IMG/VR virus record: IMGVR_UViG_3300013137_002215 | Source of the DNA: an uncultured virus (IMG/VR IMGVR_UViG_3300013137_002215) | Taxonomy: Duplodnaviria; Heunggongvirae; Uroviricota; Caudoviricetes | Length of the DNA stretch: 62,777 nt | Strand: one strand, 5' to 3' | Shown: positions 1 through 62,777 of the stretch, piece after piece | Layout: every line of letters begins with the position of its first letter | How positions within the stretch are numbered: the first letter of the stretch is position 1 | Notes under the pieces: model-generated | Told to the model about the DNA's origin: nothing | Seen by the model: the letters and a program-made list of their open reading frames with translations, nothing else | Database searches by the model: none | Position numbers and translations under genes: made by a program

Positions 1-561
1 TTTATCTTCTAATGTTCTAAAAAACACCTCGTCATAATACTTAAATTTTTTATAATCATTCTTTTTATTCAAATCAAATTTGCCTATACTTTCTTTACCC
101 TTATTTATATCCCAAATTCCACCTAAAAAAACAACTATCTTTTCCAAATGAATTAACGGACTATTCAAAAAAGGATCATAGTCTATGATTATTCTTTTTT
201 CTATATCGCTTAATATCCATTTTTTATAGAAATTAACCCAATATCGCATTTTAACTTTAGCAAAATGTTTCCATGCCTCAATGGAGTCTTGTAATCCAGT
301 TGTTTTAATTTCCAATAAATAATGTGACACAATACTAGACATAGGATCTCGTATTTGAACTAAATAATTTCTATTATTTAATATCGGTGTTTTTAAATCT
401 AAATCATGGTTTTTCTGATAATTAAAATCATTTCTATTTGTCATTATTTGATCGTTATAAACATCGCAATTTTTTAATTCATCGCCAAAATATACTTTTA
501 AAACTCTAAGCAACATTCTATGACCAGAACGCGGAAAGCATATGTTCTCTGTTTTTATCAT
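1..561 (-). CDS. sulfotransferase family protein (partial, runs off window)
   Basis: Manual translation MIKTENICFPRSGHRML...KNHD...VQIRDPMSSIVS; PRSG PAPS-binding loop and RDP motif. Confidence 0.75.
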   Translation of the reverse strand, partial: MIKTENICFPRSGHRMLLRVLKVYFGDELKNCDVYNDQIMTNRNDFNYQKNHDLDLKTPILNNRNYLVQIRDPMSSIVSHYLLEIKTTGLQDSIEAWKHFAKVKMRYWVNFYKKWILSDIEKRIIIDYDPFLNSPLIHLEKIVVFLGGIWDINKGKESIGKFDLNKKNDYKKFKYYDEVFFRTLEDK

Positions 562-1139
562 TAGACCTGTTTATGCCATTTTATTTCTACTTCGCCATTA
601 CCAAGGTCTTCTTCTATTTTTATAATCGTAAGTCCGTATCCATAAGGCAAGGTAACATGTGAATTCTTAACCCACGACAAACTATCAACCGCCTTATATA
701 AGTCGTATTCCTTGTGTGTAGTATCATGTAATAATAAGATTGAACCCTTTTTCATTCTTGGGATAATCATTTTAAAATCATTTATAACCGTAGCAGAATC
801 ATGCGCCCCATCATGTAGAACAAAATCAAATGTTTCTTTTTCTATGTCGGTTTTAATCATATTAGATCGCTTACACAAATATTTAAAATTAGGATATTGT
901 TTTAGTTCATTTAAATCAAAGAAAATAGCGGTTTGATTTAAGGGTCTATAATCGCAAGTAATCAATTTGCCATTTGTTTTTTCTAGTGCCATTAAAATCG
1001 TTTTAGTAGAAAAGCCCGATCCAAATTCAAAGGCAGATTTTGCTTCCATACCCAATACAATGGAATATAGTGTTAAATAATGGCGACAAAAACCGGCATT
1101 ATTAGCATGATGACGATCAAATAATTCTTGTAGGTTCAT
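561..1139 (-). CDS. class I SAM-dependent methyltransferase (Methyltransf_24-like)
   Basis: FEFGSGFST, LHDGAH, LLLHDT motifs. Confidence 0.8.
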   Translation of the reverse strand: MNLQELFDRHHANNAGFCRHYLTLYSIVLGMEAKSAFEFGSGFSTKTILMALEKTNGKLITCDYRPLNQTAIFFDLNELKQYPNFKYLCKRSNMIKTDIEKETFDFVLHDGAHDSATVINDFKMIIPRMKKGSILLLHDTTHKEYDLYKAVDSLSWVKNSHVTLPYGYGLTIIKIEEDLGNGEVEIKWHKQV

Positions 1140-2107
1140 AAATATCCTAGTTTTTTTAACAAGTTAACCGCATCATTATTTTTCATAAACTCATCTATTC
1201 TTTCTTTATATATTTCGTTTTTCCACCTATCAAGTTTATGATTACTGATCGGAGATGGACCGCCTACCCAACCTGGATCACTTATTACCGTTGTTTTTTC
1301 ATAATATTTTAATAACTGTTCGTCAAAATCTTCTTCTAAATATTCACATAGTTTTTTCAACTGCTCTTTTGGATAACTAACAAGGTCTTCATACCTTATT
1401 GCATACACTATATCACAACAACTCAATCCTGCACTTGTATCATTAACCCACCTTTCGACATCCACCCAATACTTCTTATATTTATGATTAGGATGAGATG
1501 ATGTTACAACGTTTCGTCCATCCCTTATAATATGTACCAACTTAACATGCCCGTCAAACAAATTATAAATATCCCTAAAAGCCGTTACATTTTTTGGAGT
1601 TTTTTCACACCAACGTCTTTTATTAAATTCAACCGAAATATTTTTTAAAGAATTTTTTATTATAGACAGTCTAAATGGTTTAGGAGTAAAAGAAAATGAC
1701 TCTCCAGGAATCGAATAAATTTGATTATGGGCACCTAAAATTGATAACAACAGTGTTGTTCCCGATCTTCCGCAACCACCCAATACTATAGGACATTTTT
1801 TATTATAGTTCTTTAAATAATACAATGATGGTAAAAAGAACTTATCTTGTGTTGGATTTTTTACCATATCATCAAATAAAACAACAAAATCTACCCTATT
1901 ATCTATTTCTATTGAATTTAAATCTTCTATGAACCCAATCTCTTGACTTTGAAAAATAATATTGCCCTTTACGTCTAAAAGCAAAAAATATTTATTATTT
2001 TTATTCTGGAACCTATAAATACATTCACCCTTCCAACCATAATATTTATAAGGTTGAACTGTCTGATTATCAGCAATACCTATACTAACAACAAAGTCTA
2101 AAATCAT
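1136..2107 (-). CDS. sulfotransferase (Sulfotransfer_3-like)
   Basis: GGCGRSGTTLL, WCEKTP, HIIRDGR, RYEDLV. Confidence 0.85.
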   Translation of the reverse strand: MILDFVVSIGIADNQTVQPYKYYGWKGECIYRFQNKNNKYFLLLDVKGNIIFQSQEIGFIEDLNSIEIDNRVDFVVLFDDMVKNPTQDKFFLPSLYYLKNYNKKCPIVLGGCGRSGTTLLLSILGAHNQIYSIPGESFSFTPKPFRLSIIKNSLKNISVEFNKRRWCEKTPKNVTAFRDIYNLFDGHVKLVHIIRDGRNVVTSSHPNHKYKKYWVDVERWVNDTSAGLSCCDIVYAIRYEDLVSYPKEQLKKLCEYLEEDFDEQLLKYYEKTTVISDPGWVGGPSPISNHKLDRWKNEIYKERIDEFMKNNDAVNLLKKLGYL

Positions 2108-2829
2108 ATAAAATTTCCCTTTTCCAAATCATCTATAGAAGCAAACTCATCACAAAATCGTCTTAAGGCTAATAATTCTTCAAAGTTCATAGCTCCCACA
2201 TGTGCCTTTTCGTGCGATGATTGAAGCGCGTGTGAAATAGTAAAATGTTTTTCTATATATCGTGCCCCTCTTACTACTGCTACAAAAGCAGATGTTAATC
2301 CAATACTATGATCGCTATAACCCTGATACTTAGAATGTCTAAAATCAGGAACCATTATATTCTCCATCAAATCAGGATAATTAGAATTACAATAAAAATA
2401 AATAACGTTTGGTTGATTGTATGGAAAACTAAAGTGATCTAAACCCGTTGAAATAAAAACAGTTTTTTTAGTATCAATAATAGCATTACACAACTTATTA
2501 TCGTACATGGATCTACTAGCTATTTTATAATTCTTAAATCCTAGTTTCTCACACCATACTATTTTATCATTATCAAATACAGAGGCAAAAACATCTATGC
2601 CCACATTTTCAGAAAAAGACTTAATATGTTGTAACTCATCAAAAGATATTTCAGCATACTTTTTTCTATCATCACCAAATAGTTTTTTAGAAGTATATAG
2701 TTGAACCTTAACCATATCCGCACCACCCATTTTTGATTGTAAAATCATAGTTTCTACTGTCTTCATATCGCCATAATGTTGGGGATGCAGTTCCGAAATT
2801 ATCACAACTCTATTTAATCTGCTTTCCAT
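2104..2829 (-). CDS. neuB: N-acetylneuraminate/nonulosonate synthase family (no C-terminal SAF domain)
   Basis: IISELHPQHYG, GADMVKVQ, YKIASR, GYSDHSIG, YIEKHFT. Confidence 0.85.
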   Translation of the reverse strand: MESRLNRVVIISELHPQHYGDMKTVETMILQSKMGGADMVKVQLYTSKKLFGDDRKKYAEISFDELQHIKSFSENVGIDVFASVFDNDKIVWCEKLGFKNYKIASRSMYDNKLCNAIIDTKKTVFISTGLDHFSFPYNQPNVIYFYCNSNYPDLMENIMVPDFRHSKYQGYSDHSIGLTSAFVAVVRGARYIEKHFTISHALQSSHEKAHVGAMNFEELLALRRFCDEFASIDDLEKGNFI

Positions 2830-3416
2830 TGAACACCTCTAATCTTTTGATATTCCAAATACCACGGAGACCTGTTCTTTTCAACATATTCTAGATCTTC
2901 TATGTTGTGTATATCTACATAATCAGTGACAAAAACTCCACACTTGGTACTTATACTCTTTTGAAACACATAATCACATTTCATAACCCTAAACGCCGCA
3001 TTTTGAATCAAATTACTATCAACAGAGAACACCTCGTTACGATCATATTTAATGAGCTTTTCTAAAGCATTATCTAAGTCAACTGGCCTTACTTCTGGAG
3101 AATTAGGTTGAAGTGAAATAACAATGTCTGGTTTTTCTGCCATCTGTTTAACAGCATGAGCAATAACGTCTTGCTTATATACTTCGTCTCCTGCCAGCTC
3201 TGGAGGTCTATCAATTACTTTTACATTTAAATTTAAAGATATAGTTTTTATCGCAGAATCTTCTGTAGATACAAATACATCACTTATATATAAAGAGCCA
3301 TATTTACATGCCATTATTCCCCAATATATCATTGGCATATCCCAAATACTACATATATTTTTGTTATTCAGTCTTTTAGATCCGCCACGAGCAGGAATAA
3401 CCACATATGTTTTCAT
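2814..3416 (-). CDS. neuA: acylneuraminate cytidylyltransferase family
   Basis: VIPARGGSKRLNNKNI, VSTEDS, RPPELAGD, LQPNSP. Confidence 0.85.
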   Translation of the reverse strand: MKTYVVIPARGGSKRLNNKNICSIWDMPMIYWGIMACKYGSLYISDVFVSTEDSAIKTISLNLNVKVIDRPPELAGDEVYKQDVIAHAVKQMAEKPDIVISLQPNSPEVRPVDLDNALEKLIKYDRNEVFSVDSNLIQNAAFRVMKCDYVFQKSISTKCGVFVTDYVDIHNIEDLEYVEKNRSPWYLEYQKIRGVQWKAD

Positions 3417-4018
3417 TTATTTGCCCTTTTAAAAAACAAACGAAGATTGGGATTTTGTCTTCCAACAACACTAGTTAGTACTATGTCCTTATTATAGTTT
3501 CTATAATCTTCAAAAGATACAAGCCATTCATCCTTATTAAAAACCGTTTTTGTTTTGTTAGAGTATAACTCAAAAAAACATACAAACTTGCACACTCTCA
3601 TTATTTCAGTTACTAATTGCTTTTTGTTATTATTAGGCTCAATATGCATTAGAAATCCCATTGTTATACCCAAATCAAAACTATCATTTTTTAATGTCTT
3701 AAAAAAATCCAATCTTCTTAAATCTTCTTTATAAAAGTTGTCTTTTTTATTAAAAAATTTTTTATTTTTTTCAATACATTCTTCATTAATGTCTATCCCA
3801 TATATGTCACAGCCATATATTTTATACAACTCACGTAAATTTCTTCCCAAGTTACACCCAAATTCAATAACTTTACTTGAGCTTGTTAACGCTAAATTAT
3901 CTTGTATATATTTTATCATTCTTTTTGTAGTTTCTAACTTCTTTTTGTCACACAAATAATGATCCTCTATGGATTCCCTTTTATTCTTATATAAAGCCTT
4001 TTCCCAATGATTAACCAT
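3413..4018 (-). CDS. SAM-dependent methyltransferase
   Basis: IEFGCNLGRNL, GIDIN, FLMHI; likely start MVNHW at 4018 overlapping the upstream stop. Confidence 0.75.
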   Translation of the reverse strand: MVNHWEKALYKNKRESIEDHYLCDKKKLETTKRMIKYIQDNLALTSSSKVIEFGCNLGRNLRELYKIYGCDIYGIDINEECIEKNKKFFNKKDNFYKEDLRRLDFFKTLKNDSFDLGITMGFLMHIEPNNNKKQLVTEIMRVCKFVCFFELYSNKTKTVFNKDEWLVSFEDYRNYNKDIVLTSVVGRQNPNLRLFFKRANK

Positions 4019-4994
4019 AAACCACCTCTTCAATAATATTTTTTGAAACGTTTCCGGATTTAAATAAATGATTAGATATAGACTTCTCAAATGCCAAACT
4101 AAAATCTCCCAATACAAGATGCTCTACTGCCGATTTAAACTCATTAAAATCCATATTACCTTTAAAACTCAAGCAGTAATCATAATTATACAAAAATTGC
4201 ATCGGAATAACCTTGTGAGGTTTTATATTGTAGTTTAATACCGGTTTTTTTAACATAACACACTCTTTAATAGCGGTAGAGTCAAAGTTTATAATAATAT
4301 CCGAAAGCGAAATCAGTTCCATAGTAGTATGAGGATACCAAGAAGTATCTTCAAAGTATATTTTTGGTCTAACTTTTTTATTGGCTGGTTCTTTATTTCT
4401 AGCCTTGAGTATTACAGAATAACCCATTTGTTCTAAATACTTATATATATTTAACAAATTAATCTTTTTCAAATCTCTATATCTAGGAAATAAAACCAAA
4501 GCATATTTTTTATCTGTTAAATTATATTTATTTCTTACATTTTTAGGATCTATAACAACATCATATTTAGGGCATCCAATATAAAGATTTTTAGGACCTG
4601 TTGTTTTATAAAATTCTGCAAAAAACTTACTTGGGAAAATGACTTTATCGACCCTATTGACATAATGACTATAATGAATCCTAAAATCAGTTAGAGTTAC
4701 TAAGGAAATTGACTTGATCTTTTTAGAGAACATAGTTATTCCACTACCCTCAGCAAAAAACGTTGTCCCCGTAGCATTTTGAGCTTCTGTACTATCTAAT
4801 GTTTTAAACCCGTATTTATTAGATAGTTCTCTTACCTTATTAATACTTTTATATGGACACGAACATCTATCTATTTTAAACAAATAAAACAATGAAGATA
4901 TATTAACCCTACTTAATTCCTCAACTATAGGCATAAAATACCTAAGATGAGAGACATTACTTAGTGCAAAATTAACATGTTCTATTTTTGCCAT
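4011..4994 (-). CDS. GT-B fold transferase (glycerophosphotransferase/sialyltransferase-like)
   Basis: YIGCPKYD, SDIIINFDSTAIKECVMLKKPV; adjacent to neuAB. Confidence 0.55.
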   Translation of the reverse strand: MAKIEHVNFALSNVSHLRYFMPIVEELSRVNISSLFYLFKIDRCSCPYKSINKVRELSNKYGFKTLDSTEAQNATGTTFFAEGSGITMFSKKIKSISLVTLTDFRIHYSHYVNRVDKVIFPSKFFAEFYKTTGPKNLYIGCPKYDVVIDPKNVRNKYNLTDKKYALVLFPRYRDLKKINLLNIYKYLEQMGYSVILKARNKEPANKKVRPKIYFEDTSWYPHTTMELISLSDIIINFDSTAIKECVMLKKPVLNYNIKPHKVIPMQFLYNYDYCLSFKGNMDFNEFKSAVEHLVLGDFSLAFEKSISNHLFKSGNVSKNIIEEVVYG

Positions 4995-5503
4995 ATTCTA
5001 GTGTAATGCGGTTCCAAAGAAGAATCTAATACGCACTTAAAAGAAGAAAGCAACTTTAAACATTGAGAATAACAATCTCGTCTAGAATCATCTAATATTA
5101 AAATACCATTATTTTTAACTTTTTTTATAGAATATTCGACACATGATGGCCTTGCTCTTCCATCTATCATAATAATATCAAAATACTCGTCGTTAAATTC
5201 CATAATTTTTTTTACATATTTTTCAAAACTCTTCATTTTTCTGTCCGAATAAAACTTTCTGTTAATTGTTTTATCAGCTTCAATAAAAAAAACTTCTGCG
5301 TTTTTGACATTTTTGTTTAAAATCTCATTTGATACTTTTTCATGCCAAAACCTGTCATGTTCGATGCTAACAATTGACTTACATCTCTGAGCTAACCACA
5401 AAGTAGAATAGCCGCTTCCGTATTCAAAAACACAATGATTTTTGACAATAAAGTTATCTAAATAAGAAATAGCATCTTCGCTTATAAATGGAGATATTTC
5501 CAT
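4982..5503 (-). CDS. SAM-dependent methyltransferase
   Basis: FEYGSGYSTLW, IEHD, IDGRAR, LDDS. Confidence 0.8.
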   Translation of the reverse strand: MEISPFISEDAISYLDNFIVKNHCVFEYGSGYSTLWLAQRCKSIVSIEHDRFWHEKVSNEILNKNVKNAEVFFIEADKTINRKFYSDRKMKSFEKYVKKIMEFNDEYFDIIMIDGRARPSCVEYSIKKVKNNGILILDDSRRDCYSQCLKLLSSFKCVLDSSLEPHYTRIWQK

Positions 5504-5504
5504 C

Positions 5505-6092
5505 TTATTTAAACCTTATTTGAACGCCTTCCCAATCACATACCTTAGACGATCCTAGTGGGTTCCAATCATTTTTCTCGCCAACAAATCTAACAATTTT
5601 AAATCTGTCCTTGTTTTTATCTAAAAAAGATTTAATTCCAGAATCACAAATACCATAATCATGCGCAAAAATAATAGGATTATCGACACACACAGCGATA
5701 CTATTACTAATATCACTTCTAAAAGCCTCTTCCGTATGTACACAATCTATAAATACACATCCTATATTGTTTACTCCCCATTTTTCTTTATAAACATCCT
5801 TTTTTATAACATTACAATTACTATACCCAAAATATTTTATTCTATCTTGTGCTTTCTTTATATTCAATGGGTTTATATCAAAAGAATAAACATTAATTCC
5901 TTTTCTTTTAGCAACTTCAGATAAAATTGTAGTTGTATTCCCCATATTAGTTCCAATTTCAAGTATATCACCACTAAAATTGCTAGACATTATTATATCA
6001 AACATTTCCTTCTTAAAACGACGAGTGGTTGTTCCTTTATTTTCGTTTTTATGTTGCAATTTATCTAAAATACTTTCAATATCAGATTCCAT
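5505..6092 (-). CDS. SAM-dependent methyltransferase (Methyltransf_24-like)
   Basis: LEIGTNMGNTT, FIDCVH, AHDYG. Confidence 0.75.
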   Translation of the reverse strand: MESDIESILDKLQHKNENKGTTTRRFKKEMFDIIMSSNFSGDILEIGTNMGNTTTILSEVAKRKGINVYSFDINPLNIKKAQDRIKYFGYSNCNVIKKDVYKEKWGVNNIGCVFIDCVHTEEAFRSDISNSIAVCVDNPIIFAHDYGICDSGIKSFLDKNKDRFKIVRFVGEKNDWNPLGSSKVCDWEGVQIRFK

Positions 6093-7023
6093 TAATAACC
6101 TCAAAATATTTATTACACATATCGTTAGAAGAATAGTTGTAATTTAAAACTTTATTATAATAATCTAAAAACGAATTATAATTATTATACAGTTCGTTTA
6201 TCTTTAAAATAAATTCTTCATAATTAGAATATGTAATATTAAACCCCTTAGTATAATCAACACACCCGCCCGATTTATCTAAAACAACAGGAATAAGACC
6301 ACAAGATAGTCCTTCTGCAACGTGATATCCTCCTGGTTCATATTGGGAGGCTGTTAAATACACATCACATTTTTTCAATACAGACGGTATTTCTTTATAT
6401 ACTTTTGTTCCGATAATATTACCATATCTGATATAACCTTCAGGAAACCGACCCATATACCAAAAATCAAATTTATCATTATTTCTACAATATGCATCAA
6501 CTTTTTTATATAAATCGAACCCTTTTAAAATGTTATCCGACCAATGATGTGTAATTATTTTAATTTTATCTGTTTTTTTTCTAATATCTTTGTTCAAATC
6601 AGGATAATACATACTCCTATCACAACCATTATAAATAACAACGCTTTTATTATCTAAGCCTTTGTTTTTAAAATATAATTTCAAATAGTCACTTATATAA
6701 ACTGTAAAATCAGACAGTTGATTGTTAGTATTAATTAAAATATTATCTAATTTATTATTACTTCCTCTATGTGCACTATTTTCATTAATTCTATGTATAA
6801 CTTTAATGTTCTTGTTTTTTATTTTATAATTAGAAACATCTTTAATAGAATAGACACAAGTATCGTCCCTAACATCTACTAAAAATATTATATCAACCGA
6901 TCTATTCAGGTCAAAAACAACATTATGTCCTTTATTTATCAAAAAGTCACGAAACAATCTTAAAAAAACATTGCCTCCACCATAAGGGCCGTCTACTAAC
7001 TTTTTATTAAAAGATATTATCAT
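6082..7023 (-). CDS. glycosyltransferase family 4
   Basis: GPYGGG, IYNGCD, YEPGGYHVAEGLSCG. Confidence 0.8.
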   Translation of the reverse strand: MIISFNKKLVDGPYGGGNVFLRLFRDFLINKGHNVVFDLNRSVDIIFLVDVRDDTCVYSIKDVSNYKIKNKNIKVIHRINENSAHRGSNNKLDNILINTNNQLSDFTVYISDYLKLYFKNKGLDNKSVVIYNGCDRSMYYPDLNKDIRKKTDKIKIITHHWSDNILKGFDLYKKVDAYCRNNDKFDFWYMGRFPEGYIRYGNIIGTKVYKEIPSVLKKCDVYLTASQYEPGGYHVAEGLSCGLIPVVLDKSGGCVDYTKGFNITYSNYEEFILKINELYNNYNSFLDYYNKVLNYNYSSNDMCNKYFEVINGI

Positions 7024-7769
7024 AGTATTTTTTTGAAAAATAATTTCCAATCATTCAAACTAACCCTGCCATCTTTACTATATTTTTCATTCGTCTTAGG
7101 TATCCCTCTTCCCAAATGCGCGAATATAATTTCTTTTTTATCACTTACACATAGGCATATTTTTTTACTTCCAAATGGACTTACTATTTCGTTTATAAGA
7201 GAGGGGTCGTTTATAGTATTACGAAAACAATAATGTTCGATTTTATTATCTTGCACATATTTAGTCAAAGAATCACCAACATCCATAACCTGTGTCGTTC
7301 CTACATACTTGGGGTACATGTCTAGGTCTTTAATCAAACTATATTCAGTTAAAAGACCACAAACATGTATCGCCCCAATTCTATCTTTATGCATGTCTTT
7401 TTGAACGCCAATTAGTTTATATCCGGCATCATATTTGCCAATAAAATCATACATAAACGATAAACTTAAAACAGCAACATCGCAATGAACTACAAAAACC
7501 AAACCAGAATCTATGTTTTTTAAACCAATATGTATGGCTTCCGCATTAGCTTCAGAACCCACCTTACGAGTATTGTTATTAATCCATAGTATATTATCGC
7601 TTATTTCCATAATATCATTCTTATAACTACTGTCCAATGAGTTTTCAACCACTATAAAATTAATATTAAAATCATTACAACAATACTTAACAAAACTTTT
7701 TATACAAATAGTTGTCAGTATTTTAGAATGAAAAGATGGTATAATTACGGTTATTTTATGCATTTTCAA
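7020..7769 (-). CDS. glycosyltransferase family 2-like
   Basis: ITVIIPSF, VVENS, VHCDV. Confidence 0.7.
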   Translation of the reverse strand: MKMHKITVIIPSFHSKILTTICIKSFVKYCCNDFNINFIVVENSLDSSYKNDIMEISDNILWINNNTRKVGSEANAEAIHIGLKNIDSGLVFVVHCDVAVLSLSFMYDFIGKYDAGYKLIGVQKDMHKDRIGAIHVCGLLTEYSLIKDLDMYPKYVGTTQVMDVGDSLTKYVQDNKIEHYCFRNTINDPSLINEIVSPFGSKKICLCVSDKKEIIFAHLGRGIPKTNEKYSKDGRVSLNDWKLFFKKIL

Positions 7770-8670
7770 AAAACCTATCCCAAATAGAAATTACACTTTG
7801 AGGCAAATATCTGTCAATAATAGATTTATAATTATAGTCTATTTTGTCTATGTTGCTTAAAACTTTATTTATAAAGTCATTTATATCTAAACAAATACAA
7901 TCTGGATGTAATATCTCTGAGGCAACTCCGACATTAGTAGATAGTATTTTAATTTTCCTATAAGACGCTTCCAAAATAGACTGTGGACCACCTTCATATC
8001 TAGAAGTAACAAAATACCAATCTAAACAGTCATATAAAGACGTTATATCCTTATAATTTTGAAGATACACGTATGCTATATTTTTCTCTTTTAATTTAGA
8101 AATAACATAGTTTCTAGCATATCCAGCTAAAACAACTTTGATTTTAATCTTTTTATTTAATTTATCTAATAAATCAATCAGCACATCTGGTCCCTTTGAC
8201 ATTTTGGGTGAATCACCATTGCGTCCATTGCCATCTTTTTGAAAGGAGCCAACAAGTAACTCGTTATCATCCAGTAACTTACACTTAAGATCCTTAATCC
8301 TATCTTCATCTCTTTCTTTCATATTTTTTGACAATATCCAATAAGACAAGCGATGAATCGGAATCTTAATATATTTAGCGGCTATTTTTTCAACCTGTTT
8401 ATTACAAACAATACATCCATTGGCCTTATTAAAAATATCAAAATTATATTCTTTAATATTGCCTTCATTAATATGGTGTATGTTAATAAAAGACTTACAT
8501 GTTTTGGGAATTCTGCCAAATACTGATGGAAATTCAAATAGATTTAAACACCACAAAGTACTAGGATTATCTTTCAATTTAACTATATTATGACAAGTAT
8601 ATTTCTTAAAATCGTTTTCAATATCGCTTAGAATCCAATTTGATTGTTCGTTTTGAATGGACAAGTTCAT
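7756..8670 (-). CDS. glycosyltransferase family 4
   Basis: KGPD, SRYEGGPQSILEA, STNVG. Confidence 0.8.
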   Translation of the reverse strand: MNLSIQNEQSNWILSDIENDFKKYTCHNIVKLKDNPSTLWCLNLFEFPSVFGRIPKTCKSFINIHHINEGNIKEYNFDIFNKANGCIVCNKQVEKIAAKYIKIPIHRLSYWILSKNMKERDEDRIKDLKCKLLDDNELLVGSFQKDGNGRNGDSPKMSKGPDVLIDLLDKLNKKIKIKVVLAGYARNYVISKLKEKNIAYVYLQNYKDITSLYDCLDWYFVTSRYEGGPQSILEASYRKIKILSTNVGVASEILHPDCICLDINDFINKVLSNIDKIDYNYKSIIDRYLPQSVISIWDRFFENA

Positions 8671-8672
8671 AC

Positions 8673-9689
8673 CTATATTCCTTGAATTAAACGAACAAAA
8701 TCATTAGCCCTGGCTTTTATATCGTGATGTCTAATAAATGTTTCTTGAGCATTATGAATAATTGAATTTAACTCGTCTGGATGACTTAAATAGTATTTGA
8801 TCTTAGATATAAAATTATCTTTGGTTACGGCAATATAATTGTAACCATCCTCTAAAAATAATTCCTTTTCACCATATGGTCTTTCGCCAACATATACAGT
8901 GTTGCAACCCATTGCTTCAAAAATTTTATTCATAGCCACATGATAACGTCCACCACAGCTAGCCAACATGTTTGATTCACTAATTGCAGCAGCATACTTC
9001 TCTCTAACAAAATCATTATGACTAAAATTAACACCACAATGAGGATAGTTTTTATATCTTATCCCCAGTTCTTTATGTGTGCTACTCAATACACCATGCA
9101 TATAGGATCTTAAAGGATAAAAATGCCACATAGCGCCAACAGTTATAACATCATATTTTTTAGGTAAGTTATAGTTTTTATAACAAATAGCATCTACACA
9201 TCTTGGATAACCTATAAACTTCATATTTTTTTGAATATTGGCATCAAAAAAAGAATAAAAATCTTTAGGATTAGAATATGGCGGAGCAAAACAACAAAAA
9301 CAATATTTAAAATCAGAATTATTCAAATCCTTAGAATATTGTTGTGGTCTTCTTGCCCAAAAATCACTTAATGCAAATATTTTCAATACACCTTTAACAC
9401 TTTGAAATCCAGTTGGGAAATATCGCAACTTTTCTGGAATATTATAATACTGCATATACACATCGCCAACTTTTTCATTTGGAGTAAAATAACTATAAAT
9501 AATATCCGGCTTATCATTACCATATAATTTTTTAATAATCGTATCTAAATCAGTAGTATCATAATTTTTCCATCCAGGACCATAAATTTTAGTATCACAA
9601 GCTTCCTGAATAGCTTGCATGTCATAAATCATATTACCACTATGCCAACCTTTACGATTAACATTTAATAACAGTACTTTGGTTTTCAT
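8673..9689 (-). CDS. glycosyltransferase (Glyco_trans_1_2/CgeB-like)
   Basis: KIFEAMGC...LFLEDGYNYI...KIKYYLSHPDE C-terminal signature. Confidence 0.75.
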   Translation of the reverse strand: MKTKVLLLNVNRKGWHSGNMIYDMQAIQEACDTKIYGPGWKNYDTTDLDTIIKKLYGNDKPDIIYSYFTPNEKVGDVYMQYYNIPEKLRYFPTGFQSVKGVLKIFALSDFWARRPQQYSKDLNNSDFKYCFCCFAPPYSNPKDFYSFFDANIQKNMKFIGYPRCVDAICYKNYNLPKKYDVITVGAMWHFYPLRSYMHGVLSSTHKELGIRYKNYPHCGVNFSHNDFVREKYAAAISESNMLASCGGRYHVAMNKIFEAMGCNTVYVGERPYGEKELFLEDGYNYIAVTKDNFISKIKYYLSHPDELNSIIHNAQETFIRHHDIKARANDFVRLIQGI

Positions 9690-10381
9690 ATCGTGTTGGT
9701 TCTTTTATGTCCAAAATTTCTAAAATAAGGGTTTCTATCGCCTCTTGGGTATAATCCAGGAAAAAAGTTAACATCCAATCCACTTTTCCATACTGAATAT
9801 GCCAAACTAACCTGGTCTCTTTTAATATAATATTTATTAAATTGATTCCACCATAAGCTCATTGTTTGTATTACATTATCATTATTATGCTCTCTCAATA
9901 TTACGTTTCCATTAATAATTTTTTTATCAATATCAAATCCGTCACTTGCATAATCAGATGTTTGCGCATTAAGTTTATTTATATCTCTGCACCAACGATT
10001 CATAACACCAATTTCCTGTCTCCAACTACTAGTATGTCTATATACAGCCATCTTTATATTATCAGTGATATAATCAACAAACTCATCTATCGGTTTACGT
10101 ATTAAAATAGATGCATCAACCCACAAACTCACATCATAGTTTGATAAATATAGGTGTGGAAACATTTTATAATGCCTAGACATTTGAATGCTATCAAGTT
10201 TGTCTTTTAGTGGAACATTAATAATATTCCATCTATTAGATTTTAACTTTGCATTTGTAAAAAAACACATATCCCATCCATGTAATTTAACAACAGGATC
10301 GTGAACATCGTCAAATCCTCCAAACATTGCCGTATAAATAACTTTTTTAGGGTTCAATAAAAATACAACCTCTCTGTCCAC
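9686..10381 (-). CDS. DUF616-type glycosyltransferase
   Basis: IYTAMFGGFD, KMFPHLYL, LWVDAS, RDQVSL; true start probably near 10354. Confidence 0.75.
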   Translation of the reverse strand: MDREVVFLLNPKKVIYTAMFGGFDDVHDPVVKLHGWDMCFFTNAKLKSNRWNIINVPLKDKLDSIQMSRHYKMFPHLYLSNYDVSLWVDASILIRKPIDEFVDYITDNIKMAVYRHTSSWRQEIGVMNRWCRDINKLNAQTSDYASDGFDIDKKIINGNVILREHNNDNVIQTMSLWWNQFNKYYIKRDQVSLAYSVWKSGLDVNFFPGLYPRGDRNPYFRNFGHKRTNTI

Positions 10382-10916
10382 TAACGGATCTTTGATTATA
10401 ATAGAAGCTATAACCTCTTGGATAAATGTTTTTTATCAATGGCTCTATGTTTTGTAAACTATAATCCTTACCATCCCACCTATCATACCCCAAGTCTCTT
10501 CTGTTTGGAACTTTAAAGTCATGTATCATAATATAAGGTATAACTTTAGATTCAGCTATAACTTTTAATTCTCTGTCTAACGCCAAATCATTATTAAAGT
10601 GAGCATCTAAAAACAATAAAACCTTTTTATTGTCTAATTTTGTCAACTCCTCTTTTAAAATAGTCGCACTATCCCCCATAAAAAACTGTATATTGGTAAA
10701 ATTTTTCAAGTAATCCTTTGCCTTTTTCAACCACTCTTCCTTAATCTCAGTTGTTATTACATTTTTTACTAATTTAGCAAAAAAACATGTACTATGACCA
10801 ATATGCGTTCCCGTTTCTATAACAGTGTCTATACCGTTCTTATCAATAACCTCTCTAGCCATTCTTTGTACAACAGCATCGCCATTTAAAGCTTTTTTCA
10901 AATATTCTAGAGGCAT
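10347..10916 (-). CDS. SAM-dependent methyltransferase
   Basis: IETGTHIGHS, GDS, FLDAH, IHDF. Confidence 0.75.
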   Translation of the reverse strand: MPLEYLKKALNGDAVVQRMAREVIDKNGIDTVIETGTHIGHSTCFFAKLVKNVITTEIKEEWLKKAKDYLKNFTNIQFFMGDSATILKEELTKLDNKKVLLFLDAHFNNDLALDRELKVIAESKVIPYIMIHDFKVPNRRDLGYDRWDGKDYSLQNIEPLIKNIYPRGYSFYYNQRSVSGQRGCIFIEP

Positions 10917-10930
10917 AAATATCCTTATTT

Positions 10931-11575
10931 TTATAGTTTATTCTTGTCATAACCAAAGTTATCAAAGTCAACAGAATAATATGAAGAAACCAGTTTTAAC
11001 GTTTGGGGATCATAAAAGTCTCTATAATTAAACTCCTTATGGACCTTACTTTCACATATATTACTTAATTGATCGGGAATTTTCATTTTTAACTCTGAAG
11101 CAATTTTTTTTACAGACTCACAATAATTTTCAAATCTTCCAACATAATTACAAAACATTTTCTTATTATATGTAAGCCATGATGTTTGCGTGTTTGCCTG
11201 GCTGTTACCAACCACATTAAAAAGCCCTATTGGACGAATCTTGTTTAGCCCTCCACAAAACAACCTAAATTCAGACATATATTTTTTTAAATCTTCACGA
11301 ATTATTTTTTTATGAGCTGAGACATATTTTATATAAAAAAATAAAGAAACACAGCGATCATATGGATTTCTAACAATACTAAACTTAAAACTATTATTAA
11401 AATAATCCATAGATATTAAATCTTTTTTAATAAGACTTCCTATATAAACGTGTCCAAATGATATTTTACCTTTAATTTTACTTTTTACAAAGTTATCTAA
11501 AATAGTCGTAAAACCTAAATCTGTAACCAGACTTCTACCCCCTGTTTTCGGGACATGAATAAAAATAGCGTTCAT
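10931..11575 (-). CDS. sulfotransferase family 2
   Basis: FIHVPKTGG, VRNPYDRCVS, GRFEN, DFDNFGY. Confidence 0.85.
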   Translation of the reverse strand: MNAIFIHVPKTGGRSLVTDLGFTTILDNFVKSKIKGKISFGHVYIGSLIKKDLISMDYFNNSFKFSIVRNPYDRCVSLFFYIKYVSAHKKIIREDLKKYMSEFRLFCGGLNKIRPIGLFNVVGNSQANTQTSWLTYNKKMFCNYVGRFENYCESVKKIASELKMKIPDQLSNICESKVHKEFNYRDFYDPQTLKLVSSYYSVDFDNFGYDKNKL

Positions 11576-11582
11576 TTACATC

Positions 11583-12182
11583 CTAAATTATGTTTTTATG
11601 TGGATGTTCTATAATTAAAAATGTTTTTATTCCTCTTAACTTCGTGGACATTTGAGGCTTATCTTTAACCACAAATCCACATTCTTTTATAAGAGTTTCG
11701 TATTCTTCCAAGGTTGCACCAAAAGGATCTGTCATATTACTATGCTCTACCAAACTGGCTATAGACCATTCTATTATGCAACAACCGGTTTTCTTAACAC
11801 AAGACATCCATGCTTTTAAACATTTTTTAGGATCGTAACTATGATCAAATGCATTGCTATATATAAAATCAACATTATCAACCCATTCTGGTTTTACCTC
11901 ATGAAAATCCCAACAAATAGTATTTGGATATCTTTCTGCGACATCGGTTATGTCCGTACCTATAACTTTGGCTTTTGTATGCTTTCCAAACCATTTTTGT
12001 TCATTTCCCTGTTTACATCCATGACAAATAGCAAATTTTATATCTCTATAGTTTTTTAATAAATAATTAGATAAAAACTCTATTTCTCTTTCATCACACC
12101 ATTGTCCGTCCGCATTAGCCTTATTACCAGCTATTTGCGTATTAACATAGTGTTTATATGACTTATACTTGTGTATTTTCAT
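11583..12182 (-). CDS. putative methyltransferase
   Basis: ICHG..GNEQ, GTDI, DFH, YSNAFDH. Confidence 0.65.
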   Translation of the reverse strand: MKIHKYKSYKHYVNTQIAGNKANADGQWCDEREIEFLSNYLLKNYRDIKFAICHGCKQGNEQKWFGKHTKAKVIGTDITDVAERYPNTICWDFHEVKPEWVDNVDFIYSNAFDHSYDPKKCLKAWMSCVKKTGCCIIEWSIASLVEHSNMTDPFGATLEEYETLIKECGFVVKDKPQMSTKLRGIKTFLIIEHPHKNII

Positions 12183-12913
12183 ATTATCCCCTTATTTTTT
12201 AATACCAAAACAGGCTGTACCGTTGCAAAACTATTACGACTAGATACTAATAACTCGTCTGACATTCCGTAAGTATCTACACACTCCCACCCATCTAATA
12301 ACAACTTAAGACGCATTTTACCATATACCCTATGCGCATTCCACATAACTCGATCTTCTCCTATAGGAACTGCAAGGAAAAATAAACCATCCTTTTTTAA
12401 GATGTTTTTTACATCTTGCATTGCCCTTATATCTCCCATAGGCGATATATTATCTCCATATCTCCCAAGTCCGGAATGTTCTATGCTGGAGATAGATATA
12501 CACACATCAAATTTAGGAAGGCTATTATAGGAATTATATTGATAATATTTTATTTTATCATAAGCACAAATTCTTTTATTATACTCCAAACAAGAGCATC
12601 CTTTACCGGAATAAACACATGCCATCGTTTCATACCATGGCTTTTCCGAACCAATAATAATAACATCTTTATCTTTTATACTATACTTTTGTAATGCCTG
12701 ATATAACCACATGTCGGTGTCATAATAATATAGGCCCTTTTTATTTTTAATTAGTTCTTCAAAAGATTTTATTTGTTGCAAAGTATATGTCCTAATTGTA
12801 TTACTGGGCCTCTTGGGTTTAAAATAGAACTCTTCTATTTTTATTTTGCCACCCATACTAAATTGTTCTTTTAAAATGCCTGACAACTTCATAATATGTC
12901 CACTTATTTCCAC
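12179..12913 (-). CDS. DUF268-like methyltransferase-fold protein
   Basis: GSEKPWYE, SSIEHSGLGRYGD, WNAHRVYG. Confidence 0.75.
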   Translation of the reverse strand: MEISGHIMKLSGILKEQFSMGGKIKIEEFYFKPKRPSNTIRTYTLQQIKSFEELIKNKKGLYYYDTDMWLYQALQKYSIKDKDVIIIGSEKPWYETMACVYSGKGCSCLEYNKRICAYDKIKYYQYNSYNSLPKFDVCISISSIEHSGLGRYGDNISPMGDIRAMQDVKNILKKDGLFFLAVPIGEDRVMWNAHRVYGKMRLKLLLDGWECVDTYGMSDELLVSSRNSFATVQPVLVLKNKGII

Positions 12914-13455
12914 AGTTCAAAACACAACTTGTTTTTCTTTACAAATTTTCGTATCTTCCTCTCTCTATGTTTAAATACACGCCTATCTTCATATTTCATA
13001 TATTGAGAATGAAATTCACAATATATTTTTTGAACTTTAAAAATTAAACCAGACCGTATCATTGCTTCAAGGATGTCATATTCCGAACTTTCCACGTCAA
13101 ATTTAATAACAACTTCATTATTTTTAGATATTAAATCTTCTATCATTTTCAATATATTAACGCAAGATACCTGTGTTGTATGCACATTCTCCGATAATTT
13201 ACTGTTATGATTACTTATAATACTTCCACCCAAACAAAATTCGCTAGAAAAATAAAACTGTCTGGTACAATCTTCTATATATACAGCACAATTGTAAATT
13301 ACAACATTAGCTTTGCCCCCGTATTGTTCAACTAATTTATTATAACAATTTTTATTAGGTTCAAATAAAATATAATTCCAATCATCACCATATATTTGTT
13401 TAAAATACTCATAACCCTGTCCCAAATTAGAACCACAATCTAAAAAATATTTCAT
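12904..13455 (-). CDS. FkbM family methyltransferase
   Basis: FLDCGSNLGQG, FEPN, KFDVESSEY, CEFH. Confidence 0.85.
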   Translation of the reverse strand: MKYFLDCGSNLGQGYEYFKQIYGDDWNYILFEPNKNCYNKLVEQYGGKANVVIYNCAVYIEDCTRQFYFSSEFCLGGSIISNHNSKLSENVHTTQVSCVNILKMIEDLISKNNEVVIKFDVESSEYDILEAMIRSGLIFKVQKIYCEFHSQYMKYEDRRVFKHRERKIRKFVKKNKLCFELWK

Positions 13456-13457
13456 TA

Positions 13458-14306
13458 TTACTTCCTTTTAGACAAATTGGTTTTTGACATTAATTCAGCA
13501 CACGCCAAAAAACTACTGCCCGAAGTTTTAAGGCGTAATGCAGTACGAGACAATAGAACCATATCACAAAACGCCTCTATACTAGCAGCTTTAGGTCTAT
13601 TAACATTGAAACTAAATACTCTGCCCATATTGTCTGTTATATTACTCTTCCACTCAGCATTAACACGAAGTTTTTCTACGTAGTTCTGCTTTTCAAACAA
13701 TAAAACGTTTCTATATTTTTTAAACCTCATCTCAATTTCTTTTTCATCCGAACACACAAAATACTGTTTGTCCGGATTATTTTTTACTTCGTTCTCTAAT
13801 TTATTTTCTCCAATATATAATGGCCTTCCATAATCCGTTTTTCTAATATGTACCCCATAACAATTTGACACATCATATTTAGATATATCAGTAAATATAT
13901 TGTCGGATATTTTCAATTCATTAATACTGTCTATTATTTCACCAGAATTAATAGAAGAATGCAGACAATTACTATAATAAAAAACATCAGATTCATCCGT
14001 CATTAATTTTACTATATCTTTTTGAGACAATTTACCATTAAGTATTATTTTGTTTTCTTTGTGTTTAATTTGAGACTCATGAACTAATAACACACACTTG
14101 TTTAAAATAAATTTGTCTATAAATTTAATATCAAAATTAGATATATTGTAATTACTAGCAAATATATCTGTAAGGTTACATCCACACCAGTTATTAGATG
14201 GCCAGTGAATAATAAAAGGTTTATTAGCCCTTTTAGCAAAAAATAAAGCAGAAAACATACTTAATAATCTATTCCCCAATCCACCATCACAATATATATG
14301 GATCAT
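13458..14306 (-). CDS. fucosyltransferase-like glycosyltransferase (NodZ/GT11/GT23-type)
   Basis: GGLGNRL, GVHIRKTD, FVCSD, SGSSF. Confidence 0.7.
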   Translation of the reverse strand: MIHIYCDGGLGNRLLSMFSALFFAKRANKPFIIHWPSNNWCGCNLTDIFASNYNISNFDIKFIDKFILNKCVLLVHESQIKHKENKIILNGKLSQKDIVKLMTDESDVFYYSNCLHSSINSGEIIDSINELKISDNIFTDISKYDVSNCYGVHIRKTDYGRPLYIGENKLENEVKNNPDKQYFVCSDEKEIEMRFKKYRNVLLFEKQNYVEKLRVNAEWKSNITDNMGRVFSFNVNRPKAASIEAFCDMVLLSRTALRLKTSGSSFLACAELMSKTNLSKRK

Positions 14307-14929
14307 TATAATCTCTTAAGTTTTTTTGGGTTATTACTACGAGTAAATGGTCCACCCATAAATACAACTATACCCATAAATTCTTCATAGGACATAAAAG
14401 GGATTTTTTCAACTTTTATCATTTTACAAAATACCAAATCATGCCATGTCTTTTCCAGTTTTATTATTTCGTATCCATATTTCTCAAAATAATTAAAAAA
14501 CTCCAAATCATAATACCACCTACAATGTCCATTCCAAGTTCCCACAATTGGCAACGCATGGATTACCAACCCTTTTACCCTTAACATGTTGTGCAAGTTG
14601 ATCCAACAATTATATTGCCCTATTTCTTCTTCTACGTGCTCTACAGTACCATAGTTTATTATTATATCCGCACAATTTTTCTCACTTGTCAATTTACTCA
14701 AATCAAACAATTCTATTCCCTTGCCACCACATAAATCCAAAGTTCTCCAAGTTTTAAATTTATTTTTATACAGCCCTCTTAATCTAGCGGGATTAAATTT
14801 TTTTCCAGAACATTCATCGTCTTGGTTTATTTCCTGATAACCCAATTCTATTATATCTAATTTAGAAGTATTAAGATTCTTTATTGATTGTATAAAATCT
14901 GGCAAAAGTATTTTTCTATCTAATCCCAT
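14306..14929 (-). CDS. putative methyltransferase
   Basis: IELGYQ, LDL, NYGTVEHV, HALP. Confidence 0.65.
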   Translation of the reverse strand: MGLDRKILLPDFIQSIKNLNTSKLDIIELGYQEINQDDECSGKKFNPARLRGLYKNKFKTWRTLDLCGGKGIELFDLSKLTSEKNCADIIINYGTVEHVEEEIGQYNCWINLHNMLRVKGLVIHALPIVGTWNGHCRWYYDLEFFNYFEKYGYEIIKLEKTWHDLVFCKMIKVEKIPFMSYEEFMGIVVFMGGPFTRSNNPKKLKRL

Positions 14930-14967
14930 TACAAATCTCCATCAAACACAGATATCGTATACTTATC
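14911..14967. repeat. 57-bp direct repeat, copy 1
   Basis: tttttctatctaatcccattacaaatctccatcaaacacagatatcgtatacttatc; one mismatch to 15694-15750. Confidence 0.95.
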
Positions 14968-15005
14968 CAATTTCATAACTGTTCCTATTATTTATCAACC
15001 CTATT

Positions 15006-15629
15006 TTAGAAATAAATTCTGTTATATCCAAAATTACTAAAATCTTCTTCAAAAACCATATTTATAGCACTATAATGCTTCTTTTTTAAATAATTAGCAT
15101 AATTTCTCCTATCAGAACGATAATAATGAGGAATGTCAACATTTTTCTTAACACCAAAAAGCAAAAGAATGTCTCTGACTGAGTTTTCAAAATCCTCAAA
15201 CCTGTAAATTTTATACATATTTTTTAATAACTCTAAGTGTTGGGTTTGAGACATAGCAACGTGCCAATATATAAATCTTAATTTTTTTAAATATGAATCA
15301 AAACCACTATTTTTCATAATCTCAGCATCTTTCACTATGAACCTAATCATTCTGTCTAAACTAAAATTACAAAAATTATTTTTTATACAGTATTTCCATC
15401 CAGATATAAATCTATCGTAAGGATTACGTACAATAGAAACAAATCTATAACTATCGCTATTAATTTCAGGATAACATTCCTTAATTTGTCCAAACTGACC
15501 CACTTTGTTTGCACCACCATTAAACACAGTGACATCTGCACAATCATTCAACATCTTGCTAATAGTAGTTCCTCCTGTTTTTGGTATATGAAGAAAAACT
15601 ATTTTTTTATTATGACATATGACGTTCAT
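15006..15629 (-). CDS. sulfotransferase family 2
   Basis: FLHIPKTGGT, VRNPYDRFIS, RFED, DFSNFGY. Confidence 0.85.
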   Translation of the reverse strand: MNVICHNKKIVFLHIPKTGGTTISKMLNDCADVTVFNGGANKVGQFGQIKECYPEINSDSYRFVSIVRNPYDRFISGWKYCIKNNFCNFSLDRMIRFIVKDAEIMKNSGFDSYLKKLRFIYWHVAMSQTQHLELLKNMYKIYRFEDFENSVRDILLLFGVKKNVDIPHYYRSDRRNYANYLKKKHYSAINMVFEEDFSNFGYNRIYF

Positions 15630-15631
15630 AT

Positions 15632-15712
15632 TATTTTATTAATTTATTTTTTGCCATTAAATCTGCACAGGCCTAAAAAACTACTACCAGACGTTTTTCT
15701 ATCTAATCCCAT
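15632..15712 (-). pseudogene. chimeric remnant: methyltransferase start fused to fucosyltransferase-like C-terminus
   Basis: MGLDRK (as in 14929 gene) followed by TSGSSFL and a frameshifted CADLMAK, similar to KTSGSSFLACAELMSK of the 13458 gene. Confidence 0.7.
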
Positions 15713-15750
15713 TACAAATCTCCATCAAACACAAATATCGTATACTTATC
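15694..15750. repeat. 57-bp direct repeat, copy 2
   Basis: matches 14911-14967. Confidence 0.95.
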
Positions 15751-15751
15751 T

Positions 15752-17083
15752 TTAGGGAACAAATCCCGTCTTAATACCCTTATTAAACGGAAACTTTCTA
15801 ATGCTCATCAAATTATGCAAAACATTTTTGTAATGTTTGTTTTTAAGATCAACAGAAAGCCATAAAAATTCTTGCACTACATCTTTATCTAAAAAAGGAT
15901 ATCTTGCCTCTATACCAAAAGATCCCGCAATATATTCTTCTTTGGTTAAATATGAGCGCTGAGAACTTTCATAAAAGCTTGGCCATGGAAATATGGTTTT
16001 AAGATCTTTTGGAAATAAACCACCAAAATTACTATGCCTAAATATTCTTCTGCCATTAAATCCATAATCAGAAAATATTTCATCTGCACCTTGACCAGAC
16101 AAATATATTTTCTTATTGTGTTTTTTAGCCATCATACAAATCATACAAATACCAGCCGAACCATGATCCCGATGCAGATTTAATTTATATTCATTATAAT
16201 CACCTTTTGAACAATATGTAACATAATTATACTCTTCTACGAAATCATTTAAGTGTTTTAGAGCTTTAAGTTTATTAGAAGAATCACTAATAACAATTTC
16301 ACAACCATTATCTATCAAATATTTGCGTCTTTTTTCCATTATATTTTTATCTTCTGAACCAATAACAGTATACGCACTAAATTTAACTTTTTGACTAATT
16401 AGTTCACTGGCAATTGAACCACTATCATACCCACTACTCAAACCTATAAAAATACTTTCCCTAACATTTTTCAAACACCTCTTATTAATAGAGTTATAAA
16501 ACGCAGTGTTCCAATCATCAAAATCTTTCTTATGTTGCTCTAAAGAAAACGAAAACACTTCGTACTTGTCTTTTTGATTTAAATTTGTATCAAAAATCAA
16601 AACATTATTAGGTCCAACTCTTTTTACTTCTTTAAATCCAAGTCTATCTGCGTTACTTTTATAGGAAGAAATACAGAAACCATCTTCGTCTCTGGCAATC
16701 CACATTGGTTTAGTCGCAAAAATATCTGTTGCCAATATAACGATATTTCTTGCAAAATCAAAAAGAACTATTGCGAACTCTCCATCCAGCTTCTTTACAA
16801 AATCTATTCCAAATTTTTTATATAGAGAAATTAAACATTCACCATCGGATTTATAATCACCAAAACTAAATGCATTGTATATTTCTCCGTTATATAGACA
16901 TACAATATTGTTTTCAACAAATGGCTGAACAGTGAAAGCGCCAGTTATGCTTAATAGATTATGTACAAAGGTTACATTGTTCTTTTTAATAATTCCAGTA
17001 TAATCGGGTCCCCTAAGTTTACTATATAAATTGATATAATCCAATTGTTTAATGTCTTTGTTTGTTATAATAAATCCGCACAT
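15752..17083 (-). CDS. asparagine synthetase-like glutamine amidotransferase
   Basis: N-terminal MCG, RGPD, YNGEIYN, LSSGYDS, LSGQGADE, RYPFLD. Confidence 0.9.
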   Translation of the reverse strand: MCGFIITNKDIKQLDYINLYSKLRGPDYTGIIKKNNVTFVHNLLSITGAFTVQPFVENNIVCLYNGEIYNAFSFGDYKSDGECLISLYKKFGIDFVKKLDGEFAIVLFDFARNIVILATDIFATKPMWIARDEDGFCISSYKSNADRLGFKEVKRVGPNNVLIFDTNLNQKDKYEVFSFSLEQHKKDFDDWNTAFYNSINKRCLKNVRESIFIGLSSGYDSGSIASELISQKVKFSAYTVIGSEDKNIMEKRRKYLIDNGCEIVISDSSNKLKALKHLNDFVEEYNYVTYCSKGDYNEYKLNLHRDHGSAGICMICMMAKKHNKKIYLSGQGADEIFSDYGFNGRRIFRHSNFGGLFPKDLKTIFPWPSFYESSQRSYLTKEEYIAGSFGIEARYPFLDKDVVQEFLWLSVDLKNKHYKNVLHNLMSIRKFPFNKGIKTGFVP

Positions 17084-17087
17084 TTTG

Positions 17088-18017
17088 TTAGTTATCTTTT
17101 AATTTAAAATAAACCTCAAACATATCTTTATACTCTTTAATTTTCTCTTTCCATGTCCAATTTTTCATAATTTCTTCATAAAATAGATTGCCACAGGACA
17201 ATCTAAACTCATCATTCTTCATTTTCTCTAAAGCTCCACATAAAACGTTAAAATCTCTTTTAATAATCAACCCACTCTTACCATTTACGATCATCTCTTC
17301 TGCTGCCCCACAATTAGTAGTAATAACGGGAACCTCCATTGCTCCTGCCTCTAGCGTAGGATTTTGAAGTCCCTCTGACTCAGACATACAAACATATAGG
17401 TCTATTTGATTATAAAATTTTGGCATTTGCTCTTTGGTTAATCTTTGACCATCATAACTTGCAAACACCAATTTATATCCAGTTTTTTCACAAGCTTTTT
17501 CAATGATATCAAATCCTTTATTGCCCTGAGAACCACGTCTTCCAACTATTCCAACAACAAGTTTATCGCGTCTTTCTTTTTCTGGATATAGTTTTTTGTC
17601 AAAGCAGGTTTCATCTACACCATGTCTAACCAATAATAATGGTTTATCTTTTACTATCGGTTCAAACACCTTAAATTGTCTTTTATTAACAACATGAAAA
17701 ACACAACACCTGTTTTTTATAGAAGATCCCCAATTAGGCATACCGTTCTCATATAATCCCTTAGCGCCATTAGGATGTTTTAAATACATAAATTCACACC
17801 TTAACCCCATAATAACTTTTTTAGGATCAGGATAACTCATTTGCATAGGGTCCATAATATAAATACAATCATATTGAGGTTCTAATTTAACAACATTAGT
17901 GCCCCTTGAAAAACCAATATCTATTTGATAATCATTACCTAATCGTTTCTTAATTTCTAATGCATGTCTATGAAAAATCCAACCAGGAATATCTGCAACT
18001 ATTAAAATTTTCTTCAT
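17088..18017 (-). CDS. glycosyltransferase family 4
   Basis: HGVD, KGFD, SESEGLQNPTLEAGAM. Confidence 0.85.
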   Translation of the reverse strand: MKKILIVADIPGWIFHRHALEIKKRLGNDYQIDIGFSRGTNVVKLEPQYDCIYIMDPMQMSYPDPKKVIMGLRCEFMYLKHPNGAKGLYENGMPNWGSSIKNRCCVFHVVNKRQFKVFEPIVKDKPLLLVRHGVDETCFDKKLYPEKERRDKLVVGIVGRRGSQGNKGFDIIEKACEKTGYKLVFASYDGQRLTKEQMPKFYNQIDLYVCMSESEGLQNPTLEAGAMEVPVITTNCGAAEEMIVNGKSGLIIKRDFNVLCGALEKMKNDEFRLSCGNLFYEEIMKNWTWKEKIKEYKDMFEVYFKLKDN

Positions 18018-18790
18018 TATAATCCCATATCTCTAACGATTCTAGAAATTGTATCATTGCCTGTTTTTAAAGTTTCCTCTGTATATCTTCTATTAAATTT
18101 TTGTGATGCTTGTAATCCACCAAACCAATGTAAAGCATAAGAGGTTTTAGGAATGTTAAATTTTCCCTCATATACACTTATAATCAAATCAGAAAATGGT
18201 ATTGGATAGAAATATTGTTGTGGAGCATTAAATAATCTGTTTTTATCTAAATGTGAAATCATATCTCGCATCATCCACGGACCCAAACTATTATAGTCAT
18301 TGGGATTATATTTTGAAGGTAAAGCTCTCATAATCGTATGTGTACTTTTAGATCCTTTCTCTGCACCTATTACACCTACTGGGCTATAATTACCATATGA
18401 ACAATAAATCATTTCTTTATCTAATGGCAATGTTTGAAATGATTTTAATATTATTTGATCGTTATCCAAATAAAAACCCCCAAAATTAAACAAATACCAC
18501 CATCTAAAAAAATCTGATTGATAATTTGGAGGATATCTTTTAAATATATCACATGGTACTATCTCTACATTCAAATCCTTTAATTTGTCTAAATAATCTA
18601 TACCTATTATACCGCCTTCAAAATCTTGTTTTTCTCTACCCCATTTAAATCCATCTTGTTTATATTCTTTAGACAAAAACAGTTGGATTTTAGCATCTGG
18701 ATGAAAATGCCGTAATGTCTTAAATGTCAAAAATCTTAAATAAGACAAACTTTTTCCTGCCCAAAATAATCCAAAATTTAAGCTTATCAT
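18017..18790 (-). CDS. DXD sugar-binding glycosyltransferase (GT32-like)
   Basis: SDFFRW..L..FGGFYLDND, GPW, FYP, HWFGG. Confidence 0.8.
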   Translation of the reverse strand: MISLNFGLFWAGKSLSYLRFLTFKTLRHFHPDAKIQLFLSKEYKQDGFKWGREKQDFEGGIIGIDYLDKLKDLNVEIVPCDIFKRYPPNYQSDFFRWWYLFNFGGFYLDNDQIILKSFQTLPLDKEMIYCSYGNYSPVGVIGAEKGSKSTHTIMRALPSKYNPNDYNSLGPWMMRDMISHLDKNRLFNAPQQYFYPIPFSDLIISVYEGKFNIPKTSYALHWFGGLQASQKFNRRYTEETLKTGNDTISRIVRDMGL

Positions 18791-19461
18791 CCCAAAGTCC
18801 CATTAATTCTTCTGTTATTAATTGCTCCAGGACTATTTAATGTCCAAATCGTAGGATGCAATATATGATACAAAAACCTGCCTTCAAATATATTTCTAGT
18901 TAATGACATTATCTTCCTGTGATAGTAAAAGTCCCATTCCGGCTCTCCTAATATCAAATCATTATTAAACCTCTTACTGCACTTTTTCCACCAATTAACA
19001 TTAAAAAATAAGGCATCAAAACCAGGATGATCTTTAACCTTAACTCTGAAGTTATTGGATTGAAATTTTAAGAAATCAACATCCGAAATATCAAACCGTT
19101 TAAATAAATATACATCTTTGTTATGTTTCTCAAATATACTGAATAGATTCTTTTGCACAAATATATCTGAATTTATATAGCCGAATATGTCACAAGGAAT
19201 ATTAGAGCATAAATCAAGAATCTCTTTTATATATGGCAGTGGACGGGGATTTCTAATAGTTACTTTTGAATTCCTTTTTAATGATTTACAAACATGAAAT
19301 TCTGGTGGCAATACGACATTCTCGTCACGATAATTAAAAGAAAATAACTGAACATTGCTGGACTTATTATTAACAAGCGTAATTAGAGCATCACGTTGAA
19401 TTTTAGCTTTCAACGTATTTCTATAATTAACATAATTAACTGCTACTATTATGCGTTTCAT
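18787..19461 (-). CDS. putative nucleotide-diphospho-sugar transferase
   Basis: GYINSDI, GFDALFF, GEPEWD, HILH. Confidence 0.55.
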   Translation of the reverse strand: MKRIIVAVNYVNYRNTLKAKIQRDALITLVNNKSSNVQLFSFNYRDENVVLPPEFHVCKSLKRNSKVTIRNPRPLPYIKEILDLCSNIPCDIFGYINSDIFVQKNLFSIFEKHNKDVYLFKRFDISDVDFLKFQSNNFRVKVKDHPGFDALFFNVNWWKKCSKRFNNDLILGEPEWDFYYHRKIMSLTRNIFEGRFLYHILHPTIWTLNSPGAINNRRINGTLG

Positions 19462-20216
19462 ACTCTTGGTAATATATATTCTGCCTTACCTATAAATCTT
19501 TTAGTTATTTTGGGAAAGTCATTAAATTTAGTAAGCGGATAAGGTTCTTTCTTTTTGTTTAACGTTGATAATGCTCGCTTCATTTTTTCTTGGTATTCTG
19601 GAATATTTACATATAACCTAGCATGTTCTATGTCCTTTATATCATTGTGACTACTAAAGCACCAATTAAAATGATAAACTGGCTTAGGAACATTATCAGG
19701 TCCAAAAGAAGGCTCTGTATCTCCTTCAAAACTCCATGCATCCCCCATTAATTGAATAGTGGCAATATTACGAATCATTCTTATAGCACTTCTATAACCT
19801 TCCTTACTAGGCTCCCATGCTCGTGTAAAATGATGAAATGGAAAAACAACAGAATTATATTTTTTCTCAGAAGCTATTTTTTTAATAAAAGGGATATTTT
19901 GTTCATGAATAACTTCGTCTGCCTGTAAATAATAAACATATTCACATTGCGCTTTTTTAATAGCATTTTGAGATACTATTTTTATTGCTTCGCCTAAATA
20001 AGATTTATCAGGCCACTTCTCTTGAAACAAGTTTATTTTAACTTTGTTTTTATAGTATTTTTTAAACTTAATCAGGTATTGAAGTGTATCGTCTGTAGAA
20101 AATCCCTCACCAATAATTATCTCGTTAGCTATTGGGAGGCAAGAACTTAGAGATTCCCAAAAACAATATCCCTGCTTAATAACATTCTTAGCGATAAATA
20201 CTACAGAGATTGACAT
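19458..20216 (-). CDS. glycosyltransferase family 2
   Basis: ISVVFIAKN, STDDT, YLQADE. Confidence 0.8.
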   Translation of the reverse strand: MSISVVFIAKNVIKQGYCFWESLSSCLPIANEIIIGEGFSTDDTLQYLIKFKKYYKNKVKINLFQEKWPDKSYLGEAIKIVSQNAIKKAQCEYVYYLQADEVIHEQNIPFIKKIASEKKYNSVVFPFHHFTRAWEPSKEGYRSAIRMIRNIATIQLMGDAWSFEGDTEPSFGPDNVPKPVYHFNWCFSSHNDIKDIEHARLYVNIPEYQEKMKRALSTLNKKKEPYPLTKFNDFPKITKRFIGKAEYILPRV

Positions 20217-20224
20217 ATAATGTA

Positions 20225-20527
20225 TTATACATCATTTTTAGGCATATCGTTATTCATCCAATCACGAATTGTTTCAACGCAAAATTTTATATACGATTCT
20301 TCGTCACCCGTTTCATGACAGATTTGGATCGCCGTTTCAACTACAGCCTCACGAAAAGCATGTGTCACCGGATCTGGCAAGTATCCATAGTTGTCCCATA
20401 ATGCGAGACAAATTTTATCAAATGTTAACATGTCTTTGTCGTTACAAAGCGACAGAGAACTATCAGCGACAAGCTTTTTCTGTTGCGGCGGTACTGGATG
20501 CGGATAAACTCTGTGTCCAATTCTCAT
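20225..20527 (-). CDS. hypothetical protein
   Basis: ORF packed in operon. Confidence 0.55.
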   Translation of the reverse strand: MRIGHRVYPHPVPPQQKKLVADSSLSLCNDKDMLTFDKICLALWDNYGYLPDPVTHAFREAVVETAIQICHETGDEESYIKFCVETIRDWMNNDMPKNDV

Positions 20528-20529
20528 TT

Positions 20530-20910
20530 TTATTCCTTCTCATGTTTACAACCATGTTCTTCTTTATATTTGAAATAAGGCGTCATATCGTGTTCTACAA
20601 CATGTTCTTCATTTTTGTATTCTGATTCAACCACTTCCCACACATCTGGATTATTTTTATACATATCTAATTGACTCGCCATAGCTATAACTACTTGTCC
20701 AGTTCTTCTATTTCTAACTACGTGTCTGGTAGTTTTACTAATAGTGCCCGTTTCTCTATCTAATGTCTCAACTTTTCTACCCATGGCATTCAAAATATCA
20801 GGAGAAGCTAAATTGACAGCAATTCCTTTTTCTTCATATGGAATAGAAAATTTTACCTTTTTTATTTCTTTTCCAAATAACTTATTCCATATGCGTTTGA
20901 ATATATTCAT
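20530..20910 (-). CDS. hypothetical protein
   Basis: ORF with ATGA overlap to upstream gene. Confidence 0.6.
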   Translation of the reverse strand: MNIFKRIWNKLFGKEIKKVKFSIPYEEKGIAVNLASPDILNAMGRKVETLDRETGTISKTTRHVVRNRRTGQVVIAMASQLDMYKNNPDVWEVVESEYKNEEHVVEHDMTPYFKYKEEHGCKHEKE

Positions 20911-21470
20911 GACATTTTTCCTCTAATTAATTTTATAACATCTATCGCGTCACTTATAGCATCATGTTTTACCGCCTCTTCCAATCCAGCTCTTTTTTTA
21001 CAATCCAAAGTTCCCATTAGTTCAGTATCGCCCTTTTGATAATACAAAATTGCAGGATCTAATATTTTATGCCTTAAAGCTATGTGTTTTAAAAAATCAG
21101 TTTTTAACTTTAAAAATTGTAAATCAAAAGATCCAAAATTCTTTCCCGCCACATTAATTAACACTCTTCCATGTTTTTCTTCATATCCATTATCTAACAA
21201 AAACTTCTTAAATAAAAATGAGAACTTTTCAGCATTACAATATCTATAGCCGTCTTCACGATTAGCTATCCTTTTAAAAATGGTGCTATGCATTGATAGT
21301 CCATTAGGTTCTCCGCTATATACGTCTTTCACAAAATAACAATGAAATAATGGCAAATCTTCAATTGGGTTTATGTTCTGTAAATCATCCAAAACAGCAC
21401 CGAACTCTAATACATCACAAGTATTAGGATTAATACCCGTTGTTTCAAGATCCAAGCTTACATATCGCAT
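20907..21470 (-). CDS. DEDDh 3'-5' exonuclease
   Basis: LDLETTG, GKNFGSFD, HDAISDA. Confidence 0.85.
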   Translation of the reverse strand: MRYVSLDLETTGINPNTCDVLEFGAVLDDLQNINPIEDLPLFHCYFVKDVYSGEPNGLSMHSTIFKRIANREDGYRYCNAEKFSFLFKKFLLDNGYEEKHGRVLINVAGKNFGSFDLQFLKLKTDFLKHIALRHKILDPAILYYQKGDTELMGTLDCKKRAGLEEAVKHDAISDAIDVIKLIRGKMS

Positions 21471-21646
21471 AAAAACCTTTCTATTTCCCAAACATTTTGC
21501 TCTGAAGAATCTAACAGATCTTCTAATTTAGCTTTTGCCTTATCAAAATCATGAGGCTCACAACGTTTCATTAATACCAATATACTCTCTATTTCCTTCC
21601 ACATGTATCTTATTTCTTTTTTAAATTCTTTCGCAATATTATCCAT
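21458..21646 (-). CDS. hypothetical protein
   Basis: short ORF overlapping both neighbours. Confidence 0.5.
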   Translation of the reverse strand: MDNIAKEFKKEIRYMWKEIESILVLMKRCEPHDFDKAKAKLEDLLDSSEQNVWEIERFLCDM

Positions 21647-24041
21647 TTAGGCTCCTGAACATGCTTTTATTTTCTTCTAATTCATTATAGAAATTCTGAA
21701 AATTAGTATATCGCTTTTTAATAGCACTTCTAACAGGTGAAGTATTTAATATGTCCATTGAACCATAAATACTAAGAAATTTCTCTGCTCTCGTAAGTGC
21801 CGTATAAACCAATTCCTTAGAAAACATAATATTAGCTTCTCGTGACACAATAAACATTATATTTTTCATTTGAGAACCCTGATATTTATGTACCGTACAA
21901 CACCATGCCAAAGTAATCTGTTCTACTTCTTGACCTATATATGTTACAATATCGCCATAATAATTAACAGTTACTACCATATCCTTTTTATCTTCTCTTT
22001 GAGGATCAATAACCTTAATACCAATATCGGTAATTACACCTATATCGCCATTAAATACTTCTTTATCATAATTATTTTCCAATTGAATAACCCTGTCCCC
22101 AACATAGAATTTATGAAACTCCCTTTGTAAAAACCTGTCTTTAGTCCCATTATGTTCCATCATTATATTTTGAACCATTGAGTTCATAGCATCTACACCA
22201 CAATCACCCTTATATTTTGGAGATAACAGTTGTAAATCACTCAAGTTGCCGTTTTTCTTGAGATATTTCATTATATCAGATTCAACAACATTACATATGT
22301 CAGAATCAGCAGAAGAAATCCACCTCATGTCGGTAGCATTATCAGGAATATGAATCGTTTTACCATTAGAAATATCATTTGCAAGCACAGTAATATAGCT
22401 ATTTTCGTCCTGCCTATGAATTTTATCTAGTCGTATAATATTAGCGCAATTAACACTCATTAAATCAAATAAAAAGTTGCCTGGAGATACTGAAGGTAAT
22501 TGATTAGCGTCCCCAACTAATACAATATTTCCCCACATATTTTTCTCAAGAGCTAATGAGATAGCATATAAAGTATCAATTCCAACCATACTAAATTCAT
22601 CAACTATAACAATATCTTCCATTATACTTTCTTTAGGTATTGATTCATTAGGAACCATTCTTAAAGATCTGTGTATTGTAGCAGCATGATGACCGGTTTT
22701 TTCTGCTAAAACCTGAGACGCCTTACCAGTAGGACTCATTAAGCGAATTGCCAATCCTTTTTCATCTGCTATACTACAAATACACCTGCAAATAGTTGAT
22801 TTTCCAGTACCACCAGGACCAGTAATAATAGTAACCTTATGATTAAATGCGCTCATAATTGCTTGTCGTTGAGTTAAATCAAGCACTATATTACGATTAT
22901 TAAATTTAGTCACATCTTCTTGCGCCACATCTACATCATCATCTGTACATTTTTCAATTCTACTATGCTCTAAGTGTCTTCGTTTAAAAAACATGTTGGC
23001 TATTGCTTTTTCATGATTATAAACATGTTTCAAATAAATAAACGCTTCTTTGTTATTTAGATTCTGAATTGCTACAAATCCACTGTTTTCATTCCTAATA
23101 CATTGTGGAATTAACTTGGCATATTCATCAATATTTGTATTTATTTTATAGTCCAAATCACATGTTTTCAATAACTCAAGAACGGTATCTTTTAATATGC
23201 TATAAGGCAAACACAAGTTACTATTTTTTACGAAATTTTCTTTTAATACGTGATAAATACATGCTTTTGTCCTATAATCCATGGGCATATTAGGATTTAT
23301 TTTATAGGCAATAACGTCGGCGGTTTTAAACCCTATACCCTTAACCTCAATTACCCTATAAGGATTTTCTTTTAATATTTCTATACTTGCCTGTTTAAAT
23401 AAATCAAATATTTTTTGTCCTAAAGAAGGAGCTATATCGTGTTCTCCTAAAAAGATATATAATCTCCTCAAAAAAGTATCTCTATCCCATGCCTCTTTTA
23501 TCAATTTGAGCCTATCTTCTGTAATACCATTAATTTCCAATAGTTTCTCAGGAGTCTTGTCTAGCACCTCAATTGTTTCTTCTACGCCAAATTTCTTTAT
23601 TATTTCATTAGAACGAACGTCTTTTATGTGTGGTAGCATCATTAAATAGGTTCTTAATCCATCTATTGTTGTTGGACTATCTCTATAATAAAAATCAGAT
23701 TTAAATTGATTGCCATATTTTTTATTAGCAACGAATTTACCAACGAAAATATATTGACCACCAGCAGGATTTTCTCCAAAATTTAACATAGAAGTAGATA
23801 CAACAAATTGGTTAGGGTCTGCGCATTGTTCTACTAGGGGTTCCAATTCACTTCTATATTTATTAGACTCTTTATCTAAAGTACAATCTAAAATCGCATA
23901 TCCGCTATTTTCACTTCTAAAACGTATATAATTAACAAAACATGGCAATTCTAAATTATCTTTTTGTAATTCTTGCGGAATAGGAGAGTCATTAATAGGC
24001 TTTCTTTCGGTTTTATAAGATAATGGAGAAAAATCAACCAT
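21639..24041 (-). CDS. recD2: RecD2-like SF1B helicase
   Basis: HhH GIGFKTAD, Walker A GPGGTGKS, VDEFSM, GDANQLPSV, TVHKYQGSQ, YTALTRA. Confidence 0.93.
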   Translation of the reverse strand: MVDFSPLSYKTERKPINDSPIPQELQKDNLELPCFVNYIRFRSENSGYAILDCTLDKESNKYRSELEPLVEQCADPNQFVVSTSMLNFGENPAGGQYIFVGKFVANKKYGNQFKSDFYYRDSPTTIDGLRTYLMMLPHIKDVRSNEIIKKFGVEETIEVLDKTPEKLLEINGITEDRLKLIKEAWDRDTFLRRLYIFLGEHDIAPSLGQKIFDLFKQASIEILKENPYRVIEVKGIGFKTADVIAYKINPNMPMDYRTKACIYHVLKENFVKNSNLCLPYSILKDTVLELLKTCDLDYKINTNIDEYAKLIPQCIRNENSGFVAIQNLNNKEAFIYLKHVYNHEKAIANMFFKRRHLEHSRIEKCTDDDVDVAQEDVTKFNNRNIVLDLTQRQAIMSAFNHKVTIITGPGGTGKSTICRCICSIADEKGLAIRLMSPTGKASQVLAEKTGHHAATIHRSLRMVPNESIPKESIMEDIVIVDEFSMVGIDTLYAISLALEKNMWGNIVLVGDANQLPSVSPGNFLFDLMSVNCANIIRLDKIHRQDENSYITVLANDISNGKTIHIPDNATDMRWISSADSDICNVVESDIMKYLKKNGNLSDLQLLSPKYKGDCGVDAMNSMVQNIMMEHNGTKDRFLQREFHKFYVGDRVIQLENNYDKEVFNGDIGVITDIGIKVIDPQREDKKDMVVTVNYYGDIVTYIGQEVEQITLAWCCTVHKYQGSQMKNIMFIVSREANIMFSKELVYTALTRAEKFLSIYGSMDILNTSPVRSAIKKRYTNFQNFYNELEENKSMFRSLNG

Positions 24042-24042
24042 A

Positions 24043-25056
24043 TTAGATCTCTAGTATCACATAACCAACGAAGCTACGACCAATAGTATATACCAAGTGA
24101 ATAAACTTATTGTCATAAAGTGTTGCAAATGGGTAACTTAACTCGCTAGTAAGAGTATCTAAATTATCAGGAACATGATCTTCTATAACCAATGTTTCTT
24201 GCTCATATAAAGCGATATTGCCATTTTTAGCCTCATATTTATATCTACTTGCCACTAAGGGGTGTCTTAATGTTTTACTTGGATTATAAAACAAAATTAT
24301 TTCATCATCTTTTGCTATATATTTTGCGTCTATGCCACTATTAGGATTATCTATGTCTAATTCTTGCACTTTTATATTGGTATCAAATCTATTAATATTA
24401 GAATAACATATTTTGTTGATACCATGTGAAGAACGATAAAAAGCATGTATCCGCTCTTTATCATCTTGTATTAAGGCAGGTTGAATTATGCCTAAAGATT
24501 TTCTAGTAACAGGTCCAGAATATAATTGCGCGGTATATTCTTTTTTCTCTATTGTTATTGGAAGTGTTCTATTACTGAAACTTAATTTATTATTATTTAT
24601 ATTGTAACACTCAATGTAACTAGTCCAATCCCAAAATGTTTCTACAGATGAACCACAATATAGTTCATTTCCTACTCTAATTGGTTGTGTTTTTACTGCG
24701 CCATTCAATCCGGCAGGTAGTATTATGTCTTGTGTTTCATTACACATATTATCAAAAGTTTTTATATATGTTTGCCAACGATCACAAAAAAGTCCGACCT
24801 TATAAAACATCATTAAATTATCATCCAACGTAAACAAAACAGGATTCCAGTAGGGCGTACTATATTCTTTTTTAAGCTTTTTTAACTTATTTTGATGATA
24901 TAAATATAATGCCACATCGTCTTTACCTTCATAAGATCCACCAAACCAAGAAACAACATAGTCATCGTTATATATAGCAATAGAAGCAGCATGACAAGAT
25001 CTGGTTTCGGGCAATAAAATAGATTTATGCAATATTTTCACTATTATATTATACAC
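24043..25056 (-). CDS. BNR-repeat sialidase/neuraminidase-like protein
   Basis: CHAASI, WFGGSYEG, WNPVL, IQPAL, NPNSGID, SYP; true start may be GTG near 25041. Confidence 0.75.
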   Translation of the reverse strand: MYNIIVKILHKSILLPETRSCHAASIAIYNDDYVVSWFGGSYEGKDDVALYLYHQNKLKKLKKEYSTPYWNPVLFTLDDNLMMFYKVGLFCDRWQTYIKTFDNMCNETQDIILPAGLNGAVKTQPIRVGNELYCGSSVETFWDWTSYIECYNINNNKLSFSNRTLPITIEKKEYTAQLYSGPVTRKSLGIIQPALIQDDKERIHAFYRSSHGINKICYSNINRFDTNIKVQELDIDNPNSGIDAKYIAKDDEIILFYNPSKTLRHPLVASRYKYEAKNGNIALYEQETLVIEDHVPDNLDTLTSELSYPFATLYDNKFIHLVYTIGRSFVGYVILEI

Positions 25057-25070
25057 GAAGAATTAAAAAG

Positions 25071-25436
25071 TCAATGGTTATGTGTTTCAGAATGACAATT
25101 CAAACACAGCAGCTCACACTTTTTAGCTTCTTTAACTACCATGTCCCAATCATTCAAAATTCCACCATTATGAGATATGTCAAAACTTTTTTCTGATTGA
25201 TTTTTGTGATGAAACGATAATGCCTCTATGCACTTACTATACCCACAACGAATACAATGCCCACCCAACATTTTAACCAATAATTCTTTTCTTCTTTTTC
25301 TTTCAGATATTTCACTGGTTATAGGACGACAAACATAACAATATTTACGATCCCTACTTGTTTTTTTAGAGTTTCCAGAATCATTAACATACTTACGGGG
25401 TATTTTGTTTCCACACTTACGACAATATCTTGCCAT
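25071..25436 (-). CDS. HNH endonuclease
   Basis: CIRCGY...LSFHH...KCELLCLNCH. Confidence 0.8.
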   Translation of the reverse strand: MARYCRKCGNKIPRKYVNDSGNSKKTSRDRKYCYVCRPITSEISERKRRKELLVKMLGGHCIRCGYSKCIEALSFHHKNQSEKSFDISHNGGILNDWDMVVKEAKKCELLCLNCHSETHNH

Positions 25437-25439
25437 ATA

Positions 25440-26216
25440 TTATATTTCTATATAATCTCTTACTTTGCCTTCTATTTTTTTATCCCAAATAGTACCATAA
25501 TCAGGGTTTATTTTAACCAAATAATCTCTAACCTCTTTCCAATAATCGCGTTGAAATCGTGGCTTCAATATAATCTCACCCGTAATATCTTTATAATAAT
25601 TAATTGATTTATTCCAAGATTCCTTTTCATCTCTTAAGCCACTGACATGATGAGTGTTTCCCCAACGATAAATATAATGAGAGAAAAATCCAACATCTAT
25701 ATTCAGTATTTTAGCATTCTTTTCAAATTCTCTATCTTCACCCACAGAAATATTAGGATAACTTGTTTTATTCATATATTCTTTAGTAATAATAGCTTGT
25801 GAATGGAAAAGATTATTAGCTACTTTATAGTCAACATTATTAGTACTTATAATGGCATTTATAGCTTTGCCAATATCGTATCCTTTATGACTTTCCATTG
25901 CTTCTACTGACTCTTTAATACGATAAGGCATGTATAAATCATCATCATCAAACACACAAAAATATTCAGTGTTTTTTGATGCTAAAGTTTTTATATAGTT
26001 TCTTTTTTCACCCAAAGAATTAAATCTCGTTGGATTATTAAATATCCTTACATCGTCTTGTTTAGGAAGTCTTAATATTACATCTGGTTTGTCGTTTAAA
26101 ATAATCAATTCTTTATTAGGATAATCTTGATCTAAATAGCATTTTATAGCTTCTTCCAACAATAAAATGCGTCCATAACTGCAACATAAACAACTAACTA
26201 GTGGTTTATTCTCCAT
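25440..26216 (-). CDS. glycosyltransferase family 2
   Basis: QDYPNKELIILND, LGEKRN, FDDDD, GED. Confidence 0.85.
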   Translation of the reverse strand: MENKPLVSCLCCSYGRILLLEEAIKCYLDQDYPNKELIILNDKPDVILRLPKQDDVRIFNNPTRFNSLGEKRNYIKTLASKNTEYFCVFDDDDLYMPYRIKESVEAMESHKGYDIGKAINAIISTNNVDYKVANNLFHSQAIITKEYMNKTSYPNISVGEDREFEKNAKILNIDVGFFSHYIYRWGNTHHVSGLRDEKESWNKSINYYKDITGEIILKPRFQRDYWKEVRDYLVKINPDYGTIWDKKIEGKVRDYIEI

Positions 26217-27450
26217 CAGTCATCACCGCCCAATTATAATCAGAATTTAATATTGCTTCACTAACACTATTACAATCATTTAATGTCACATTTTTAATAT
26301 CTTTAATTCTATCTTCTATTTTTTTATGATTATCAAATAATAAACGCTCTATCATAAAACTAGTAGTGGACATAGTTGTTTCAGACACAGACATTAAAAC
26401 AGAAATTAAACTATTTTTAGCACATTCAAATAAATCATTAGAAATGCCGTCTTTTATAACTTTTTTAAATATATTCTCTGTTTCTTCTATAAATAAGCCT
26501 ATATGCTCTTTAGATGTTTCGCCACCAACACAATAAGAAATATGGTCAGGAAAAGCCATTGTTATATGGGTTAAATAAATACTATAACATAATCCTAGTT
26601 CTTCCCTTATTCTTTCAAATAATAAAGAATATGAACCACCACCTAATGCCCTTAAAAAGACACTTATTTCTGGAGCTTTTAAATCAAATAAAGACAACCC
26701 TCTAAAAACACGTCCCATATATGCTTGTTTTAGATTGTCTTTAACTATCTTTAAATAATTTTTACTATTTAGTGGTTTATTACGCCAAAATTCATCTGTA
26801 ACAATATTCCTTTTAGTTTTCTTCAAAAAATCATGTTGTGAGGGTATGTTTTTCTCAATACATTTACATAAATCAACAAAATCAATATCGCCACAACATA
26901 CAAATATTAAATTTTCATAACTTATTGAGGTTTTCAAATATTCAAAAATGTGATTTTGTTTTATGTTCGCAATTGTTTCAAAAGTACCAATTGTATCATG
27001 TCCTTTTTCCCAACAGAATAAATTATCGCCTATTTGATTATAGAAGTAATTATAAGGTTCATCTATGGTCATTTTCTTTTCTTCAGTTATTACATTTCTT
27101 TCTTTTTCAATTTCGTCAACAGGATAGGTAGAATTAAAAAACATGTCTAACATCAATTCTACGATATTAAACATGTTATAAGTGGGACAAGTTGCATGAT
27201 AAAATACTTCGGTATTTGAGGTGTAGGCATTGTGGTTTGCGCCATTTTTAGCAAAGATATAATTAATGTCTTTCCATGTTCTAGTAGTCGTTCCCTTAAA
27301 ATAAAGATGTTCTGCAAAATGACTAATTCCAGCATAAGGCGAATTCTCAAAATTACTTCCATTTAGTGTTCCAATACCAAAAGTAACTAGTTGGCTAGGA
27401 TGTGGGATATGAATTACCTTTATATTGTTTATAACGGTAAAATTTAGCAT
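26206..27450 (-). CDS. M16 family zinc peptidase
   Basis: GISHFAEHLYFKGT (HxxEH), NAYT, LFERIREELGLCYSI. Confidence 0.9.
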   Translation of the reverse strand: MLNFTVINNIKVIHIPHPSQLVTFGIGTLNGSNFENSPYAGISHFAEHLYFKGTTTRTWKDINYIFAKNGANHNAYTSNTEVFYHATCPTYNMFNIVELMLDMFFNSTYPVDEIEKERNVITEEKKMTIDEPYNYFYNQIGDNLFCWEKGHDTIGTFETIANIKQNHIFEYLKTSISYENLIFVCCGDIDFVDLCKCIEKNIPSQHDFLKKTKRNIVTDEFWRNKPLNSKNYLKIVKDNLKQAYMGRVFRGLSLFDLKAPEISVFLRALGGGSYSLLFERIREELGLCYSIYLTHITMAFPDHISYCVGGETSKEHIGLFIEETENIFKKVIKDGISNDLFECAKNSLISVLMSVSETTMSTTSFMIERLLFDNHKKIEDRIKDIKNVTLNDCNSVSEAILNSDYNWAVMTDGE

Positions 27451-27523
27451 AATTAGTCCCTTTTAATGCTGTTCTGTTAAATAGTCACATTGATTATACA
27501 TGTGAATATTAGAATTGCTACAA

Positions 27524-27558
27524 AAAATAAGGGGCAGATAAAAATCTGCCCCTTATTT
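27524..27558. terminator. intrinsic terminator
   Basis: aaataaggggcagat-aaaa-atctgccccttattt inverted repeat with A/T tracts. Confidence 0.85.
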
Positions 27559-27573
27559 AATATTCGTATTCTA

Positions 27574-28851
27574 CTACGAAGAACTTGAAGAACTACTCCA
27601 GTTTTCTATATAACTTGTAGAACTAGAACTTGAAGTAGAACTACTGCTGCTACTCTTTGAAGAACTACTGCTACTGCTCTTTGACGAACTTGACGAACTT
27701 GATTGTGAAGAACTAGAAGTAGAAGAACTACTAGAGCTAGACATTTCCTGATAGTAATTACCGCTAAATACTACATATATTTTTTGAGAACGAGTAACAG
27801 TACAATCATATGCAAACCAGCTTTCAGTCAAGGCGTTGAAGTCGGCTATAACAAAGGGTCTTCCATCAGCATCCAAACGTAACAAACGACCCCATGCTCC
27901 ACCAACAGGCCAACCCATATCTACAACATATAAGCAACCTGACGCATCGATATCAAATCCCTGAACGGCTTGATAACTGCAATTATCTGAATAGGTATAG
28001 CCATTTGCGGGATCATTCGTTCCTAAACTCTTACCAGATACGCCACTACCAGAGAAGCGATAAATCCAACCATTAGGCGTAATCTTTTTAATTATACGGT
28101 TTACAACTGTATCCAATACGAAAATATTGCCCTTAGCATCTGTTCTAACACCCGTTGGTTCACAGAAAGTAGGGATATATTTACTAGCTCTTACGTTGGT
28201 TGCATTTCCTGCCATTCCGTTTCCAGCAATCGTTAATACCTGTCCACCCTTCCAAATCTTTCTAATTGCGTGGTTTTGAGTGTCTGCAACGAATATATTT
28301 CCTGAACGGTCTACACAAATACCACGAGGACGATTAAAACGAGCATTTTTACCATCTTCTGCATCAAGAAATCCTGGTAAAGCTCCACCAGCTAACAGTT
28401 TGATTTTCCCATCAGATATTACTTTGATCGTATTGTTATTAGTATCGGAAACATAAATATTACCAGACCTATCAACACAAATACCTTGAGGACTATTAAA
28501 TGCGGCCCTATTTAATCCTGCAGTATCTTTTATACTTACATCAACTAGATTGCCAGATGTTCCTGGTAATCCGGCTATTAAAGTAAGTTTATTTTCTTCT
28601 TCTATCTTGTAAACTGCATGTACCGCTCCATCTACAAAATACACATTTCCAGATTCATCATGGCAAATGTTACCAACCTGAGAGCTGCCCATTGGAACTG
28701 CAGCTTGCCCAACAATATACGTAGAACCGGTATTTAAATCATTTGCGCCTTTTTCTTTTACTGAATCAAAAAATGTCTGAGTAAGGTTTACGCCAGCAGC
28801 AGCAGTAGCACCAGTATTACTCAAACTTAATTTACTTATAAGGTTAACCAT
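27574..28851 (-). CDS. NHL-repeat beta-propeller protein with poly-Ser tail
   Basis: repeated FNSPQGICVDRSGNIYVSDT-type units; C-terminal Ser tract. Confidence 0.85.
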   Translation of the reverse strand: MVNLISKLSLSNTGATAAAGVNLTQTFFDSVKEKGANDLNTGSTYIVGQAAVPMGSSQVGNICHDESGNVYFVDGAVHAVYKIEEENKLTLIAGLPGTSGNLVDVSIKDTAGLNRAAFNSPQGICVDRSGNIYVSDTNNNTIKVISDGKIKLLAGGALPGFLDAEDGKNARFNRPRGICVDRSGNIFVADTQNHAIRKIWKGGQVLTIAGNGMAGNATNVRASKYIPTFCEPTGVRTDAKGNIFVLDTVVNRIIKKITPNGWIYRFSGSGVSGKSLGTNDPANGYTYSDNCSYQAVQGFDIDASGCLYVVDMGWPVGGAWGRLLRLDADGRPFVIADFNALTESWFAYDCTVTRSQKIYVVFSGNYYQEMSSSSSSSTSSSSQSSSSSSSKSSSSSSSKSSSSSSTSSSSSTSYIENWSSSSSSS

Positions 28852-28970
28852 TTTAACTTCCTCCCATTAATCATTACGCATTAAATTAATTATTCTATAT
28901 TAATTTTTTATATCCTCTTTTATAATTTATTCTTTATTTTTACCCGTTTTCCTTTATAACTTGTTATTTT

Positions 28971-30200
28971 TTATGACGATGACGAAGATGAACGGCTTGT
29001 TGAACTACTAGTAGATACATTAGCTTCTGTTTCACTACTAGAACTTGAACTATTACTAGAACTGCTTGAACTACTTCTACTAGAAACTGAACTTTCTGAA
29101 CTAGATGTATTACCAATAGATTCACTACTATGGCTTGAACTGCTCGTGCTAGAACTACTGGAACTGCTAAATTCAAGTTTGTTATATTCAGATTCAATAA
29201 TAACCAATTTATTCATATGATCGACCGCAACAGAAACCACATATTGTCCATTATCTAATCCGTTCCAATCTAAAACATTTCCTGGACGACCCTCTCTATC
29301 TATTCTAACTAGTCTGCTTGGACCACCTTCGTTATAATCAATTATAAATAAATTCCCAGATTTATCTACATCTGAAAATCTTAAATATTGATATTTGCAA
29401 GTTTTGGCATACAAAGGAGAAGTACCTAAAGATCTTCCAAATGTACTATCGCCACTATATACTCTAACATTACCGGCCTGATCAATGCGCTTAATACAAT
29501 AATTACCAGTATCACCAACATAGATATATCCATTATAATCTACCGCAATAGATTCTGGACGAGTAAAACGTGTATTCACTCCAGAAATTCCTACTGCAGT
29601 TGTCATATCTGCCCATAAAGGTAGGTTTCCAGAAGTTCCACGTAATCCTGCAAAATTCTGTACTACTCCGCCTTTAATTCTTCTAACTGCATGATTATAT
29701 GTGTCTGCTACAAATAAATTACCTGCACTATCTATATCTATATCATAAGGACGATTAAATCTTGCCGCACTTCCAACACCATCAGCAGTTCCACTAGCAC
29801 CATTTGCAGCACCAGCAACTAAACTTACCTTGTTATTTGAAATTTTTCTTATTTGGTTATTGCCAGTATCACAAATATATAAATCACCATTTCTATCACA
29901 ACAAATTCCTCTTGGAGAATTAAAACGAGAAGCGGCAGCAGTTACAGTCTGATCCGTATTACTTCCAGAAGCCCCAGCTAATCCGCCAATAACACTTATA
30001 GCATCGTTTTGAGTTATTTTTAAAACAATATGACGCGACACATCTGTTACATAAATGTTTCCAGAAGGATCAATACATACTCCAGTGGCATTAACAGAAC
30101 CCTTCAATAATAATCCATATAATCCAGCTATATTACTGCCAGTTTGACCAGCACTAACAACATATCCATGATGAAAACTGACTACTTGATTGAAAGCCAT
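28971..30200 (-). CDS. NHL-repeat beta-propeller protein with poly-Ser tail
   Basis: FNSPRGICCDRNGDLYICDTGN-type repeats; Ser tract. Confidence 0.85.
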   Translation of the reverse strand: MAFNQVVSFHHGYVVSAGQTGSNIAGLYGLLLKGSVNATGVCIDPSGNIYVTDVSRHIVLKITQNDAISVIGGLAGASGSNTDQTVTAAASRFNSPRGICCDRNGDLYICDTGNNQIRKISNNKVSLVAGAANGASGTADGVGSAARFNRPYDIDIDSAGNLFVADTYNHAVRRIKGGVVQNFAGLRGTSGNLPLWADMTTAVGISGVNTRFTRPESIAVDYNGYIYVGDTGNYCIKRIDQAGNVRVYSGDSTFGRSLGTSPLYAKTCKYQYLRFSDVDKSGNLFIIDYNEGGPSRLVRIDREGRPGNVLDWNGLDNGQYVVSVAVDHMNKLVIIESEYNKLEFSSSSSSSTSSSSHSSESIGNTSSSESSVSSRSSSSSSSNSSSSSSETEANVSTSSSTSRSSSSSS

Positions 30201-30254
30201 TATAGAACCTCCGAATTGTTTTTTATTTCATAAATATAAATTACGAATCCTCTA

Positions 30255-30665
30255 TTATAATATATCCTCTTTTGTATTCACCCATTCAGGCTTTTGTAAT
30301 TCAATTAATATCTGTTCATAGGTATATTCATTATATTTCAAAAACACTGCCGGAACAGTTTCGTGTGCGTGATCATAAACAGAAAATTGTTTATTATAAT
30401 CTAAAACATCTGCAGAATAATCAATTTTAGTTACTTCTTTACCATCAACAGTTATCGTAGAAGTATTATAATCAACTACGCCTATTACGGGCTTAATATT
30501 GTTTTTGGTTGTTTTATATTTAATATATTTTAAAATTACCTTGTCTTCACCAGAAACAGTATGTCGTAAAGTATCCATAGATGTTTCTGCTGCATTTTCT
30601 ACCATTTCTTTTGTTACACTTGCAAACGGAACGATTATATAAGTAACAGTACCATGATTATCCAT
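30255..30665 (-). CDS. hypothetical phage protein
   Basis: ORF with SD-like GGGAA, within the structural-like block. Confidence 0.65.
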   Translation of the reverse strand: MDNHGTVTYIIVPFASVTKEMVENAAETSMDTLRHTVSGEDKVILKYIKYKTTKNNIKPVIGVVDYNTSTITVDGKEVTKIDYSADVLDYNKQFSVYDHAHETVPAVFLKYNEYTYEQILIELQKPEWVNTKEDIL

Positions 30666-30676
30666 AATAATTCCCT

Positions 30677-32857
30677 TTAACTAAATTTAGAATAATATTG
30701 GAAAGTAATATCTCCTAATAAGAAATCACCATCATAAGTATCAGATACATTTGTTCCATTACGCTTAAATCCAATTAATACCACATCATTAGTTCCATAA
30801 CCCGAAATATCAACTTCTTGAGAAACAACAGTAAAACTATTAGCGACACCAGCCACATTAGTAAATTGATTATAAACTGTTTCTGGCAAAGCACCAGCAA
30901 CTATCAATACAGCAGAGGCGTCAATTCTTGATACGTATGCAGTTGTGGAAATTGCACCGGTATTCGCACTACTAGCTATCCCATCAAAATAACATGTTAA
31001 TGGACTTGCAGTATCTATATCATAAGGAACTAAAAAGGCCGTAGTAATCTCGCTAACCATATTGTTATTAAAACTTGGAATTAATTGATAAGAAATATTA
31101 GCAGACATTCTCAAAGGAACATCTGAGGGTGGATAATCTACGCTTTTATCTAATCCTGCTGAATCAACATAAATTGTTTTCTTTGCTCTAAATTTACCCC
31201 ATCTTATAGTTTTGGCGCTAGTAGTAGAAACCTGATGTCCGTCGCCTCTAACTTCGCCACTTCTAAAAGTCATTCCAGTTACTAACGCACCATTATTTCT
31301 AAATCTTAAAGGATATAAATCATATCCTACTGTCCAATCAGGAACTTCGTCTAAAATGTTTCTATCGCTATTCCATCCACTTACAGTATCTACATTTTCC
31401 AGTACTTTTTGAGAAATTTCTACATAATGATCTTCCACGCTTTCAAATGGTCTATTACTACTTCTATCCATTGTTTCACGATTATATGCACACATAGTTG
31501 TAGATTGCCACGCAGAACCATCCCAATATTCTGCTACAATAGTGTTAGAGCCAACATTAGCAGCACTTAATATTTCCAATCTAATAGCGGGAAACGGATA
31601 TTTTGACCCGATAATTATAGCGTCATTATTATCCGCTAATTGAGAGCCTGCATAGTCAACATATTGAGTAAATCTTGAGCCAGAAGCGTTAGAAGCATTA
31701 TAATACCAATATTCAGCGATAGTATCTCCAAATTGATCTAAATAATAACTTCTTGCGTCTCCTACATTAAAAACAATATCCTCTTGTTCATAAGTAGCTC
31801 CTGGTCTTCCCATACCAAAAGCGCCTTCAAGATTACTTTCACCAACAAATTTCGCCCCATCTAATCCTTCATCATCAGCTACTATGTCAACTGTTGCACC
31901 ACTAACAATAGAACGCTTATATGAATTAAAATGTCCACCGGAAAATGAAAATCTTGCATTTGGAGATAGTATTTTAACGTCATAAACAACCGAATCTTCT
32001 ATAATTATTCCGCTAGATTTAAAATAAGAACTGCCTGTAGTATCTATAAAAATAGCATTATCGGCGCTTTCTATATGACATGAAAGAACGTCTATATATC
32101 CATCAGAATTTACATATACTCCATTAATACAATTATTGACAGCACAAGTAAACAAATATAATTGTGAATCGGTATCTTCACAATGATATGTATAAGTGGG
32201 GCGAGTTATGGTTCCAGTAACAGAACAATCCACACATGATAAAAACCCGCCATTAATACAACTTACGAACTTACTGAATACCTTAACAGTAGAAATTCCA
32301 GTTATATTATTACAGGTTATAGATCCGCCTTGAGATAATACACCTATATCACAATTATAAATTAAACAACGAGTTATTTCACTGTTTGTATATGTAGTAG
32401 ATTTATAAGCAACATTGGAAAAAGCATTAGCGCCATAAATAGTAAATCCATTTAATATAGAACTACCAGAAGCAGAAAACACTACTCCGTCGTTACTGGG
32501 AATTACTTCGGCACTATAATAATCTCCTTCAGCATAAAGAGTGACCCAAGGAGGAATAGCTATAGGATTATCTTCGGTATATTGTCCAGGAGATACTTGA
32601 ACCGCTACAGGATCAGCTTGTGTAGGAGATAAAGCACTTGCAAGAGCTATTCCTGTTTTAATTGTTGTTGCATCGGACACTCCATCTTTTGCAACCACTA
32701 TCGTTCTAGAAGAAGCGACTAAAGACTTTAATAAATTAGCGGCGGTTATTGATTTTGACTGCCATAATCCTCCACCCATACTTTTAGATAGAGGAAACAA
32801 ATCGGCATTAGCAACCGAAGAGACATTAGATAGTTCTGATATTTTAACATTAGACAT
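30677..32857 (-). CDS. putative tail fibre/spike with pectin-lyase-like beta-helix
   Basis: N-terminal KISEL, TIKTGI..A and VSPGQYTE helix cap, beta-rich repeats. Confidence 0.6.
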   Translation of the reverse strand: MSNVKISELSNVSSVANADLFPLSKSMGGGLWQSKSITAANLLKSLVASSRTIVVAKDGVSDATTIKTGIALASALSPTQADPVAVQVSPGQYTEDNPIAIPPWVTLYAEGDYYSAEVIPSNDGVVFSASGSSILNGFTIYGANAFSNVAYKSTTYTNSEITRCLIYNCDIGVLSQGGSITCNNITGISTVKVFSKFVSCINGGFLSCVDCSVTGTITRPTYTYHCEDTDSQLYLFTCAVNNCINGVYVNSDGYIDVLSCHIESADNAIFIDTTGSSYFKSSGIIIEDSVVYDVKILSPNARFSFSGGHFNSYKRSIVSGATVDIVADDEGLDGAKFVGESNLEGAFGMGRPGATYEQEDIVFNVGDARSYYLDQFGDTIAEYWYYNASNASGSRFTQYVDYAGSQLADNNDAIIIGSKYPFPAIRLEILSAANVGSNTIVAEYWDGSAWQSTTMCAYNRETMDRSSNRPFESVEDHYVEISQKVLENVDTVSGWNSDRNILDEVPDWTVGYDLYPLRFRNNGALVTGMTFRSGEVRGDGHQVSTTSAKTIRWGKFRAKKTIYVDSAGLDKSVDYPPSDVPLRMSANISYQLIPSFNNNMVSEITTAFLVPYDIDTASPLTCYFDGIASSANTGAISTTAYVSRIDASAVLIVAGALPETVYNQFTNVAGVANSFTVVSQEVDISGYGTNDVVLIGFKRNGTNVSDTYDGDFLLGDITFQYYSKFS

Positions 32858-32907
32858 AACAATTACCCTTTCTCAATATTTCAAATAAAATATGACAATT
32901 TCCTTTT

Positions 32908-35900
32908 TCAATAAACAGTATCAAATAGTGCATTATTACTATCTTCCCAAATTACATTATCACCATTTTCCCAAATCCAGTTATAATCATCGTAACTACT
33001 GCTAGAACTGCTGCTAGAGCTACTGCTAGAACTGCTGCTAGAGGTAAATATAACTTCTACTTCAGATTCTGTTACATAAATAGAACCAGAATTATCTACA
33101 GCTACACCAACAACATATAGTCCCTCTTCTGTACCAGTATAATCTTTAATTAATGAAGGTATACCATTTTGATTAATTCGTAGTATTCTTGTTTGCGTAA
33201 CTGTATCATAATCAACGACATATAAATTACCAGAACGATCCACGTCAGAATATAATAAATAATTATATTGAGAAGTTGTAGCATCGCCTAAATAATATCC
33301 TTTTGTTCCACTTCCAGAGAATCTTAATACATTGAAATTTCTATCTAATAATTTAATCTTAAAATTGCCAGTATCAAATATAAATATTTTACCCGATCCA
33401 TCTATACAAATTGAAAAAGGAGAACTTAATTGAGCATTAGTAGAAACTCCATAACTATCTCCTGCAATACCATTTCCCGCAACTGTTATTACCTGTGATG
33501 TTCCAGCCATTATATATCTAATAGCATGGTTATTAGTATCTGCAACAAATATATTACCCGACAAATCAACTGCCACATCTGATGGGCTATTAAATCTGGC
33601 ATTTTTCCCAACACCACCAACAAATCCACTTGCACCCGTAATACTTCCTGCTATCAACGTCACATATTGATCCGGTGTTATTTTACGTATTTGATTATTG
33701 CCAGTATCTGCAACATATAAATTTCCACTTGCATCAACAGTTAATCCCAGTGGTCCATTAAATCTTGCTAGACTTGCTTTAACACGATTATTTCCATTAT
33801 TACCAGATTGACCATTGATACCTGCCCATTGTCTTACTTCACCACTTGCAGATACTTTTAGAATAACATGTCTAACTGGATCTGAAACATAAATATTACC
33901 AGATTTATCAATACAAATCCCACTAATATCTGCACTATTAATAGAATATAATTGATTTTTACCGGCTAATAAGAATCCTTTATTACCTTCGCTACTAATA
34001 TAAGATAAACCATATTTCTTCAACTGATTCCATTTAGAAAGTACAAAACTGCTAGAAGAACTGGAAAATGTTGAAGAGGTAGACGAACTAAATCCAAACG
34101 AACTGCTGGAAGAACTAGAAGTAGACGAGCTGCTCCAATTTTCTACATACGAACTGCTGCTACTTGTTGAACTGGAACTAGTTGAACTTGAAGTAGAACT
34201 TGAACTTAAACTTGTTGAGGTAGATTGAGAAGATTTAGAACTCGTTGATCTGGAACTATGACTAGAAGAAAGAGAAGTACTTGAAGAAGAACTAAAACCA
34301 AATGAACTTGTAGAAGAACTAGAACTTGAACTGGATTTTGAACTAGAACTTGAACTGACACTTGAAGATGTAGAACTGCTGGAAGAACTCGTACTAGAAC
34401 TGGAACTAGAACTATACCCATAGGAACTGCTAGAACTCGTACTTGAACTTGAACTGGAACTATAACCATAAGAGCTGGATGAGCTTGTTGAGCTACTAGT
34501 AGAACTTGAACTTGAAAGAGTAGAACTGCTACTTGAAGTTGAACTGCTGCTTGAAGACGTAGAACTGCTTGTAGAACTACTTGAAGAACTAGAACTATAC
34601 CCATAGGAACTAGAAGAACTCGTTGAACTGCTCGTTGAACTGGAACTGCTTGACGTGCTGGACGAAGAAGAGCTACTACTTGAATGACTAGAAGAACTCG
34701 TACTAGAACTAGAACTAGAACTATAACCATAAGAACTGCTAGAAGAACTGGAAGAACTTGTAGAGCTAGAAGTATTTCCAATTGATTCGCTACTAGCAGA
34801 ACTACTGGAAGTTGATTCTCCCCCAATGCTTTCACTACTGGAACTTGATGTAGAAGTGCTACTTGACGAGCTTGAACTATGAGAACTTGACGATTCACTA
34901 CTACTACTGCTTAAAGCCATACTACTAGACGAACTTGAAGAACTACTACTAGAACTAAACGAACTACTTGAAGAACTAGATATACTAGAAGAACTATATT
35001 CATAACTACTAGAACTGCTTGTAGAACTACTTGAAGAAATACTAGAAGAACTACTAATGGTACTAGAAGAACTACTAGTAGAACTACTTGAAGAACTATA
35101 ACCAAAACTACTTGAAGAACTAGAAGAAGTAGACGTCGAGCTAGCACTGGACAAACTACTCAAGGTACTAGATGAACTACTTGTAGAACTTGAAGAACTA
35201 CTTGTAGAACTTGAAGTAGAACTACTAGAACTATACATCAAACTACTAGAACTGCTTGTAGAACTACTTGTAGAACTTGAAGAGCTGCTTGTAGAACTTG
35301 AAGTACTACTTGAAGTACTACTTGAAGAACTACTGGTAGAACTACTGGTACTGGAAGAAGAACTGCTTGAATAACTACTAGAACTGGAAGAACTATACAT
35401 CAAACTACTAGAACTGCTTGTACTGCTTGATGTAGAACTACTTGTACTGGAACTACTTGTAGAACTGTTTGAAGATTTGCTACTACTAGAACTACTAGAA
35501 CTACTAGAAACACTAGAACTTGAACTTAAATCATATTCGTCGCCATAATACAACAAATTATCAATGCCGCTATAATAATCTGCCTGAATCCATGCTGCAC
35601 CAATAGCATTTACATGAATTCTAATTTCATCTATAATTCCATTAAAATTATCAGTTAATCCAGTATTACCACCTAATATCACATCATAAACACTACCCGC
35701 AGCTAATGAACCCGCATACCCACTATCATATGTGCCATTAAAATAGAAACTATAGTCTGTACCATCAAAAACAACAGTAATAAAATATCTTGTACCCGAA
35801 ACAATAGTATTACTTAGAGCCTTATCTCCAGGTGTAGAAAAATTATAAACATATACTTTATTAGTACTTCCTACTCCCAAAGCAATACTTGAACCGCCAG

Positions 35901-37497
35901 CATCAAGCCTATGAAAAGTTAAAACCCTATCATTGTCAGCACCGGCATCTATTGTTTCAGGTTTTATCCATGCAGAAAAAGAAATGGGATAGTCTGCAGT
36001 AGGAATATAGACACTAGAAGGTCTTAAATCTATAAAATCTTGTGTTGCATTATCAAAATCCTGCGCCCATCCAGCAATTGCATCTGTTGTTCTTGCTGGA
36101 ACGTTTGATATACGACCTCCACCGCCACGACCATGATAGGCATTTGCAGTACTATCTTTAAATTCTCCCTCTGTTCCATTTCCACTTTCGGCTAAGTGAT
36201 ATACAGCCCTGTATGTACCTGCAGACCATACCGCCTTACCTGGAGTAGAAGTAATATCTCCGACATAAGTAATATTATCTGGTTTGGCGTTATCATAGTA
36301 CAAATATAAATAAGCAGCTTCATTGGCGGTCATTTCTTCTGCTACGTTTACCCATAACCATGCCTCAGAAGTAGCAGGTGTTCCAGTATAATTCCAACGT
36401 TCTATTTCTACAAATGTTTGTGTTTCACCATCACACAAGGTTACTGCAATTTTATATTTGTTATTTCCAATTTCAGAAAAAATACCAGTAATGTCTTTGT
36501 TATTAACTCCAGAAGAACCAGAAATGTGCACCAAAACAGGATAGTCTATAATTCTTTCTAATATTTTTGAGTTATCAACTTTAATTTCTATTCGTTTATT
36601 CCAACTATCAAGCCATCTATATCCACAATTTAAAGAAGAACTTGAACTTGTACTGCTGGAAGAAAAACTAGAACTACTCGTTGAACTAGAAGACATAGAA
36701 CTGCTTGTAGAACTAGAACTTACAGAAGAACTAGAAGAACTTGAAGAACTTGATGAACTGCTCCAGTTTTTTACATATGATGTGCTGGACGAACTACTTG
36801 TGGAACTACTCGTAGAACTACTTGATGTGGAACTTGAAGTACTAGAAGAACTGCTGCTGGACCACGTAGACGGTTTTAAGGCAATTTGATAACTTATATT
36901 CCTTGCAACCGTAGCAGAAGTTATATTACCCGTACCAGTAGCGGTACTTTCTGGGCGCAAAGCATAACCCATTGCTCCACTAATTGTTGTACTATAAGAT
37001 GCGTCAAAAGCTTCAAGCCACGTTGCAGGATTTGAGGTGGTAACACTATACCCACTATAAGTAGTATTAATTACTTTCATACCGGTCAATAAAATCATAC
37101 AATTAGCTTCAGGTCTGATTGTTGCTGGTGCTAAATTAGCCGAATTTTGTGTTTTAATACTACTTGCGCTTATTGGACCAGTAGGATTTTCTATTTCACA
37201 ATCTATCCATGCAGTTATCCAACCAATATTAGAAGATGAGGTTCCTGTAAAAGTAAAACTAACAGCAGCAACATCTGTAGAAGTAGCAATTTTATAAAAA
37301 GTTGCACTTCTAAAAGTATTACTTCCTTGCCGTATTTGTGTCCAACCAACAGGAGCAGTAATTACAGTTGTTGTGCTAGTAAACCCACAAACCGCAATCA
37401 TTAAGTCATTAACTGTTAGTCCTACAGGTTTTGTAATAACACAACTGGCAGACGTTGCGCCTGGACTAGAGCCTGTTGATCTAAACGATATTGCCAT
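32908..37497 (-). CDS. large virion/surface protein: DUF2341-like + LamG + poly-Ser + NHL
   Basis: WNKRIEI..DYPVLV, EIERW..AWLWV, YRAVYHL, FNGIIDEIRI; several hundred Ser residues; C-terminal NHL repeats. Confidence 0.8.
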   Translation of the reverse strand: MAISFRSTGSSPGATSASCVITKPVGLTVNDLMIAVCGFTSTTTVITAPVGWTQIRQGSNTFRSATFYKIATSTDVAAVSFTFTGTSSSNIGWITAWIDCEIENPTGPISASSIKTQNSANLAPATIRPEANCMILLTGMKVINTTYSGYSVTTSNPATWLEAFDASYSTTISGAMGYALRPESTATGTGNITSATVARNISYQIALKPSTWSSSSSSSTSSSTSSSSTSSSTSSSSSTSYVKNWSSSSSSSSSSSSSVSSSSTSSSMSSSSTSSSSFSSSSTSSSSSLNCGYRWLDSWNKRIEIKVDNSKILERIIDYPVLVHISGSSGVNNKDITGIFSEIGNNKYKIAVTLCDGETQTFVEIERWNYTGTPATSEAWLWVNVAEEMTANEAAYLYLYYDNAKPDNITYVGDITSTPGKAVWSAGTYRAVYHLAESGNGTEGEFKDSTANAYHGRGGGGRISNVPARTTDAIAGWAQDFDNATQDFIDLRPSSVYIPTADYPISFSAWIKPETIDAGADNDRVLTFHRLDAGGSSIALGVGSTNKVYVYNFSTPGDKALSNTIVSGTRYFITVVFDGTDYSFYFNGTYDSGYAGSLAAGSVYDVILGGNTGLTDNFNGIIDEIRIHVNAIGAAWIQADYYSGIDNLLYYGDEYDLSSSSSVSSSSSSSSSSKSSNSSTSSSSTSSSTSSSTSSSSSLMYSSSSSSSYSSSSSSSTSSSTSSSSSSTSSSTSSSTSSSSSSTSSSTSSSSSLMYSSSSSTSSSTSSSSSSTSSSSSTLSSLSSASSTSTSSSSSSSFGYSSSSSSTSSSSSTISSSSSISSSSSTSSSSSYEYSSSSISSSSSSSFSSSSSSSSSSSSMALSSSSSESSSSHSSSSSSSTSTSSSSSESIGGESTSSSSASSESIGNTSSSTSSSSSSSSSYGYSSSSSSSTSSSSHSSSSSSSSSTSSSSSSTSSSTSSSSSYGYSSSSSSSSTSSSTSSSSSSTSSSSSTLSSSSSTSSSTSSSSSYGYSSSSSSSTSSSSSYGYSSSSSSSTSSSSSSTSSSVSSSSSSKSSSSSSSSTSSFGFSSSSSTSLSSSHSSRSTSSKSSQSTSTSLSSSSTSSSTSSSSTSSSSSYVENWSSSSTSSSSSSSFGFSSSTSSTFSSSSSSFVLSKWNQLKKYGLSYISSEGNKGFLLAGKNQLYSINSADISGICIDKSGNIYVSDPVRHVILKVSASGEVRQWAGINGQSGNNGNNRVKASLARFNGPLGLTVDASGNLYVADTGNNQIRKITPDQYVTLIAGSITGASGFVGGVGKNARFNSPSDVAVDLSGNIFVADTNNHAIRYIMAGTSQVITVAGNGIAGDSYGVSTNAQLSSPFSICIDGSGKIFIFDTGNFKIKLLDRNFNVLRFSGSGTKGYYLGDATTSQYNYLLYSDVDRSGNLYVVDYDTVTQTRILRINQNGIPSLIKDYTGTEEGLYVVGVAVDNSGSIYVTESEVEVIFTSSSSSSSSSSSSSSSSYDDYNWIWENGDNVIWEDSNNALFDTVY

Positions 37498-37565
37498 TAA
37501 ATAAGCCTATTTTTGATACAAAATCCCATTATTATTTCTTAAAATAAAACACATATTCCTATAAA

Positions 37566-37605
37566 AAAATAAAAGAACGAGAAATCAATCTCGCTCTTTT
37601 ATTTT
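37566..37605. terminator. intrinsic terminator
   Basis: aaaataaaagaacgaga...tctcgctcttttatttt. Confidence 0.75.
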
Positions 37606-37623
37606 AACAATGATATCCGTGTA

Positions 37624-39009
37624 TTATTTTGCGCTTGTACTTGAGCTATGTGAACTGGAACTGGTACTCTTACTGGATTGAGAACTTCTACTCTGACTTG
37701 AACTTGATGTAGAACTTGATGTAGAACTTGATGTAGAACTTGAACTAGAACTGGAGCTTTTTGAACTTGATGTAGAACTTGAACTGGAACTGGAGCTTTT
37801 TGAACTTGAACTAGAACTAGAGCTAGAACAATTACCAGCCGCTATACTTCCAGACTCATTCTCATAAGTACCATCTGGGCAACCACCCGCCACATCCTTA
37901 TTAGTTACCCAATTAATTTCCGCAGTAGGATAAGTTAAAGAAACTGCCCAATAATCGGCACCAACAGTACTAAACCATAAATAATATGTACCATTATTAT
38001 AAACCGCTTCATTATTATAATATGCGCCTGTCCAGCTATATGTACCATTTATATTGTTTGTTGCAAAACTATTAGCACAATATTCAGATTCACAACCTTG
38101 CAAACTACTACTTGAGGAACTGGTACTTGAAGAACTGCTGGTAGAACTACTGCTGGTAGAACTACTAGAAGAAGTAGAAGAGCTGTTTGTAGAACTTGAA
38201 GAACTTGTAGTAGAACTACTTGAAGAACTTGATAAAGACGACATAGTACTACTAGAACTGCTTAAAGTGCTGCTCGAAGAACTAGTAGAAGAACTACTGG
38301 TAGAACTAGAACTACTACTCCAATTTTCTATATATGAACTACTTGAAGAACTACTGGTAGAACTAGAACTACTACTCCAATTTTCTATATATGAACTACT
38401 TGAAGAACTACTGGAAGACGAAGTACTTGAAGACGTGCTTGAACTACTTGAACTGCTCCAACCCAACATATAGGAACTGCTTGACGAACTACTGGAAGAC
38501 GTACTAGAACTACTTGTTGAGCTACTTGAACTGCTACTCTTAGAGCTTGACGAAGTACTTGAAGAACTTGAAGTGCTAGAACTTGAACTGCTCCTAGAAC
38601 TACTACTGCTAGAACTGCTTTGCGAACTACTGGAAGTACTACTAGAACTACTGGAACTGCTGCTTGAACTACCCGCCGCATCAAATTGAGGCGTTCCGGT
38701 TGCTTCTTCACCGGAACCAGGAAAACCAGCTAAACTTTTCCAACTACTAGAAATAGGAGTTGTACCACTTACCATATATAATGGCTTCTCAATTCTTACA
38801 CATTCTTGAGTACCACCATATGTTTTAAATATATAATAAGCGGGACTGAAAGAATAAGGACCATATTGTGCAGCATATCCTATAAACAAAGAAGAATCAG
38901 TAATTTTTGTATATAACGGATAACCATTCCAATCTCTTGTATAAAGATAGGTTCCGTTAACTTCATTATTACCGAACCCTAGAACCTTAACTTTGTCACC
39001 TGTTCCCAT
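37624..39009 (-). CDS. poly-Ser protein with two related small beta domains
   Basis: NNEVNGTYLY..NGYPLY and NNINGTYSW..NNEAVY domains separated by Ser tracts. Confidence 0.75.
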   Translation of the reverse strand: MGTGDKVKVLGFGNNEVNGTYLYTRDWNGYPLYTKITDSSLFIGYAAQYGPYSFSPAYYIFKTYGGTQECVRIEKPLYMVSGTTPISSSWKSLAGFPGSGEEATGTPQFDAAGSSSSSSSSSSSTSSSSQSSSSSSSSRSSSSSSTSSSSSTSSSSKSSSSSSSTSSSSTSSSSSSSSSYMLGWSSSSSSSTSSSTSSSSSSSSSSYIENWSSSSSSTSSSSSSSYIENWSSSSSSTSSSSTSSSSSTLSSSSSTMSSLSSSSSSSTTSSSSSTNSSSTSSSSSTSSSSTSSSSSTSSSSSSLQGCESEYCANSFATNNINGTYSWTGAYYNNEAVYNNGTYYLWFSTVGADYWAVSLTYPTAEINWVTNKDVAGGCPDGTYENESGSIAAGNCSSSSSSSSSKSSSSSSSSTSSSKSSSSSSSSTSSSTSSSTSSSSQSRSSQSSKSTSSSSHSSSTSAK

Positions 39010-39066
39010 AATATATCCTATTATTTAGTAAAATTTAAATTAATTTCCTGCATTTATTTAATCTTA

Positions 39067-39309
39067 TCATTTTTTATCTTTGTTTTCCTCTATTTCTTTA
39101 CCATTACTTTCGCCATTTCCATTAAATATTCTGCTTTTACTGAAATAAGCATATAATACTATTAATGTTATTTCATTTATTCTATCATCTGACAGCATTC
39201 CATTTAAAGCCAAATAAGCATAGACATACGCAACTACAAGAGTAAAAATGAAACGCCCAGAAGTTACTTTCAGAATAAATCTTTCCAAGATATCCCATCC
39301 ATTTTTCAT
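39067..39309 (-). CDS. small membrane protein (holin-like)
   Basis: two hydrophobic segments and a charged C-terminus. Confidence 0.5.
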   Translation of the reverse strand: MKNGWDILERFILKVTSGRFIFTLVVAYVYAYLALNGMLSDDRINEITLIVLYAYFSKSRIFNGNGESNGKEIEENKDKK

Positions 39310-39375
39310 AAAAAGACTCCTATGTATATATTATTTTTCAATAATATATTTATAGAATCCTTTATTGGAAAAAGA

Positions 39376-39465
39376 TTATTTAGGAAGATTTATCTTTGTA
39401 ACTTTGCCGAAGATCCTATGTGTCCATCCATTATCGTGGCCATGATTATTAGATATCAGATAACC
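39376..39465 (-). pseudogene. 3' gene fragment (S24/S26-like C-terminus) abutting the IS607 right end
   Basis: GYLISNNHGHDNGWTHRIFGKVTKINLPK* with no start codon. Confidence 0.55.
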
Positions 39466-39470
39466 GTTCC

Positions 39471-40727
39471 TTATAAACGAGACAATTCTGGACATGCCAA
39501 AATCGTCTGATTTTCTGGTTTGTAACAGGAACCGTATTTTCCTGTAAGAAATCGCTGAACTATATTCAAGGCTGCATTTATGTCAGCATTGTCAGTATAA
39601 CCACAAGCCTGACACTTGAACACTTCACCATTACGATTTCTACTATCGGCTAAGTTACAGACTGGACATGTTATACTAGTATTATAAGGCAAAACTGTAC
39701 GAAAGGAAGTACGACTTTCTTCACACAGTTGTTCCAGCCTCATTAACCAGTAAGCATAATTCCAGCTACCGATAGAAGAACGAATATTTTTACTCAATCG
39801 TCCTTTGAGTTTTGAATTTGAGTTCAAATTACTAAGTTTCTCTACTACAACCAAATCCTTATCTTTAAGAACTTCTTTTGCTACTTCATTAATTCTTTGT
39901 TTAATAGTATTAATTGCTCTTTTCTTTCCCTTTGACCCTTTTTGACAGCGTTTAGATTTTTCAATTAGTTGTTTGATATCTGTTCCAAATTGTTCTTTTT
40001 CAGATGTTGAAGCTAAAGCATTAATTCCAGTATCAATTCCAATAATGTTTTTGACTTCTTTTTTAGGTCCAGTTTCTTTTTCAAAACCAAATTGAACATA
40101 ATCTTTAGTGATTATATAAGAATTAAGTCTTTGTGCTTTTTGTTGTAACTCTCTGTAGTGTTTATGGAATTTAATAGGAATATCAAGTGTTATCTTATTA
40201 CCAATAGAGGCTAAATGCAACCAAGCGTCAAATTCTTTAGTTTGTCTTTTAGGTTTCTGTAACTCTCCAATAGTACAAGAAACCGACATCTTTGTTCCTT
40301 TATGTTTTGGTTTATGTGGCTGAATCATTAATATCTTAGATTTGTTAGCTTTGAGTTTTTTATGCCAATTATTAATTTTTCTTCTGTTCTCTTTTGTATT
40401 TGGTTGGGTAATCTTAATCTTCTTTTCTAAAGCATCAATGGTATTTTGTATTTGTTCTTTGTTCCATTCAAAAACATTCTTAACTGAACTAACCATATCT
40501 ATTGCTTCTCTTGCTGCTACCTTTCTTAAACGAGCAGACAACCAAGTATCTTTAGGAATATCCACAATAGGTTTAAGCAATTGAGTCTTATCTACTTTCT
40601 TATCCCAAAAATAATCAATGAAGATATTAACTATTTTACCATACTCTTGAAGTATAGTTTGTAGTTCTATCTTCTTTTTATTTGTAGCGAATTTAACACT
40701 ACATTTACTTGACCTGATTATTTTCAT
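39471..40727 (-). CDS. tnpB: TnpB RNA-guided endonuclease
   Basis: RuvC GIDTG / VVEKL / NADINAA; Zn finger CPVC..CQAC. Confidence 0.92.
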   Translation of the reverse strand: MKIIRSSKCSVKFATNKKKIELQTILQEYGKIVNIFIDYFWDKKVDKTQLLKPIVDIPKDTWLSARLRKVAAREAIDMVSSVKNVFEWNKEQIQNTIDALEKKIKITQPNTKENRRKINNWHKKLKANKSKILMIQPHKPKHKGTKMSVSCTIGELQKPKRQTKEFDAWLHLASIGNKITLDIPIKFHKHYRELQQKAQRLNSYIITKDYVQFGFEKETGPKKEVKNIIGIDTGINALASTSEKEQFGTDIKQLIEKSKRCQKGSKGKKRAINTIKQRINEVAKEVLKDKDLVVVEKLSNLNSNSKLKGRLSKNIRSSIGSWNYAYWLMRLEQLCEESRTSFRTVLPYNTSITCPVCNLADSRNRNGEVFKCQACGYTDNADINAALNIVQRFLTGKYGSCYKPENQTILACPELSRL

Positions 40728-41110
40728 TATGTATCTAACAATATTACTTTGTCACTATCTTCATCATACATTTCTATTCTAACAATAGCATCCCTTATAT
40801 TACCAGAAAAGTAAAACTGTCCAATTTGTTCTTCTTCGTCTCCAATAACACTATGAAAATCTTGTTGCAAATTTCCCATTTTTCTCTGATCCAAAACAAT
40901 TGTTACTTGAGGTGAATTATCTATATTTGATTGTTTTTCGGCATAATGATTAGTTATATTTTCTTGATTGTCGCCAACATAAAGATTATTTACATTATAA
41001 TCATTCGATTTAATTTTTTCAAATTGTTTCAAAGAAGTTCCATGATATAATAATTTGAGGACATATTGCTCACACAATTTTTCAAACTTGCTTGTTTTGT
41101 AAATCTTCAT
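40727..41110 (-). CDS. cargo protein, possible ADP-ribosyltransferase-like fold
   Basis: MKIYKTSK start; LLYHGTS ... HYA pattern. Confidence 0.55.
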   Translation of the reverse strand: MKIYKTSKFEKLCEQYVLKLLYHGTSLKQFEKIKSNDYNVNNLYVGDNQENITNHYAEKQSNIDNSPQVTIVLDQRKMGNLQQDFHSVIGDEEEQIGQFYFSGNIRDAIVRIEMYDEDSDKVILLDT

Positions 41111-41714
41111 TTTTCTTTTTTCTCCTATCACCACTACGTTTCCCGTAAAATTTGCCACTAAAAGATGATATTAATGCCATAATATCTCTTGCAAATTCCT
41201 GTTCGTATGGCAAGTTTTCTCCATCGTCAACATATTCAATTTTAACATCAAAAGCTCCAAAGAATTCCTCAAAAACATTAAACTGAAATCTTGTCAGCCT
41301 GTCCTTGTGCTCAATAATAACTTTTGAAATCTGTTTTTCTACTACTAATTTGAATAATTTTTGTAATTTAGGTCTTGTTCCAGAAAGACCAGAACCAACA
41401 TCTTCTAATATATGTTCTACCTTATATCCTTGTTTTACACAATATTCTACCATTCTATTTCTTTGTCGTTCTAAATCGCCCTTTGCCTTCTGCTCATGAC
41501 TACTTACTCTAACATAAATGCAACATGGTCTATTTTTAATAGGTTTGGGATTATATTGACCTAAAAATTTCTCCACAACATCAGAATCATATCGTCTAGT
41601 TCCTTTAGTAACTCTAATAGACGGGAGCGTTCCATCTTCGTCCCATCTATGAAGAGTTTTATATGTTACACCTACTAAAGATGCAACTTCTTTAATTGTT
41701 AGAACTTTTTTCAT
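41082..41714 (-). CDS. tnpA: IS607 serine recombinase TnpA
   Basis: MerR-like HTH (TLHRWDEDG), YVRVSS..QK.DLERQ, EDVGSG, DRLTRF, SFSGKFYGKRS. Confidence 0.93.
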   Translation of the reverse strand: MKKVLTIKEVASLVGVTYKTLHRWDEDGTLPSIRVTKGTRRYDSDVVEKFLGQYNPKPIKNRPCCIYVRVSSHEQKAKGDLERQRNRMVEYCVKQGYKVEHILEDVGSGLSGTRPKLQKLFKLVVEKQISKVIIEHKDRLTRFQFNVFEEFFGAFDVKIEYVDDGENLPYEQEFARDIMALISSFSGKFYGKRSGDRRKKKNEDLQNKQV

Positions 41715-41919
41715 CAGTTTTAGTAAAATTCTTATTTCTACTCTGCATAACAAGAGTATCAACCAAAATTTTAGAATTAGCATATATCTCATTAAATTCT
41801 TTTAATGACAACGCTTCATCTAATTCAAATGGCAATGGATATATATCTCCATTATCCAATTCAAACTCTGTTTTAGTTACTCTTACAACTTTCATTCCTG
41901 TTACCTTTTTAGACTTCAT
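41692..41919 (-). CDS. small ORF upstream of tnpA inside IS607
   Basis: SD GGAGA; MKVVRVTKTEFELDNG; overlaps tnpA start. Confidence 0.6.
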   Translation of the reverse strand: MKSKKVTGMKVVRVTKTEFELDNGDIYPLPFELDEALSLKEFNEIYANSKILVDTLVMQSRNKNFTKTDEKSSNN

Positions 41920-42029
41920 TTAGTCTTCTCCTAATTATTTACTCAAATGGATGTCAAAATCCTCTATTTATTTTTAACTATTTTATAGTATTATACAGAA
42001 ATGTCAAGATTTATAAGAAACGGTTTCAA

Positions 42030-42091
42030 CCCCTAAAGAAATCCCACCTACAATCTTGAGCAGTTACAGAAAATAACAGTTTTTTGCTCAT
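42030..42091 (-). pseudogene. 5' fragment of RF-1/GGQ-domain (release-factor-like) gene cut by IS607
   Basis: MSKKLLFSVTAQDCRWDFFRG truncated where SGxGGQ would be expected; TGTATAAT directly upstream. Confidence 0.6.
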
Positions 42092-42130
42092 ATAATTATT
42101 ATACAAAATTTAAGAATTAGAAAACAATAA

Positions 42131-42613
42131 TTAATCTTTACCGCGCATTAACAACCATTTTTCGTCGCCAATATTAACCAACGTCCATTTACCTTTATAT
42201 TTGCCAGTTAATACTTCAAATTTCCATTTTTTATTGTCTTTTTCTATTGTTTTATATTCGGACTTGGCATCTATTATTACTTTACCTGCGCCATAACCTT
42301 CTGGGAGAGTACCTTCAAAATTGGAATATGATAATGGATGTGATTCAACGGAAATTGCAAGATGTTTATTACCTTTTTCCGGCATTCCTTTTCTAACTGC
42401 CCAAGATTCTAACACCCCATTATTTTCTAATCTTAAATCGTAGTGAAGATGGGCTTTATGTGCATCGTGTTTTTGGACAACAAATATGGGGTTTTTTGTT
42501 TGTTTTATAGCGCCATTTTCAGGTTCTGGAGTTATATTAAAATCACGTTTCTCTTTGTATTCTTTAAGCGATTCTTTAGATTCTATATGGCGCTTTAGAT
42601 TAAATTGTGACAT
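42131..42613 (-). CDS. LigD 3'-phosphoesterase domain protein
   Basis: YKEKRDFNITPEP, FVVQKHDA..LHYDLRLE, SWAVRKG, GYGAG. Confidence 0.9.
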   Translation of the reverse strand: MSQFNLKRHIESKESLKEYKEKRDFNITPEPENGAIKQTKNPIFVVQKHDAHKAHLHYDLRLENNGVLESWAVRKGMPEKGNKHLAISVESHPLSYSNFEGTLPEGYGAGKVIIDAKSEYKTIEKDNKKWKFEVLTGKYKGKWTLVNIGDEKWLLMRGKD

Positions 42614-42658
42614 GATGGATATTTCTGGAAAAGATTATGAAGTTCCTGTGATAAAATT

Positions 42659-42732
42659 TCAGGGCGGAGGGGATCGAACCCTCGTAACCATGGTCCCAAG
42701 CCATGTGGACAACCAACTGTCTCCACGCCCTG
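42659..42732 (-). tRNA. tRNA-Pro(UGG)
   Basis: cloverleaf; anticodon arm CATGG-CT TGG GA-CCATG; TTCGA T-loop. Confidence 0.9.
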
Positions 42733-42738
42733 TTAAAT

Positions 42739-42816
42739 TGGCACGGCAGAGGGGACTCGAACCCCCAAAGTTCGGGATGAAAACCCGATGAAGTTAGCCA
42801 ATTTTTCTACTGCCGC
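42739..42816 (-). tRNA. tRNA-Glu(UUC)
   Basis: TCGGG-TT TTC AT-CCCGA; encoded CCA. Confidence 0.9.
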
Positions 42817-42829
42817 ATATAAATTATTT

Positions 42830-42905
42830 TGGTAGGCGCATCCAGAATTGAACTGGAAACTAAACCGTATCAGGATTTCGTGATGGACCTTTTCACCATG
42901 CGCCC
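42830..42905 (-). tRNA. tRNA-Ile(GAU)
   Basis: AAATC-CT GAT AC-GGTTT; encoded CCA. Confidence 0.88.
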
Positions 42906-42909
42906 ATAC

Positions 42910-43071
42910 TTAATTTTTCTCTTTTTTCATATTTTTTATAAATAAAACTGCTTCTTTCGCGCAATCTTTTATATTACATCTGCCATCACGAACAAATATA
43001 CCTATACCAATTGCGCCACGATTTCTCAACTTATTCAACTCTTTATTTAACCCTTTCACTACTGTTTTCAT
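42910..43071 (-). CDS. small hypothetical protein within the tRNA cluster (53 aa)
   Basis: SD AGGAG; MKTVVKGLNKEL... Confidence 0.5.
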   Translation of the reverse strand: MKTVVKGLNKELNKLRNRGAIGIGIFVRDGRCNIKDCAKEAVLFIKNMKKEKN

Positions 43072-43133
43072 TTTTCTCCTTTTTCAATTCCCATATCGTA
43101 GTGTTGTACGCTTCAATCTATAAAGCAAAATTT

Positions 43134-43207
43134 TGGGCGGGTGATGGGTATTGAACCCACTTAAACGGCTCCACAGACCGTCGCATTACCTTTATGCTAC
43201 ACTCGCC
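43134..43207 (-). tRNA. tRNA-His(GUG)
   Basis: ACGGT-CT GTG GA-GCCGT; encoded G-1 and C73. Confidence 0.88.
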
Positions 43208-43263
43208 ATTTTTGACTATTTATACACTTTCTTCTCTTTAATTCGCCATATTTGACGAAATAT

Positions 43264-43379
43264 TAGTGGGGTAAATAGGAATCAAACCTACACTCGTTGG
43301 TTGCCTTTTTATTTGCTGAAAGTAACCTTTAAACAGATTCATTTTTATACCCACTGTGCTTCCGTTACACCACCGCCCC
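43264..43379 (-). ncRNA. tRNA-like RNA with a 49-nt anticodon loop
   Basis: acceptor GGGGCGG/TTACCCC, D arm GTGT/GCAC, T arm GTAGG TTTGATT CCTAT; loop 43301-43349. Confidence 0.6.
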
Positions 43380-43402
43380 TATATTTTCAAAGAACGATCA
43401 CT

Positions 43403-43441
43403 AAAAACAAAAAACCCTTCCAGATTATCTCTGAAAGGGTT
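43403..43441 (-). terminator. attenuator terminator of tRNA operon 1
   Basis: AACCCTTTCAGA-GATAA-TCTGGAAGGGTT + TTTTGTTTTT. Confidence 0.85.
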
Positions 43442-43464
43442 AGCGATCCAAATTTTGGGTTAGA

Positions 43465-43533
43465 TTAGATCGTACCCCCTTCCAGATGTTCTTCTGGAAT
43501 CTCAATCATGGGGATATGAATTCTAATCGTCAT
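43465..43533 (-). CDS. leader peptide MTIRIHIPMIEIPEEHLEGGTI
   Basis: SD AAGGA and ATGA overlap with upstream ORF; Ile/His/Pro/Glu-rich; contains antiterminator TCTGGAAGGG. Confidence 0.8.
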   Translation of the reverse strand: MTIRIHIPMIEIPEEHLEGGTI

Positions 43534-43718
43534 ATTGTTTCCTTATTCTCCAAATTATTCTTAATTTCCTTTTTATTTCTTATAAAATAATGTGTTTCTC
43601 TGCATTTTGGCTTACATTTGTGACATTCTTTTCTATTAGAACTATGTGTAGAAAACTCCTTACCACATATCCTGCAATTAAGTCTTACCCTACCTGGAAA
43701 TTTAATCTTTTCTTTCAT
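43530..43718 (-). CDS. small Zn-finger protein
   Basis: CRICG...CHKCKPKC; SD AAAGGA. Confidence 0.6.
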   Translation of the reverse strand: MKEKIKFPGRVRLNCRICGKEFSTHSSNRKECHKCKPKCRETHYFIRNKKEIKNNLENKETI

Positions 43719-43745
43719 AGTTCCTTTCGCATCTTTGTAACACTT

Positions 43746-43774
43746 ATATTATACACACAAAAATCACATGTCAA
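43746..43774 (-). promoter_or_regulatory. sigma70-type promoter of tRNA operon 1
   Basis: TTGACA-17-TAATAT (overlapping TGTATAAT). Confidence 0.7.
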
Positions 43775-43817
43775 TATTTATTTTTTTATGTTTCGGAAGA
43801 CTAAAGAGAACAAAAGA

Positions 43818-44450
43818 CTAACCTAAAAATTGCGTTTTTAAGTCTTCAAACACATTAGGACACTTTTCGCATAGTTGTCTTAACATTTCTTTAGCGATAT
43901 CTCTTATTTCCCATTGAGCATGTTTATCACATCTTACTTTAAATATATTCCTATATTCTCTAAAATTAGCACTCATAACTATTTCGGTATGACAAGCATT
44001 GGGAAGAACAAAACGGGCATCTTCATTTTTCAACCCGAATTTCTTCCATTTATCATACATTCGTTGTATTTTAGTCATATCCTGCCTAAACTCATCTGTT
44101 GCCGCACAATATCCCTCAACATAATCCGACACAATGCTTTTTTCTGATTTTAATATTGCCTCTGGAACAACATAATCAAATTGATCTTCTTTTACGTATC
44201 TCTGGCTTTGCTGAGAATAAGATGCAATGCGATGTCTAACAAGCTGATGAGTTAACGCCCTAGACACCTCACCAATCCTAAAAGTAGCATATCCGTGTTC
44301 TAAAACCGACTCGTGACCGCTTTTAATTAGTGATTTTATTAGAGTTCCAACGACATACCCATCTTTAGAAACACTTTGATAACATGTCCTACCAGCGTTT
44401 TCTATAAGCTCTTCTGCATTAGGCGTAATAGATAGCAATTCAACTTTCAT
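43818..44450 (-). CDS. thyX: FAD-dependent thymidylate synthase
   Basis: GHESVLEH, HQLVRHRIASYSQQSQRY, EDARFVLP, AQWEIR. Confidence 0.95.
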   Translation of the reverse strand: MKVELLSITPNAEELIENAGRTCYQSVSKDGYVVGTLIKSLIKSGHESVLEHGYATFRIGEVSRALTHQLVRHRIASYSQQSQRYVKEDQFDYVVPEAILKSEKSIVSDYVEGYCAATDEFRQDMTKIQRMYDKWKKFGLKNEDARFVLPNACHTEIVMSANFREYRNIFKVRCDKHAQWEIRDIAKEMLRQLCEKCPNVFEDLKTQFLG

Positions 44451-44481
44451 AGTATCTCCTTATATCTCAATTATACAAATT

Positions 44482-44646
44482 TTAATTATCGCTCCACGCC
44501 TTATAATCTTTAGTTGCCTTACTTACATCTACTTTTTCTCCATGTTTATATCTATATTGTTTATGTTTATAGTCATAATCATAACAATGCGTACTAGAAC
44601 AGCCTATTATGCCAATTAAACATAAAATCATAATAATTCTATACAT
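44482..44646 (-). CDS. small putative lipoprotein
   Basis: MYRIIMILCLIGIIGC lipobox-like. Confidence 0.45.
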   Translation of the reverse strand: MYRIIMILCLIGIIGCSSTHCYDYDYKHKQYRYKHGEKVDVSKATKDYKAWSDN

Positions 44647-44660
44647 GTCTTTATAATACA

Positions 44661-44702
44661 AAAAATAAAGGGCTGAAAATTTAATTTCAGCCCTTTATTT
44701 TA
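44661..44702. terminator. intrinsic terminator
   Basis: aaaaataaagggctgaaa...tttcagccctttattttt. Confidence 0.85.
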
Positions 44703-44716
44703 ATCTCTTATGCTAC

Positions 44717-45253
44717 TTATTTTCCCATTTTATACCAAGGACGAGCATCATCAAATACCTTACTACGACTTATTGCTGTTTTTCTAGCTTGTATCATTAT
44801 TGCATTCTTTTCTTCCATGCCTAATCCTGCTTCAGCACCTAATATATACGCATCTACTATTTGAATAGCTACATCCTGTTTTTCTTTCCATTCAGGGTGA
44901 GTAGCAAACAGCATATCTATCCCACCAAGTAATGATAATGCACCAGCTTTACATAATGGACGATATTGCGCCTCTATCTTAGTATCAATAAATATAACCA
45001 AAGCAGGATAGATCGTTTCAGTATATGTAGAACCAGCCTGTACTTCGTCTGCCTTATCCTTAATTATACTTAGTAATAATTTAACACCGGCTATTTCTTC
45101 GGTTGTTGGATTATCCATAGCTATCCAACCCACAGCAGTAAACAATCCTGCATTCTGTGCTACCACTTTAATTTGTTCAGTTTGGCATCCGGTGAATAAT
45201 AACGTCGATAAACATAACACCCCAACTAACACACTACTTGCTAACTGTTTCAT
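44717..45253 (-). CDS. putative lipoprotein
   Basis: signal peptide ending LLFTGC. Confidence 0.65.
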   Translation of the reverse strand: MKQLASSVLVGVLCLSTLLFTGCQTEQIKVVAQNAGLFTAVGWIAMDNPTTEEIAGVKLLLSIIKDKADEVQAGSTYTETIYPALVIFIDTKIEAQYRPLCKAGALSLLGGIDMLFATHPEWKEKQDVAIQIVDAYILGAEAGLGMEEKNAIMIQARKTAISRSKVFDDARPWYKMGK

Positions 45254-45798
45254 TTGTATCCCCTTCCTTTTTTTTCTTGTTTTGTTTTAACCATTTTAAC
45301 CGTAATATTGCGTTCAGTTTTTTTCCTAGAAACCTCTTTTCCTGCCACACATAGACTTACAATACTATTAAATTTCTCTTCTGCCAAGTTAAAAAAGTTG
45401 ATTTGCCTTCCTCTTAAGTTCATTTCCACCAACACATCGTCGCCCTCATTTAAAAACTCATTAATTTGTTTGACCTTATAATCTATATCGTGTTGTGCAA
45501 TATCTGGAGTGAACTTCATTTCTTTTAAATGTCTTTTACCGTGTTTTTCGTTTTCTTTTTGTTTCTTATCCTGTTCATATTTCCATTTGCCATAATTCAT
45601 CATTTTACAAAGTGGCAACTTGTTATTATCGCCTTTATCAATACATACGAGATCTAATCCATTATCATGTGCTTCGTGCATTGCAGTATATAAATCCATA
45701 TCTTCTTTATAACCACCTGACACATCTATAAGTCTTATTTTCCTGCTTAAACGAGTATTATTGGTAATTATAAATGCTGAATTAGAACCGTTATTCAT
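45250..45798 (-). CDS. infC: translation initiation factor IF-3
   Basis: IRLID, GLDLV, PLCKMMNYGKWKYE, LKEMKF.P.IAQHD, FL.EGD.V..RGRQ. Confidence 0.9.
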   Translation of the reverse strand: MNNGSNSAFIITNNTRLSRKIRLIDVSGGYKEDMDLYTAMHEAHDNGLDLVCIDKGDNNKLPLCKMMNYGKWKYEQDKKQKENEKHGKRHLKEMKFTPDIAQHDIDYKVKQINEFLNEGDDVLVEMNLRGRQINFFNLAEEKFNSIVSLCVAGKEVSRKKTERNITVKMVKTKQEKKGRGYK

Positions 45799-46051
45799 TA
45801 TTTTTTATTTCCTTAATTTCTTTTATCATATCCTCCAACCTATCTTCATAAATCTTCATATCACTTATGTTGCTGATTAAATTACTTGTATCTTGACCTG
45901 AAATCCAAAAACCATTCTCAAAAGGAACAAATTCTACACGGTATGGTTTTAGCTTTTTAGGCAGTTCCCATTTTACATCTGTTTTTGCTGGAGAAAAACA
46001 AGAACAACACGACAGAACAAGTAAAACAAAAAATGCTTTTAAAATAGACAT
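45791..46051 (-). CDS. small lipoprotein (possibly spanin-like)
   Basis: hydrophobic N-terminus with SCCSC; coiled C-terminus. Confidence 0.45.
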   Translation of the reverse strand: MSILKAFFVLLVLSCCSCFSPAKTDVKWELPKKLKPYRVEFVPFENGFWISGQDTSNLISNISDMKIYEDRLEDMIKEIKEIKNNE

Positions 46052-46207
46052 ATAGCAATTAATAATTATTGGTATCCATGTATTCTAATCCAATTCGTCT
46101 TGCCACTTTATTTGCTCTTAGTTTTTCTTCATTTAGTTTAGTTTTCTTCATATAGCCAAAAAACCCAAATATATATTGTAAAAATTTCAACAGTGTTTTG
46201 ACGATTC

Positions 46208-46672
46208 TCATTTTTTGTTTTCTTTAATTTCTATTAATTCTATTTGTCGGGGTCTCCATCCTATTAAGTTGGCAGCATGAAAAGAACTTGCGGCATATAA
46301 TTCAGCTATTTGTCCTGTTCTTTTATTTCTAATAATAAACTTTTTATCAAACTTAGAAATAACACTATTATAATTATTCTCTTTAAGATGTTGTAAGTCC
46401 TTGTTAGTTAAAGGTAGATTTTCGGGTCTTTCAGAACTCATTATATTCTTTTCAATAGCAATCGTTTTTGTTTTGTCAGGAGGATTAAAAACAGACGTAC
46501 TTGTTTCCTCACTTACTTCTACATTAGTATTAGAAGTAATAGCAGAATTTGAGACGGTAGAATTAACAGCAGAACTTGAGACATCGTTTTCAACAATATC
46601 ACCAAATTTTATAGAAACATTTGAAGTATTATTATCACTATCACTTATTACCTTTATTTTATCATTTTCCAT
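46208..46672 (-). CDS. hypothetical protein
   Basis: ORF with SD GAGG. Confidence 0.65.
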   Translation of the reverse strand: MENDKIKVISDSDNNTSNVSIKFGDIVENDVSSSAVNSTVSNSAITSNTNVEVSEETSTSVFNPPDKTKTIAIEKNIMSSERPENLPLTNKDLQHLKENNYNSVISKFDKKFIIRNKRTGQIAELYAASSFHAANLIGWRPRQIELIEIKENKK

Positions 46673-46681
46673 AATTATCCC

Positions 46682-47617
46682 TCAAAAATACCTTGATAAA
46701 TATAAACTACTAAATTCCGTGTCATATTCTTGCGCCTTAAACTCATCTGATTTATAATTATACATATAAATAATCTCGTTTCCACAAAAATAAACACATG
46801 CGCCTAAAGACAAACTAAATATAACATTATTTTTCTCTACAGACGGACTTTCTTTAAAAGTATTGCCATCTAAAAATATATTGCGCATCATGCATTTCCC
46901 ATCAACACTTGTAAAAACATAACTATAAAACTTCTTTTTTTCTCTGGTTGTTGGTTCCATATGATACGTCCCAAAATCATCGGGCAGTCTATATCCGATT
47001 CTAAAAGTAGAACCGCAATTCAAATAATCATATATGTTCCCAACACACGCACCATAATTAGGAATAATATCATAGTAATCTTTTTTTATCTTATATTTCT
47101 TTTGGTAAATTAAATCTGCTCCAAGCTCGTCACGTATTTGATATTTCCAACCATTAGGATGTTGTGCGCCAAATTGTTTATGCATCCATATTTGCGTTTC
47201 ATCAGAATAAGAAGATTTACCTGTTGTTCCGATATCCAACTCCCAAAAATCCAATTCTTTACTATCATAAGCTATTAAGGAATATCCTCCATATAGCCAA
47301 CCACCATAAGGACGATCTTCAGGTAGAAATTCCGTCGCTTTTAAATCTGAAGGGGTATACATATATTGTGCAACCGAATAGCCACTTTGACTATTTTTGT
47401 TTGGATATAAGTTTTCAAACCATTTATATGATCCCTCTTTAACATATAAAATTCTGGTGCCATGAGTATAATACCTGTCATGATAATATAAAATATCGTT
47501 TTCAAAAGAAACATTTACCATGTTTGCCGAACCAGCAGCAGTCAAAAACATCAATAAAAACAAAATATAAAAAACTATCATAATTATTCTATTCATCACA
47601 ATCGCGCTATCTATCAT
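46682..47617 (-). CDS. lpxR: lipid A deacylase LpxR family (DUF2219) beta-barrel
   Basis: signal peptide, FEND..DRYYTHG, QYMYTPSD, DRPYGGWLY, GWKYQI, NIFLDGN, terminal F. Confidence 0.82.
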   Translation of the reverse strand: MIDSAIVMNRIIMIVFYILFLLMFLTAAGSANMVNVSFENDILYYHDRYYTHGTRILYVKEGSYKWFENLYPNKNSQSGYSVAQYMYTPSDLKATEFLPEDRPYGGWLYGGYSLIAYDSKELDFWELDIGTTGKSSYSDETQIWMHKQFGAQHPNGWKYQIRDELGADLIYQKKYKIKKDYYDIIPNYGACVGNIYDYLNCGSTFRIGYRLPDDFGTYHMEPTTREKKKFYSYVFTSVDGKCMMRNIFLDGNTFKESPSVEKNNVIFSLSLGACVYFCGNEIIYMYNYKSDEFKAQEYDTEFSSLYLSRYF

Positions 47618-47618
47618 A

Positions 47619-48251
47619 TTAATATACCGTTTTAATATTTTTAACCTTAATTCTGTCTTCTATAAAACCCATTTGCCTTAATTTCTTTTTTTGCCTCTCA
47701 TCCCTGCATATTATTTGTTTAGCAGTTTTCAAATTCAATGACGAAACAACCACCTGATCATTTTCTACAAACACATATTTCTTTAAGAAAATATTGATAT
47801 CCCTATTACTATTTATCCAACAATCTACCTCTTTATCTTTAATCTTATAGGAAATGCTGTCAAGATACATTTCTTCCATAAATTTTGCAATAGACACATT
47901 AATTTCTTTAACAGTATTTCCTTCCATACAACATAAAATTAATTCCCATAAATTAAAATCTACAGGAAATCCAATTACGTTTTCAAATCCGAATAATATT
48001 TTATCTTTATTTGTTCTAGCATCTTCTCTGGTACGCAAAATATATTTTCGTTTCTTTAAATTAATACCATTTTTAAAACCTGTAATTTCGGATCTACTTC
48101 GTGAAAGCCATATTTGAGGTGAGAAACCACAATAACTACCTAGCCAATTATACGCCTCATAAAATATATCGTCTTTACCTTCTTCGGGATCTTCATACGG
48201 AAATACCTTATCATACACTACATATTTCAATGGGCGACAATGATAGTACAT
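47619..48251 (-). CDS. hypothetical protein
   Basis: ORF packed in operon. Confidence 0.65.
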   Translation of the reverse strand: MYYHCRPLKYVVYDKVFPYEDPEEGKDDIFYEAYNWLGSYCGFSPQIWLSRSRSEITGFKNGINLKKRKYILRTREDARTNKDKILFGFENVIGFPVDFNLWELILCCMEGNTVKEINVSIAKFMEEMYLDSISYKIKDKEVDCWINSNRDINIFLKKYVFVENDQVVVSSLNLKTAKQIICRDERQKKKLRQMGFIEDRIKVKNIKTVY

Positions 48252-48252
48252 A

Positions 48253-49062
48253 TCACTTTATTCTATTAGTGAGTATATTTTTATCTATATTTTTAATCAA
48301 AGAAGTTTCAACCATATTCTTTTTATCTTCTATTGTGCTCATTCCTTCAGGTGTTTTTATCCATTTTAAAAATCCATCATAATTCTTCGCAAATACTACG
48401 TCGTCTTTCTTATCATAAGCAACCAATCTCATACACATGTCATAAACTCGCGTATTAAAATCAGGAATATGATCTAGTGCTCCATCTACGCTATGCAACA
48501 AATAAACAAAACGAGATACACATTCGGCACTGAAACCATTTAAACTTGGAATTCCGTTAAAATTCTTAAGCGCCACACTCCATTGCTTATTGCGTTTGGA
48601 CCATTCTTTTTCATTAATAAAATCGGGTTTAATTTCTTTTTCCCAATAAATATATGGTTCTACAAACTTAGTATCGTCCATAAAAATATTAGCAATATCG
48701 CTGTGTTCAGTATATAAAATACCAAAGACTTTATTTTTAACAGGTATAACCATGATAGTACAGGCAAAATCTATATTGGGGTCTCTTATTCCTGTTGCCC
48801 ACAATGTACCAACTCGTAATGATATAATTTCTGTTGCACAACTATAAGGACTAACACCAGCAGGAATTGTATGATCTAATCCAACAGTATATAAATCTAA
48901 AACATTAGTGGCGACATAAGCAAAAGCACCATAAACCTTTTCAAGTATAATAGGATGTATTCTTAATCTGAATTTATTAATTTTATTATGTATTGTGTTT
49001 AAATTGGGCGTCTTAAATATGAAGCCAGTATCTATCTTTGGGAGCATAACAATATTATACAA
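48253..49062 (-). CDS. hypothetical protein
   Basis: ORF; true start likely MLPKID just after TGTATAAT. Confidence 0.65.
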   Translation of the reverse strand: MYNIVMLPKIDTGFIFKTPNLNTIHNKINKFRLRIHPIILEKVYGAFAYVATNVLDLYTVGLDHTIPAGVSPYSCATEIISLRVGTLWATGIRDPNIDFACTIMVIPVKNKVFGILYTEHSDIANIFMDDTKFVEPYIYWEKEIKPDFINEKEWSKRNKQWSVALKNFNGIPSLNGFSAECVSRFVYLLHSVDGALDHIPDFNTRVYDMCMRLVAYDKKDDVVFAKNYDGFLKWIKTPEGMSTIEDKKNMVETSLIKNIDKNILTNRIK

Positions 49063-49083
49063 ATAATTTTAACAGTATCAAGT

Positions 49084-49515
49084 CTATTTATTAACTTCTT
49101 GCTCTAGTTCTGGCCATCTGCTCAAATATTCATCATAGTGCTCAAGAATATTCAAATATTTCTCTCTAGAAACACCCATTAATCGCATAACAATATTGCC
49201 ATCAGTTATCATATTATATCTACCACCAAATTGAATTTCCAAATATTTTCTCATATCATCTCTAGTAACTGTATTTTTATCTAAAGCTTCCATTAATTTA
49301 TCTTCAGCGGTTTTTATTTGTTTTGTAGAACCGCTTTCTATATCCTGTTCTTTATCCAGTTTTGCACCACATTCATCACAAACCTTACCACCGGCTTCCC
49401 ACGCCTTTTTAGACATCGTACCCATTAATTTTTTACAAATCTCGCAGAATCTTTCTTCCATTTCATCAGCTATTTTTATTTGTACCCATTCTTTTTGACT
49501 GATTTTAATATTCAT
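49084..49515 (-). CDS. hypothetical Zn-ribbon protein
   Basis: CEIC..CDEC; SD GGAGGAGG; KIA/KTA motifs. Confidence 0.6.
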   Translation of the reverse strand: MNIKISQKEWVQIKIADEMEERFCEICKKLMGTMSKKAWEAGGKVCDECGAKLDKEQDIESGSTKQIKTAEDKLMEALDKNTVTRDDMRKYLEIQFGGRYNMITDGNIVMRLMGVSREKYLNILEHYDEYLSRWPELEQEVNK

Positions 49516-49516
49516 T

Positions 49517-49852
49517 CTATTCCTCCTCCACCTGTCCAATAGCTGTATTAATTATTACAACAGTATCAGGTATAGATGATTTAACAGACACAGATATCAC
49601 TTTACCATATTCATTCTGCAACAATTCGTCCTCATAATATTTCTCTACCGAAAACGCCCCTGTTACACGATCATAAGAAACCTGTATATATGCCTGTCCG
49701 ACATCATGATAATCACATTCTATATAATTAATTTTACCAGTAATGGTGTCCCTATTAATATGATATTCGGGGTGCATTCTAGCTAGCTCTATAAAAATTT
49801 TTTCTATCATATCTGTCAAATTAGTATCCTGCGCTATTTTATAAATCTTCAT
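49517..49852 (-). CDS. hypothetical protein with MKIYKIAQ N-terminus
   Basis: ORF. Confidence 0.65.
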   Translation of the reverse strand: MKIYKIAQDTNLTDMIEKIFIELARMHPEYHINRDTITGKINYIECDYHDVGQAYIQVSYDRVTGAFSVEKYYEDELLQNEYGKVISVSVKSSIPDTVVIINTAIGQVEEE

Positions 49853-49853
49853 G

Positions 49854-50279
49854 TTAACGAATAACTGTTGAACGTCTTATTTTCGCAAACTCATCAATAT
49901 GACCAACCTCATCTGTTAAAATATCCTCTATAAGCTGTTGTGTAGCACGATCCTTAGATTGTTCACATAAATCTAAAATCTGTGAATATAAATCAATAGC
50001 ACCTTGTTCACCTATTATATCTTGCTTTAGAGCTTCATCAATATCTTCAGTATAATTTGCCACTTTTTCTGTATCAATAGTAGGCGTTCCACCCATTATA
50101 TAAATTCTAGCAACAAGTCTATTGGCATGATCTTGTTCGTCACCCATATGCTCTTTAAAATGATCAATAACATCGGTATTTTTACTTCTTACGTTATTAT
50201 AGTGTTGAAGATATTGCATTGAAGCGTGATATTCATCTGCCAATGCTTTATTTAATAGTGTTATTAGTTGTTCGTTCAT
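49854..50279 (-). CDS. ferritin-like (bacterioferritin/DPS-like) protein
   Basis: LADEYHA..QY, DEQDHA, GEQGAI..Y, DEVGH di-iron motifs; SD GGAGGAG. Confidence 0.85.
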   Translation of the reverse strand: MNEQLITLLNKALADEYHASMQYLQHYNNVRSKNTDVIDHFKEHMGDEQDHANRLVARIYIMGGTPTIDTEKVANYTEDIDEALKQDIIGEQGAIDLYSQILDLCEQSKDRATQQLIEDILTDEVGHIDEFAKIRRSTVIR

Positions 50280-50344
50280 AATTATCTCCTCCCTCAACCC
50301 AAAAATAGACACTATTATATTTCACTAAAATAATCCAAAGTCCT

Positions 50345-50911
50345 ATGTTAATGTATAATAATTTTATGAACGCTTTATATGTTAGAACCTCTGTGTCTTG
50401 CTATTTCAGATATAAATTGCAATGTCCATTAATATCCTATGAGAGATCTACGAAATATGATTATCTATATTTTCCAGATATTTTAATAATTAACAAAAAC
50501 AGATATCCAATTGAAGTAGAAATTAAAGTATCATTATCTGATTTAAAAAACGATATGAAAAAGAGAATATGGACATTTAGAAAACTATGTGACTACCAAC
50601 ATCCAATGCCATATCAATTTTATTATGCAGTACCTGAAAAACTAACCGAAAAAGCTAGAGAGATAATAAAAATATGGAAAAAAGAAGAGCAACCAAATAA
50701 AAATGCTGGATTATTAACAGTTATTGAAAAAGATACGATTCTTGATAATGTTTATGTCTCCATTCCGGCAATTATAAATAAAGAAAGCAAAAGGTTATCT
50801 ATACATGACATTATACATATGGTTAGAAATCAAAGTGGCACTATTTGCTCTTTAGGTAAAAAGATATGTCAATTACAAAAAATCAAGAATCGTAACCCTG
50901 AGAACGCTTGA
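50345..50911 (+). CDS. PD-(D/E)xK nuclease (MmcB-like)
   Basis: FPDIL..IEVEIKVSLSDLKND..FYYAVP. Confidence 0.7.
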   Translation: MLMYNNFMNALYVRTSVSCYFRYKLQCPLISYERSTKYDYLYFPDILIINKNRYPIEVEIKVSLSDLKNDMKKRIWTFRKLCDYQHPMPYQFYYAVPEKLTEKAREIIKIWKKEEQPNKNAGLLTVIEKDTILDNVYVSIPAIINKESKRLSIHDIIHMVRNQSGTICSLGKKICQLQKIKNRNPENA

Positions 50912-51266
50912 AATTAGCAACAAAATTATCATCCTGAATTATTCCACTATTGTCAGCATCTTCTCCATAATCTATCTCGTCATCAATATTATCTTTATGC
51001 TTAAATTTCTTTCTAACCATTTCTAAACTATGATCATAATTTTTAAGTTTAGGGTGTGCAACTGTTTTTTGATTTAATTCGCCCTCTTTTAGTCGTGTTG
51101 GAATATTGGCATAATCTGAAATATTTTGAGATCGTAAAATTAACTGTTTGGCTTTTTTGCTATTTTCACTCTTTTTATCTTCTATTGAATTTAGGATTGC
51201 AATAGCTTCTTTATCAGTATATTTCTGTTGTTTTAAAAATGCCTCTAACATTGGACTTTTTGACAT
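50883..51266 (-). CDS. hypothetical protein
   Basis: ORF downstream of AGGA-N18-GAAT motif. Confidence 0.6.
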   Translation of the reverse strand: MSKSPMLEAFLKQQKYTDKEAIAILNSIEDKKSENSKKAKQLILRSQNISDYANIPTRLKEGELNQKTVAHPKLKNYDHSLEMVRKKFKHKDNIDDEIDYGEDADNSGIIQDDNFVANFKRSQGYDS

Positions 51267-51298
51267 GACTAGTTATTCTTAAAATAATACAAAAAATC

Positions 51299-51991
51299 CT
51301 ATTTCCATACTTCTCGCAAATTAGGATAGATTTTTTCTATATTATATTGCAGTGTGTTTTTGATTTCTTGTATATTTTTATTAATTACTTTATTATCTCT
51401 ATATTTGTCTTTAATATTTTTGTCATTATTAAACAAAATACGATTCAAAATATCATCCATTACTATGTTATATTCAACCTGTCTTTTTTTAGCCAAATAG
51501 ACAATACTTCTAATATAAGAATCTATTTCGGTACTGGACAAAATATAGTTTCTAACCTGATTAGATTTTTCTTCTATATTTTTATCTTCAAAATTATTAT
51601 TATAATCATCTTCTGGCCAAAATCCCTTGTTATACTTATGATAGTGTTCTAACTCATGTCTAACTACTTCATACACATTATAATAGAACTGTTGAAAATG
51701 CTTTGAAGAGAAATAAGAGTTATATTTAATTATAACACTTATATTTTCAGTTTTATTTAATATAGAGGGATAATTAAAAGAGGCAACGATATTATATACG
51801 CCAAATTTAAGTTTGTTAGAATTATCCAAATATGTCTTTAAAATTATATTATAATCTTTGATCTTCAAACTAGTATCTGTGTTTCTATTCAAGTTACTTT
51901 TGAATAAATTAAATATTTCTTTAGATATCTCGTTGGACAAAATATCAAATTCGTTTCTAAAAGATAATTTATTTAAAAATATAATATTCAT
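51299..51991 (-). CDS. HExxH-motif hypothetical protein
   Basis: VRHELEH ... EIDSY. Confidence 0.55.
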   Translation of the reverse strand: MNIIFLNKLSFRNEFDILSNEISKEIFNLFKSNLNRNTDTSLKIKDYNIILKTYLDNSNKLKFGVYNIVASFNYPSILNKTENISVIIKYNSYFSSKHFQQFYYNVYEVVRHELEHYHKYNKGFWPEDDYNNNFEDKNIEEKSNQVRNYILSSTEIDSYIRSIVYLAKKRQVEYNIVMDDILNRILFNNDKNIKDKYRDNKVINKNIQEIKNTLQYNIEKIYPNLREVWK

Positions 51992-52341
51992 ATCAATATT
52001 ATTCTTTTATTATCTTTTTCTGCCTTTTTTATCGTATCTTCTGTTCCACCAGTTCTATCGTTTGCTACTAAGGCGATTATAACATCTGCATCTTGGGCAA
52101 TATAGGTATTTCTAGCAAATCCAGCCCTTTTACCTAATTTATTCCATTGGGCATAATATATTTTAATAGGTACTTGATATTTCTTGGCTATTATTTCTGC
52201 AAACTTATCGCCACCAGCATAACAGCCACCAGAAACCACCTCGTCGCCATCTTCATATATCTCTAAGAACTTATTTTCACACAATTTATAATCTTCTTCA
52301 CTATTGCGCCTTCTAGAACCAACTATTCCAATTGTTTTCAT
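51988..52341 (-). CDS. SLOG superfamily (YspA/DUF2493-like) protein
   Basis: IGIVGSR, VSGGC..GGD, AGFARN, GGTEDT. Confidence 0.8.
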   Translation of the reverse strand: MKTIGIVGSRRRNSEEDYKLCENKFLEIYEDGDEVVSGGCYAGGDKFAEIIAKKYQVPIKIYYAQWNKLGKRAGFARNTYIAQDADVIIALVANDRTGGTEDTIKKAEKDNKRIILI

Positions 52342-52374
52342 AACTTGCCTTCTAACACTTTTATTATATTCATT

Positions 52375-53733
52375 AAACGTGAGCAGAAACCCCGACATCT
52401 TTAGTGTCGGGGAGGTAAGCGAATTACTTAACCCGCTTCCTTCCACTTCTCCTTTGCTATTTATTATACCTAAAATATTTTAAGATTCAAGCAGGATTTT
52501 TCTTAAAAATATAGAATAACATAATTATGAACATATTAACATATAATATTAAATTAGAGTTTCAGAATCAAAAAGACAAAGATTCTCTGATTGATTTACT
52601 ATTAGAACATCAAAAAGTATGGAACTATATGTCAGAATATGTTTTTAAATCCAAAAAGGTAGATAAAAAGTTAATTCACGATAAAAACTATAAGAAATGC
52701 AGAAAACTGTTCCCAAATTGTCCTTCCCAAGTAGTTATCAGAGCAAAAGATTCGGTCTACGCTACCTATAGAACAATTCAGTCTAACAAACATAAATTAG
52801 AAGAATCCGCTAAACAAGAAAATCTATCAATAAGATTAGATAAGAGAATTTATACTTTTCTTCCAGATAATAAAATTAAACTAACAACCACTGGGAAAAG
52901 AATAACCTGCTCCTATACTCCTTATGACAAATTCAGAGATATGTTCTCTAAATATTCTGTTTGTGACCCATTACTTTTTGTTAGAAATAATGAAGTTTGG
53001 CTTTCGGTATCATTTGAAGTTTCAACCCCTACCCTTATAGAAGGTAGTTGTATCGGAGTGGATTTAGGCATAAAAAGATTAGCAACTACCTCTGAGGGAT
53101 TAACAATTACAGATAAGAAGTTCCTTAAAGAAAAAAGACAAATAAGACATCTAAAGAGTATATTAAAATCAAAAAGCAAAACTACTTTTTCCCGTTCTGC
53201 CCAAAGAAAACTAAAAAAACTAAAAAGAAAAGAGCATAACAAAAACAAGAACCAATCACATCTTATTGCTAACAAAATATTAGAAACCAAATCTAATGTT
53301 ATTGTTATGGAAGATTTGACTAAAATAAAGTCAGAAAATAAGGGAAAGAGATTTAATAATAGACAATCTCAAGTTCCCTATTTTGAGTTAAGAAAAATAC
53401 TAACCTACAAGGCACCATTATTAGGCAAAATAGTGGTAACGGTTGACCCTGCCTATACTTCTAAGAACGATTATAGAGGCATAGAAAAAGGCAAAAGACA
53501 GGGATGTAGGTATTACACAAGCGATAACAATGTTTTTGATGCTGATTGGAATGCGGCTATAAACATTGCTAATCGTTACGCCATGAGAAAGAAAGTTAAG
53601 GGCGTAGAACTCCCTGTTTCGTTTAATATACCTATTGATGGTAGATTAAACCTAATAGGCAAGCCATATCAACTGGCTAATTGTGAGATAAGGTCTTGCA
53701 AACCCAATGATCTTCAGTCATTAGGTAGTTGAT
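52375..53733 (+). mobile_element. IS200/IS605-type tnpB-only element
   Basis: left hairpin CCCCGACA-TCTTTAG-TGTCGGGG (52390-52412); right hairpin ACCCAATGA..TCATTAGGT followed by AGTTGAT; left boundary approximate. Confidence 0.8.
52527..53732 (+). CDS. tnpB: TnpB/Cas12f-like nuclease lacking the C-terminal Zn finger
   Basis: GVDLG, VMEDL, DPAYTS, DADWNAAINIA; no CxxC pairs. Confidence 0.88.
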   Translation: MNILTYNIKLEFQNQKDKDSLIDLLLEHQKVWNYMSEYVFKSKKVDKKLIHDKNYKKCRKLFPNCPSQVVIRAKDSVYATYRTIQSNKHKLEESAKQENLSIRLDKRIYTFLPDNKIKLTTTGKRITCSYTPYDKFRDMFSKYSVCDPLLFVRNNEVWLSVSFEVSTPTLIEGSCIGVDLGIKRLATTSEGLTITDKKFLKEKRQIRHLKSILKSKSKTTFSRSAQRKLKKLKRKEHNKNKNQSHLIANKILETKSNVIVMEDLTKIKSENKGKRFNNRQSQVPYFELRKILTYKAPLLGKIVVTVDPAYTSKNDYRGIEKGKRQGCRYYTSDNNVFDADWNAAINIANRYAMRKKVKGVELPVSFNIPIDGRLNLIGKPYQLANCEIRSCKPNDLQSLGS

Positions 53734-54255
53734 AACTCTATTATTGTCCAAAAACCCTTTCTTATCTACAATATAACTTCTAATATCTATAAATTTAAAA
53801 CCATACTTGTTACATAAATCAAAAAGACACTTGTTCATGATGTTATTATAATCCAATAGCTCATAATCGCTTCCATTAACAGGACACTCATACTGTTTTA
53901 GTTTTTCTATATATAAAGGCGGAGGAATTACATTATAAATAAATATATTCTTATAATTTAATTGATTAATAGCATCAATGTATTTATCGCACAAACCAAA
54001 TATAATTTCAAGTTTATTTTTGCCATTTTTAACATATGTATTAATATGATTTCTAACATCTATTTCACCAAAACAAAATAAGAAGTAATCTCGTTTGTTT
54101 TTAATAGTATTTATTTTATTTTTGTCTAAAAGAGAGAATATGCCATCTCTACCAACCCTGTGCACTGTAACGGGACCCAAATGATTAATTTTGCACTTAT
54201 TAATAGATAAAAATATAGATGTGTGACTGTCTCCAAATACATGTATATTTTTCAT
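53677..54255 (-). CDS. SGNH/GDSL-like protein, 3' end replaced by IS sequence
   Basis: VFGDSH, FGEIDVR; C-terminus runs into the tnpB right end. Confidence 0.65.
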   Translation of the reverse strand: MKNIHVFGDSHTSIFLSINKCKINHLGPVTVHRVGRDGIFSLLDKNKINTIKNKRDYFLFCFGEIDVRNHINTYVKNGKNKLEIIFGLCDKYIDAINQLNYKNIFIYNVIPPPLYIEKLKQYECPVNGSDYELLDYNNIMNKCLFDLCNKYGFKFIDIRSYIVDKKGFLDNNRVINYLMTEDHWVCKTLSHN

Positions 54256-54292
54256 GAAAGGAATTATTAATTATCTATTAGAATTATACAAC

Positions 54293-54478
54293 ATGAAGAT
54301 ATATAAGATAGCTAATGTGCCCAAATTGAAAAAAAGACCAAAAAGCCATGTTGGAAAAATTGAACCCGCACAAGTTGGCAAAGGATGGAAAAAACATAAG
54401 AAATTAGATACTAGATTATTACCGGTTCATAGATATACTTTAGAAGAAGCAGAATTTCCTATTGTAATAAAAAGTTAA
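54293..54478 (+). CDS. small basic protein with MKIYKIAN N-terminus
   Basis: ATG 8 nt after AGGA-N18-GAAT. Confidence 0.55.
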   Translation: MKIYKIANVPKLKKRPKSHVGKIEPAQVGKGWKKHKKLDTRLLPVHRYTLEEAEFPIVIKS

Positions 54479-54654
54479 TTATTGTACAAGTCTTTCCCAC
54501 AATTTTCTATAATAACATTTTTAATTGTTTCTGTTAATTGATCTTCAGGAACAGAATCAACATCTATCTCGTCGCAAAAATTAGAAGTTATAACAACATC
54601 ATACTCTTCTTTTACTTTTTCTGCTATTTTTCTTGCTAATATTTCTGCTTTCAT
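54475..54654 (-). CDS. small hypothetical protein
   Basis: SD AGGAG; MKAEILARKI... Confidence 0.55.
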   Translation of the reverse strand: MKAEILARKIAEKVKEEYDVVITSNFCDEIDVDSVPEDQLTETIKNVIIENCGKDLYNN

Positions 54655-54670
54655 GTTTCTCCTTTTAAAT

Positions 54671-54877
54671 CTACCATATTTCTACATCTGTTAAATCTAA
54701 TTTTTCTTTCGTGACACCGTGAATAACCTCAACAATACATCCTAAACCGGTTGGAGTGAAAGAATAAGTAAGTTGACCGCCGATTGCTCCATAATAATCA
54801 GTACCAGTTTTCTTATTCTGTTTTTTATTCCACTCTTTAATTTTTTTCATGTCTTCATCTGATATGTTGAATTGCAT
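54671..54877 (-). CDS. small phage protein
   Basis: SD AGGAG; GAIGGQLTYSFTPTGLG..LDLTD. Confidence 0.7.
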   Translation of the reverse strand: MQFNISDEDMKKIKEWNKKQNKKTGTDYYGAIGGQLTYSFTPTGLGCIVEVIHGVTKEKLDLTDVEIW

Positions 54878-54895
54878 ATATATCTCCTGTTTAAA

Positions 54896-54993
54896 GGCTG
54901 GAGAGACAGGCTTCGCTCCTGCACACACACCCGATTAGAGGTGTCATGATCGGCTTAACAGGCCGACCCCTTGCTAGTTAGGGCAACTCTCCA
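54896..54993 (-). tRNA. tRNA-Asn(GUU), atypical (27-nt variable region, T-loop AGCGAAG)
   Basis: TGGAGAG/CTCTCCA, G73; TCGGC-CT GTT AA-GCCGA. Confidence 0.75.
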
Positions 54994-55000
54994 ATAAATT

Positions 55001-55071
55001 TTGTCTCGTCGGGACTTGAACCCAAACTAGGACCTCCAAAGGGTCCGGTGCTGCCATTACACTACGAGACA
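55001..55071 (-). tRNA. tRNA-Gln(UUG)
   Basis: GGACC-CT TTG GA-GGTCC; U1-A72. Confidence 0.9.
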
Positions 55072-55538
55072 TTATTTTTCTTTTTTAATATCTCCCTTAA
55101 TCTCATCAATCTCCCACAAAATTCGCTTCTTGTCAATATTGTTTCTTTAGAATTTGATCTACCAATATTGTGTGTTAAAACCGCATCTCCACTTGCTAAT
55201 AAAGCCCTCCTAAAAGAGTCAGATTGTTCCATTAATGCCATATAAGCCCTATCTAACAATATTTGGTATTCATCGCTCTGCCTATCAATTTCTTTATCTT
55301 CCCAATATAATGTTTGTGTTTTCCACCATTTCTTTTCTTTACCTGATTTTTTAGCACTATATCCAACAAGTTTGCATATCTCTTTTTGCATTTCTGGATT
55401 TTTAAATTTTAAACTCTGCAAAAATCCCTCCATACTATTAATAGGAATTTCATCAAAAACAAAAGGGTGTGGTGCAAAATTTGATAATGCACTTGACGGA
55501 TAACCATGTTTTGATCCTATATCCATTTTTACCTCCAT
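55062..55538 (-). CDS. T4 Gp30.3-like NADAR family protein
   Basis: YPSSALSNFAPHPF, SMEGFLQSLKF, QTLYW, LTHNIG, TILT..EF. Confidence 0.8.
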   Translation of the reverse strand: MEVKMDIGSKHGYPSSALSNFAPHPFVFDEIPINSMEGFLQSLKFKNPEMQKEICKLVGYSAKKSGKEKKWWKTQTLYWEDKEIDRQSDEYQILLDRAYMALMEQSDSFRRALLASGDAVLTHNIGRSNSKETILTRSEFCGRLMRLREILKKKNNVS

Positions 55539-55553
55539 ACTTATTAATAATAT

Positions 55554-55597
55554 AAATAAAAAGCCCCCTTCAAGATATTTTATCCTAAAGAGGGCAA
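55554..55597 (-). terminator. attenuator terminator of tRNA operon 2
   Basis: GCCCTCTTTAGGATA...TATCTTGAAGGGGGC + TTTTTATTT. Confidence 0.8.
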
Positions 55598-55613
55598 GAT
55601 AGTAGAATAACTA

Positions 55614-55667
55614 TCAGTGCCCTTTCAGGCATTGATTATTTTGGTTATTCTGTTGATTCATTTTCAT
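55614..55667 (-). CDS. leader peptide MKMNQQNNQNNQCLKGH
   Basis: nine consecutive Asn/Gln codons; antiterminator CCTGAAAGGGCA. Confidence 0.85.
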   Translation of the reverse strand: MKMNQQNNQNNQCLKGH

Positions 55668-55673
55668 ACTATT

Positions 55674-55701
55674 AATATACACAAATTTTATTGTTTGTCA
55701 A
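55674..55701 (-). promoter_or_regulatory. sigma70-type promoter of tRNA operon 2
   Basis: TTGACA-16-TATATT with TG; ATG 6 nt downstream. Confidence 0.7.
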
Positions 55702-55711
55702 CTTATTATTG

Positions 55712-56515
55712 CTAATTTTTATTTTTTCCTTTATTTCTCTTAAACTCATCGTGTCTTTTTTCTATCCATTCCAATAATTCTTTATCCTTAATATTTATTT
55801 CATTTAACATATCATATAAAGTTGATTTGTAAGGATAATCACACATTATTTTCATGGCGTCTATTTTTTTAGAAGACTCGATAAAATAAATACAAAAAAG
55901 AACCCAATTACGAACCATCTTATAATTCTTAGTGCCTTCTGCAACACGAATTTCAACAGTCTTTCTCTTTTTGTTTTTAATATAATCAACAATACTGAAA
56001 CTTATAGCACTATGATGATCTTCTGTTGAATTTAGTGCATCTTTAAAGAAACTTGCGGTATTCTTTTTACTTCCTTTGCTTTTTATGCTTCTTTCACAAT
56101 AAAAACAATTTCTTCTACGTAATGGAAATAAAGAGAATATCACAGGTTCATATTTAAGCCATAATGCCAATACTTTTTCTTTATCTATACCGGCAATATC
56201 TAAATGAACATGCAAAGAATCCTTATCTGTTATTTTTATATCATTTCTATCTATTTCTTTAATAACGTCGCATATTTTATCCATTTGTTTTAAAGTAGAA
56301 ATTGGCGTACATAATTCGCTTTCTGTTGTAGCATCGGTTTTTAAGTTCCATTTGATATTATTAATTGATTGATAGGCTTCTTCTTTACAATATAAACTAT
56401 TATTACCAAAGTATTTATGTATTATTTTAGATATAATTGGCTTAATTTGATCATATCTCGTAGAAAACTCAAATTCACAACCAAACTTCCTAGAAAAGAA
56501 TATTTTGGGGAACAT
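55712..56515 (-). CDS. putative amidoligase (COOH-NH2 ligase type 2)
   Basis: FGCEFEF, ELCTP, SLHVHL, TVEIR. Confidence 0.8.
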   Translation of the reverse strand: MFPKIFFSRKFGCEFEFSTRYDQIKPIISKIIHKYFGNNSLYCKEEAYQSINNIKWNLKTDATTESELCTPISTLKQMDKICDVIKEIDRNDIKITDKDSLHVHLDIAGIDKEKVLALWLKYEPVIFSLFPLRRRNCFYCERSIKSKGSKKNTASFFKDALNSTEDHHSAISFSIVDYIKNKKRKTVEIRVAEGTKNYKMVRNWVLFCIYFIESSKKIDAMKIMCDYPYKSTLYDMLNEINIKDKELLEWIEKRHDEFKRNKGKNKN

Positions 56516-56677
56516 ACATATTAATTCAAAGAAATTAAAAAATATCCTGTGGTTATAAAGAATATCAACAAAAACAATAATCTAATAAGAATTATGTTCT
56601 TTTGTTTTAATATATTTTTATTAATCTTCATTGAATTTATATATATTTCAAAAAACTGTCAATTATTCCTTGATAAG

Positions 56678-56751
56678 TGGCAGATAAGGGACTTGAACCC
56701 ATACTTTCACGGATTATGATTCCGTAGCACTAGCCATTATGCTAATCTGCC
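56678..56751 (-). tRNA. tRNA-Met(CAU) elongator (or Ile2)
   Basis: ACGGA-AT CAT AA-TCCGT. Confidence 0.85.
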
Positions 56752-56756
56752 TTAAT

Positions 56757-56827
56757 CAGGAGCACTCCGACTTGAACGGAGACAAAAAATTTTGGAGATT
56801 TTTATGCTACCATTACATCATGCCCCT
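56757..56827 (-). tRNA. tRNA-Trp(CCA)
   Basis: AAAAT-CT CCA AA-ATTTT; G73. Confidence 0.88.
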
Positions 56828-56831
56828 AAGT

Positions 56832-56926
56832 TGGTGCGGGTAACAGGACTCGAACCTGCATTAGCCATAAGGCATCAGTTTCCACTTATCCTTATCTACT
56901 TAGAAGGTAGATGGAACTATACCCGC
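56832..56926 (-). tRNA. tRNA-Arg(UCU)-like RNA with rearranged D region
   Basis: GCGGGTA/TACCCGC-ACCA, canonical T arm, TCTAC-CT TCT AA-GTAGA nested within a GTTCCA/TGGAAAC stem. Confidence 0.65.
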
Positions 56927-56931
56927 AAAAA

Positions 56932-57007
56932 TGGTGCCCCTAGAAAGATTTCAACTTTCAACTATTTCTTAGGACGAAATTATTATGTGCAATTTCACTA
57001 TAGGGGC
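56932..57007 (-). tRNA. tRNA-Arg(CCU)
   Basis: ATTTC-GT CCT AA-GAAAT; encoded CCA. Confidence 0.85.
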
Positions 57008-57010
57008 AAT

Positions 57011-57086
57011 TGGCGGAGCCAGCGAAAGGTCGAATTCGCTATTTATCCGTGACAGGGATATGTTTTTCCACTTAAACTATGGCTCC
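57011..57086 (-). tRNA. tRNA-Asp(GUC)
   Basis: TATCC-CT GTC AC-GGATA; GCCA end. Confidence 0.88.
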
Positions 57087-57092
57087 AAAAAC

Positions 57093-57170
57093 TGGTAGCG
57101 GGTAAAAGGTATCGCGCCTTTTGTAGAGTAGCTTATGAGACTACCGCTGGTCTCTCCAGTCTAACCCGCA
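57093..57170 (-). tRNA. initiator-like tRNA-Met(CAU)
   Basis: U1-U72 mismatch; GTAGT-CT CAT AA-GCTAC; encoded CCA. Confidence 0.8.
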
Positions 57171-57178
57171 AAAATATC

Positions 57179-57253
57179 TGGTATTCTCTGTAGGATTTCA
57201 ACCTACAACTTCAAGTTCGTAGCCTGATATGATATGCATTTCACCAAGAGAAT
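57179..57253 (-). tRNA. tRNA-Arg(ACG)
   Basis: TCAGG-CT ACG AA-CTTGA; encoded CCA. Confidence 0.87.
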
Positions 57254-57261
57254 AAAAATCT

Positions 57262-57360
57262 TGCCGTAATGATCGCTTCGGTGCAATTTTAGAGATTTGC
57301 AAAACTCTATCTTTATTTCCGATACTGATTCCGGCTCATTATTCGAGCGATCTATCAGAA
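57262..57360 (-). ncRNA. candidate structured RNA
   Basis: GATCGCT/AGCGATC closing stem enclosing CCGG/TCGG and TAGAG/CTCTA hairpins. Confidence 0.4.
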
Positions 57361-57387
57361 ATCACTAATATTAATTTATCAAAGAAC

Positions 57388-57424
57388 AAAAAAAAGCCCG
57401 TATCACTTGTCTGATACGGGCTTT
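57388..57424 (-). terminator. attenuator terminator of tRNA operon 3
   Basis: AAAGCCCGTATCA-GACAAG-TGATACGGGCTTT + T tract. Confidence 0.9.
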
Positions 57425-57444
57425 CCTTTTCTATGTCCCATTAG

Positions 57445-57516
57445 CTAGACAAAATGGGACAAAAGAATGCCCGTATAAGGCATCCTATCCCAACGATCTT
57501 GTCTTAGCGATATCAT
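57445..57516 (-). CDS. leader peptide MISLRQDRWDRMPYTGILLSHFV
   Basis: SD GAGGTG; AGA CAA GAT CGT TGG GAT AGG ATG; antiterminator ATACGGGC. Confidence 0.82.
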   Translation of the reverse strand: MISLRQDRWDRMPYTGILLSHFV

Positions 57517-57545
57517 TCTTAATACACCTCTATATCTTTGTTCTA

Positions 57546-57574
57546 AGATTATATAACTTTATCCTGCCTGTCAA
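57546..57574 (-). promoter_or_regulatory. sigma70-type promoter of tRNA operon 3
   Basis: TTGACA-17-TAATCT (or 15-TATAAT). Confidence 0.7.
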
Positions 57575-57582
57575 CATCTTTT

Positions 57583-58059
57583 TCACAAAATATCTTCTTT
57601 AACAATTGCAACTGCTTTAAGTGCTCTTTCTAATAATATATCATGGTCTTTTTCAATTATTATATCTTTCATAACAATACAATTTTCAAAATCAACAGGA
57701 ATCATTTTTATATTAAATACCTCTAATGTTTTTTCATTTATTTCATTAGCCACAGAAACAAATCCAAAATCAACCACATTTTTACTAATAGATCTTTCGG
57801 GTTCGCTTCTAAAATCAACAGGTATAATCTTATCCTTTGAAATATTTATACACGTTTGTTCTTTAATTGTTCTAAGTGCCGCAAATTGTATTGTTTCTAT
57901 ACCCGCTTTCACATAATCAGTTGGAAATCTAAATTTATTACCAATATCTTTATTACCAATATCTTTTAATAGCACCATATTCTCATAAATAATCACAGTA
58001 GAAACGGTAATAGCAAACATTGGATATTTGTACTGATAATATGTAGTGAAATCGTACAT
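57583..58059 (-). CDS. NUDIX-like protein (degenerate Nudix box)
   Basis: YKYPMFAITV, FP..V..GIET..AALRTIKEQT, DH. Confidence 0.6.
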   Translation of the reverse strand: MYDFTTYYQYKYPMFAITVSTVIIYENMVLLKDIGNKDIGNKFRFPTDYVKAGIETIQFAALRTIKEQTCINISKDKIIPVDFRSEPERSISKNVVDFGFVSVANEINEKTLEVFNIKMIPVDFENCIVMKDIIIEKDHDILLERALKAVAIVKEDIL

Positions 58060-58667
58060 TAGAACAAACTTGTCATTTTCTTTTTAGGAGTAAGTGCTAA
58101 TTCAAACCATATAGTAAATCCTTCCGGTATAACATAAGAATTAACAACTTGCCCCGTAATCTTGTCTTTAATATCTACTTTAACGTCAAATGGTTCATAA
58201 TCAAAGTTCAATATTTCTACTACGCCTTCTTTTTCTTGAATTAATGGAACGCCTTTATAAATTCCTTCAACCTCATAATAGAATACAAGTCGTTTAAATA
58301 ATTGTTCTTTCTTATCTTTGTTATTGCACATTATTTCCAAAATATCTTTAGTAATCTTTATGAATTTATCTCTGCATTCTGATATTTGTGCTTCTTTTTC
58401 AGGAATATCGGGCATACTCTTATACATATCTTGCATTCTTTTTGTTTCTTTTAATGTTAAGTCAGTGTCTACTATCAAATTAAGTTTAAATGTTTTTTGA
58501 CTATTATCTATATAGTTCTCAACATTAACAATTAGCCAATCAAGTATTTCGTCGGCTATTTTTTGTTTATCTATTGTATCTAAATCCTGCTGTATGTCAT
58601 TTAGTTCTCTTTTTGGGAAATTATCTTCTTTACGTGTTAGTATGGCATCTGATTGTTCAGTTTGCAT
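58059..58667 (-). CDS. hypothetical protein
   Basis: ORF. Confidence 0.65.
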   Translation of the reverse strand: MQTEQSDAILTRKEDNFPKRELNDIQQDLDTIDKQKIADEILDWLIVNVENYIDNSQKTFKLNLIVDTDLTLKETKRMQDMYKSMPDIPEKEAQISECRDKFIKITKDILEIMCNNKDKKEQLFKRLVFYYEVEGIYKGVPLIQEKEGVVEILNFDYEPFDVKVDIKDKITGQVVNSYVIPEGFTIWFELALTPKKKMTSLF

Positions 58668-59136
58668 TTTGTGTGAACCACCTTTTCTCTTTTAATAACT
58701 CATGACACACTGGACATTCTATACCAAAATTCAAAGCATCATCAAAACTTATTAATGGATTTTGACATACTTCACATAATGCGGGAGTATCTATTTCAAC
58801 TGTTTCTAATGGCTTGTCTATTATATGCCAATTATATATACGCTTACATTTGCTACAATATTTATTAACACGATAACCTTTTATTTCTATCTCATCAATA
58901 TTTGGATAATCAATACAGGCATACTTGATATTATCTTCTACACATTTTTTCAGCCATTCTATGTGCTCTTCTAGTTGTTTTTTTAAATCTTCTTTGTCTG
59001 TAGAATTCTTCTTATTATTTTTAGTTTCTATTATTTTATCAATATCCCCTATTCCCCACGGAGCAGTCATATTAAAACCTGTCATAAAATTAGAACAAGT
59101 TTGATTTTCGCAACTAAATTCACATCCTATTGGCAT
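58657..59136 (-). CDS. hypothetical Zn-ribbon protein
   Basis: several CxxC pairs. Confidence 0.65.
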   Translation of the reverse strand: MPIGCEFSCENQTCSNFMTGFNMTAPWGIGDIDKIIETKNNKKNSTDKEDLKKQLEEHIEWLKKCVEDNIKYACIDYPNIDEIEIKGYRVNKYCSKCKRIYNWHIIDKPLETVEIDTPALCEVCQNPLISFDDALNFGIECPVCHELLKEKRWFTQNAN

Positions 59137-59187
59137 ATATCAACCTTTCCTAAAGGATTTAATATATTATACATTGAAATATATATT

Positions 59188-59577
59188 GTGAAAATATTTA
59201 AAATAGCTCAACCAGTTGCAGATCCAGAGGCTATGGAATCTCAAAGACAGGCAATGGAAGCTCAAATGCAGCAAATAAACAGCTTACTATCTTCTTTACA
59301 ACAATTTATGACAACTGTTCCCAACACACAAAGTCAATTTAATAAAGTAAATAATGATACAAAAATTGGAATAGCGAATATCCAAAAAGAACTTAATCTT
59401 ATTAACAATACCCTTTCAACATTTATGAATAATCTAAATACACAATTAAGCGGATTAGAAAAACTGTCTGTGCAAATGTCTGAAGTGTCCAGTTCCGTTT
59501 CGCATCAACAAATAGGTCCATTTAATGTTCAAAACACCGGTCCAATAACACCAGTACCTGGACCAATGACACGCTAG
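59188..59577 (+). CDS. coiled-coil protein with MKIFKIAQ N-terminus
   Basis: GTG start 7 nt after AGGA-N18-GAAAT; Gln/Asn-rich heptads. Confidence 0.65.
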   Translation: MKIFKIAQPVADPEAMESQRQAMEAQMQQINSLLSSLQQFMTTVPNTQSQFNKVNNDTKIGIANIQKELNLINNTLSTFMNNLNTQLSGLEKLSVQMSEVSSSVSHQQIGPFNVQNTGPITPVPGPMTR

Positions 59578-59975
59578 ATATTTAAATTCTGTATATAATT
59601 CTTATTAATTTCTTCTTGTTTTCTATTTATTTCTTGTAATGCTTTGTTTCTAGCAGCAACTCTTCTACTACGTGCAATTATTCTTAAACGACGAGCTTCA
59701 ATTCTTTCACCTCTTGTCATTCTTTTTTTTTCAGTAATTCCGGTAGCTTTTTCTATAGCTCTCTGTTCTTTTTCTTTTTGAATTTTTGCTAAATCTTGAA
59801 TTTCTTTATGTTTTTCCAATGCAAACTTATGACGATCAATAATATCCAGTTCTTGTTTAATACGAGCGTCTGTGGGATTAGCTTTATTTAATTCAATTAA
59901 CTTGTTTTTTCTGTCTTCTATCTTCTTTATTTGATCTAATAATGTTATTTTATTTTTACCACACTTACAGCCCAT
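59574..59975 (-). CDS. hypothetical basic coiled protein
   Basis: MGCKCGK start; SD GAGGGG. Confidence 0.6.
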   Translation of the reverse strand: MGCKCGKNKITLLDQIKKIEDRKNKLIELNKANPTDARIKQELDIIDRHKFALEKHKEIQDLAKIQKEKEQRAIEKATGITEKKRMTRGERIEARRLRIIARSRRVAARNKALQEINRKQEEINKNYIQNLNI

Positions 59976-59989
59976 AATTGCCCCTCAAA

Positions 59990-60733
59990 TTACTTGTTTT
60001 TCTTTTTATTAATCTCTTTAATCTTCTTATTAATATCTGCTTTTACCTTCTCCCAAGGTACGGTTATTTTATCTATTGTGCCATTATCAATAGCTTTTTT
60101 TATTTTTTCTGAACGCCCTTTTATTACTTTCCATTCTTTATCACGATTTTCAGGAGAACCACAAAATGTCAATTCATAAAAAACAGCATATAATAATTCT
60201 ATCAAAGTAATAGATGGTTTAAAATCAATGTTCTTGATAAAATGCTTGGCGTCTACATCCAAGTCCTCTATTGTAATTTTATCATCAATAATAATTTTAT
60301 AATCTGCCAATTTATAAACAGGCGTAAATTCTATTGCATATCCTTGAATCCAATCTTTACGAATCTTCTTCTTCATATCTTTAAATATTTTTTTAGTGTC
60401 TTCTGGCATTTCACCTTTTTTACCCTTACCATCAAACTGCCAACCTAAAGAAGTATCTGTTTTGTTTTTATATGTATGTTTAGAGCCACCCAAACTTAAA
60501 CACAAACAATTAATATTACTATCACACTTTTTAAATTTTTTACTGTTCATTTCTTTATATAAATCTTCAATATAATCACAATGTAAAATAATTCCTAATA
60601 ATTCTTCAGGAATCTCAGAATTAACACAACAACTTATAACATCTCTTAAAGTAAATTCATGAGATAAATCAACCTGTTTCATTAAATCACAAAATTTTAC
60701 CTTATATTTTGAAGTAATTTTAACATTATCCAT
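59990..60733 (-). CDS. hypothetical protein
   Basis: ORF; ELTFCGSPENRD. Confidence 0.65.
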   Translation of the reverse strand: MDNVKITSKYKVKFCDLMKQVDLSHEFTLRDVISCCVNSEIPEELLGIILHCDYIEDLYKEMNSKKFKKCDSNINCLCLSLGGSKHTYKNKTDTSLGWQFDGKGKKGEMPEDTKKIFKDMKKKIRKDWIQGYAIEFTPVYKLADYKIIIDDKITIEDLDVDAKHFIKNIDFKPSITLIELLYAVFYELTFCGSPENRDKEWKVIKGRSEKIKKAIDNGTIDKITVPWEKVKADINKKIKEINKKKNK

Positions 60734-60742
60734 ATTAATCCC

Positions 60743-61243
60743 CTATATCCCACACTCTATTTTTTCCCAAGGATGAACAACCCATTCATCTTTTTTAGCA
60801 ACATAATAGTAATAATCAACATTATGCTGCAAACTATCTATTGAATCACTTTTAATCGTTAATACAGCTATTTTATAATCGATAAGACCTTTATAATCAT
60901 TATCCATTCTTGTTTTTAATGCTTTCAAAGTACTTCCACTATCATAAATATCATCTACAATCAAAGCCTTTTTATTTATATATTCACTTAGTTGCTCCAT
61001 ATCGTGTCCATCTATAATCACTTGTTTTTTACTTTCATTTACCTTGTCATAAAGACTAGTTTCAATAATTACCATGTTTTTGACACGTAAGCAATCACTT
61101 AAAATTCTAGCGGGTATTAATCCGCCTCTAGACAAAGCGATTATAAAATCAGGATTAAATTCATTTTTTTCCAATATTTGATATTTTATGCTATAACACG
61201 CTTCTTCTATAGCGTTCCAACTAAAAACTCTAAAATTTGTCAT
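60743..61243 (-). CDS. purine phosphoribosyltransferase-like protein
   Basis: LSRGGLIPA, LIVDDIYDSGSTL, WVVHPWE. Confidence 0.88.
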   Translation of the reverse strand: MTNFRVFSWNAIEEACYSIKYQILEKNEFNPDFIIALSRGGLIPARILSDCLRVKNMVIIETSLYDKVNESKKQVIIDGHDMEQLSEYINKKALIVDDIYDSGSTLKALKTRMDNDYKGLIDYKIAVLTIKSDSIDSLQHNVDYYYYVAKKDEWVVHPWEKIECGI

Positions 61244-61472
61244 TTGTGTGTCCTAATATCAATATGTTTTTATCGTTATCAAAAATAAAAGAAAAACCGT
61301 TAAATAATAATTCATTGGTAAACATATTTGTGTCATAAACGTGTTCTAATTCTTTATAAGAAAAAAATGGACTTTCAATATTCTTATTTACTGGCGGCAT
61401 ATATAGCTTTAAGTTAAATGAACTTGCTATCTTGTCTAATTTGTTTATAGATACTTCATTCAATTCTAACAT
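61230..61472 (-). CDS. hypothetical protein
   Basis: ORF overlapping both neighbours. Confidence 0.5.
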   Translation of the reverse strand: MLELNEVSINKLDKIASSFNLKLYMPPVNKNIESPFFSYKELEHVYDTNMFTNELLFNGFSFIFDNDKNILILGHTNDKF

Positions 61473-62154
61473 GTTTGTCTTGCCCTTCTTTGGATAACAC
61501 GTATTTATTGCTTGTTTTTTTAAACGAACCTATTATTTTACCATAAATTTCATTAGGAACAATTAAACCTAAATTTTTTGATATTATATATGCTTGTAAC
61601 TCATCTAATAATACAGCCTTATTATACCCATTATTTAATATAGCCTGAACATTTTGATTATATATCTTCCTATACTTGTTTTTAAATAATTTTAACGCAT
61701 CATTAACTTCTTTTTTATAAGAATCGTATAAATAATAAAAAGCATGGGCTATTTCGTGTTCTTTTACTTCTTTATTTATGCCTGTTTCTTTACAAAAAGC
61801 TATGATATAAAAACTACCCATGCCATTATAATGATTTGTAATATTATCACATATAATAGACTCTAATACTCTTTCTTTTTTCCTCAAATGCTTAAAATAT
61901 AAATCACTCCATTTGTCAAATATCTTACTAGAAATATTAAATCCTTTCCACCTTTTTACATAATCAAAAACACCGTTATGATTTTTACTCCACCAATCAA
62001 TATAATCTTCCAATTCAAAATATTTATTTCTGAATTTTTTACTAGAACTCTCATAGAATTCTTGAAGTCTTACAAAAGTCATACACAAATCATATTGGGT
62101 ATCAAAAGTAAGAGAAATAGTTCTATCAGTTGGATTGTATACTTCTATTTTCAT
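61456..62154 (-). CDS. HExxH-motif hypothetical protein
   Basis: RLQEFYES, WKGFNI, EHEIAH, DELQAY. Confidence 0.65.
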   Translation of the reverse strand: MKIEVYNPTDRTISLTFDTQYDLCMTFVRLQEFYESSSKKFRNKYFELEDYIDWWSKNHNGVFDYVKRWKGFNISSKIFDKWSDLYFKHLRKKERVLESIICDNITNHYNGMGSFYIIAFCKETGINKEVKEHEIAHAFYYLYDSYKKEVNDALKLFKNKYRKIYNQNVQAILNNGYNKAVLLDELQAYIISKNLGLIVPNEIYGKIIGSFKKTSNKYVLSKEGQDKHVRIE

Positions 62155-62185
62155 ACCTAGGATTATAGCTGTATTTAATAATTCG

Positions 62186-62632
62186 TCAATTTTTTTCTAT
62201 TTTTGACAAATATTTTTGAATAGCTTCGTCAATTGAATTAACTATTTCGGCATTATCCAAACAGCCCAATGTCCATGAAGGAATATTTTTCTCTTTAATC
62301 TTGTCAATAAACACCATAATATTTTTACTCAGCCACGCTGCCGTAGAAATTTCTGAAAGAGTCCCTGCGCCATCAAATACAGCTTTATCCACCTTAACAA
62401 AAAAATATTGAGAAGTGGCAACATTAACCATATCGGGCATTATAAATTTTTCTTTCATCCATGTTTTGAATTCGGGATCTGTTTTCTCAAATGGACAACT
62501 ACTAGAAGCTTTATCGGGAATTATGACATTATAATATTTATGAAGTTCTTTATACATTTTGTTGCGCCAAGAATATGGACTCTTAGAATATTCGATACTG
62601 CCGGAAAGATAAATTGACGGCTTTGAATGCAT
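62186..62632 (-). CDS. nucleoside 2-deoxyribosyltransferase-like protein
   Basis: IYLSGSIE..WR, GAGTLSEI. Confidence 0.7.
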   Translation of the reverse strand: MHSKPSIYLSGSIEYSKSPYSWRNKMYKELHKYYNVIIPDKASSSCPFEKTDPEFKTWMKEKFIMPDMVNVATSQYFFVKVDKAVFDGAGTLSEISTAAWLSKNIMVFIDKIKEKNIPSWTLGCLDNAEIVNSIDEAIQKYLSKIEKN

Positions 62633-62655
62633 CTGTAATATTATACAGAAAAAAA

Positions 62656-62777
62656 TTAGCTCCAAGTAATAAATGCATCACTATTTGAACCATAATCCGC
62701 TTTGATCCATTCGGCAGGACGTTGAATATTAGAAACCCTTACCTCTTCCATTATTCCGTTAGTATAAAATAGTGCAT
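62656..62777 (-). CDS. C-terminus of a LamG-domain protein (partial)
   Basis: NGIMEEVRVSNIQRPAEWIKADY, similar to the LamG end in the 32908 gene. Confidence 0.65.
   Translation of the reverse strand, partial: ALFYTNGIMEEVRVSNIQRPAEWIKADYGSNSDAFITWS

What the first reader, a model, noticed from the sequence alone, without database searches (positions are those of the whole stretch)
42659..57574. Codon-matched leader-peptide attenuators control three phage tRNA operons
Seen: all three tRNA clusters share one architecture: sigma70 promoter, short leader ORF whose control codons match that cluster's own anticodons, an antiterminator segment inside the leader that copies the terminator's 3' arm, a hairpin over the leader stop codon, an intrinsic terminator, then the tRNAs. 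The three leaders are unrelated in sequence, so the match recurs independently. Known: this is the logic of trp/his-type ribosome-mediated attenuation, which normally controls amino-acid biosynthesis genes. Inference: the phage senses shortage or destruction of specific tRNAs (starvation or host anticodon nucleases) by ribosome stalling and then transcribes the replacements. I know of no description of this for phage tRNA arrays, but could not search the literature.
Basis: partly seen in the sequence, partly recalled or inferred. Interest (0 to 1): 0.97.

Follow-up and report, generated by a model that had tools for sequence, protein, structure and literature searches.

The report
Codon-matched attenuators before phage tRNA genes
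In this lake-water phage-like genome each of three tRNA gene blocks sits behind a tiny translated test gene, spelled in the codons those same tRNAs read and wired to a switchable transcription stop. The virus probably makes a tRNA set only when ribosomes read its codons slowly.

Summary
All 11 ARAGORN tRNAs lie on the minus strand in three blocks. Each block is preceded by:
- a near-consensus promoter;
- a 17-23 codon ORF;
- an intrinsic terminator (-17 to -20 kcal/mol);
- a leader segment that copies the terminator's 3' arm.

Leader against block, cognate codons: 14/21, 9/16 and 6/22 on the diagonal, 0-3 off it. In a six-frame scan of the window the densest cognate windows fall in the matching leader. 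Block 3 has one tie elsewhere. Leader 3 uses three Arg codons (AGA, CGT, AGG) beside anticodons UCU (weak tRNA-like call), ACG and CCU.

The antiterminator pairing beats 1000 shuffles (0, 1 and 7 reach it). Two control terminators do not. Folds with a ribosome footprint give the antiterminator when the A site is on the control codons.

Best reading: ribosome-mediated attenuation that gives each tRNA operon feedback control by decoding speed. The trigger is inferred, not shown.

I found no relatives and no RNA data for this genome. My sample of 223 other phage tRNA blocks held one more case (L065). Its counterpart is in the cultured cyanophage S-PM2.

The scan has noted this class before on other DNA. 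Ten literature searches found no published description.

The parts
57548..57574 (-). Promoter of operon 3 (TTGACA, 15-nt spacer, TATAAT)
   Evidence: 12/12 consensus match. It is one of only three such sites in the window.
57445..57516 (-). Leader ORF 3, MISLRQDRWDRMPYTGILLSHFV. Control run is GAT CGT TGG GAT AGG ATG, with AGA two codons before it.
   Evidence: GAGGTG lies 9 nt before the ATG. The 6/6 cognate run is one of two such windows in six frames.
57464..57486 (-). Leader 3, segments 1 and 2. The hairpin AGGAUGCCU/GGGCAUUCU has a 3' half that overlaps AUACGGGC, the copy of the terminator's 3' arm.
   Evidence: Folds. Duplex with the terminator 5' arm is -15.1 kcal/mol, reached by 7/1000 shuffles.
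57434..57461 (-). Leader 3 hairpin with the stop codon UAG in its loop
57388..57429 (-). Intrinsic terminator 3 (18 pairs, run of 8 T)
   Evidence: Core stem -18.4 kcal/mol.
56677..57253 (-). tRNA block 3: Arg(ACG), weak tRNA(CAT) at 57169-57097, Asp(GTC), Arg(CCT), tRNA-like with UCU anticodon loop at 56927-56835, Trp(CCA), Met(CAT)
55674..55701 (-). Promoter of operon 2 (TTGACA, 16-nt spacer, TATATT)
   Evidence: 11/12 match
55614..55667 (-). Leader ORF 2, MKMNQQNNQNNQCLKGH, with nine consecutive Asn/Gln codons
   Evidence: It is the only 9/9 window in six frames. The ATG lies 7 nt after the -10 hexamer and there is no Shine-Dalgarno sequence.
55618..55630 (-). Leader 2 antiterminator segment GCCUGAAAGGGCA, which overlaps the hairpin that holds the stop codon
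   Evidence: Duplex -16.7 kcal/mol, reached by 1/1000 shuffles. Folds.
55563..55595 (-). Intrinsic terminator 2 (15 pairs)
   Evidence: Stem -20.5 kcal/mol.
55062..55538 (-). gp30.3-family gene inside operon 2. Its last 10 nt overlap tRNA-Gln.
   Evidence: PF08010, E 2.6e-54. phrog_652. Sequence.
54896..55071 (-). tRNA block 2: Gln(TTG) and a 98-nt Asn(GTT) with a long variable arm
43748..43774 (-). Promoter of operon 1 (TTGACA, 15-nt spacer, TATAAT)
   Evidence: 12/12 match
43530..43718 (-). 62-aa Cys-rich ORF whose stop overlaps the leader 1 start (ATGA)
   Evidence: No Pfam or PHROG match.
43465..43533 (-). Leader ORF 1, MTIRIHIPMIEIPEEHLEGGTI, with 14 of 21 codons for Ile, His, Pro or Glu
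   Evidence: The top four 15-codon windows in six frames all lie here. GGAG and AAGGAA precede the ATG.
43476..43499 (-). Leader 1, segments 1 (UUCCAGA) and 2 (AUCUGGAAGGGG, the copy of the terminator's 3' arm)
   Evidence: Duplex -16.3 kcal/mol, reached by 0/1000 shuffles. Folds.
43413..43441 (-). Intrinsic terminator 1 (12 pairs)
   Evidence: Stem -17.1 kcal/mol.
43267..43379 (-). tRNA-like element with an insert of about 50 nt in the anticodon arm, first feature after terminator 1
   Evidence: Rfam RF00005, 29.9 bits against a gathering score of 29
42659..43206 (-). tRNA block 1: His(GTG), a 53-aa ORF, Ile(GAT), Glu(TTC), Pro(TGG)

Best explanation
These are three independent leader-peptide (ribosome-mediated) transcription attenuators, each gating one tRNA operon.

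Proposed mechanism:
1. A strong sigma70-type promoter starts a highly structured leader RNA.
2. A ribosome translates a 17-23 codon ORF whose control codons are read by the tRNA species encoded just downstream.
3. If decoding is fast, the ribosome runs to the stop codon. That codon sits in a hairpin between segments 2 and 3. Segment 2 is then covered (leaders 1 and 2) or re-pairs with segment 1 (leader 3). The terminator forms and transcription stops before the tRNAs.
4. If those codons are decoded slowly, the ribosome stalls over segment 1. Segment 2 pairs with the terminator's 5' arm as that arm emerges, and RNA polymerase reads into the tRNA genes.
5. The new tRNAs speed up leader translation and shut the operon again. 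Each block is therefore a homeostat for its own decoding capacity.

Shown here: the anatomy, the codon/anticodon match, and the alternative pairings with their statistics.

Inferred: promoter use, translation of the leaders, kinetic competition during transcription, and the physiological signal.
For: Concordance.
- Leader against block, cognate codons excluding the start: L1 14/0/1 of 21, L2 1/9/1 of 16, L3 3/1/6 of 22.
- Background frequencies of the three codon sets in 61 long frames are 0.144, 0.094 and 0.110. Binomial tails are 7e-8, 3e-6 and 0.028.
- In about 62,700 windows per strand over three frames, the four best block-1 windows (12/15) all lie in L1. The only 9/9 block-2 window is L2. 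One of two 6/6 block-3 windows is L3.
- At codon level, L3 uses AGA, CGT and AGG, and block 3 carries anticodons UCU (tRNA-like, sub-threshold), ACG and CCU.

Structure.
- Terminator stems are -17.1, -20.5 and -18.4 kcal/mol.
- Whole leaders fold with z -5.1, -6.4 and -8.2, and 0 of 200 shuffles fold as well.
- The duplex between leader and terminator 5' arm is -16.3, -16.7 and -15.1 kcal/mol, reached by 0, 1 and 7 of 1000 dinucleotide shuffles. Two other minus-strand terminators give 485 and 231 of 1000.
- With the RNA cut after the terminator's 5' arm and a 29-nt ribosome footprint, the antiterminator is the MFE for A-site codons 3-13 (L1), 2-9 (L2) and 2-11 (L3). It is lost at the stop codon in L1 and L2.
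- In L1 the switch shows even at equilibrium: P(terminator) is 0.23-0.34 at codons 5-8.

Wiring.
- Promoters score 12/12, 11/12 and 12/12.
- No promoter-like site of 9/12 or better lies between any terminator and its tRNAs.

Calibration.
- Of 223 other phage tRNA blocks scored the same way, 101 of them with 3 or more tRNAs, one (L065) has a short ORF plus terminator with a cognate run of 6 or more. The window has 3 of 3.

Class-level support.
- L065 has a 33-codon leader with all 20 amino acids, an antiterminator reached by 7/1000 shuffles, then 22 tRNAs.
- Cultured cyanophage S-PM2 has a 34-codon leader, a -20.0 kcal/mol terminator and an antiterminator reached by 2/1000 shuffles, then 13 tRNAs within the 3-kb stretch fetched.
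Against: - No expression data. All four sequencing runs that hold the DNA are DNA runs.
- No relatives were found, so there is no conservation or covariation test for these three leaders.
- Copies in other lake runs are identical where laid.
- Leader 2 has no Shine-Dalgarno sequence. Its translation rests on a leaderless geometry inferred from the promoter.
- With the full terminator present, equilibrium folding keeps P(terminator) at 0.94 or above for L2 and L3 at every ribosome position. Switching there needs kinetic competition, which I did not simulate.
- For L2 the truncated RNA forms the antiterminator even without a ribosome.
- For L3 the model lets segments 2 and 3 pair across a ribosome parked at the stop codon.
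- My duplex test for segment 1:2 pairing was not significant for L2 (279/1000) or L3 (423/1000), and marginal for L1 (30/1000). The test excluded the hairpin halves concerned.
- Over its whole ORF, L3 is only weakly enriched (6/22, P 0.028). One other 6/6 window exists at 18277.
- CCC in L1 is cognate only if the UGG anticodon reads all four Pro codons.
- The architecture is rare: 1 of 223 sampled blocks.
Confidence: 0.78

Rival explanations
1. The hardware is the same, but the signal it evolved to sense is damage to host tRNAs by anticodon nucleases or other tRNA-depleting defences. On this reading the operons are inducible counter-defence, not general supply homeostasis.
For: - The tRNA sets (His, Asn, Asp, Arg, Gln, Glu) overlap classes that I recall as targets of known tRNA nucleases. 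This is recalled, not tested.
- A LigD-type 3'-phosphoesterase gene follows tRNA-Pro directly (PF13298, E 1.4e-25).
- Two of the tRNA-like genes have unusual long-variable-arm bodies.
- Papers on phage tRNAs evading tRNA-targeting defences appeared in the search listings (PMC11555353 and PMC12445682; listing and abstract starts only).
Against: - Nothing in the sequence separates this from plain supply sensing.
- No RNA ligase was found among the 84 window ORFs scanned against Pfam or PHROGs.
- The host is unknown.
Confidence: 0.12
2. The leader ORFs are not translated. The promoter-to-terminator units are small RNAs or constitutive insulators. The codon runs act by direct RNA pairing with tRNA anticodons (T-box-like) or have no function.
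For: - Promoter plus a transcript of about 110-150 nt plus a terminator is also the shape of an sRNA gene.
- Leader 2 lacks a Shine-Dalgarno sequence.
- Equilibrium folds favour the terminator.
Against: - No T-box or other Rfam family matches. The best hits are sub-threshold: Thr_leader at 28.5 bits against a gathering score of 55, and sRNA models with E above 0.2.
- The cognate triplets are in one reading frame, bounded by a start and a stop codon. L1 and L3 have a Shine-Dalgarno sequence.
- No alternative promoter exists for the tRNAs.
Confidence: 0.06
3. The match between short ORFs and neighbouring tRNAs is chance.
For: - Low-GC DNA is rich in Asn, Ile and Glu codons.
- One 6/6 block-3 window occurs elsewhere in the window.
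Against: - The best windows in six frames coincide with the correct upstream region three times. My arithmetic, taking about 600 nt of 125,554 strand positions for each, gives a joint chance near 2e-7.
- Among 223 control blocks, the only short ORF plus terminator with a cognate run of 6 or more (L065) is itself a likely true case.
Confidence: 0.01

Closest known systems
Leader-peptide transcription attenuators of enterobacterial amino-acid operons (trp, his, leu, thr, ilvGMEDA, pheA)
   Same: Promoter-proximal short ORF with regulatory codons. Segments 1:2, 2:3 and 3:4. An intrinsic terminator. Stalling selects the antiterminator. Sensing of several amino acids at once, as in thr (Thr and Ile) and ilv (Ile, Leu, Val). 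These features are established knowledge that I recall. Rfam Thr_leader gives a sub-threshold hit on leader 3.
   Different: The regulated genes are tRNAs, not biosynthetic enzymes, so the product is the molecule the sensor reads. Up to five to seven tRNA species are tested by one leader. The match is at codon level (three Arg codons). There is no sequence homology to any Rfam leader family. The setting is a phage.
pheST (pheM leader) attenuator of E. coli phenylalanyl-tRNA synthetase
   Same: Attenuation applied to a component of the translation apparatus rather than to biosynthesis (recalled).
   Different: It controls a synthetase, uses one amino acid, and is a cellular gene.
T-box riboswitches
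   Same: They sense tRNA status and switch a terminator and antiterminator upstream of translation-related genes.
   Different: A T-box binds uncharged tRNA directly through one specifier codon and a conserved T-box sequence, with no ribosome. No T-box match was found here. These leaders are ORFs with many codons.
Other tRNA-array leaders: this scan's earlier notes, my L065, and cyanophage S-PM2
   Same: Promoter, short ORF written in the amino acids of the downstream tRNAs, antiterminator copy, terminator, tRNA array.
   Different: Those found here (L065, S-PM2) use one long leader with 15-20 different amino acids before one large array. This window has three small, sharply specific leaders, each tuned to 2-7 tRNAs. 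There is no sequence similarity to them.

Membership tests
Leader-peptide (ribosome-mediated) transcription attenuator | Short ORF close to the promoter with a usable translation start | tested here: met
   ORFs of 22, 17 and 23 codons lie 25-240 nt from near-consensus promoters. L1 and L3 have Shine-Dalgarno sequences. L2 has none, and its ATG lies 7 nt after the -10 hexamer, which fits a leaderless start.
Leader-peptide (ribosome-mediated) transcription attenuator | Regulatory codons cognate to what the operon supplies | tested here: met
   14/21, 9/16 and 6/22 on the diagonal against 0-3 off it. The matching leaders hold the six-frame maxima.
Leader-peptide (ribosome-mediated) transcription attenuator | Intrinsic terminator between the leader and the regulated genes, with no other promoter behind it | tested here: met
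Leader-peptide (ribosome-mediated) transcription attenuator | Antiterminator that is mutually exclusive with the terminator | tested here: met
   -16.3, -16.7 and -15.1 kcal/mol, reached by 0, 1 and 7 of 1000 shuffles. Controls give 485 and 231 of 1000.
Leader-peptide (ribosome-mediated) transcription attenuator | Segment 1 under the control codons sequesters segment 2, so that a stalled ribosome frees it | tested here: inconclusive
   Footprint folds agree for L1 and L3, and in part for L2. The separate duplex-shuffle test gave 30, 279 and 423 of 1000.
Leader-peptide (ribosome-mediated) transcription attenuator | Read-through depends on leader translation and on the supply of charged tRNA | not testable with these tools
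   No RNA run holds the sequence.
Leader-peptide (ribosome-mediated) transcription attenuator | Regulated genes are amino-acid biosynthesis or synthetase genes (all classical members) | tested here: not met
   The downstream genes are tRNAs, plus one gp30.3-family gene. This is the respect in which it is a new variant.
T-box riboswitch | Stem I specifier loop and the conserved T-box sequence (Rfam T-box model) | tested here: not met
   No T-box hit at E of 1 or below in 41000-59000
Rfam Thr_leader (RF00506) | Score at or above the gathering threshold of 55 bits | tested here: not met
   28.5 bits, E 0.088, at 57387-57513

The most novel reading that the evidence does not exclude
The three leaders are codon-resolved damage sensors in a tRNA counter-defence island. 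When a host nuclease or shut-off removes particular tRNAs, only the matching operon opens. What it delivers includes replacement tRNAs with atypical bodies: long-variable-arm tRNAs with GUU and UCU anticodons, and a tRNA-like element with an insert in its anticodon arm. Such bodies might escape recognition by the nuclease. A LigD-type 3'-phosphoesterase beside the array would heal cleaved RNA ends.
Probability: 0.15. Interest if true: 0.95.

Novelty: new variant of a known kind. Interest (0 to 1): 0.85.

Why it matters
How phages regulate their tRNA genes is little understood, and why they carry particular sets is debated. Codon usage, host tRNA decay and escape from tRNA-cleaving defences have all been proposed.

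A leader that reads the very codons its operon serves would be direct feedback control of decoding capacity. Attenuation is a classical mechanism. Here it would be applied to the adaptor molecules themselves.

This window is an unusually clean case. One genome carries three unrelated leaders, each specific for its own 2-7 tRNAs, down to three different Arg codons.

The same architecture occurs in the cultured cyanophage S-PM2. The idea can therefore be tested at the bench with an existing phage-host pair.

Such leaders could also serve as readable predictors of which codons limit a phage in its host, and as compact codon-specific sensors for synthetic biology.

Tried and rejected
Relatives of this genome
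- Megablast of 15.4 kb and blastn of block 3 against 50,697 phage records found no relative. There were six 80-nt tRNA-Arg hits only.
- tblastn with the 800-aa helicase gave 30% identity or less.
- The search for related loci in IMG/VR used five neighbouring or large proteins. Only gp30.3 and thymidylate-synthase homologues came back: 8 loci, none with a tRNA nearby, and no leader in front of the 4 gp30.3 genes.
- The metagenome scan with the amidoligase gave 10 loci at 27-39% identity, none with a tRNA.
- No whole genome is held for the window.

Sequencing runs
- No RNA holder is listed. Four lake-water DNA runs hold the sequence.
- The pieces listed over leaders 2 and 3 and the block-1 spacer are identical to the window, and no leader position is among the differences shown, so they give no variation to analyse.

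Other large phages
- In four large phage records reached through those loci, I inspected five regions upstream of tRNA blocks by eye, without formal scoring. I saw no codon-matched ORF plus terminator.

A recalled precedent, checked
- I recalled that the E. coli tRNA-Phe genes might have an attenuator-like leader. At pheV in K-12 the promoter abuts the tRNA, with no leader ORF or terminator.
- I located pheU but did not read its sequence.
- The 1985 paper I had in mind could not be opened, nor could the S-PM2 genome paper.

Tests that did not work as intended
- Equilibrium folding as a test of switching is uninformative for L2 and L3.
- The segment 1:2 duplex-shuffle test was not significant.
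- blastn of the S-PM2 leader against all phage records found only S-PM2 itself.

Full report
**What is there**

ARAGORN finds 11 tRNA genes, all on the minus strand, in three blocks:
- Block 1: His, Ile, Glu, Pro (43206-42659).
- Block 2: Gln, Asn (55071-54896).
- Block 3: Arg-ACG, Asp, Arg-CCT, Trp, Met (57253-56677).

Three further tRNA-like genes are weaker calls:
- 43379-43267: a tRNA fold with an insert of about 50 nt in the anticodon arm (29.9 bits).
- 56927-56835: anticodon loop CUUCUAA, that is UCU, with a long variable arm. It scores 25.2 bits on the tRNA-Sec model, which is sub-threshold.
- 57169-57097: a CAT-anticodon tRNA that ARAGORN reports only at a lowered threshold. Its minimum-energy fold is a cloverleaf.

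**Genome context**

- The window is 30% G+C, and almost every gene is on one strand.
- It encodes a T4 gp30.3-family protein, a Dda/exonuclease V-like helicase, thymidylate synthase, two TnpB-like transposases, an HNH endonuclease, many glycosyl- and sulfotransferases, an LpxR homologue and a bacterial-type IF3.
- No capsid or terminase gene lies in this window. 'Phage' is therefore the likely but unproven identity.
- The DNA is held by four lake-water metagenome runs.

**Anatomy of the three units (minus strand)**

Unit 3
- Promoter: TTGACA-15-TATAAT at 57574-57548.
- GAGGTG lies 9 nt before the ATG.
- Leader ORF 57516-57445: ATG ATA TCG CTA AGA CAA GAT CGT TGG GAT AGG ATG CCT TAT ACG GGC ATT CTT TTG TCC CAT TTT GTC TAG.
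- Terminator 57429-57388, then 135 nt, then tRNA-Arg.

Unit 2
- Promoter: TTGACA-16-TATATT at 55701-55674.
- The ATG at 55667 lies 7 nt after the -10 hexamer and has no Shine-Dalgarno sequence.
- Leader: ATG AAA ATG AAT CAA CAG AAT AAC CAA AAT AAT CAA TGC CTG AAA GGG CAC TGA.
- Terminator 55595-55563.
- A gp30.3-family gene follows, and its last 10 nt overlap tRNA-Gln. tRNA-Asn comes next.

Unit 1
- Promoter: TTGACA-15-TATAAT at 43774-43748.
- A 62-aa Cys-rich ORF follows. Its stop overlaps the leader start (ATGA).
- Leader 43533-43465: ATG ACG ATT AGA ATT CAT ATC CCC ATG ATT GAG ATT CCA GAA GAA CAT CTG GAA GGG GGT ACG ATC TAA.
- Terminator 43441-43413, then the tRNA-like element, tRNA-His, a 53-aa ORF, and tRNAs Ile, Glu and Pro.

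Promoters and independence
- No promoter-like site of 9/12 or better lies between any terminator and its tRNAs.
- Only three 12/12 promoter matches exist in the whole window, and two of them are these. From base composition I estimate about 0.3 expected (my arithmetic).
- The bulk promoter scan of the region is not above its shuffles (111 against 104 ± 10.5). Only the quality and placement of these sites count.
- The three leader regions share no significant similarity (best E 0.067).

**Is the codon match more than chance?**

Cognate codons, start codon excluded:

| Leader | Block 1 | Block 2 | Block 3 | Codons |
|---|---|---|---|---|
| L1 | 14 | 0 | 1 | 21 |
| L2 | 1 | 9 | 1 | 16 |
| L3 | 3 | 1 | 6 | 22 |

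- Set frequencies in 61 long reading frames of the window are 0.144, 0.094 and 0.110. The binomial tails are 7e-8, 3e-6 and 0.028.
- L3 is weak as a whole ORF. Its six cognate codons are consecutive and together cover all five ARAGORN tRNAs of the block.
- Scanning every stop-free window in all six frames:
  - The four 12/15 windows for block 1 all lie in L1. The next best score elsewhere is at most 11.
  - The single 9/9 window for block 2 is L2.
  - Two 6/6 windows exist for block 3: L3, and one inside a gene at 18277.
- The best windows thus fall three times within about 600 nt upstream of the right block, on the right strand. I estimate the joint chance at about 2e-7 (my arithmetic).
- At codon level, L3 uses AGA, CGT and AGG, and the block carries UCU (the weak tRNA-like gene), ACG and CCU.
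- Counting CCC in L1 as cognate assumes four-way reading by the UGG anticodon. Without it the count is 13.

**Structure**

- The leaders are far more structured than shuffles: z -5.1, -6.4 and -8.2, with 0 of 200 shuffles folding as well.
- Terminator stems are -17.1, -20.5 and -18.4 kcal/mol.
- In each leader a segment repeats the terminator's 3' arm and can pair with the 5' arm:
  - L1: AUCUGGAAGGGG, -16.3 kcal/mol.
  - L2: GCCUGAAAGGGCA, -16.7 kcal/mol.
  - L3: CCUUAUACGGGCA, -15.1 kcal/mol.
- These energies are reached by 0, 1 and 7 of 1000 dinucleotide shuffles of the leader. Two other minus-strand terminators (52412 and 44701) give 485 and 231 of 1000.
- I folded the RNA as it exists before the 3' arm is made, blocking 29 nt for a ribosome:
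  - The antiterminator is the minimum-energy structure when the A site is on codons 3-13 (L1), 2-9 (L2) or 2-11 (L3). These are the stretches that hold most of the control codons.
  - It is lost once the ribosome moves on to the stop codon in L1 and L2.
  - Without a ribosome, L1 and L3 fold segment 2 into an upstream hairpin.
- A hairpin includes or spans each stop codon and sits between segments 2 and 3.

**Results that weaken the model**

- With the complete terminator present, equilibrium folding keeps the terminator at P 0.94 or above for L2 and L3 whatever the ribosome position. Only L1 switches, to 0.23-0.34. The switch must therefore be kinetic, as I recall it is for trp. I did not simulate that.
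- L2 forms its antiterminator even with no ribosome.
- In L3 the model allows segments 2 and 3 to pair across a ribosome at the stop codon.
- My separate shuffle test for segment 1:2 pairing was not significant: 30, 279 and 423 of 1000. The way I cut the sequence removed part of the hairpins concerned.
- L2 has no Shine-Dalgarno sequence. By comparison, 28 of 68 long ORFs have an SD-like 4-mer, against 17% of random positions.

**Related sequences**

- I found no relative of this genome in the phage records, IMG/VR or the metagenome contigs.
- Homologues of the gp30.3 gene in four other phage contigs have no leader and no tRNAs nearby.
- Copies in other lake runs are identical where laid.
- The three leaders therefore cannot be tested for conservation or covariation, and no RNA run holds them.

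**How common is the architecture?**

- I drew two arbitrary samples of phage tRNA loci from IMG/VR, using 15- and 14-nt T-arm patterns (80 loci each).
- Every tRNA block with at least 250 nt upstream was scored. The first sample gave 95 blocks in 48 loci, the second gave 128. Together 101 blocks had 3 or more tRNAs.
- Scored on amino acids alone, the window's L1 and L2 rank first and second of 98. The next two are Leu-rich ORFs with no terminator flagged after them in the scoring.
- When a terminator is required after the ORF, the only non-window case with a cognate run of 6 or more is L065. The window supplies 3 of 3.
- L065 carries:
  - a promoter;
  - a 33-codon leader that uses all 20 amino acids, with 18 different residues in 21 (a property of 37 of 760,969 windows, 5 of them in this leader);
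  - an antiterminator reached by 7 of 1000 shuffles;
  - a -19.6 kcal/mol terminator;
  - 22 tRNAs.
- A blastn hit from L065 led to the cultured cyanophage S-PM2. There an unannotated stretch before the tRNA array holds:
  - the same promoter motif;
  - a 34-codon leader (MSNISKQIEIIMESDCRYWHIAQSLLLANKDKRM);
  - a -20.0 kcal/mol terminator;
  - an antiterminator of -16.0 kcal/mol, reached by 2 of 1000 shuffles.
- The two loci align at 80% mean column identity. The promoter, antiterminator segment and terminator are conserved, and the 5' half of the leader has diverged.
- The class therefore exists elsewhere but is rare. These samples are small, and my terminator finder accepts only perfect stems.

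**Earlier notes of this scan**

A word search returned eight notes, seven of which describe leader-plus-terminator units before tRNA genes in other phages and in CPR bacteria. A look-up with the L065 leader sequence returned one more, in a cyanophage. These are unchecked AI notes. They agree with my reading, but I do not count them as evidence.

**Known systems**

- The logic is that of the trp, his, thr and ilv leader-peptide attenuators. The multi-amino-acid thr and ilv leaders are the nearest in design, and pheST is the nearest in target (all recalled).
- It is not a T-box. No Rfam match was found, and the best leader-family hit is Thr_leader at 28.5 bits against a threshold of 55.
- The defining difference is the regulated product. 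tRNA genes make the loop a direct feedback on the molecule that is sensed.

**Literature**

- Ten full-text searches returned nothing describing attenuation of tRNA genes in phages or cells. I saw listings and abstract starts only.
- I read passages of two papers, PMC3082878 and PMC12503941. Both were irrelevant.
- Subscription journals and the 1980s literature are largely outside that library, so absence from print is not proven.
- A recalled possible precedent at the E. coli tRNA-Phe genes is not borne out at pheV, where the promoter abuts the tRNA.

**Verdict**

- The physiological trigger is open. It could be general supply-and-demand balance, amino-acid starvation or host tRNA nucleases.
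- This is a new variant of a known regulatory kind. The window is a particularly clean three-fold example, and cyanophage S-PM2 offers a cultured system in which to test the class.

Noticed in passing
window 54896-54993 (-) and 56835-56927 (-): Two tRNA(-like) genes combine long variable arms (class II bodies) with anticodons GUU (Asn, discriminator G) and UCU (Arg, encoded ACCA end). This is unusual, because I recall long variable arms as typical of Ser, Leu and Tyr tRNAs. Their charging identity is unclear.
   Followed up: partly
window 43267-43379 (-); locus L043 (part of the record with handle G002): A tRNA-like element with an insert of about 50 nt in the anticodon arm is the first feature after terminator 1. 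Three tRNA hits of 113-121 nt occur at the head of the tRNA array of an unrelated 245-kb phage record. The two whose sequence I read carry inserts in the anticodon arm, and one of them shares a TTCAGCAA motif with the window's element.
   Followed up: partly
window 45250-45798 (-): A bacterial-type translation initiation factor IF3 gene lies between the tRNA blocks (Pfam IF3_N and IF3_C; phrog_9787). With the tRNAs it forms a translation-related island.
   Followed up: no
window 42131-42613 (-): A LigD-type 3'-phosphoesterase domain protein lies 46 nt after tRNA-Pro (PF13298, E 1.4e-25). It could heal RNA ends, but no RNA ligase was seen among the ORFs scanned.
   Followed up: no
window 55667-55701 (-): The leader 2 ATG lies 7 nt after the -10 hexamer and has no Shine-Dalgarno sequence. 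The leader may be translated from a leaderless mRNA.
   Followed up: partly
window 43530-43718 (-): A 62-aa ORF with CxxC pairs shares the operon 1 promoter and overlaps the leader 1 start by ATGA. This suggests translational coupling into the leader.
   Followed up: no
window 39471-40727 (-) and 52527-53732 (+): There are two TnpB-like transposase genes (phrog_506). Over 52610-53515 the lake runs also hold a diverged copy at higher depth, which suggests a mobile element with several copies or hosts.
   Followed up: partly
L065 367-522; L290 (S-PM2, NC_006820.1) 1279-1441: Leader-peptide attenuator architecture stands before the tRNA arrays of an IMG/VR contig and of the cultured cyanophage S-PM2. 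In S-PM2 the stretch carries only an antisense hypothetical CDS (S-PM2p162).
   Followed up: yes
L065 584-640; L290 1501-1557: A 57-nt element between the terminator and the first tRNA is 93% identical between L065 and S-PM2. That is far more conserved than the leader ORF. Its function is unknown.
   Followed up: no
window 46682-47617 (-): A full-length homologue of the outer-membrane lipid A deacylase LpxR (PF09982, E 3e-78). It hints at a Gram-negative host.
   Followed up: no

Follow-up and report, generated by a model that had tools for sequence, protein, structure and literature searches.

A ribosome-mediated (leader-peptide) transcription attenuator is what we propose, at a rough probability of 80%, for W1, a sequence element found on the minus strand of DNA from a large uncultured lake phage (IMG/VR record IMGVR_UViG_3300013137_002215, 62,777 nucleotides; the whole stretch is called the window). 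The attenuator would control a phage tRNA operon, and its control codons are those which the tRNAs of the operon read. The arrangement of leader and terminator is conserved in relatives, the two co-vary, and the codons of the leader match the tRNAs encoded downstream. The phage probably makes its His, Ile, Glu and Pro tRNAs only when ribosomes are short of them. Phage tRNA genes are usually viewed as constitutive additions that cater for codon usage, or as reserves in case the host defends itself, and, to our knowledge, little is known about the control that phages exert on them. A full-text literature search found no published description of trp-style attenuation with control codons matching the governed tRNAs.

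The leader ORF and the downstream genes

The features of W1 and of the neighboring region are reported in Table 1, along with those of two further units of the window, W2 and W3. The leader is a predicted translated ORF (ATG ACG ATT AGA ATT CAT ATC CCC ATG ATT GAG ATT CCA GAA GAA CAT CTG GAA GGG GGT ACG ATC TAA), and an AAGGA located 7 nt upstream of its ATG could serve for ribosome binding. A previous examination, based on the letters of the window and called here the sequence-only reading, had described codons 3-16 as rich in Ile, His, Pro and Glu, and the minus-strand sequence bears this out for 12 of the 14. Over the entire leader, 14 of the 21 codons following the start are cognate to the downstream His, Ile(GAU), Glu and Pro tRNAs (binomial p 7e-8), against a background of 14.4% calculated on 16,386 codons from 57 long ORFs of the window. 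As also noticed in that reading, all Ile codons of the leader are ATT or ATC (6, versus 0 ATA); ATA accounts for 632 of the 1356 Ile codons found across the phage ORFs (47% genome-wide).

The four tRNA genes announced by the same reading are present, with anticodons gtg (His), gat (Ile), ttc (Glu) and tgg (Pro). They are preceded by a tRNA-like gene, the first after the terminator, which contains about 50 nt where the model expects a 9-nt anticodon loop region and is called by ARAGORN at a relaxed threshold only. An insert-bearing tRNA-like gene is kept, with compensatory pairs, in the related locus L006. The 53-aa ORF situated between tRNA-His and tRNA-Ile has no match in Pfam or PHROG.

Table 1. 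Location of the features of the W1 region and of the other two units of the window
Feature	Position	Strand	Description
Promoter-like site	43746..43774	minus	TTGACA-17-TAATAT; upstream of Zn-ribbon ORF and leader; best of the region, 10/12
Zn-ribbon ORF	43530..43718	minus	62 aa; from ORF list; its TGA overlaps the leader ATG (ATGA)
W1 leader ORF	43533-43465	minus	22 codons; peptide MTIRIHIPMIEIPEEHLEGGTI; from ORF list; control codons are codons 3-16
Region 1	43493..43515	minus	ATCCCC (43515-43510) and TTCCAGA (43499-43493); partner of region 2
Region 2	43474..43487	minus	ATCTGGAAGGGGGT; copy of terminator 3' arm; pairs alternatively with region 1 or region 3
Apical hairpin of antiterminator	43444..43472	minus	CGATCTAA / TTGGATCG; encloses leader stop TAA (43467-43465)
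Region 3	43430..43441	minus	AACCCTTTCAGA; terminator 5' arm; inverted repeat I2
Region 4	43403..43424	minus	TCTGGAAGGGTT (43424-43413), terminator 3' arm, and T-run TTTTGTTTTT
tRNA-like gene	43267..43379	minus	first after terminator; Rfam tRNA 29.9 bits, cut-off 29
tRNA-His(gtg)	43135..43206	minus	
ORF, 53 aa	42910..43071	minus	between tRNA-His and tRNA-Ile; preceded by AAAGGAG
tRNA-Ile(gat)	42905-42830	minus	
tRNA-Glu(ttc)	42816-42739	minus	
tRNA-Pro(tgg)	42732-42659	minus	
W2	57388..57516	minus	leader MISLRQDRWDRMPYTGILLSHFV (57516-57445); terminator 57429-57388
Genes downstream of W2	57253-56677	minus	tRNA-Arg(acg), weak tRNA(CAU), Asp, Arg(cct), tRNA-like with UCU-type loop, Trp, Met
W3 promoter-like site	55701-55674		TTGACA-16-TATATT; 11/12
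W3	55563..55667	minus	leader MKMNQQNNQNNQCLKGH (55667-55614); terminator 55595-55563
Genes downstream of W3	55538-54896	minus	gp30.3-like ORF, tRNA-Gln(ttg), tRNA-Asn(gtt)

A predicted switch of four segments

Regions 3 and 4 form a predicted intrinsic terminator (43441-43413; 12 pairs, 5-nt loop, -17.1 kcal/mol), followed by the T-run and located 34 nt upstream of the first tRNA-like gene. The sequence-only reading had proposed that the leader duplicates the terminator 3' arm and is able to pair, and this proved right: region 2 and the terminator 3' arm are a 16-nt direct repeat (D1, 88% identity), and region 2 forms with the terminator 5' arm a duplex of -16.8 kcal/mol, equalled by none of 500 shuffled leaders. 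Three features come in addition to those listed there, namely an upstream partner for the leader copy (region 1), a hairpin enclosing the stop codon and the insert-bearing tRNA-like gene after the terminator. The first of them includes the inverted repeat I4 (TTCCAGA/TCTGGAA), whose helix is part of the free-RNA MFE structure, the fold from the ORF start through region 2 having an energy of -15.2 kcal/mol. The attenuator proposed by the sequence-only reading is supported by the comparison of relatives described below, except that its switch has four segments and not three. Since region 1 pairs with the leader copy, an untranslated leader should terminate rather than read through.

Folding of the alternative structures, suggested as a check in the same reading, was performed on eight units: W1, W2, W3 and the orthologous units of the related loci L006, L007, L008, L013 and L041. 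The mutually exclusive pairings 1:2, 2:3 and 3:4 were found in all eight. In the free RNA, the 1:2 helix and the terminator are predicted together in 8/8 units, and the terminator also forms in every unit when a ribosome is placed at the stop codon. In the nascent transcript, devoid of region 4 and with a ribosome at codon 10, the 2:3 antiterminator and the apical hairpin are predicted, again in 8/8; for W1 the hairpin is present in the stalled-ribosome and the nascent-transcript folds. When the full-length RNA carrying a stalled ribosome is evaluated at equilibrium, only four units, W1 (codons 6 and 8), L006, L008 and L013, have stall positions at which the antiterminator is preferred to the terminator. 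In L007, L041, W2 and W3 this is never the case, so that the attenuator model needs the usual kinetic argument. RNAalifold, run on the six orthologues, recovered both helices, with double changes at 4 of 11 pairs, and its consensus includes the apical hairpin, an equivalent of which occurs in each of the eight folded units.

The last four cognate codons clustered in the W1 leader (13-16) lie very near region 2; a ribosome stalled there should mask region 2, favouring termination.

Proposed mechanism

From these features we infer leader translation, ribosome stalling, the efficiency of termination and the direction of the response, according to the following scheme. The host RNA polymerase would initiate at a sigma-70-like promoter and transcribe the leader, and a ribosome would translate the 22-codon ORF. 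With charged tRNA-Ile(GAU), His, Pro and Glu plentiful, the ribosome would reach the stop codon, mask region 2 and melt the apical hairpin; regions 3 and 4 could then fold as terminator, and transcription would end before the tRNA genes. If one of the cognate tRNAs were scarce, the ribosome would stall on the control codons and mask region 1, leaving region 2 free to pair with region 3 upon its emergence. With the terminator blocked in this way, the polymerase would read into the tRNA-like gene and the genes for tRNA-His, Ile, Glu and Pro. In an untranslated leader both the 1:2 and the 3:4 helices would form and transcription would stop. Such a loop would be self-limiting, because its tRNA products relieve the stall; the speed of decoding would feed straight back on tRNA synthesis, and the supply of tRNAs would be closed-loop and codon-specific. 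A stalled ribosome cannot distinguish a scarce tRNA from a scarce amino acid.

Conservation in relatives and specificity of the match

Related loci were collected from metagenomes (30 loci, 23 of them scanned for tRNAs, yielding L006, L007, L008 and L013) and from IMG/VR (L041). All five tRNA-bearing relatives keep the unit before His, Ile, Glu and Pro tRNAs, and in each of them an Ile/His/Pro/Glu-rich leader is accompanied by its own terminator and contains a segment complementary to the terminator 5' arm. Differences between orthologous leaders are largely synonymous or consist in a reshuffling of the same four residues: the residue order is well kept in L007, L013 and L041, and is shuffled, with retention of the composition, in W1, L006 and L008. 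Between them, these leaders employ every codon for Pro (four), Glu (two) and His (two). Ile codons, pooled over the orthologues (n=33), are ATT in 21 cases, ATC in 10 and ATA in 2, the two ATA being at codons 4-5, outside the core.

The terminator differs from unit to unit, and the 3' part of each leader pairs with the 5' arm of its own terminator, with energies between -16.7 and -26.8 kcal/mol, which are reached by 0 to 7 of 500 shuffles in the seven units tested. In a 7x7 cross matrix of leaders and terminators, the score of the true assignment is reached by just 6 of the 5040 possible. The match between leaders and tRNA sets is similarly specific: the six off-diagonal comparisons among W1, W2 and W3 are all at background, and, when five codon classes are permuted (IHPE, RDWM and NQ from the window; F and KTV from the relative G001), none of the other 120 permutations fits as well as the true assignment.

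Additional searches looked for more relatives and for sequencing runs. The runs listed for the window are three DNA runs from lake water, one of which may be its source. DNA comparison with known phages gave no match, and no cultured relative was found, the best ThyX identity in the phage collection being 42.9%. In IMG/VR, the exact W1 terminator sequence had 0 matches, as had back-translated PEHIEIIPEP; relatives of ThyX and of the Zn-ribbon protein were found there at distant loci only, none with tRNAs. The gp30.3-like protein encoded downstream of W3 has relatives at 4 IMG/VR loci, none of which carries tRNAs, and this route therefore provides no comparison for W3. The back-translated pattern MKM...IPE...PEP matched twice, at L041, a real unit, and at L040, where the match lies inside a long frame and was discarded as due to chance. 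Back-translated HIPEHIEI also gave 2 matches in IMG/VR, on the L041 contig and at L065, a contig-end fragment without terminator or tRNA, which was not counted. A further 32 matches to HIPEHIEI in genome contigs were all taken as chance: 27 are inside open frames longer than 100 codons and five in frames of 17-41 codons, and none of the latter (L081, L082, L088, L091 and one more) is followed by tRNAs.

Other units

An unbiased scan for terminators produced 15 calls in the window, some of them overlapping. Exactly three are associated with an ATG ORF of 10-45 codons ending no more than 75 nt away and with an antiterminator duplex at least as stable as -13 kcal/mol, and these precede the three tRNA clusters of the window. 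In the relatives, the same scan also detected three weak combinations of an ORF with a terminator at sites away from tRNAs.

In W3, nine of nine codons at positions 4-12 encode Asn or Gln, and the whole leader contains 9 such codons out of 16 (p 4e-6); its antiterminator duplex of -16.7 kcal/mol is reached by 1 of 500 shuffles. In W2, seven of the eight codons at positions 5-12 are cognate (AGA, GAT, CGT, TGG, GAT, AGG, ATG), CAA being the non-cognate codon of the control run. The enrichment is modest over the whole W2 leader (7/22 codons, p 0.016), and the duplex, of -18.3 kcal/mol, is reached by 7/500 shuffles. The relative G001 carries three more units, with other codon sets matched to their own tRNAs, including a Phe and a Lys/Thr/Val unit; in the Phe leader, only 5 of 26 codons are for Phe. 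Inspection of two other G001 tRNA clusters, near 47.2 kb and 54 kb, revealed no attenuator unit, which indicates that this type of control is not universal. With three units in the window and four in a relative, each having its own codon and tRNA set, the phage appears to meter its tRNAs separately for each codon family.

Alternative explanations

The unit could be a general sensor of translation status, triggered whenever ribosomes slow down or run short (host shut-off, antibiotics, stress), in the way proposed for whiB7 and other uORF attenuators; the codon composition would then be secondary. In the folding model any stall upstream of region 2 suffices, non-cognate codons are present in the leaders too, and the Anabaena tRNA arrays are induced by general translational stress, though via a repressor protein (PMC10272220). 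A general sensor would leave unexplained, however, that five codon sets match each its own tRNAs in the single best of the 120 assignments, that off-diagonal matches between leaders and tRNAs stay at background, and that ATA, unread by the encoded tRNA-Ile(GAU), contributes 2 of 33 Ile codons in the leaders versus 47% genome-wide; we consider this explanation unlikely. Lower still is the probability that the hairpin is an unconditional terminator of the upstream thyX/Zn-ribbon transcript, lying beside a chance or micropeptide ORF, with the tRNAs made from a promoter that escaped recognition or by leak-through. AT-rich DNA commonly contains short ORFs and terminators, weak combinations of the two were found away from tRNAs in relatives, and a short AT-rich motif, GTTCTTTGA(A/T)AA, follows the terminators of W1, L006 and W2. 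This motif occurs in the window at chance frequency, though (4 versus 3.7 expected), and a consensus scan of the minus strand from the W1 terminator to tRNA-Pro found no promoter-like site scoring at least 9/12. In all five relatives a promoter-like site is located just before the leader, 60-85 nt upstream of it, and not after the terminator, and six phages conserve the ORF, its composition and its ability to pair with a terminator that itself changes.

Arrest by the nascent peptide, where a conserved core (HIPEHIEIIPEP-like) would stall the ribosome via the exit tunnel or Pro-containing motifs independently of tRNA supply, would agree with the residue order kept in L007, L013 and L041, and Pro-rich motifs can slow elongation. 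We regard it as very improbable, given the shuffled order and retained composition of W1, L006 and L008 and the quite different peptides of the other units (NQQNNQNNQ, RQDRWDRM, KTKTVEKATVFKKTV, FSFFSF), each matching its own tRNAs. Direct sensing of uncharged tRNA by an untranslated, T-box-like RNA is hardly credible: T-box leaders do choose between terminator and antiterminator in response to tRNA, but in Rfam searches neither the T-box nor any other leader family attained the threshold in the window, nor did one turn up around the locus (42500-43900) at E values as high as 10. Moreover, W1 is far shorter than a T-box leader, it begins with a start codon and varies synonymously, and its stop codon keeps a constant position within the antiterminator.

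Comparison with known systems and implications

The attenuator proposed for W1 resembles those of enterobacteria, among which are multivalent ones, such as thrL (Thr and Ile codons) and the ilvGMEDA leader (Ile, Leu, Val), along with trpL, hisL, leuL and pheL. Common traits are a short leader rich in control codons, the 1:2, 2:3 and 3:4 helices, an intrinsic terminator, a stop codon at which a ribosome would keep the antiterminator from forming, and the sensing of more than one amino acid per leader. W1 would differ in governing tRNA genes instead of biosynthetic enzymes and in sensing four amino acids; since its control codons are matched by the anticodons of the downstream genes, the product would act directly on the sensor. 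There is no sequence relation to the enterobacterial amino-acid operon leaders: no Rfam leader family reaches the gathering score in the window, the best being Thr_leader (RF00506), which scores 28.5 bits on W2 where 55 are required. No leader match falls on W1, around which the only matches are sub-threshold and at chance level. In pheST an aminoacyl-tRNA synthetase is controlled, on a bacterial chromosome, by an attenuator with the pheM leader peptide. There too, leader-peptide attenuation acts on a part of the decoding apparatus that serves the amino acid being sensed, whereas W1 would regulate tRNA genes in a phage. T-box riboswitches control synthetase and amino-acid genes by binding the tRNA themselves, with no need of a ribosome; as in them, a choice between terminator and antiterminator would report the state of specific tRNAs in W1, but the T-box model (stem I, specifier loop, T-box sequence) has no match at gathering in the window or at E up to 10 in 42500-43900. 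In Anabaena PCC 7120, the protein TrcR represses the trn tRNA array, and translational stress induces it, so that here too an accessory tRNA cluster is kept off and turned on when translation is in trouble; its control is a ribbon-helix-helix repressor that acts on a promoter and is not codon-specific (PMC10272220). The phage units would be, unlike it, cis-acting RNA switches read by the ribosome, one per tRNA subset. A term search of the PMC10272220 text gave 0 occurrences of "attenuat", "leader", "uORF" and "terminator".

We tentatively suggest, as a possibility well below the main reading in likelihood, that the lineage carries a panel of independent, codon-specific sensors of tRNA demand, each tRNA operon being gated by a mini-gene built from the codons which its tRNAs read, that this provides a closed-loop tRNA homeostasis for each codon family during infection, and that these are the first ribosome-read attenuators known to regulate tRNA genes. 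If so, tRNA losses caused by host shut-off or anticodon-nuclease defences could also be answered by inducing only the missing tRNAs, and the units would constitute a natural and modular sensor set, reporting how available each tRNA is. If the units work as proposed for W1, they would be compact natural reporters of single tRNAs. Their length is about 130 nt, at least five specificities exist that can be swapped, and they should work in laboratory bacteria, given their sigma-70-type promoter-like sites and intrinsic terminators.

The region upstream of W1

The promoter-like site reported for W1 in Table 1 is assigned by position only, as the consensus scan is not enriched over shuffles (17 sites found versus 17.5 expected); the other promoter calls depend on scanning of the same, unenriched kind. 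Two other candidates were set aside. A shared promoter motif after the terminators (GTTCTTTGAAAAT, TTGAAAATAGTTCTTG) was dropped because of its chance frequency in the window. TTGATT-17-TATAAT, read by eye after the L013 terminator, was not counted as a bypass promoter; it ends 1 nt before tRNA-His, and transcription would therefore start inside the tRNA.

The Zn-ribbon ORF found no match in Pfam or PHROG. BLASTP detected two homologues, with 57% and 67% identity, and C15, C18, C32, C35 and C39 are invariant in the alignment; judging from homologues and conserved cysteines, the ORF is a real gene. The tail following F45 is non-conserved, and overlies 5'UTR sequence that is conserved in the relatives. 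The sequence-only reading had the leader translationally coupled to this ORF by an ATGA overlap. The overlap exists in W1, but none of the five relatives (L006, L007, L008, L013, L041) has the Zn-ribbon ORF, a promoter-like site being found before the leader, which places the coupling outside the conserved device. Compared with its relatives, W1 alone has a translated gene fused upstream of the leader.

Organization of the first tRNA-associated unit

The first unit, W1, consists of a leader ORF and a terminator located upstream of a group of tRNA genes. The tRNA-like gene which immediately follows the terminator is succeeded, in order, by tRNA-His(gtg), a 53-aa ORF, tRNA-Ile(gat), tRNA-Glu(ttc) and tRNA-Pro(tgg), the four tRNA genes being those named in the sequence-only reading. 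The same reading had counted Ile, His, Pro or Glu at 12 of 14 positions in codons 3-16, and the count was confirmed; over the whole leader the downstream tRNAs read 14 of the 21 post-start codons, versus a background of 14.4% (p 7e-8) derived from the 16,386 codons of the 57 long ORFs of the window. As had also been noted, all six Ile codons are either ATT or ATC; ATA represents 47% of the Ile codons in the same 57 ORFs.

The leader was said to duplicate the terminator 3' arm, and the repeat was found in ATCTGGAAGGG (16 nt, 88% identity). The proposed pairing of this copy with the terminator 5' arm has a predicted energy of -16.8 kcal/mol, reached by none of 500 shuffled leaders. The leader copy (43487-43474) is indicated here as region 2, and the 5' and 3' arms of the terminator as regions 3 and 4. 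Because region 2 also has an upstream partner, region 1, W1 is a classical four-segment element, with a 1:2 helix, a 2:3 antiterminator and a 3:4 terminator. A hairpin between regions 2 and 3, CGATCTAA/TTGGATCG, encloses the leader stop codon and forms the tip of the antiterminator.

The motif CTAACCC occurs twice within 43437-43463 (minus strand), in the apical loop between leader stop and terminator and where the terminator 5' arm begins; a loop motif resembling ACCC is found in relatives. The repeated motif may give the G-run of region 2 an early landing site.

Features of the three units and of their genomic surroundings. Promoter-like sites are consensus matches, not enriched over shuffles.
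Feature	Position	Strand	Remarks
W1 promoter-like site, TTGACA-17-TAATAT	43774-43746	-	first element of the locus
62-aa ORF (Zn-ribbon)	43718-43530	-	after promoter-like site
W1 leader ORF, 22 codons, MTIRIHIPMIEIPEEHLEGGTI	43533-43465	-	ATGA overlap with 62-aa ORF
W1 region 1, ATCCCC and TTCCAGA	43515-43510, 43499-43493	-	pairs with region 2
W1 terminator hairpin and TTTTGTTTTT	43441-43413	-	after leader ORF
W1 tRNA-like gene with insert	43379-43267	-	after terminator
W2 leader, MISLRQDRWDRMPYTGILLSHFV	57516-57445	-	terminator 57429-57388
W2 1:2 hairpin	57455-57492	-	followed by TTTTGTCT
W3 leader, MKMNQQNNQNNQCLKGH	55667-55614	-	terminator 55595-55563
W3 promoter-like site and leader ATG	55667-55701	-	site scores 11/12
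Oversized or odd tRNAs	54896-54993, 56835-56927, 57096-57168	-	
LigD 3'-phosphoesterase-domain protein	42131-42613	-	directly after tRNA-Pro
IF3 homologue	45250-45798	-	both domains present
LpxR-like outer-membrane lipid A deacylase	46682-47617	-	
IS607-like pair	39471-41792	-	
Second TnpB-like ORF	52527-53732	+	
NHL-repeat/beta-propeller proteins	27574-37497	-	425, 409 and 1529 aa

Conservation in related phages

A ThyX-based scan of metagenome contigs provided 30 loci, 23 of which were scanned for tRNAs; the other seven (L025, L028, L030, L031 and L033-L035), being short or less than 50% identical, were not included. A His/Ile/Glu/Pro tRNA cluster was detected downstream of thyX in four of the 23, namely L006, L007, L008 and L013 (ThyX identity 85%, 73%, 68% and 65%, respectively), with tRNA-Ile(gat) of L008 detected by Rfam and relaxed ARAGORN only. 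No tRNA was found in 18 of the scanned loci, and L026 carries a single unrelated one on the opposite strand. All four tRNA-bearing loci contain a leader ORF at the equivalent position (MKMIVQIPEHIIENPEPITGEGVVD, MKMINHIPEHIEIIPEPRIPGGDVV, MKMNRIINHIPEIQIPEPILRGFMG and MKKYIHVPEHIEIIPEPKGRVMA, in the same order). A sixth copy was retrieved with a back-translated pattern from a 161-kb IMG/VR record (L041/G001), where tRNAs for His, Ile, Glu and Pro again lie downstream of the leader, MKMNINTIHIPEHIEIPEPIGKGYGCVMS.

In each of these leaders Ile, His, Pro and Glu account for 12-15 of 21-28 codons. Together they use all four Pro codons, both Glu and both His codons, while the 33 Ile codons are ATT (21), ATC (10) and ATA (2). 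Composition is therefore kept, not nucleotide sequence, and even the order of residues is shuffled in the W1, L006 and L008 leaders. Terminator sequences differ in every phage, and each leader is complementary, in its 3' part, to the 5' arm of its own terminator. The corresponding energies range from -16.7 to -26.8 kcal/mol in seven units, matched by 0-7 of 500 shuffles, and among the 5040 ways of assigning leaders to terminators, no more than 6 reach the score of the true one. Both parts of the antiterminator, the 2:3 helix and its apical hairpin, came out of an RNAalifold consensus of the six antiterminator segments, in which 4 of the 11 pairs carry double changes.

Units with other codon sets

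Two more units built like W1 are present in the window. Downstream of W2 lie tRNA-Arg(acg), a weak tRNA(CAU), Asp, Arg(cct), a tRNA-like gene whose loop is of the UCU type, Trp and Met; within codons 5-12 of the W2 leader, seven (AGA, GAT, CGT, TGG, GAT, AGG, ATG) are read by these tRNAs. W3, located upstream of a gp30.3-like ORF, tRNA-Gln and tRNA-Asn, has Asn or Gln at nine consecutive codons (p 4e-6). When the three leaders were compared with the other two tRNA sets, matches were at background level.

An unbiased scan of the window gave 15 terminator calls, exactly three of which are associated with a short ATG ORF and an antiterminator: these are W1, W2 and W3, preceding the three tRNA clusters of the window. 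Three weaker combinations of ORF and terminator, devoid of tRNAs, were found in the flanks of relatives. The G001 record, with 23 tRNA matches, adds three leaders: one of Asn/Gln type, upstream of Asn, Gln and Asn tRNAs; one containing FSFFSF, upstream of tRNA-Phe; and KTKTVEKATVFKKTV, upstream of Lys, Val, Thr and Thr tRNAs. Inspection of two other G001 clusters (Ala/Gly; Leu with others) revealed no such unit. The design is replicated in five specificities in this analysis, and of the 120 permutations of the five codon classes none matches leaders to tRNAs as well as the true pairing.

The W2 1:2 hairpin was also called as a terminator in the scan, and may be either a pause site or a first terminator. 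The ATG of the W3 leader lies about 7 nt past the -10 element of its promoter-like site, and a leaderless mRNA may serve for translation of this leader.

Proposed mechanism and known systems

Classical ribosome-mediated attenuation is the best-supported reading of the W1-type units. An attenuator had been proposed from the W1 sequence, and sequence features, conservation, leader/terminator co-variation and codon concordance, all directly observed, support it with refinements. From these we infer that the leader is translated, that ribosomes stall on it, that the terminator is active and which way the unit responds. With plentiful cognate charged tRNA, the ribosome would run on to the stop codon, which lies within the antiterminator, and cover region 2, so that the terminator forms; with scarce tRNA, it would stall at the control codons and occupy region 1, allowing 2:3 pairing and entry of the polymerase into the tRNA genes. 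Since the products would relieve the stall, each unit is proposed to act as a self-limiting loop that supplies tRNAs for its own codon family.

Constrained folding of W1 gave the 1:2 helix and the terminator for the free RNA, and an intact terminator with the ribosome at the stop codon. With the A site on codon 6 or 8 the antiterminator wins even at equilibrium; in a nascent transcript devoid of region 4, with the ribosome on codon 10, the 2:3 helix forms with its apical hairpin. The last four cognate codons are too near region 2 to contribute. Across units the antiterminator wins at equilibrium in only 4 of 8, and the model therefore relies on co-transcriptional kinetics, as textbook attenuators do.

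The thr and ilv operons are controlled by multivalent leader-peptide attenuators; these are the closest systems, and the units share the structural features of that class. They belong to none of the Rfam leader families: the best match, Thr_leader on W2, scores 28.5 bits against a cut-off of 55, and W1 matches none. A T-box reading of W1 was rejected, no T-box match being obtained in the Rfam search. While the attenuation mechanism is known, tRNA genes as its target and the self-referential codon logic are new; a full-text literature search, at the level of result listings and abstract openings, returned no description of leader-peptide attenuation of tRNA genes. In Anabaena a spare tRNA array is induced by translational stress, under the control of the repressor TrcR; the terms attenuat-, leader, uORF and terminator are absent from that paper's text (PMC10272220).

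The Zn-ribbon ORF and the 5'UTR

The 62-aa ORF is a real gene. BLASTP identified two homologous proteins (57% and 67% identity), and the alignment shows five invariant cysteines and the core EFSTHSSNR...CHxCKPKCRE, conservation stopping at residue 45. The tail overlies AAAGGAAxT...GAATAAGG, a stretch which in the five relatives is a conserved untranslated leader behind their own promoter-like sites. The window phage therefore has this gene interposed between its promoter and the old 5'UTR. The ATGA overlap, initially described as translational coupling, is present and may supply ribosomes to the W1 leader, but it does not belong to the conserved device.

Unusual tRNA genes and genomic setting

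The tRNA-like gene of W1 contains about 50 nt in place of the 9-nt anticodon loop region of the model. It is kept in L006 (4253-4367), where compensatory changes affect the acceptor stem and a small hairpin of the insert, and relaxed ARAGORN describes it as 'Phe(aaa) plus a 40-nt intron'. Oversized or odd tRNAs are common in this phage group, including L006, L007, L013 and G001. In the window they comprise a 98-nt tRNA-Asn, whose variable arm is about 25 nt long, a tRNA-like gene with a CUUCUAA loop, which matches the tRNA-Sec model alone and weakly, and the weak tRNA(CAU); in relatives there are Glu, Pro, Ile and His tRNAs of 85-91 nt.

The window (about 30% G+C, nearly all genes on the minus strand) belongs to a contig of 124,777 nt, according to a protein database entry, and is interpreted as a piece of a large uncultured phage whose bacterial host uses sigma-70-type promoters and intrinsic terminators. 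No DNA match was found among 50,697 deposited phage records, whose ThyX proteins are at most 42.9% identical to that of the window, and the sequencing runs containing it are lake-water DNA runs only. Encoded proteins include ThyX, an IF3 homologue, a RecD-like helicase, a T4 gp30.3-like, an LpxR-like and two TnpB-like proteins. One TnpB-like ORF adjoins a serine-recombinase/MerR-type ORF in an IS607-like pair, and the second lies elsewhere in the phage genome. The three large NHL-repeat/beta-propeller proteins are encoded where the G+C content is higher, reaching 0.37.

What the first reader, a model, noticed from the sequence alone, without database searches (positions are those of the whole stretch)
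55554..55701. Attenuator 2: nine consecutive Asn/Gln codons before tRNA-Gln and tRNA-Asn
The leader MKMNQQNNQNNQCLKGH contains AAT CAA CAG AAT AAC CAA AAT AAT CAA and is probably leaderless (ATG 6 nt after the -10). CCTGAAAGGGCA can pair with the terminator 5' arm TGCCCTCTTTAGG, and a GATAG/CTATC hairpin sits at the stop. The only tRNAs downstream are Gln(UUG) and Asn(GUU). Asn and Gln are also the pair charged by GatCAB transamidation in many bacteria, so this may additionally sense nitrogen status (inference).
Basis: partly seen in the sequence, partly recalled or inferred. Interest (0 to 1): 0.9.

Follow-up and report, generated by a model that had tools for sequence, protein, structure and literature searches.

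The report
Codon-matched attenuator gating phage tRNA genes
A lake phage puts a tiny test gene made of nine asparagine/glutamine codons, wired to a switchable transcription stop, in front of its own glutamine and asparagine tRNA genes, so it probably makes these tRNAs only when ribosomes read those codons slowly, a trp-operon-style control that I could not find described for tRNA genes.

Summary
A strong sigma-70-like promoter is followed by a 17-codon ORF (MKMNQQNNQNNQCLKGH), an antiterminator, an intrinsic terminator, an AdfN/gp30.3-like gene, tRNA-Gln(UUG) and tRNA-Asn(GUU).

The nine-codon Asn/Gln run is unique among 845 small ORFs of the window; the next best run is 3. Ribosome-position folding shows a -23.6 kcal/mol antiterminator. 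It stays intact while the A site is on codons 2-9 and is gone at the stop codon.

The other two tRNA clusters of the window have the same design with their own codon sets:
- DRWDRM before Arg, Asp, Arg, Trp and Met.
- An I/H/P/E-rich leader before His, Ile, Glu and Pro.

A 476-kb IMG/VR phage is a distant relative (helicase 46% identical). It carries a QQNNQNNQ leader 5 nt before Gln/Asn tRNAs, and codon-matched leaders before five or six more clusters. The true leader-to-cluster pairing is the unique best of 720 permutations.

Best reading: a leader-peptide transcription attenuator that supplies phage tRNAs on demand. There are no expression data. Eight literature searches found no published case. 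Earlier notes of this scan report the same design in other phages. The GatCAB/nitrogen idea is untested.

The parts
55696..55701 (-). -35 hexamer TTGACA of the attenuator promoter
   Evidence: 11 of 12 match with a 16-nt spacer. It is one of 10 sites with at least 11 of 12 on the coding strand of the window.
55674..55679 (-). -10 hexamer TATATT; the leader ATG begins 6 nt downstream (leaderless geometry)
   Evidence: The same geometry occurs at promoters 62189 (ATG 62154, 232-aa ORF) and 49081 (ATG 49047, in frame with a 269-aa ORF).
55614..55667 (-). Leader ORF, 17 codons plus TGA: MKMNQQNNQNNQCLKGH
55632..55658 (-). Regulatory run, codons 4-12: AAT CAA CAG AAT AAC CAA AAT AAT CAA (5 Asn, 4 Gln)
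   Evidence: a run of 9; the next best among 845 background small ORFs is 3. The shared core QQNNQNNQ recurs in the relative's leader with 3 synonymous and 0 non-synonymous differences.
55618..55629 (-). Antiterminator 5' strand CCTGAAAGGGCA (codons 13-17 of the leader)
   Evidence: it pairs with 55596-55584 when the ribosome A site is on codons 2-9. In untranslated RNA it folds back on itself inside a hairpin whose outer arm is CAG AAT AAC.
55598..55615 (-). Small hairpin GATAGT/ACTATC that overlaps the stop codon and forms the top tier of the antiterminator
   Evidence: Att1, Att3 and the relative's leaders have an equivalent hairpin across or just after the stop.
55584..55596 (-). Antiterminator 3' strand, which is also the terminator 5' arm (TGCCCTCTTTAGG)
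55553..55595 (-). Intrinsic terminator: hairpin 55595-55563 (15 pairs, -20.5 kcal/mol) plus U tract 55562-55553
55062..55526 (-). AdfN/gp30.3-like (NADAR) gene, first gene behind the terminator. SD GGAGGT is at 55536-55531. Its stop codon lies inside the 5' end of tRNA-Gln.
   Evidence: Pfam PF08010, E 2.6e-54; phrog_652. Searches show the overlap with the tRNA; passages of bioRxiv 10.1101/2024.07.11.602962 name T4 gp30.3 AdfN, an anti-DarT1 ADP-ribosylglycohydrolase.
55001..55071 (-). tRNA-Gln(UUG), U1-A72, A73
   Evidence: ARAGORN; Rfam, 56.3 bits.
54896..54993 (-). tRNA-Asn(GUU), 98 nt, with a long variable arm and the atypical T loop AGCGAAG
   Evidence: ARAGORN. Rfam 33.6 bits in a local search; the whole-window run missed it. 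Similar long-arm tRNA-Asn genes occur in G001 and L007.
57387..57574 (-). Sister attenuator Att1. TTGACA-15-TATAAT promoter, SD, and leader 57516-57445 (MISLRQDRWDRMPYTGILLSHFV), whose codons GAT CGT TGG GAT AGG ATG match the five tRNAs behind it (Arg-ACG, Asp-GUC, Arg-CCU, Trp-CCA, Met-CAU). Terminator at 57429-57388.
43405..43533 (-). Sister attenuator Att3. Leader 43533-43465 (MTIRIHIPMIEIPEEHLEGGTI) and terminator 43440-43414, ahead of an odd 113-nt tRNA-like gene and tRNAs His, Ile, Glu and Pro. The leader start overlaps the stop (ATGA) of a Cys-rich 62-codon ORF driven by a 12 of 12 promoter at 43774-43748.

Best explanation
This is a ribosome-mediated (leader-peptide) transcription attenuator of an uncultured lake phage.

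Proposed steps:
1. Transcription starts at or next to the A of the leader AUG, and a ribosome translates the 17-codon leader.
2. If Asn-tRNA(GUU) and Gln-tRNA(UUG) are plentiful, the ribosome runs to the stop codon and covers CCUGAAAGGGCA and the small hairpin. The terminator forms, and transcription ends before the AdfN-like gene.
3. If decoding of AAU/AAC/CAA/CAG is slow, the ribosome waits on codons 4-9. The two-tier antiterminator then sequesters the terminator 5' arm. RNA polymerase reads through into the AdfN-like gene, tRNA-Gln, tRNA-Asn and the small ORFs behind them.
4. The new phage tRNAs speed up decoding and close the switch again (negative feedback).
5. Without any translation, the regulatory codons pair with the region downstream and termination prevails.

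Shown from sequence and computation: the parts, their order, the codon match, the alternative structures and their register, and recurrence in the window and in a relative.

Inferred: translation of the leader, the start site, the switching itself, and what makes decoding slow. Candidates for the last are codon demand of an AT-rich phage, host tRNA-targeting defence, or starvation.
For: Anatomy.

Codon match:
- The run of 9 Asn/Gln codons is unique among 845 background ORFs.
- The two tRNAs behind it read exactly these codons.

Structures:
- The antiterminator is -23.6 kcal/mol against -9.2 +/- 2.5 in 300 dinucleotide shuffles, 0 of 300 as stable.
- With the A site on codons 2-9, 73-76% of the terminator 5' arm is sequestered. 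This falls to 49, 33 and 20% on codons 10-12 and to 3% on codon 13.
- Untranslated RNA keeps the terminator.

No alternative route to the tRNAs:
- The AdfN-like stop codon lies inside tRNA-Gln.
- No promoter-like site with at least 9 of 12 lies on that strand between 55563 and 55071.

Sister elements in the window:
- All 3 tRNA clusters have the same design, each with its own codon set.
- In the codon-level match matrix the diagonal is 6, 9 and 13, and off-diagonal values are 2 or less.
- Their promoters are the only two 12 of 12 matches on the coding strand.

Relative:
- Only 1 of 10 IMG/VR matches to the QQNNQNNQ pattern lies in a short ORF, and only that one is followed by tRNAs (Gln, Asn, Asn, Gln), 5 nt after a terminator.
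- That 476-kb contig shares a helicase 46% identical over 780 aa.
- A fixed rule found 6 attenuator candidates there. The true leader-to-cluster assignment is the unique best of 720 permutations.
- The same ribosome-position geometry holds for the 5 leaders whose output I could read.

Control: 0 of 11 other IMG/VR tRNA loci showed a codon-matched leader.
Against: - There are no expression data. No RNA run holds the sequence, so translation, start site and switching are untested.
- The leader has no Shine-Dalgarno sequence. It depends on leaderless initiation, or on poor internal initiation in transcripts that read through from the amidoligase gene.
- Stalls on the last three of the nine codons would already melt part of the antiterminator.
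- At equilibrium the full-length RNA always prefers the terminator, P about 0.98. The switch must therefore be kinetic, as in classical attenuators.
- The share of the 5' arm paired upstream is only moderately unusual: 20 of 300 shuffles reach it.
- The first gene behind the terminator is a protein gene whose known relatives act on ADP-ribosylated DNA, not on translation.
- Asn and Gln codons are common in 30% GC DNA.
- The host is unknown.
Confidence: 0.78

Rival explanations
1. The attenuator is real but senses amino-acid or nitrogen status (charging of tRNA-Asn and tRNA-Gln, possibly through the GatCAB route) rather than tRNA supply.
For: - Asn and Gln are the two amide amino acids.
- Both phage tRNAs have U1-A72.
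- A glutamine-synthetase-like amidoligase gene lies directly upstream, and an Asn-synthase-like gene lies at 15752-17083.
- Any attenuator reads charged tRNA, so starvation would also open it.
Against: - More tRNA does not relieve an amino-acid shortage.
- The other two attenuators of the window and the six in the relative sense unrelated sets (Arg/Asp/Trp/Met, Thr/Lys, Val/Ala/Ile, Ser/Leu/Cys/Tyr and others) that always equal the tRNAs behind them. The common denominator is therefore tRNA identity, not nitrogen.
Confidence: 0.08
2. The roughly 110-nt transcript from promoter to terminator is a small RNA, or a leader that is not translated (protein- or tRNA-binding, T-box-like). The ORF is incidental.
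For: - The promoter is followed by a terminator within about 110 nt.
- The region is strongly structured, z = -5.9.
- There is no Shine-Dalgarno sequence before the ATG.
Against: - No Rfam family reaches its threshold. The best is leu-phe_leader at 21.2 bits against 70, and there is no T-box match.
- The QQNNQNNQ core is kept at the peptide level in the relative, with 3 synonymous and 0 non-synonymous changes, while the flanks differ.
- Nine or ten leaders in two phages track the amino acids of their tRNA clusters. Only a translated reading frame explains this.
Confidence: 0.06
3. This is an ordinary terminator closing the upstream amidoligase operon, next to a chance promoter-like site and a chance low-complexity ORF in AT-rich DNA.
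For: - The terminator would also stop transcripts coming from the amidoligase gene, which ends at 55712.
- Promoter-like sites are no more frequent than in shuffles: 19 against 24.6 +/- 5.3.
- Asn and Gln codons are common at 30% GC.
Against: - The run of 9 compares with a next best of 3 among 845 ORFs.
- The antiterminator is more stable than all 300 shuffles.
- The order promoter, ORF, terminator is repeated at all 3 tRNA clusters with matching codons, and at six clusters of a relative.
- The three other strong terminators on this strand (44698, 37602, 27556) sit at gene ends without such a matching leader.
Confidence: 0.04

Closest known systems
Leader-peptide transcription attenuators of enterobacterial amino-acid operons (trpL, hisL, leuL, pheL; multivalent thrL and ilvL). 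Recalled from textbook knowledge, not from a call.
   Same: A short translated leader with a run of regulatory codons, an intrinsic terminator and an overlapping antiterminator. A ribosome stalled on hungry codons favours read-through, and a ribosome at the stop codon favours termination. Sensing two amino acids at once is as in thr (Thr and Ile) and ilv.
   Different: - The genes behind the switch are tRNA genes (plus a NADAR gene), not biosynthetic enzymes.
- The owner is a phage.
- The loop closes through tRNA supply, not amino-acid synthesis.
- The leader is probably leaderless mRNA.
- No Rfam leader family matches.
pheM leader attenuator of the E. coli pheST (phenylalanyl-tRNA synthetase) operon (recalled)
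   Same: Leader-peptide attenuation that controls a component of the translation apparatus according to decoding of the cognate codons.
   Different: It controls a synthetase, not tRNA genes. It is a single-amino-acid sensor and is cellular, not viral.
T-box riboswitches (Rfam RF00230)
   Same: A terminator/antiterminator switch that reports on a specific tRNA and controls genes of the same amino-acid system.
   Different: T-boxes bind uncharged tRNA directly and need no translation. No T-box match exists here, and the specificity is written in an ORF.
Codon-matched leader attenuators before tRNA arrays noted earlier in this scan in other phages (AI notes e1-5355742, e1-5886956, e1-5675546, e1-2978539 and others)
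   Same: The same design and logic. One note describes a QQQNNQNNQ leader before Asn, Gln and Asn tRNAs.
   Different: - These are different genomes. No look-alike of this window is in the index.
- Here a protein gene (AdfN-like) sits between the terminator and the tRNAs, and the leader seems leaderless.
- The notes are unpublished and mostly unchecked.

Membership tests
Leader-peptide (ribosome-mediated) transcription attenuators | Short ORF with a usable start upstream of the regulated genes | tested here: inconclusive
   A 17-codon ATG ORF is present. It has no Shine-Dalgarno sequence. The ATG lies 6 nt after the -10, and two other top promoters have the same geometry ahead of long ORFs. 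Translation itself is not shown.
Leader-peptide (ribosome-mediated) transcription attenuators | Cluster of regulatory codons for the sensed amino acid(s) | tested here: met
   Nine consecutive Asn/Gln codons. The run is unique among 845 background ORFs, where the next best is 3.
Leader-peptide (ribosome-mediated) transcription attenuators | Intrinsic terminator between the leader and the regulated genes | tested here: met
   A 15-pair hairpin plus U tract at 55595-55553.
Leader-peptide (ribosome-mediated) transcription attenuators | Antiterminator that excludes the terminator, placed so that a ribosome on the regulatory codons allows it and a ribosome at the stop prevents it | tested here: met
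   the antiterminator (-23.6 kcal/mol) is intact with the A site on codons 2-9, is lost by codon 13 and is absent at the stop; 0 of 300 shuffles are as stable.
Leader-peptide (ribosome-mediated) transcription attenuators | Regulated genes belong to the system of the sensed amino acid(s) | tested here: met
   The only tRNAs behind it are Gln(UUG) and Asn(GUU), co-transcribed with the AdfN-like gene. The link runs through tRNA genes, not biosynthetic genes.
Leader-peptide (ribosome-mediated) transcription attenuators | Read-through responds to the supply of charged cognate tRNA | not testable with these tools
   No RNA run holds the sequence. An experiment is needed.
Curated Rfam leader families (His_leader, Trp_leader, Thr_leader, Leu_leader, leu-phe_leader and others) | Covariance-model score at or above the gathering threshold | tested here: not met
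   The best match is leu-phe_leader at 21.2 bits against 70. Only tRNAs pass in the whole window. The element works like these leaders but is not a member of any curated family.
T-box riboswitch | Stem I with specifier loop and T-box sequence (Rfam RF00230) | tested here: not met
   No match at E up to 10 in 55530-55720.
AdfN / phage gp30.3 NADAR (Pfam PF08010), for the first downstream gene | Full-length match to the family profile | tested here: met
   PF08010, E 2.6e-54, profile positions 1-138 of 138. Catalytic residues and activity were not examined, and there is no solved relative by sequence.

The most novel reading that the evidence does not exclude
The codon-matched leaders are alarm sensors for host attacks on specific tRNAs, such as anticodon or acceptor-stem nucleases. 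When host tRNA-Gln and tRNA-Asn are cut, ribosomes stall on the leader. The phage then fires a counter-defence operon that delivers replacement tRNAs, among them an oddly shaped long-arm tRNA-Asn that may escape the nuclease. The same operon delivers a NADAR enzyme that strips ADP-ribose marks.

A natural tRNase that cuts just tRNA-Gln and tRNA-Asn (and also Trp and fMet) is known: CdiA-CT of EC869 (passages of PMC9071432). The Att3 operon of this window ends with a LigD-type 3'-phosphoesterase gene that could heal cut RNA ends.
Probability: 0.2. Interest if true: 0.92.

Novelty: new variant of a known kind. Interest (0 to 1): 0.84.

Why it matters
Phage tRNA genes are usually treated as constitutive helpers for codon usage or as spare parts against tRNA-cleaving defences. 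A switch that transcribes each tRNA block only when ribosomes decode exactly those codons slowly would mean three things:
- Phages measure decoding capacity codon by codon and correct it by feedback.
- It would extend classical attenuation, known for amino-acid and synthetase genes, to tRNA genes and to viruses.
- It would explain why giant-phage tRNAs are split into small blocks.

It also offers compact, re-programmable codon-specific sensors: nine or ten natural variants with different specificities were seen in just two genomes. The idea is directly testable with reporters or coupled in-vitro systems. Placing an anti-DarT-type NADAR gene behind the same switch hints at a link between translation stress and counter-defence.

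Tried and rejected
Search for close relatives, to test covariation. None kept tRNAs nearby.
- AdfN-like protein in IMG/VR: 4 loci at 55-66% identity, 0 tRNAs.
- Amidoligase in IMG/VR: none. In JGI metagenomes: 10 loci at 27-39% identity, 0 tRNAs.
- ThyX: 4 loci at 45-54% identity, 0 tRNAs.
- LigD_N protein: none.
- Helicase in IMG/VR: none.
- GenBank phages: blastn found only 4-12% coverage, and tblastn of the helicase at most 30% identity.
- Exact-peptide pattern including the ATG: 0 hits.
- Five other contigs reached by handles lack the helicase.

tRNA-Asn anticodon-arm pattern: 11 loci, none with a matched leader. I used them as controls.

Expression: no RNA holder is listed. Laying four lake-water DNA runs gave identical pieces and no variation inside the attenuators.

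Alignment of the three window attenuators shows no recognisable sequence homology, 57% mean column identity in AT-rich DNA.

ARAGORN with the intron option did not call the 113-nt tRNA-like gene, so its anticodon stays unknown. I therefore could not test whether it explains the AGA or ATG codons in the Att3 leader.

Equilibrium folding of the full transcript always keeps the terminator. I judged the switch on the truncated, ribosome-masked transcript instead.

The first version of the masking model let RNA behind the ribosome pair, which gave muddled output for Att1. I replaced it.

In the relative, the terminator I picked for the Glu/Pro leader (tandem terminators) gave an uninformative profile. 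Four of its ten fetched regions, with isolated tRNAs, have no attenuator by my rule.

No whole genome is held for the window. The scan index has no notes on this genome and no look-alike.

GatCAB/nitrogen idea: considered and not supported (see rivals).
Full report
**What is there.** The feature lies on the minus strand. In the 5' to 3' direction it reads as follows.
- A promoter: TTGACA (55701-55696), 16 nt, then TATATT (55679-55674). This is the best promoter-like site in the 4.5 kb scanned, 11 of 12.
- Six nucleotides later, an ATG (55667) opens a 17-codon ORF, MKMNQQNNQNNQCLKGH, with stop TGA at 55616-55614. Codons 4-12 are AAT CAA CAG AAT AAC CAA AAT AAT CAA.
- Eighteen nucleotides after the stop, a 15-pair hairpin (55595-55563) is followed by TTTTTATTTA. 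I computed -20.5 kcal/mol for it.
- The 126-nt region folds far better than shuffles: z = -5.9, and 0 of 200 shuffles fold as well.

**What lies behind it.**
- An ORF with SD GGAGGT and probable start at 55526 matches Pfam PF08010 (phage gp30.3) over the whole profile, E 2.6e-54.
- Passages of the preprint 10.1101/2024.07.11.602962 rename T4 gp30.3 AdfN. It is a NADAR ADP-ribosylglycohydrolase that counters the DarTG1 defence.
- The ORF's stop codon lies inside the first bases of tRNA-Gln(UUG) at 55071-55001. tRNA-Asn(GUU) follows 7 nt later, at 54993-54896.
- No terminator, and no promoter-like site with at least 9 of 12, lies on this strand between the attenuator terminator and the tRNAs. 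The tRNAs can therefore be reached only by reading through the terminator.
- The tRNA-Asn is unusual. It is 98 nt long, with a long variable arm and T loop AGCGAAG. ARAGORN calls it, and Rfam gives 33.6 bits in a local search but missed it in the whole-window run.

**More than chance.**
- Asn and Gln codons make up 8.9% of all six-frame codons of this 30% GC window.
- Among 845 ATG ORFs of 10-40 codons on both strands, only this ORF and its nested start reach a run of 9. The next best run is 3.

**The switch.** I masked everything up to 12 nt past the first base of the A-site codon. I then folded the transcript made before the terminator 3' arm appears.
- With the A site on codons 2-9, the free RNA forms a two-tier hairpin of -23.6 kcal/mol. 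CCUGAAAGGGCA (55629-55618) pairs with UGCCCUCUUUAGG (55596-55584) around the GAUAGU/ACUAUC hairpin. This sequesters 73-76% of the terminator 5' arm.
- On codons 10, 11, 12 and 13 the share falls to 49, 33, 20 and 3%.
- At the stop codon only -3.2 kcal/mol of structure is left.
- The antiterminator is more stable than all 300 dinucleotide shuffles of the same stretch (-9.2 +/- 2.5). The share-paired measure is less distinctive: 20 of 300 shuffles reach it.
- Untranslated RNA folds CAG AAU AAC against GUUAUUC and keeps the terminator. This corresponds to the 1:2 state of classical attenuators.
- At equilibrium the terminator always wins, P about 0.98. The decision has to be kinetic, as in the trp leader (recalled).

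**Leaderless start.**
- There is no Shine-Dalgarno sequence.
- Of the 10 sites with at least 11 of 12 promoter matches on the coding strand, three place an ATG 6-7 nt after the -10. One is this leader. The others are site 62189 (ATG 62154, the start of a 232-aa ORF) and site 49081 (ATG 49047, in frame with a 269-aa ORF).
- This makes leaderless initiation a habit of this phage. No start site is mapped, however.

**Sister elements in the window.** All three tRNA clusters have the same design.

| Element | Leader peptide | tRNAs behind it |
|---|---|---|
| Att1 | MISLRQDRWDRMPYTGILLSHFV (57516-57445) | Arg(ACG), Asp(GUC), Arg(CCU), Trp(CCA), Met(CAU) |
| Att2 (this finding) | MKMNQQNNQNNQCLKGH (55667-55614) | Gln(UUG), Asn(GUU) |
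| Att3 | MTIRIHIPMIEIPEEHLEGGTI (43533-43465) | an odd 113-nt tRNA-like gene, then His, Ile, Glu, Pro |

- In Att1 the codons GAT CGT TGG GAT AGG ATG are exactly the codons of its five tRNAs.
- In the codon-level match matrix the diagonal is 6, 9 and 13, and off-diagonal values are 2 or less. The true pairing is the best of the 6 possible.
- Each leader is the top of the 845 background ORFs for its own codon set.
- Each shows the same ribosome-position behaviour, with antiterminators of -31.6, -23.6 and -24.7 kcal/mol.
- The promoters of Att1 and Att3 are the only two 12 of 12 matches on the coding strand.
- The three sequences are not recognisably homologous.

**A relative.** Most searches for relatives failed (see the section Tried and rejected).
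- Ten stretches matched. Nine lie in open frames of 76 or more codons with no tRNA on that strand.
- The tenth, L037, lies in a 476-kb contig. It is a 24-codon ORF, MSVQVQQNNQNNQALEGFGRLFSA, behind a TTGAAA-16-TATAAT promoter.
- That ORF is followed by a terminator and, 5 nt later, by tRNAs Gln, Asn, Asn, an insert-bearing tRNA and Gln.
- Its eight core codons differ from ours at three synonymous positions and at no non-synonymous one.
- The contig (handle G001) encodes a helicase 46% identical over 780 aa to that of the window. GenBank phages reach at most 30%. It has no AdfN homologue.

**Other clusters of the relative.** Rfam finds 60 tRNAs in G001, and I fetched ten regions around them. 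I applied one fixed rule: terminators of -14 kcal/mol or better, all ATG ORFs of 8-50 codons ending next to them, and the best candidate taken for every pairing. This gives six attenuator candidates. The true leader-to-cluster assignment is the unique best of 720 permutations.

| Leader core | tRNAs behind it |
|---|---|
| TTKTTKTTKTTKK | Thr x3, Lys x2 |
| VEIAIAVVAVAVVA | Val, Ala, Ala, Val, Ile |
| REPEREEPP | Glu/Pro x3 |
| VVRDMHIIRRDW... | Arg x4, Trp, Ile x2, Val, Asp x2, Met |
| SLSLSLCSSYLSL | Cys x2, Tyr x2, Leu, Ser |

- A seventh, weaker case (IFRFF before two tRNA-Phe) appeared with looser settings.
- With my hand-picked ORFs the result was 1 of 5040. The fixed-rule figure is the fair one.
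- Four of the ten regions, holding isolated tRNAs, have no attenuator.
- Ribosome-position folding gives the same picture for the Gln/Asn, Thr/Lys, Val/Ala/Ile, Arg-rich and Ser/Leu leaders. The Glu/Pro profile was uninformative, and part of the output was cut.
- His and Ile tRNAs sit in the Glu/Pro block in our phage and in the Arg/Trp block in G001. In each phage, His and Ile codons appear in the leader of the block that holds those tRNAs.
- As a control, 0 of 11 other IMG/VR loci with tRNAs showed a matched leader.

**Mechanism and what it may sense.** The best-supported reading is supply on demand. Slow decoding of Asn/Gln codons opens the terminator, the phage tRNAs are made, decoding speeds up and the switch closes.
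- The phage uses AAT at 56 and CAA at 18 per thousand codons. Codon demand alone could therefore drive the switch.
- Host tRNA-targeting defence is an attractive alternative. A natural tRNase cuts just tRNA-Gln and tRNA-Asn, plus Trp and fMet (passages of PMC9071432).
- The operon also carries a counter-defence-type NADAR gene.
- The Att3 operon ends with a LigD-type 3'-phosphoesterase gene.
- None of these causes is tested.
- The GatCAB/nitrogen idea explains neither the other nine leaders nor why more tRNA would help.

**Comparison with what is known.** The element works like the trp, his, thr and ilv leaders, and like the pheM leader of pheST (recalled). It belongs to no curated family. Rfam's best is leu-phe_leader at 21.2 bits against 70, and there is no T-box match.

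Eight full-text searches combined phage, tRNA genes or arrays, leader peptide, attenuation, antitermination and ribosome stalling (and 48 for AdfN). I saw only listings and abstracts. None returned a paper describing attenuation of tRNA genes. Subscription journals are not covered.

Earlier AI notes of this scan report the same design in at least a dozen other phage genomes. They are unpublished and mostly unchecked, and none concerns this genome.

**Verdict.** The attenuator reading is supported by statistics, structure and recurrence within the window, and independently by a distant relative. Experiments are lacking. It is a new variant of a known kind of control, of high interest.

Noticed in passing
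window 57387-57574 (-) and 43405-43774 (-): Two further codon-matched attenuators. DRWDRM precedes tRNAs Arg, Asp, Arg, Trp and Met. An I/H/P/E-rich leader precedes His, Ile, Glu and Pro. The second leader is translationally coupled (ATGA overlap) to a Cys-rich 62-codon ORF.
   Followed up: yes
window 54896-54993 (-); L037 2286-2378; L007 2959-3045: tRNA-Asn(GUU) genes with a long, class-II-like variable arm occur in three different phages. The one in the window also has the atypical T loop AGCGAAG.
   Followed up: partly
window 43267-43379 (-); G001 195772-195896, 198200-198316, 282509-282626, 315933-316051: tRNA-like genes of 113-125 nt carry about 40-50 extra bases in the anticodon loop region. 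Rfam gives 29.9 bits in the window, and ARAGORN does not call it even with the intron option. The anticodon is unknown, and this may be a small intron.
   Followed up: partly
window 42131-42613 (-): A LigD-type 3'-phosphoesterase domain protein (PF13298, E 1.4e-25) lies directly after the last tRNA of the Att3 cluster. It could be an RNA-end healing enzyme.
   Followed up: no
window 45250-45798 (-): A phage-encoded translation initiation factor IF3, with both domains (E 1e-16 and 1e-15). This is of interest given the apparent use of leaderless mRNAs.
   Followed up: no
window 62162-62189 and 49054-49081 (-): Strong promoters with an ATG 6-7 nt after the -10, heading ORFs of 232 and about 264 aa. 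These are probably leaderless mRNAs.
   Followed up: partly
window 561-20216 (-): A block of about 20 kb holds glycosyltransferase, sulfotransferase, methyltransferase, NeuB, cytidylyltransferase and Asn-synthase-like genes. This is a large glycan-modification cluster for a phage.
   Followed up: no
window 39471-41792 (-) and 52527-53732 (+): An IS607-like pair (MerR-serine recombinase plus TnpB-like transposase) and a second TnpB-like gene on the opposite strand. Diverged copies of the second are present in the lake metagenome contigs.
   Followed up: no
window 46682-47617, 49854-50312, 27574-37497 (-): LpxR-like lipid A deacylase (E 3e-78, which suggests a Gram-negative host), a ferritin-like protein, and three NHL-repeat proteins, one of them 1529 aa long.
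   Followed up: no
L049 (G001 409000-411500), minus strand: The 476-kb relative encodes a tRNA with anticodon CTA, which ARAGORN calls 'Pyl'. This is a possible amber suppressor.
   Followed up: no
window 55712-56515 (-): An Amidoligase_2 (glutamine-synthetase-like) gene lies directly upstream of the Asn/Gln attenuator. Its best relatives in metagenomes are 39% identical and have no tRNAs nearby.
   Followed up: partly
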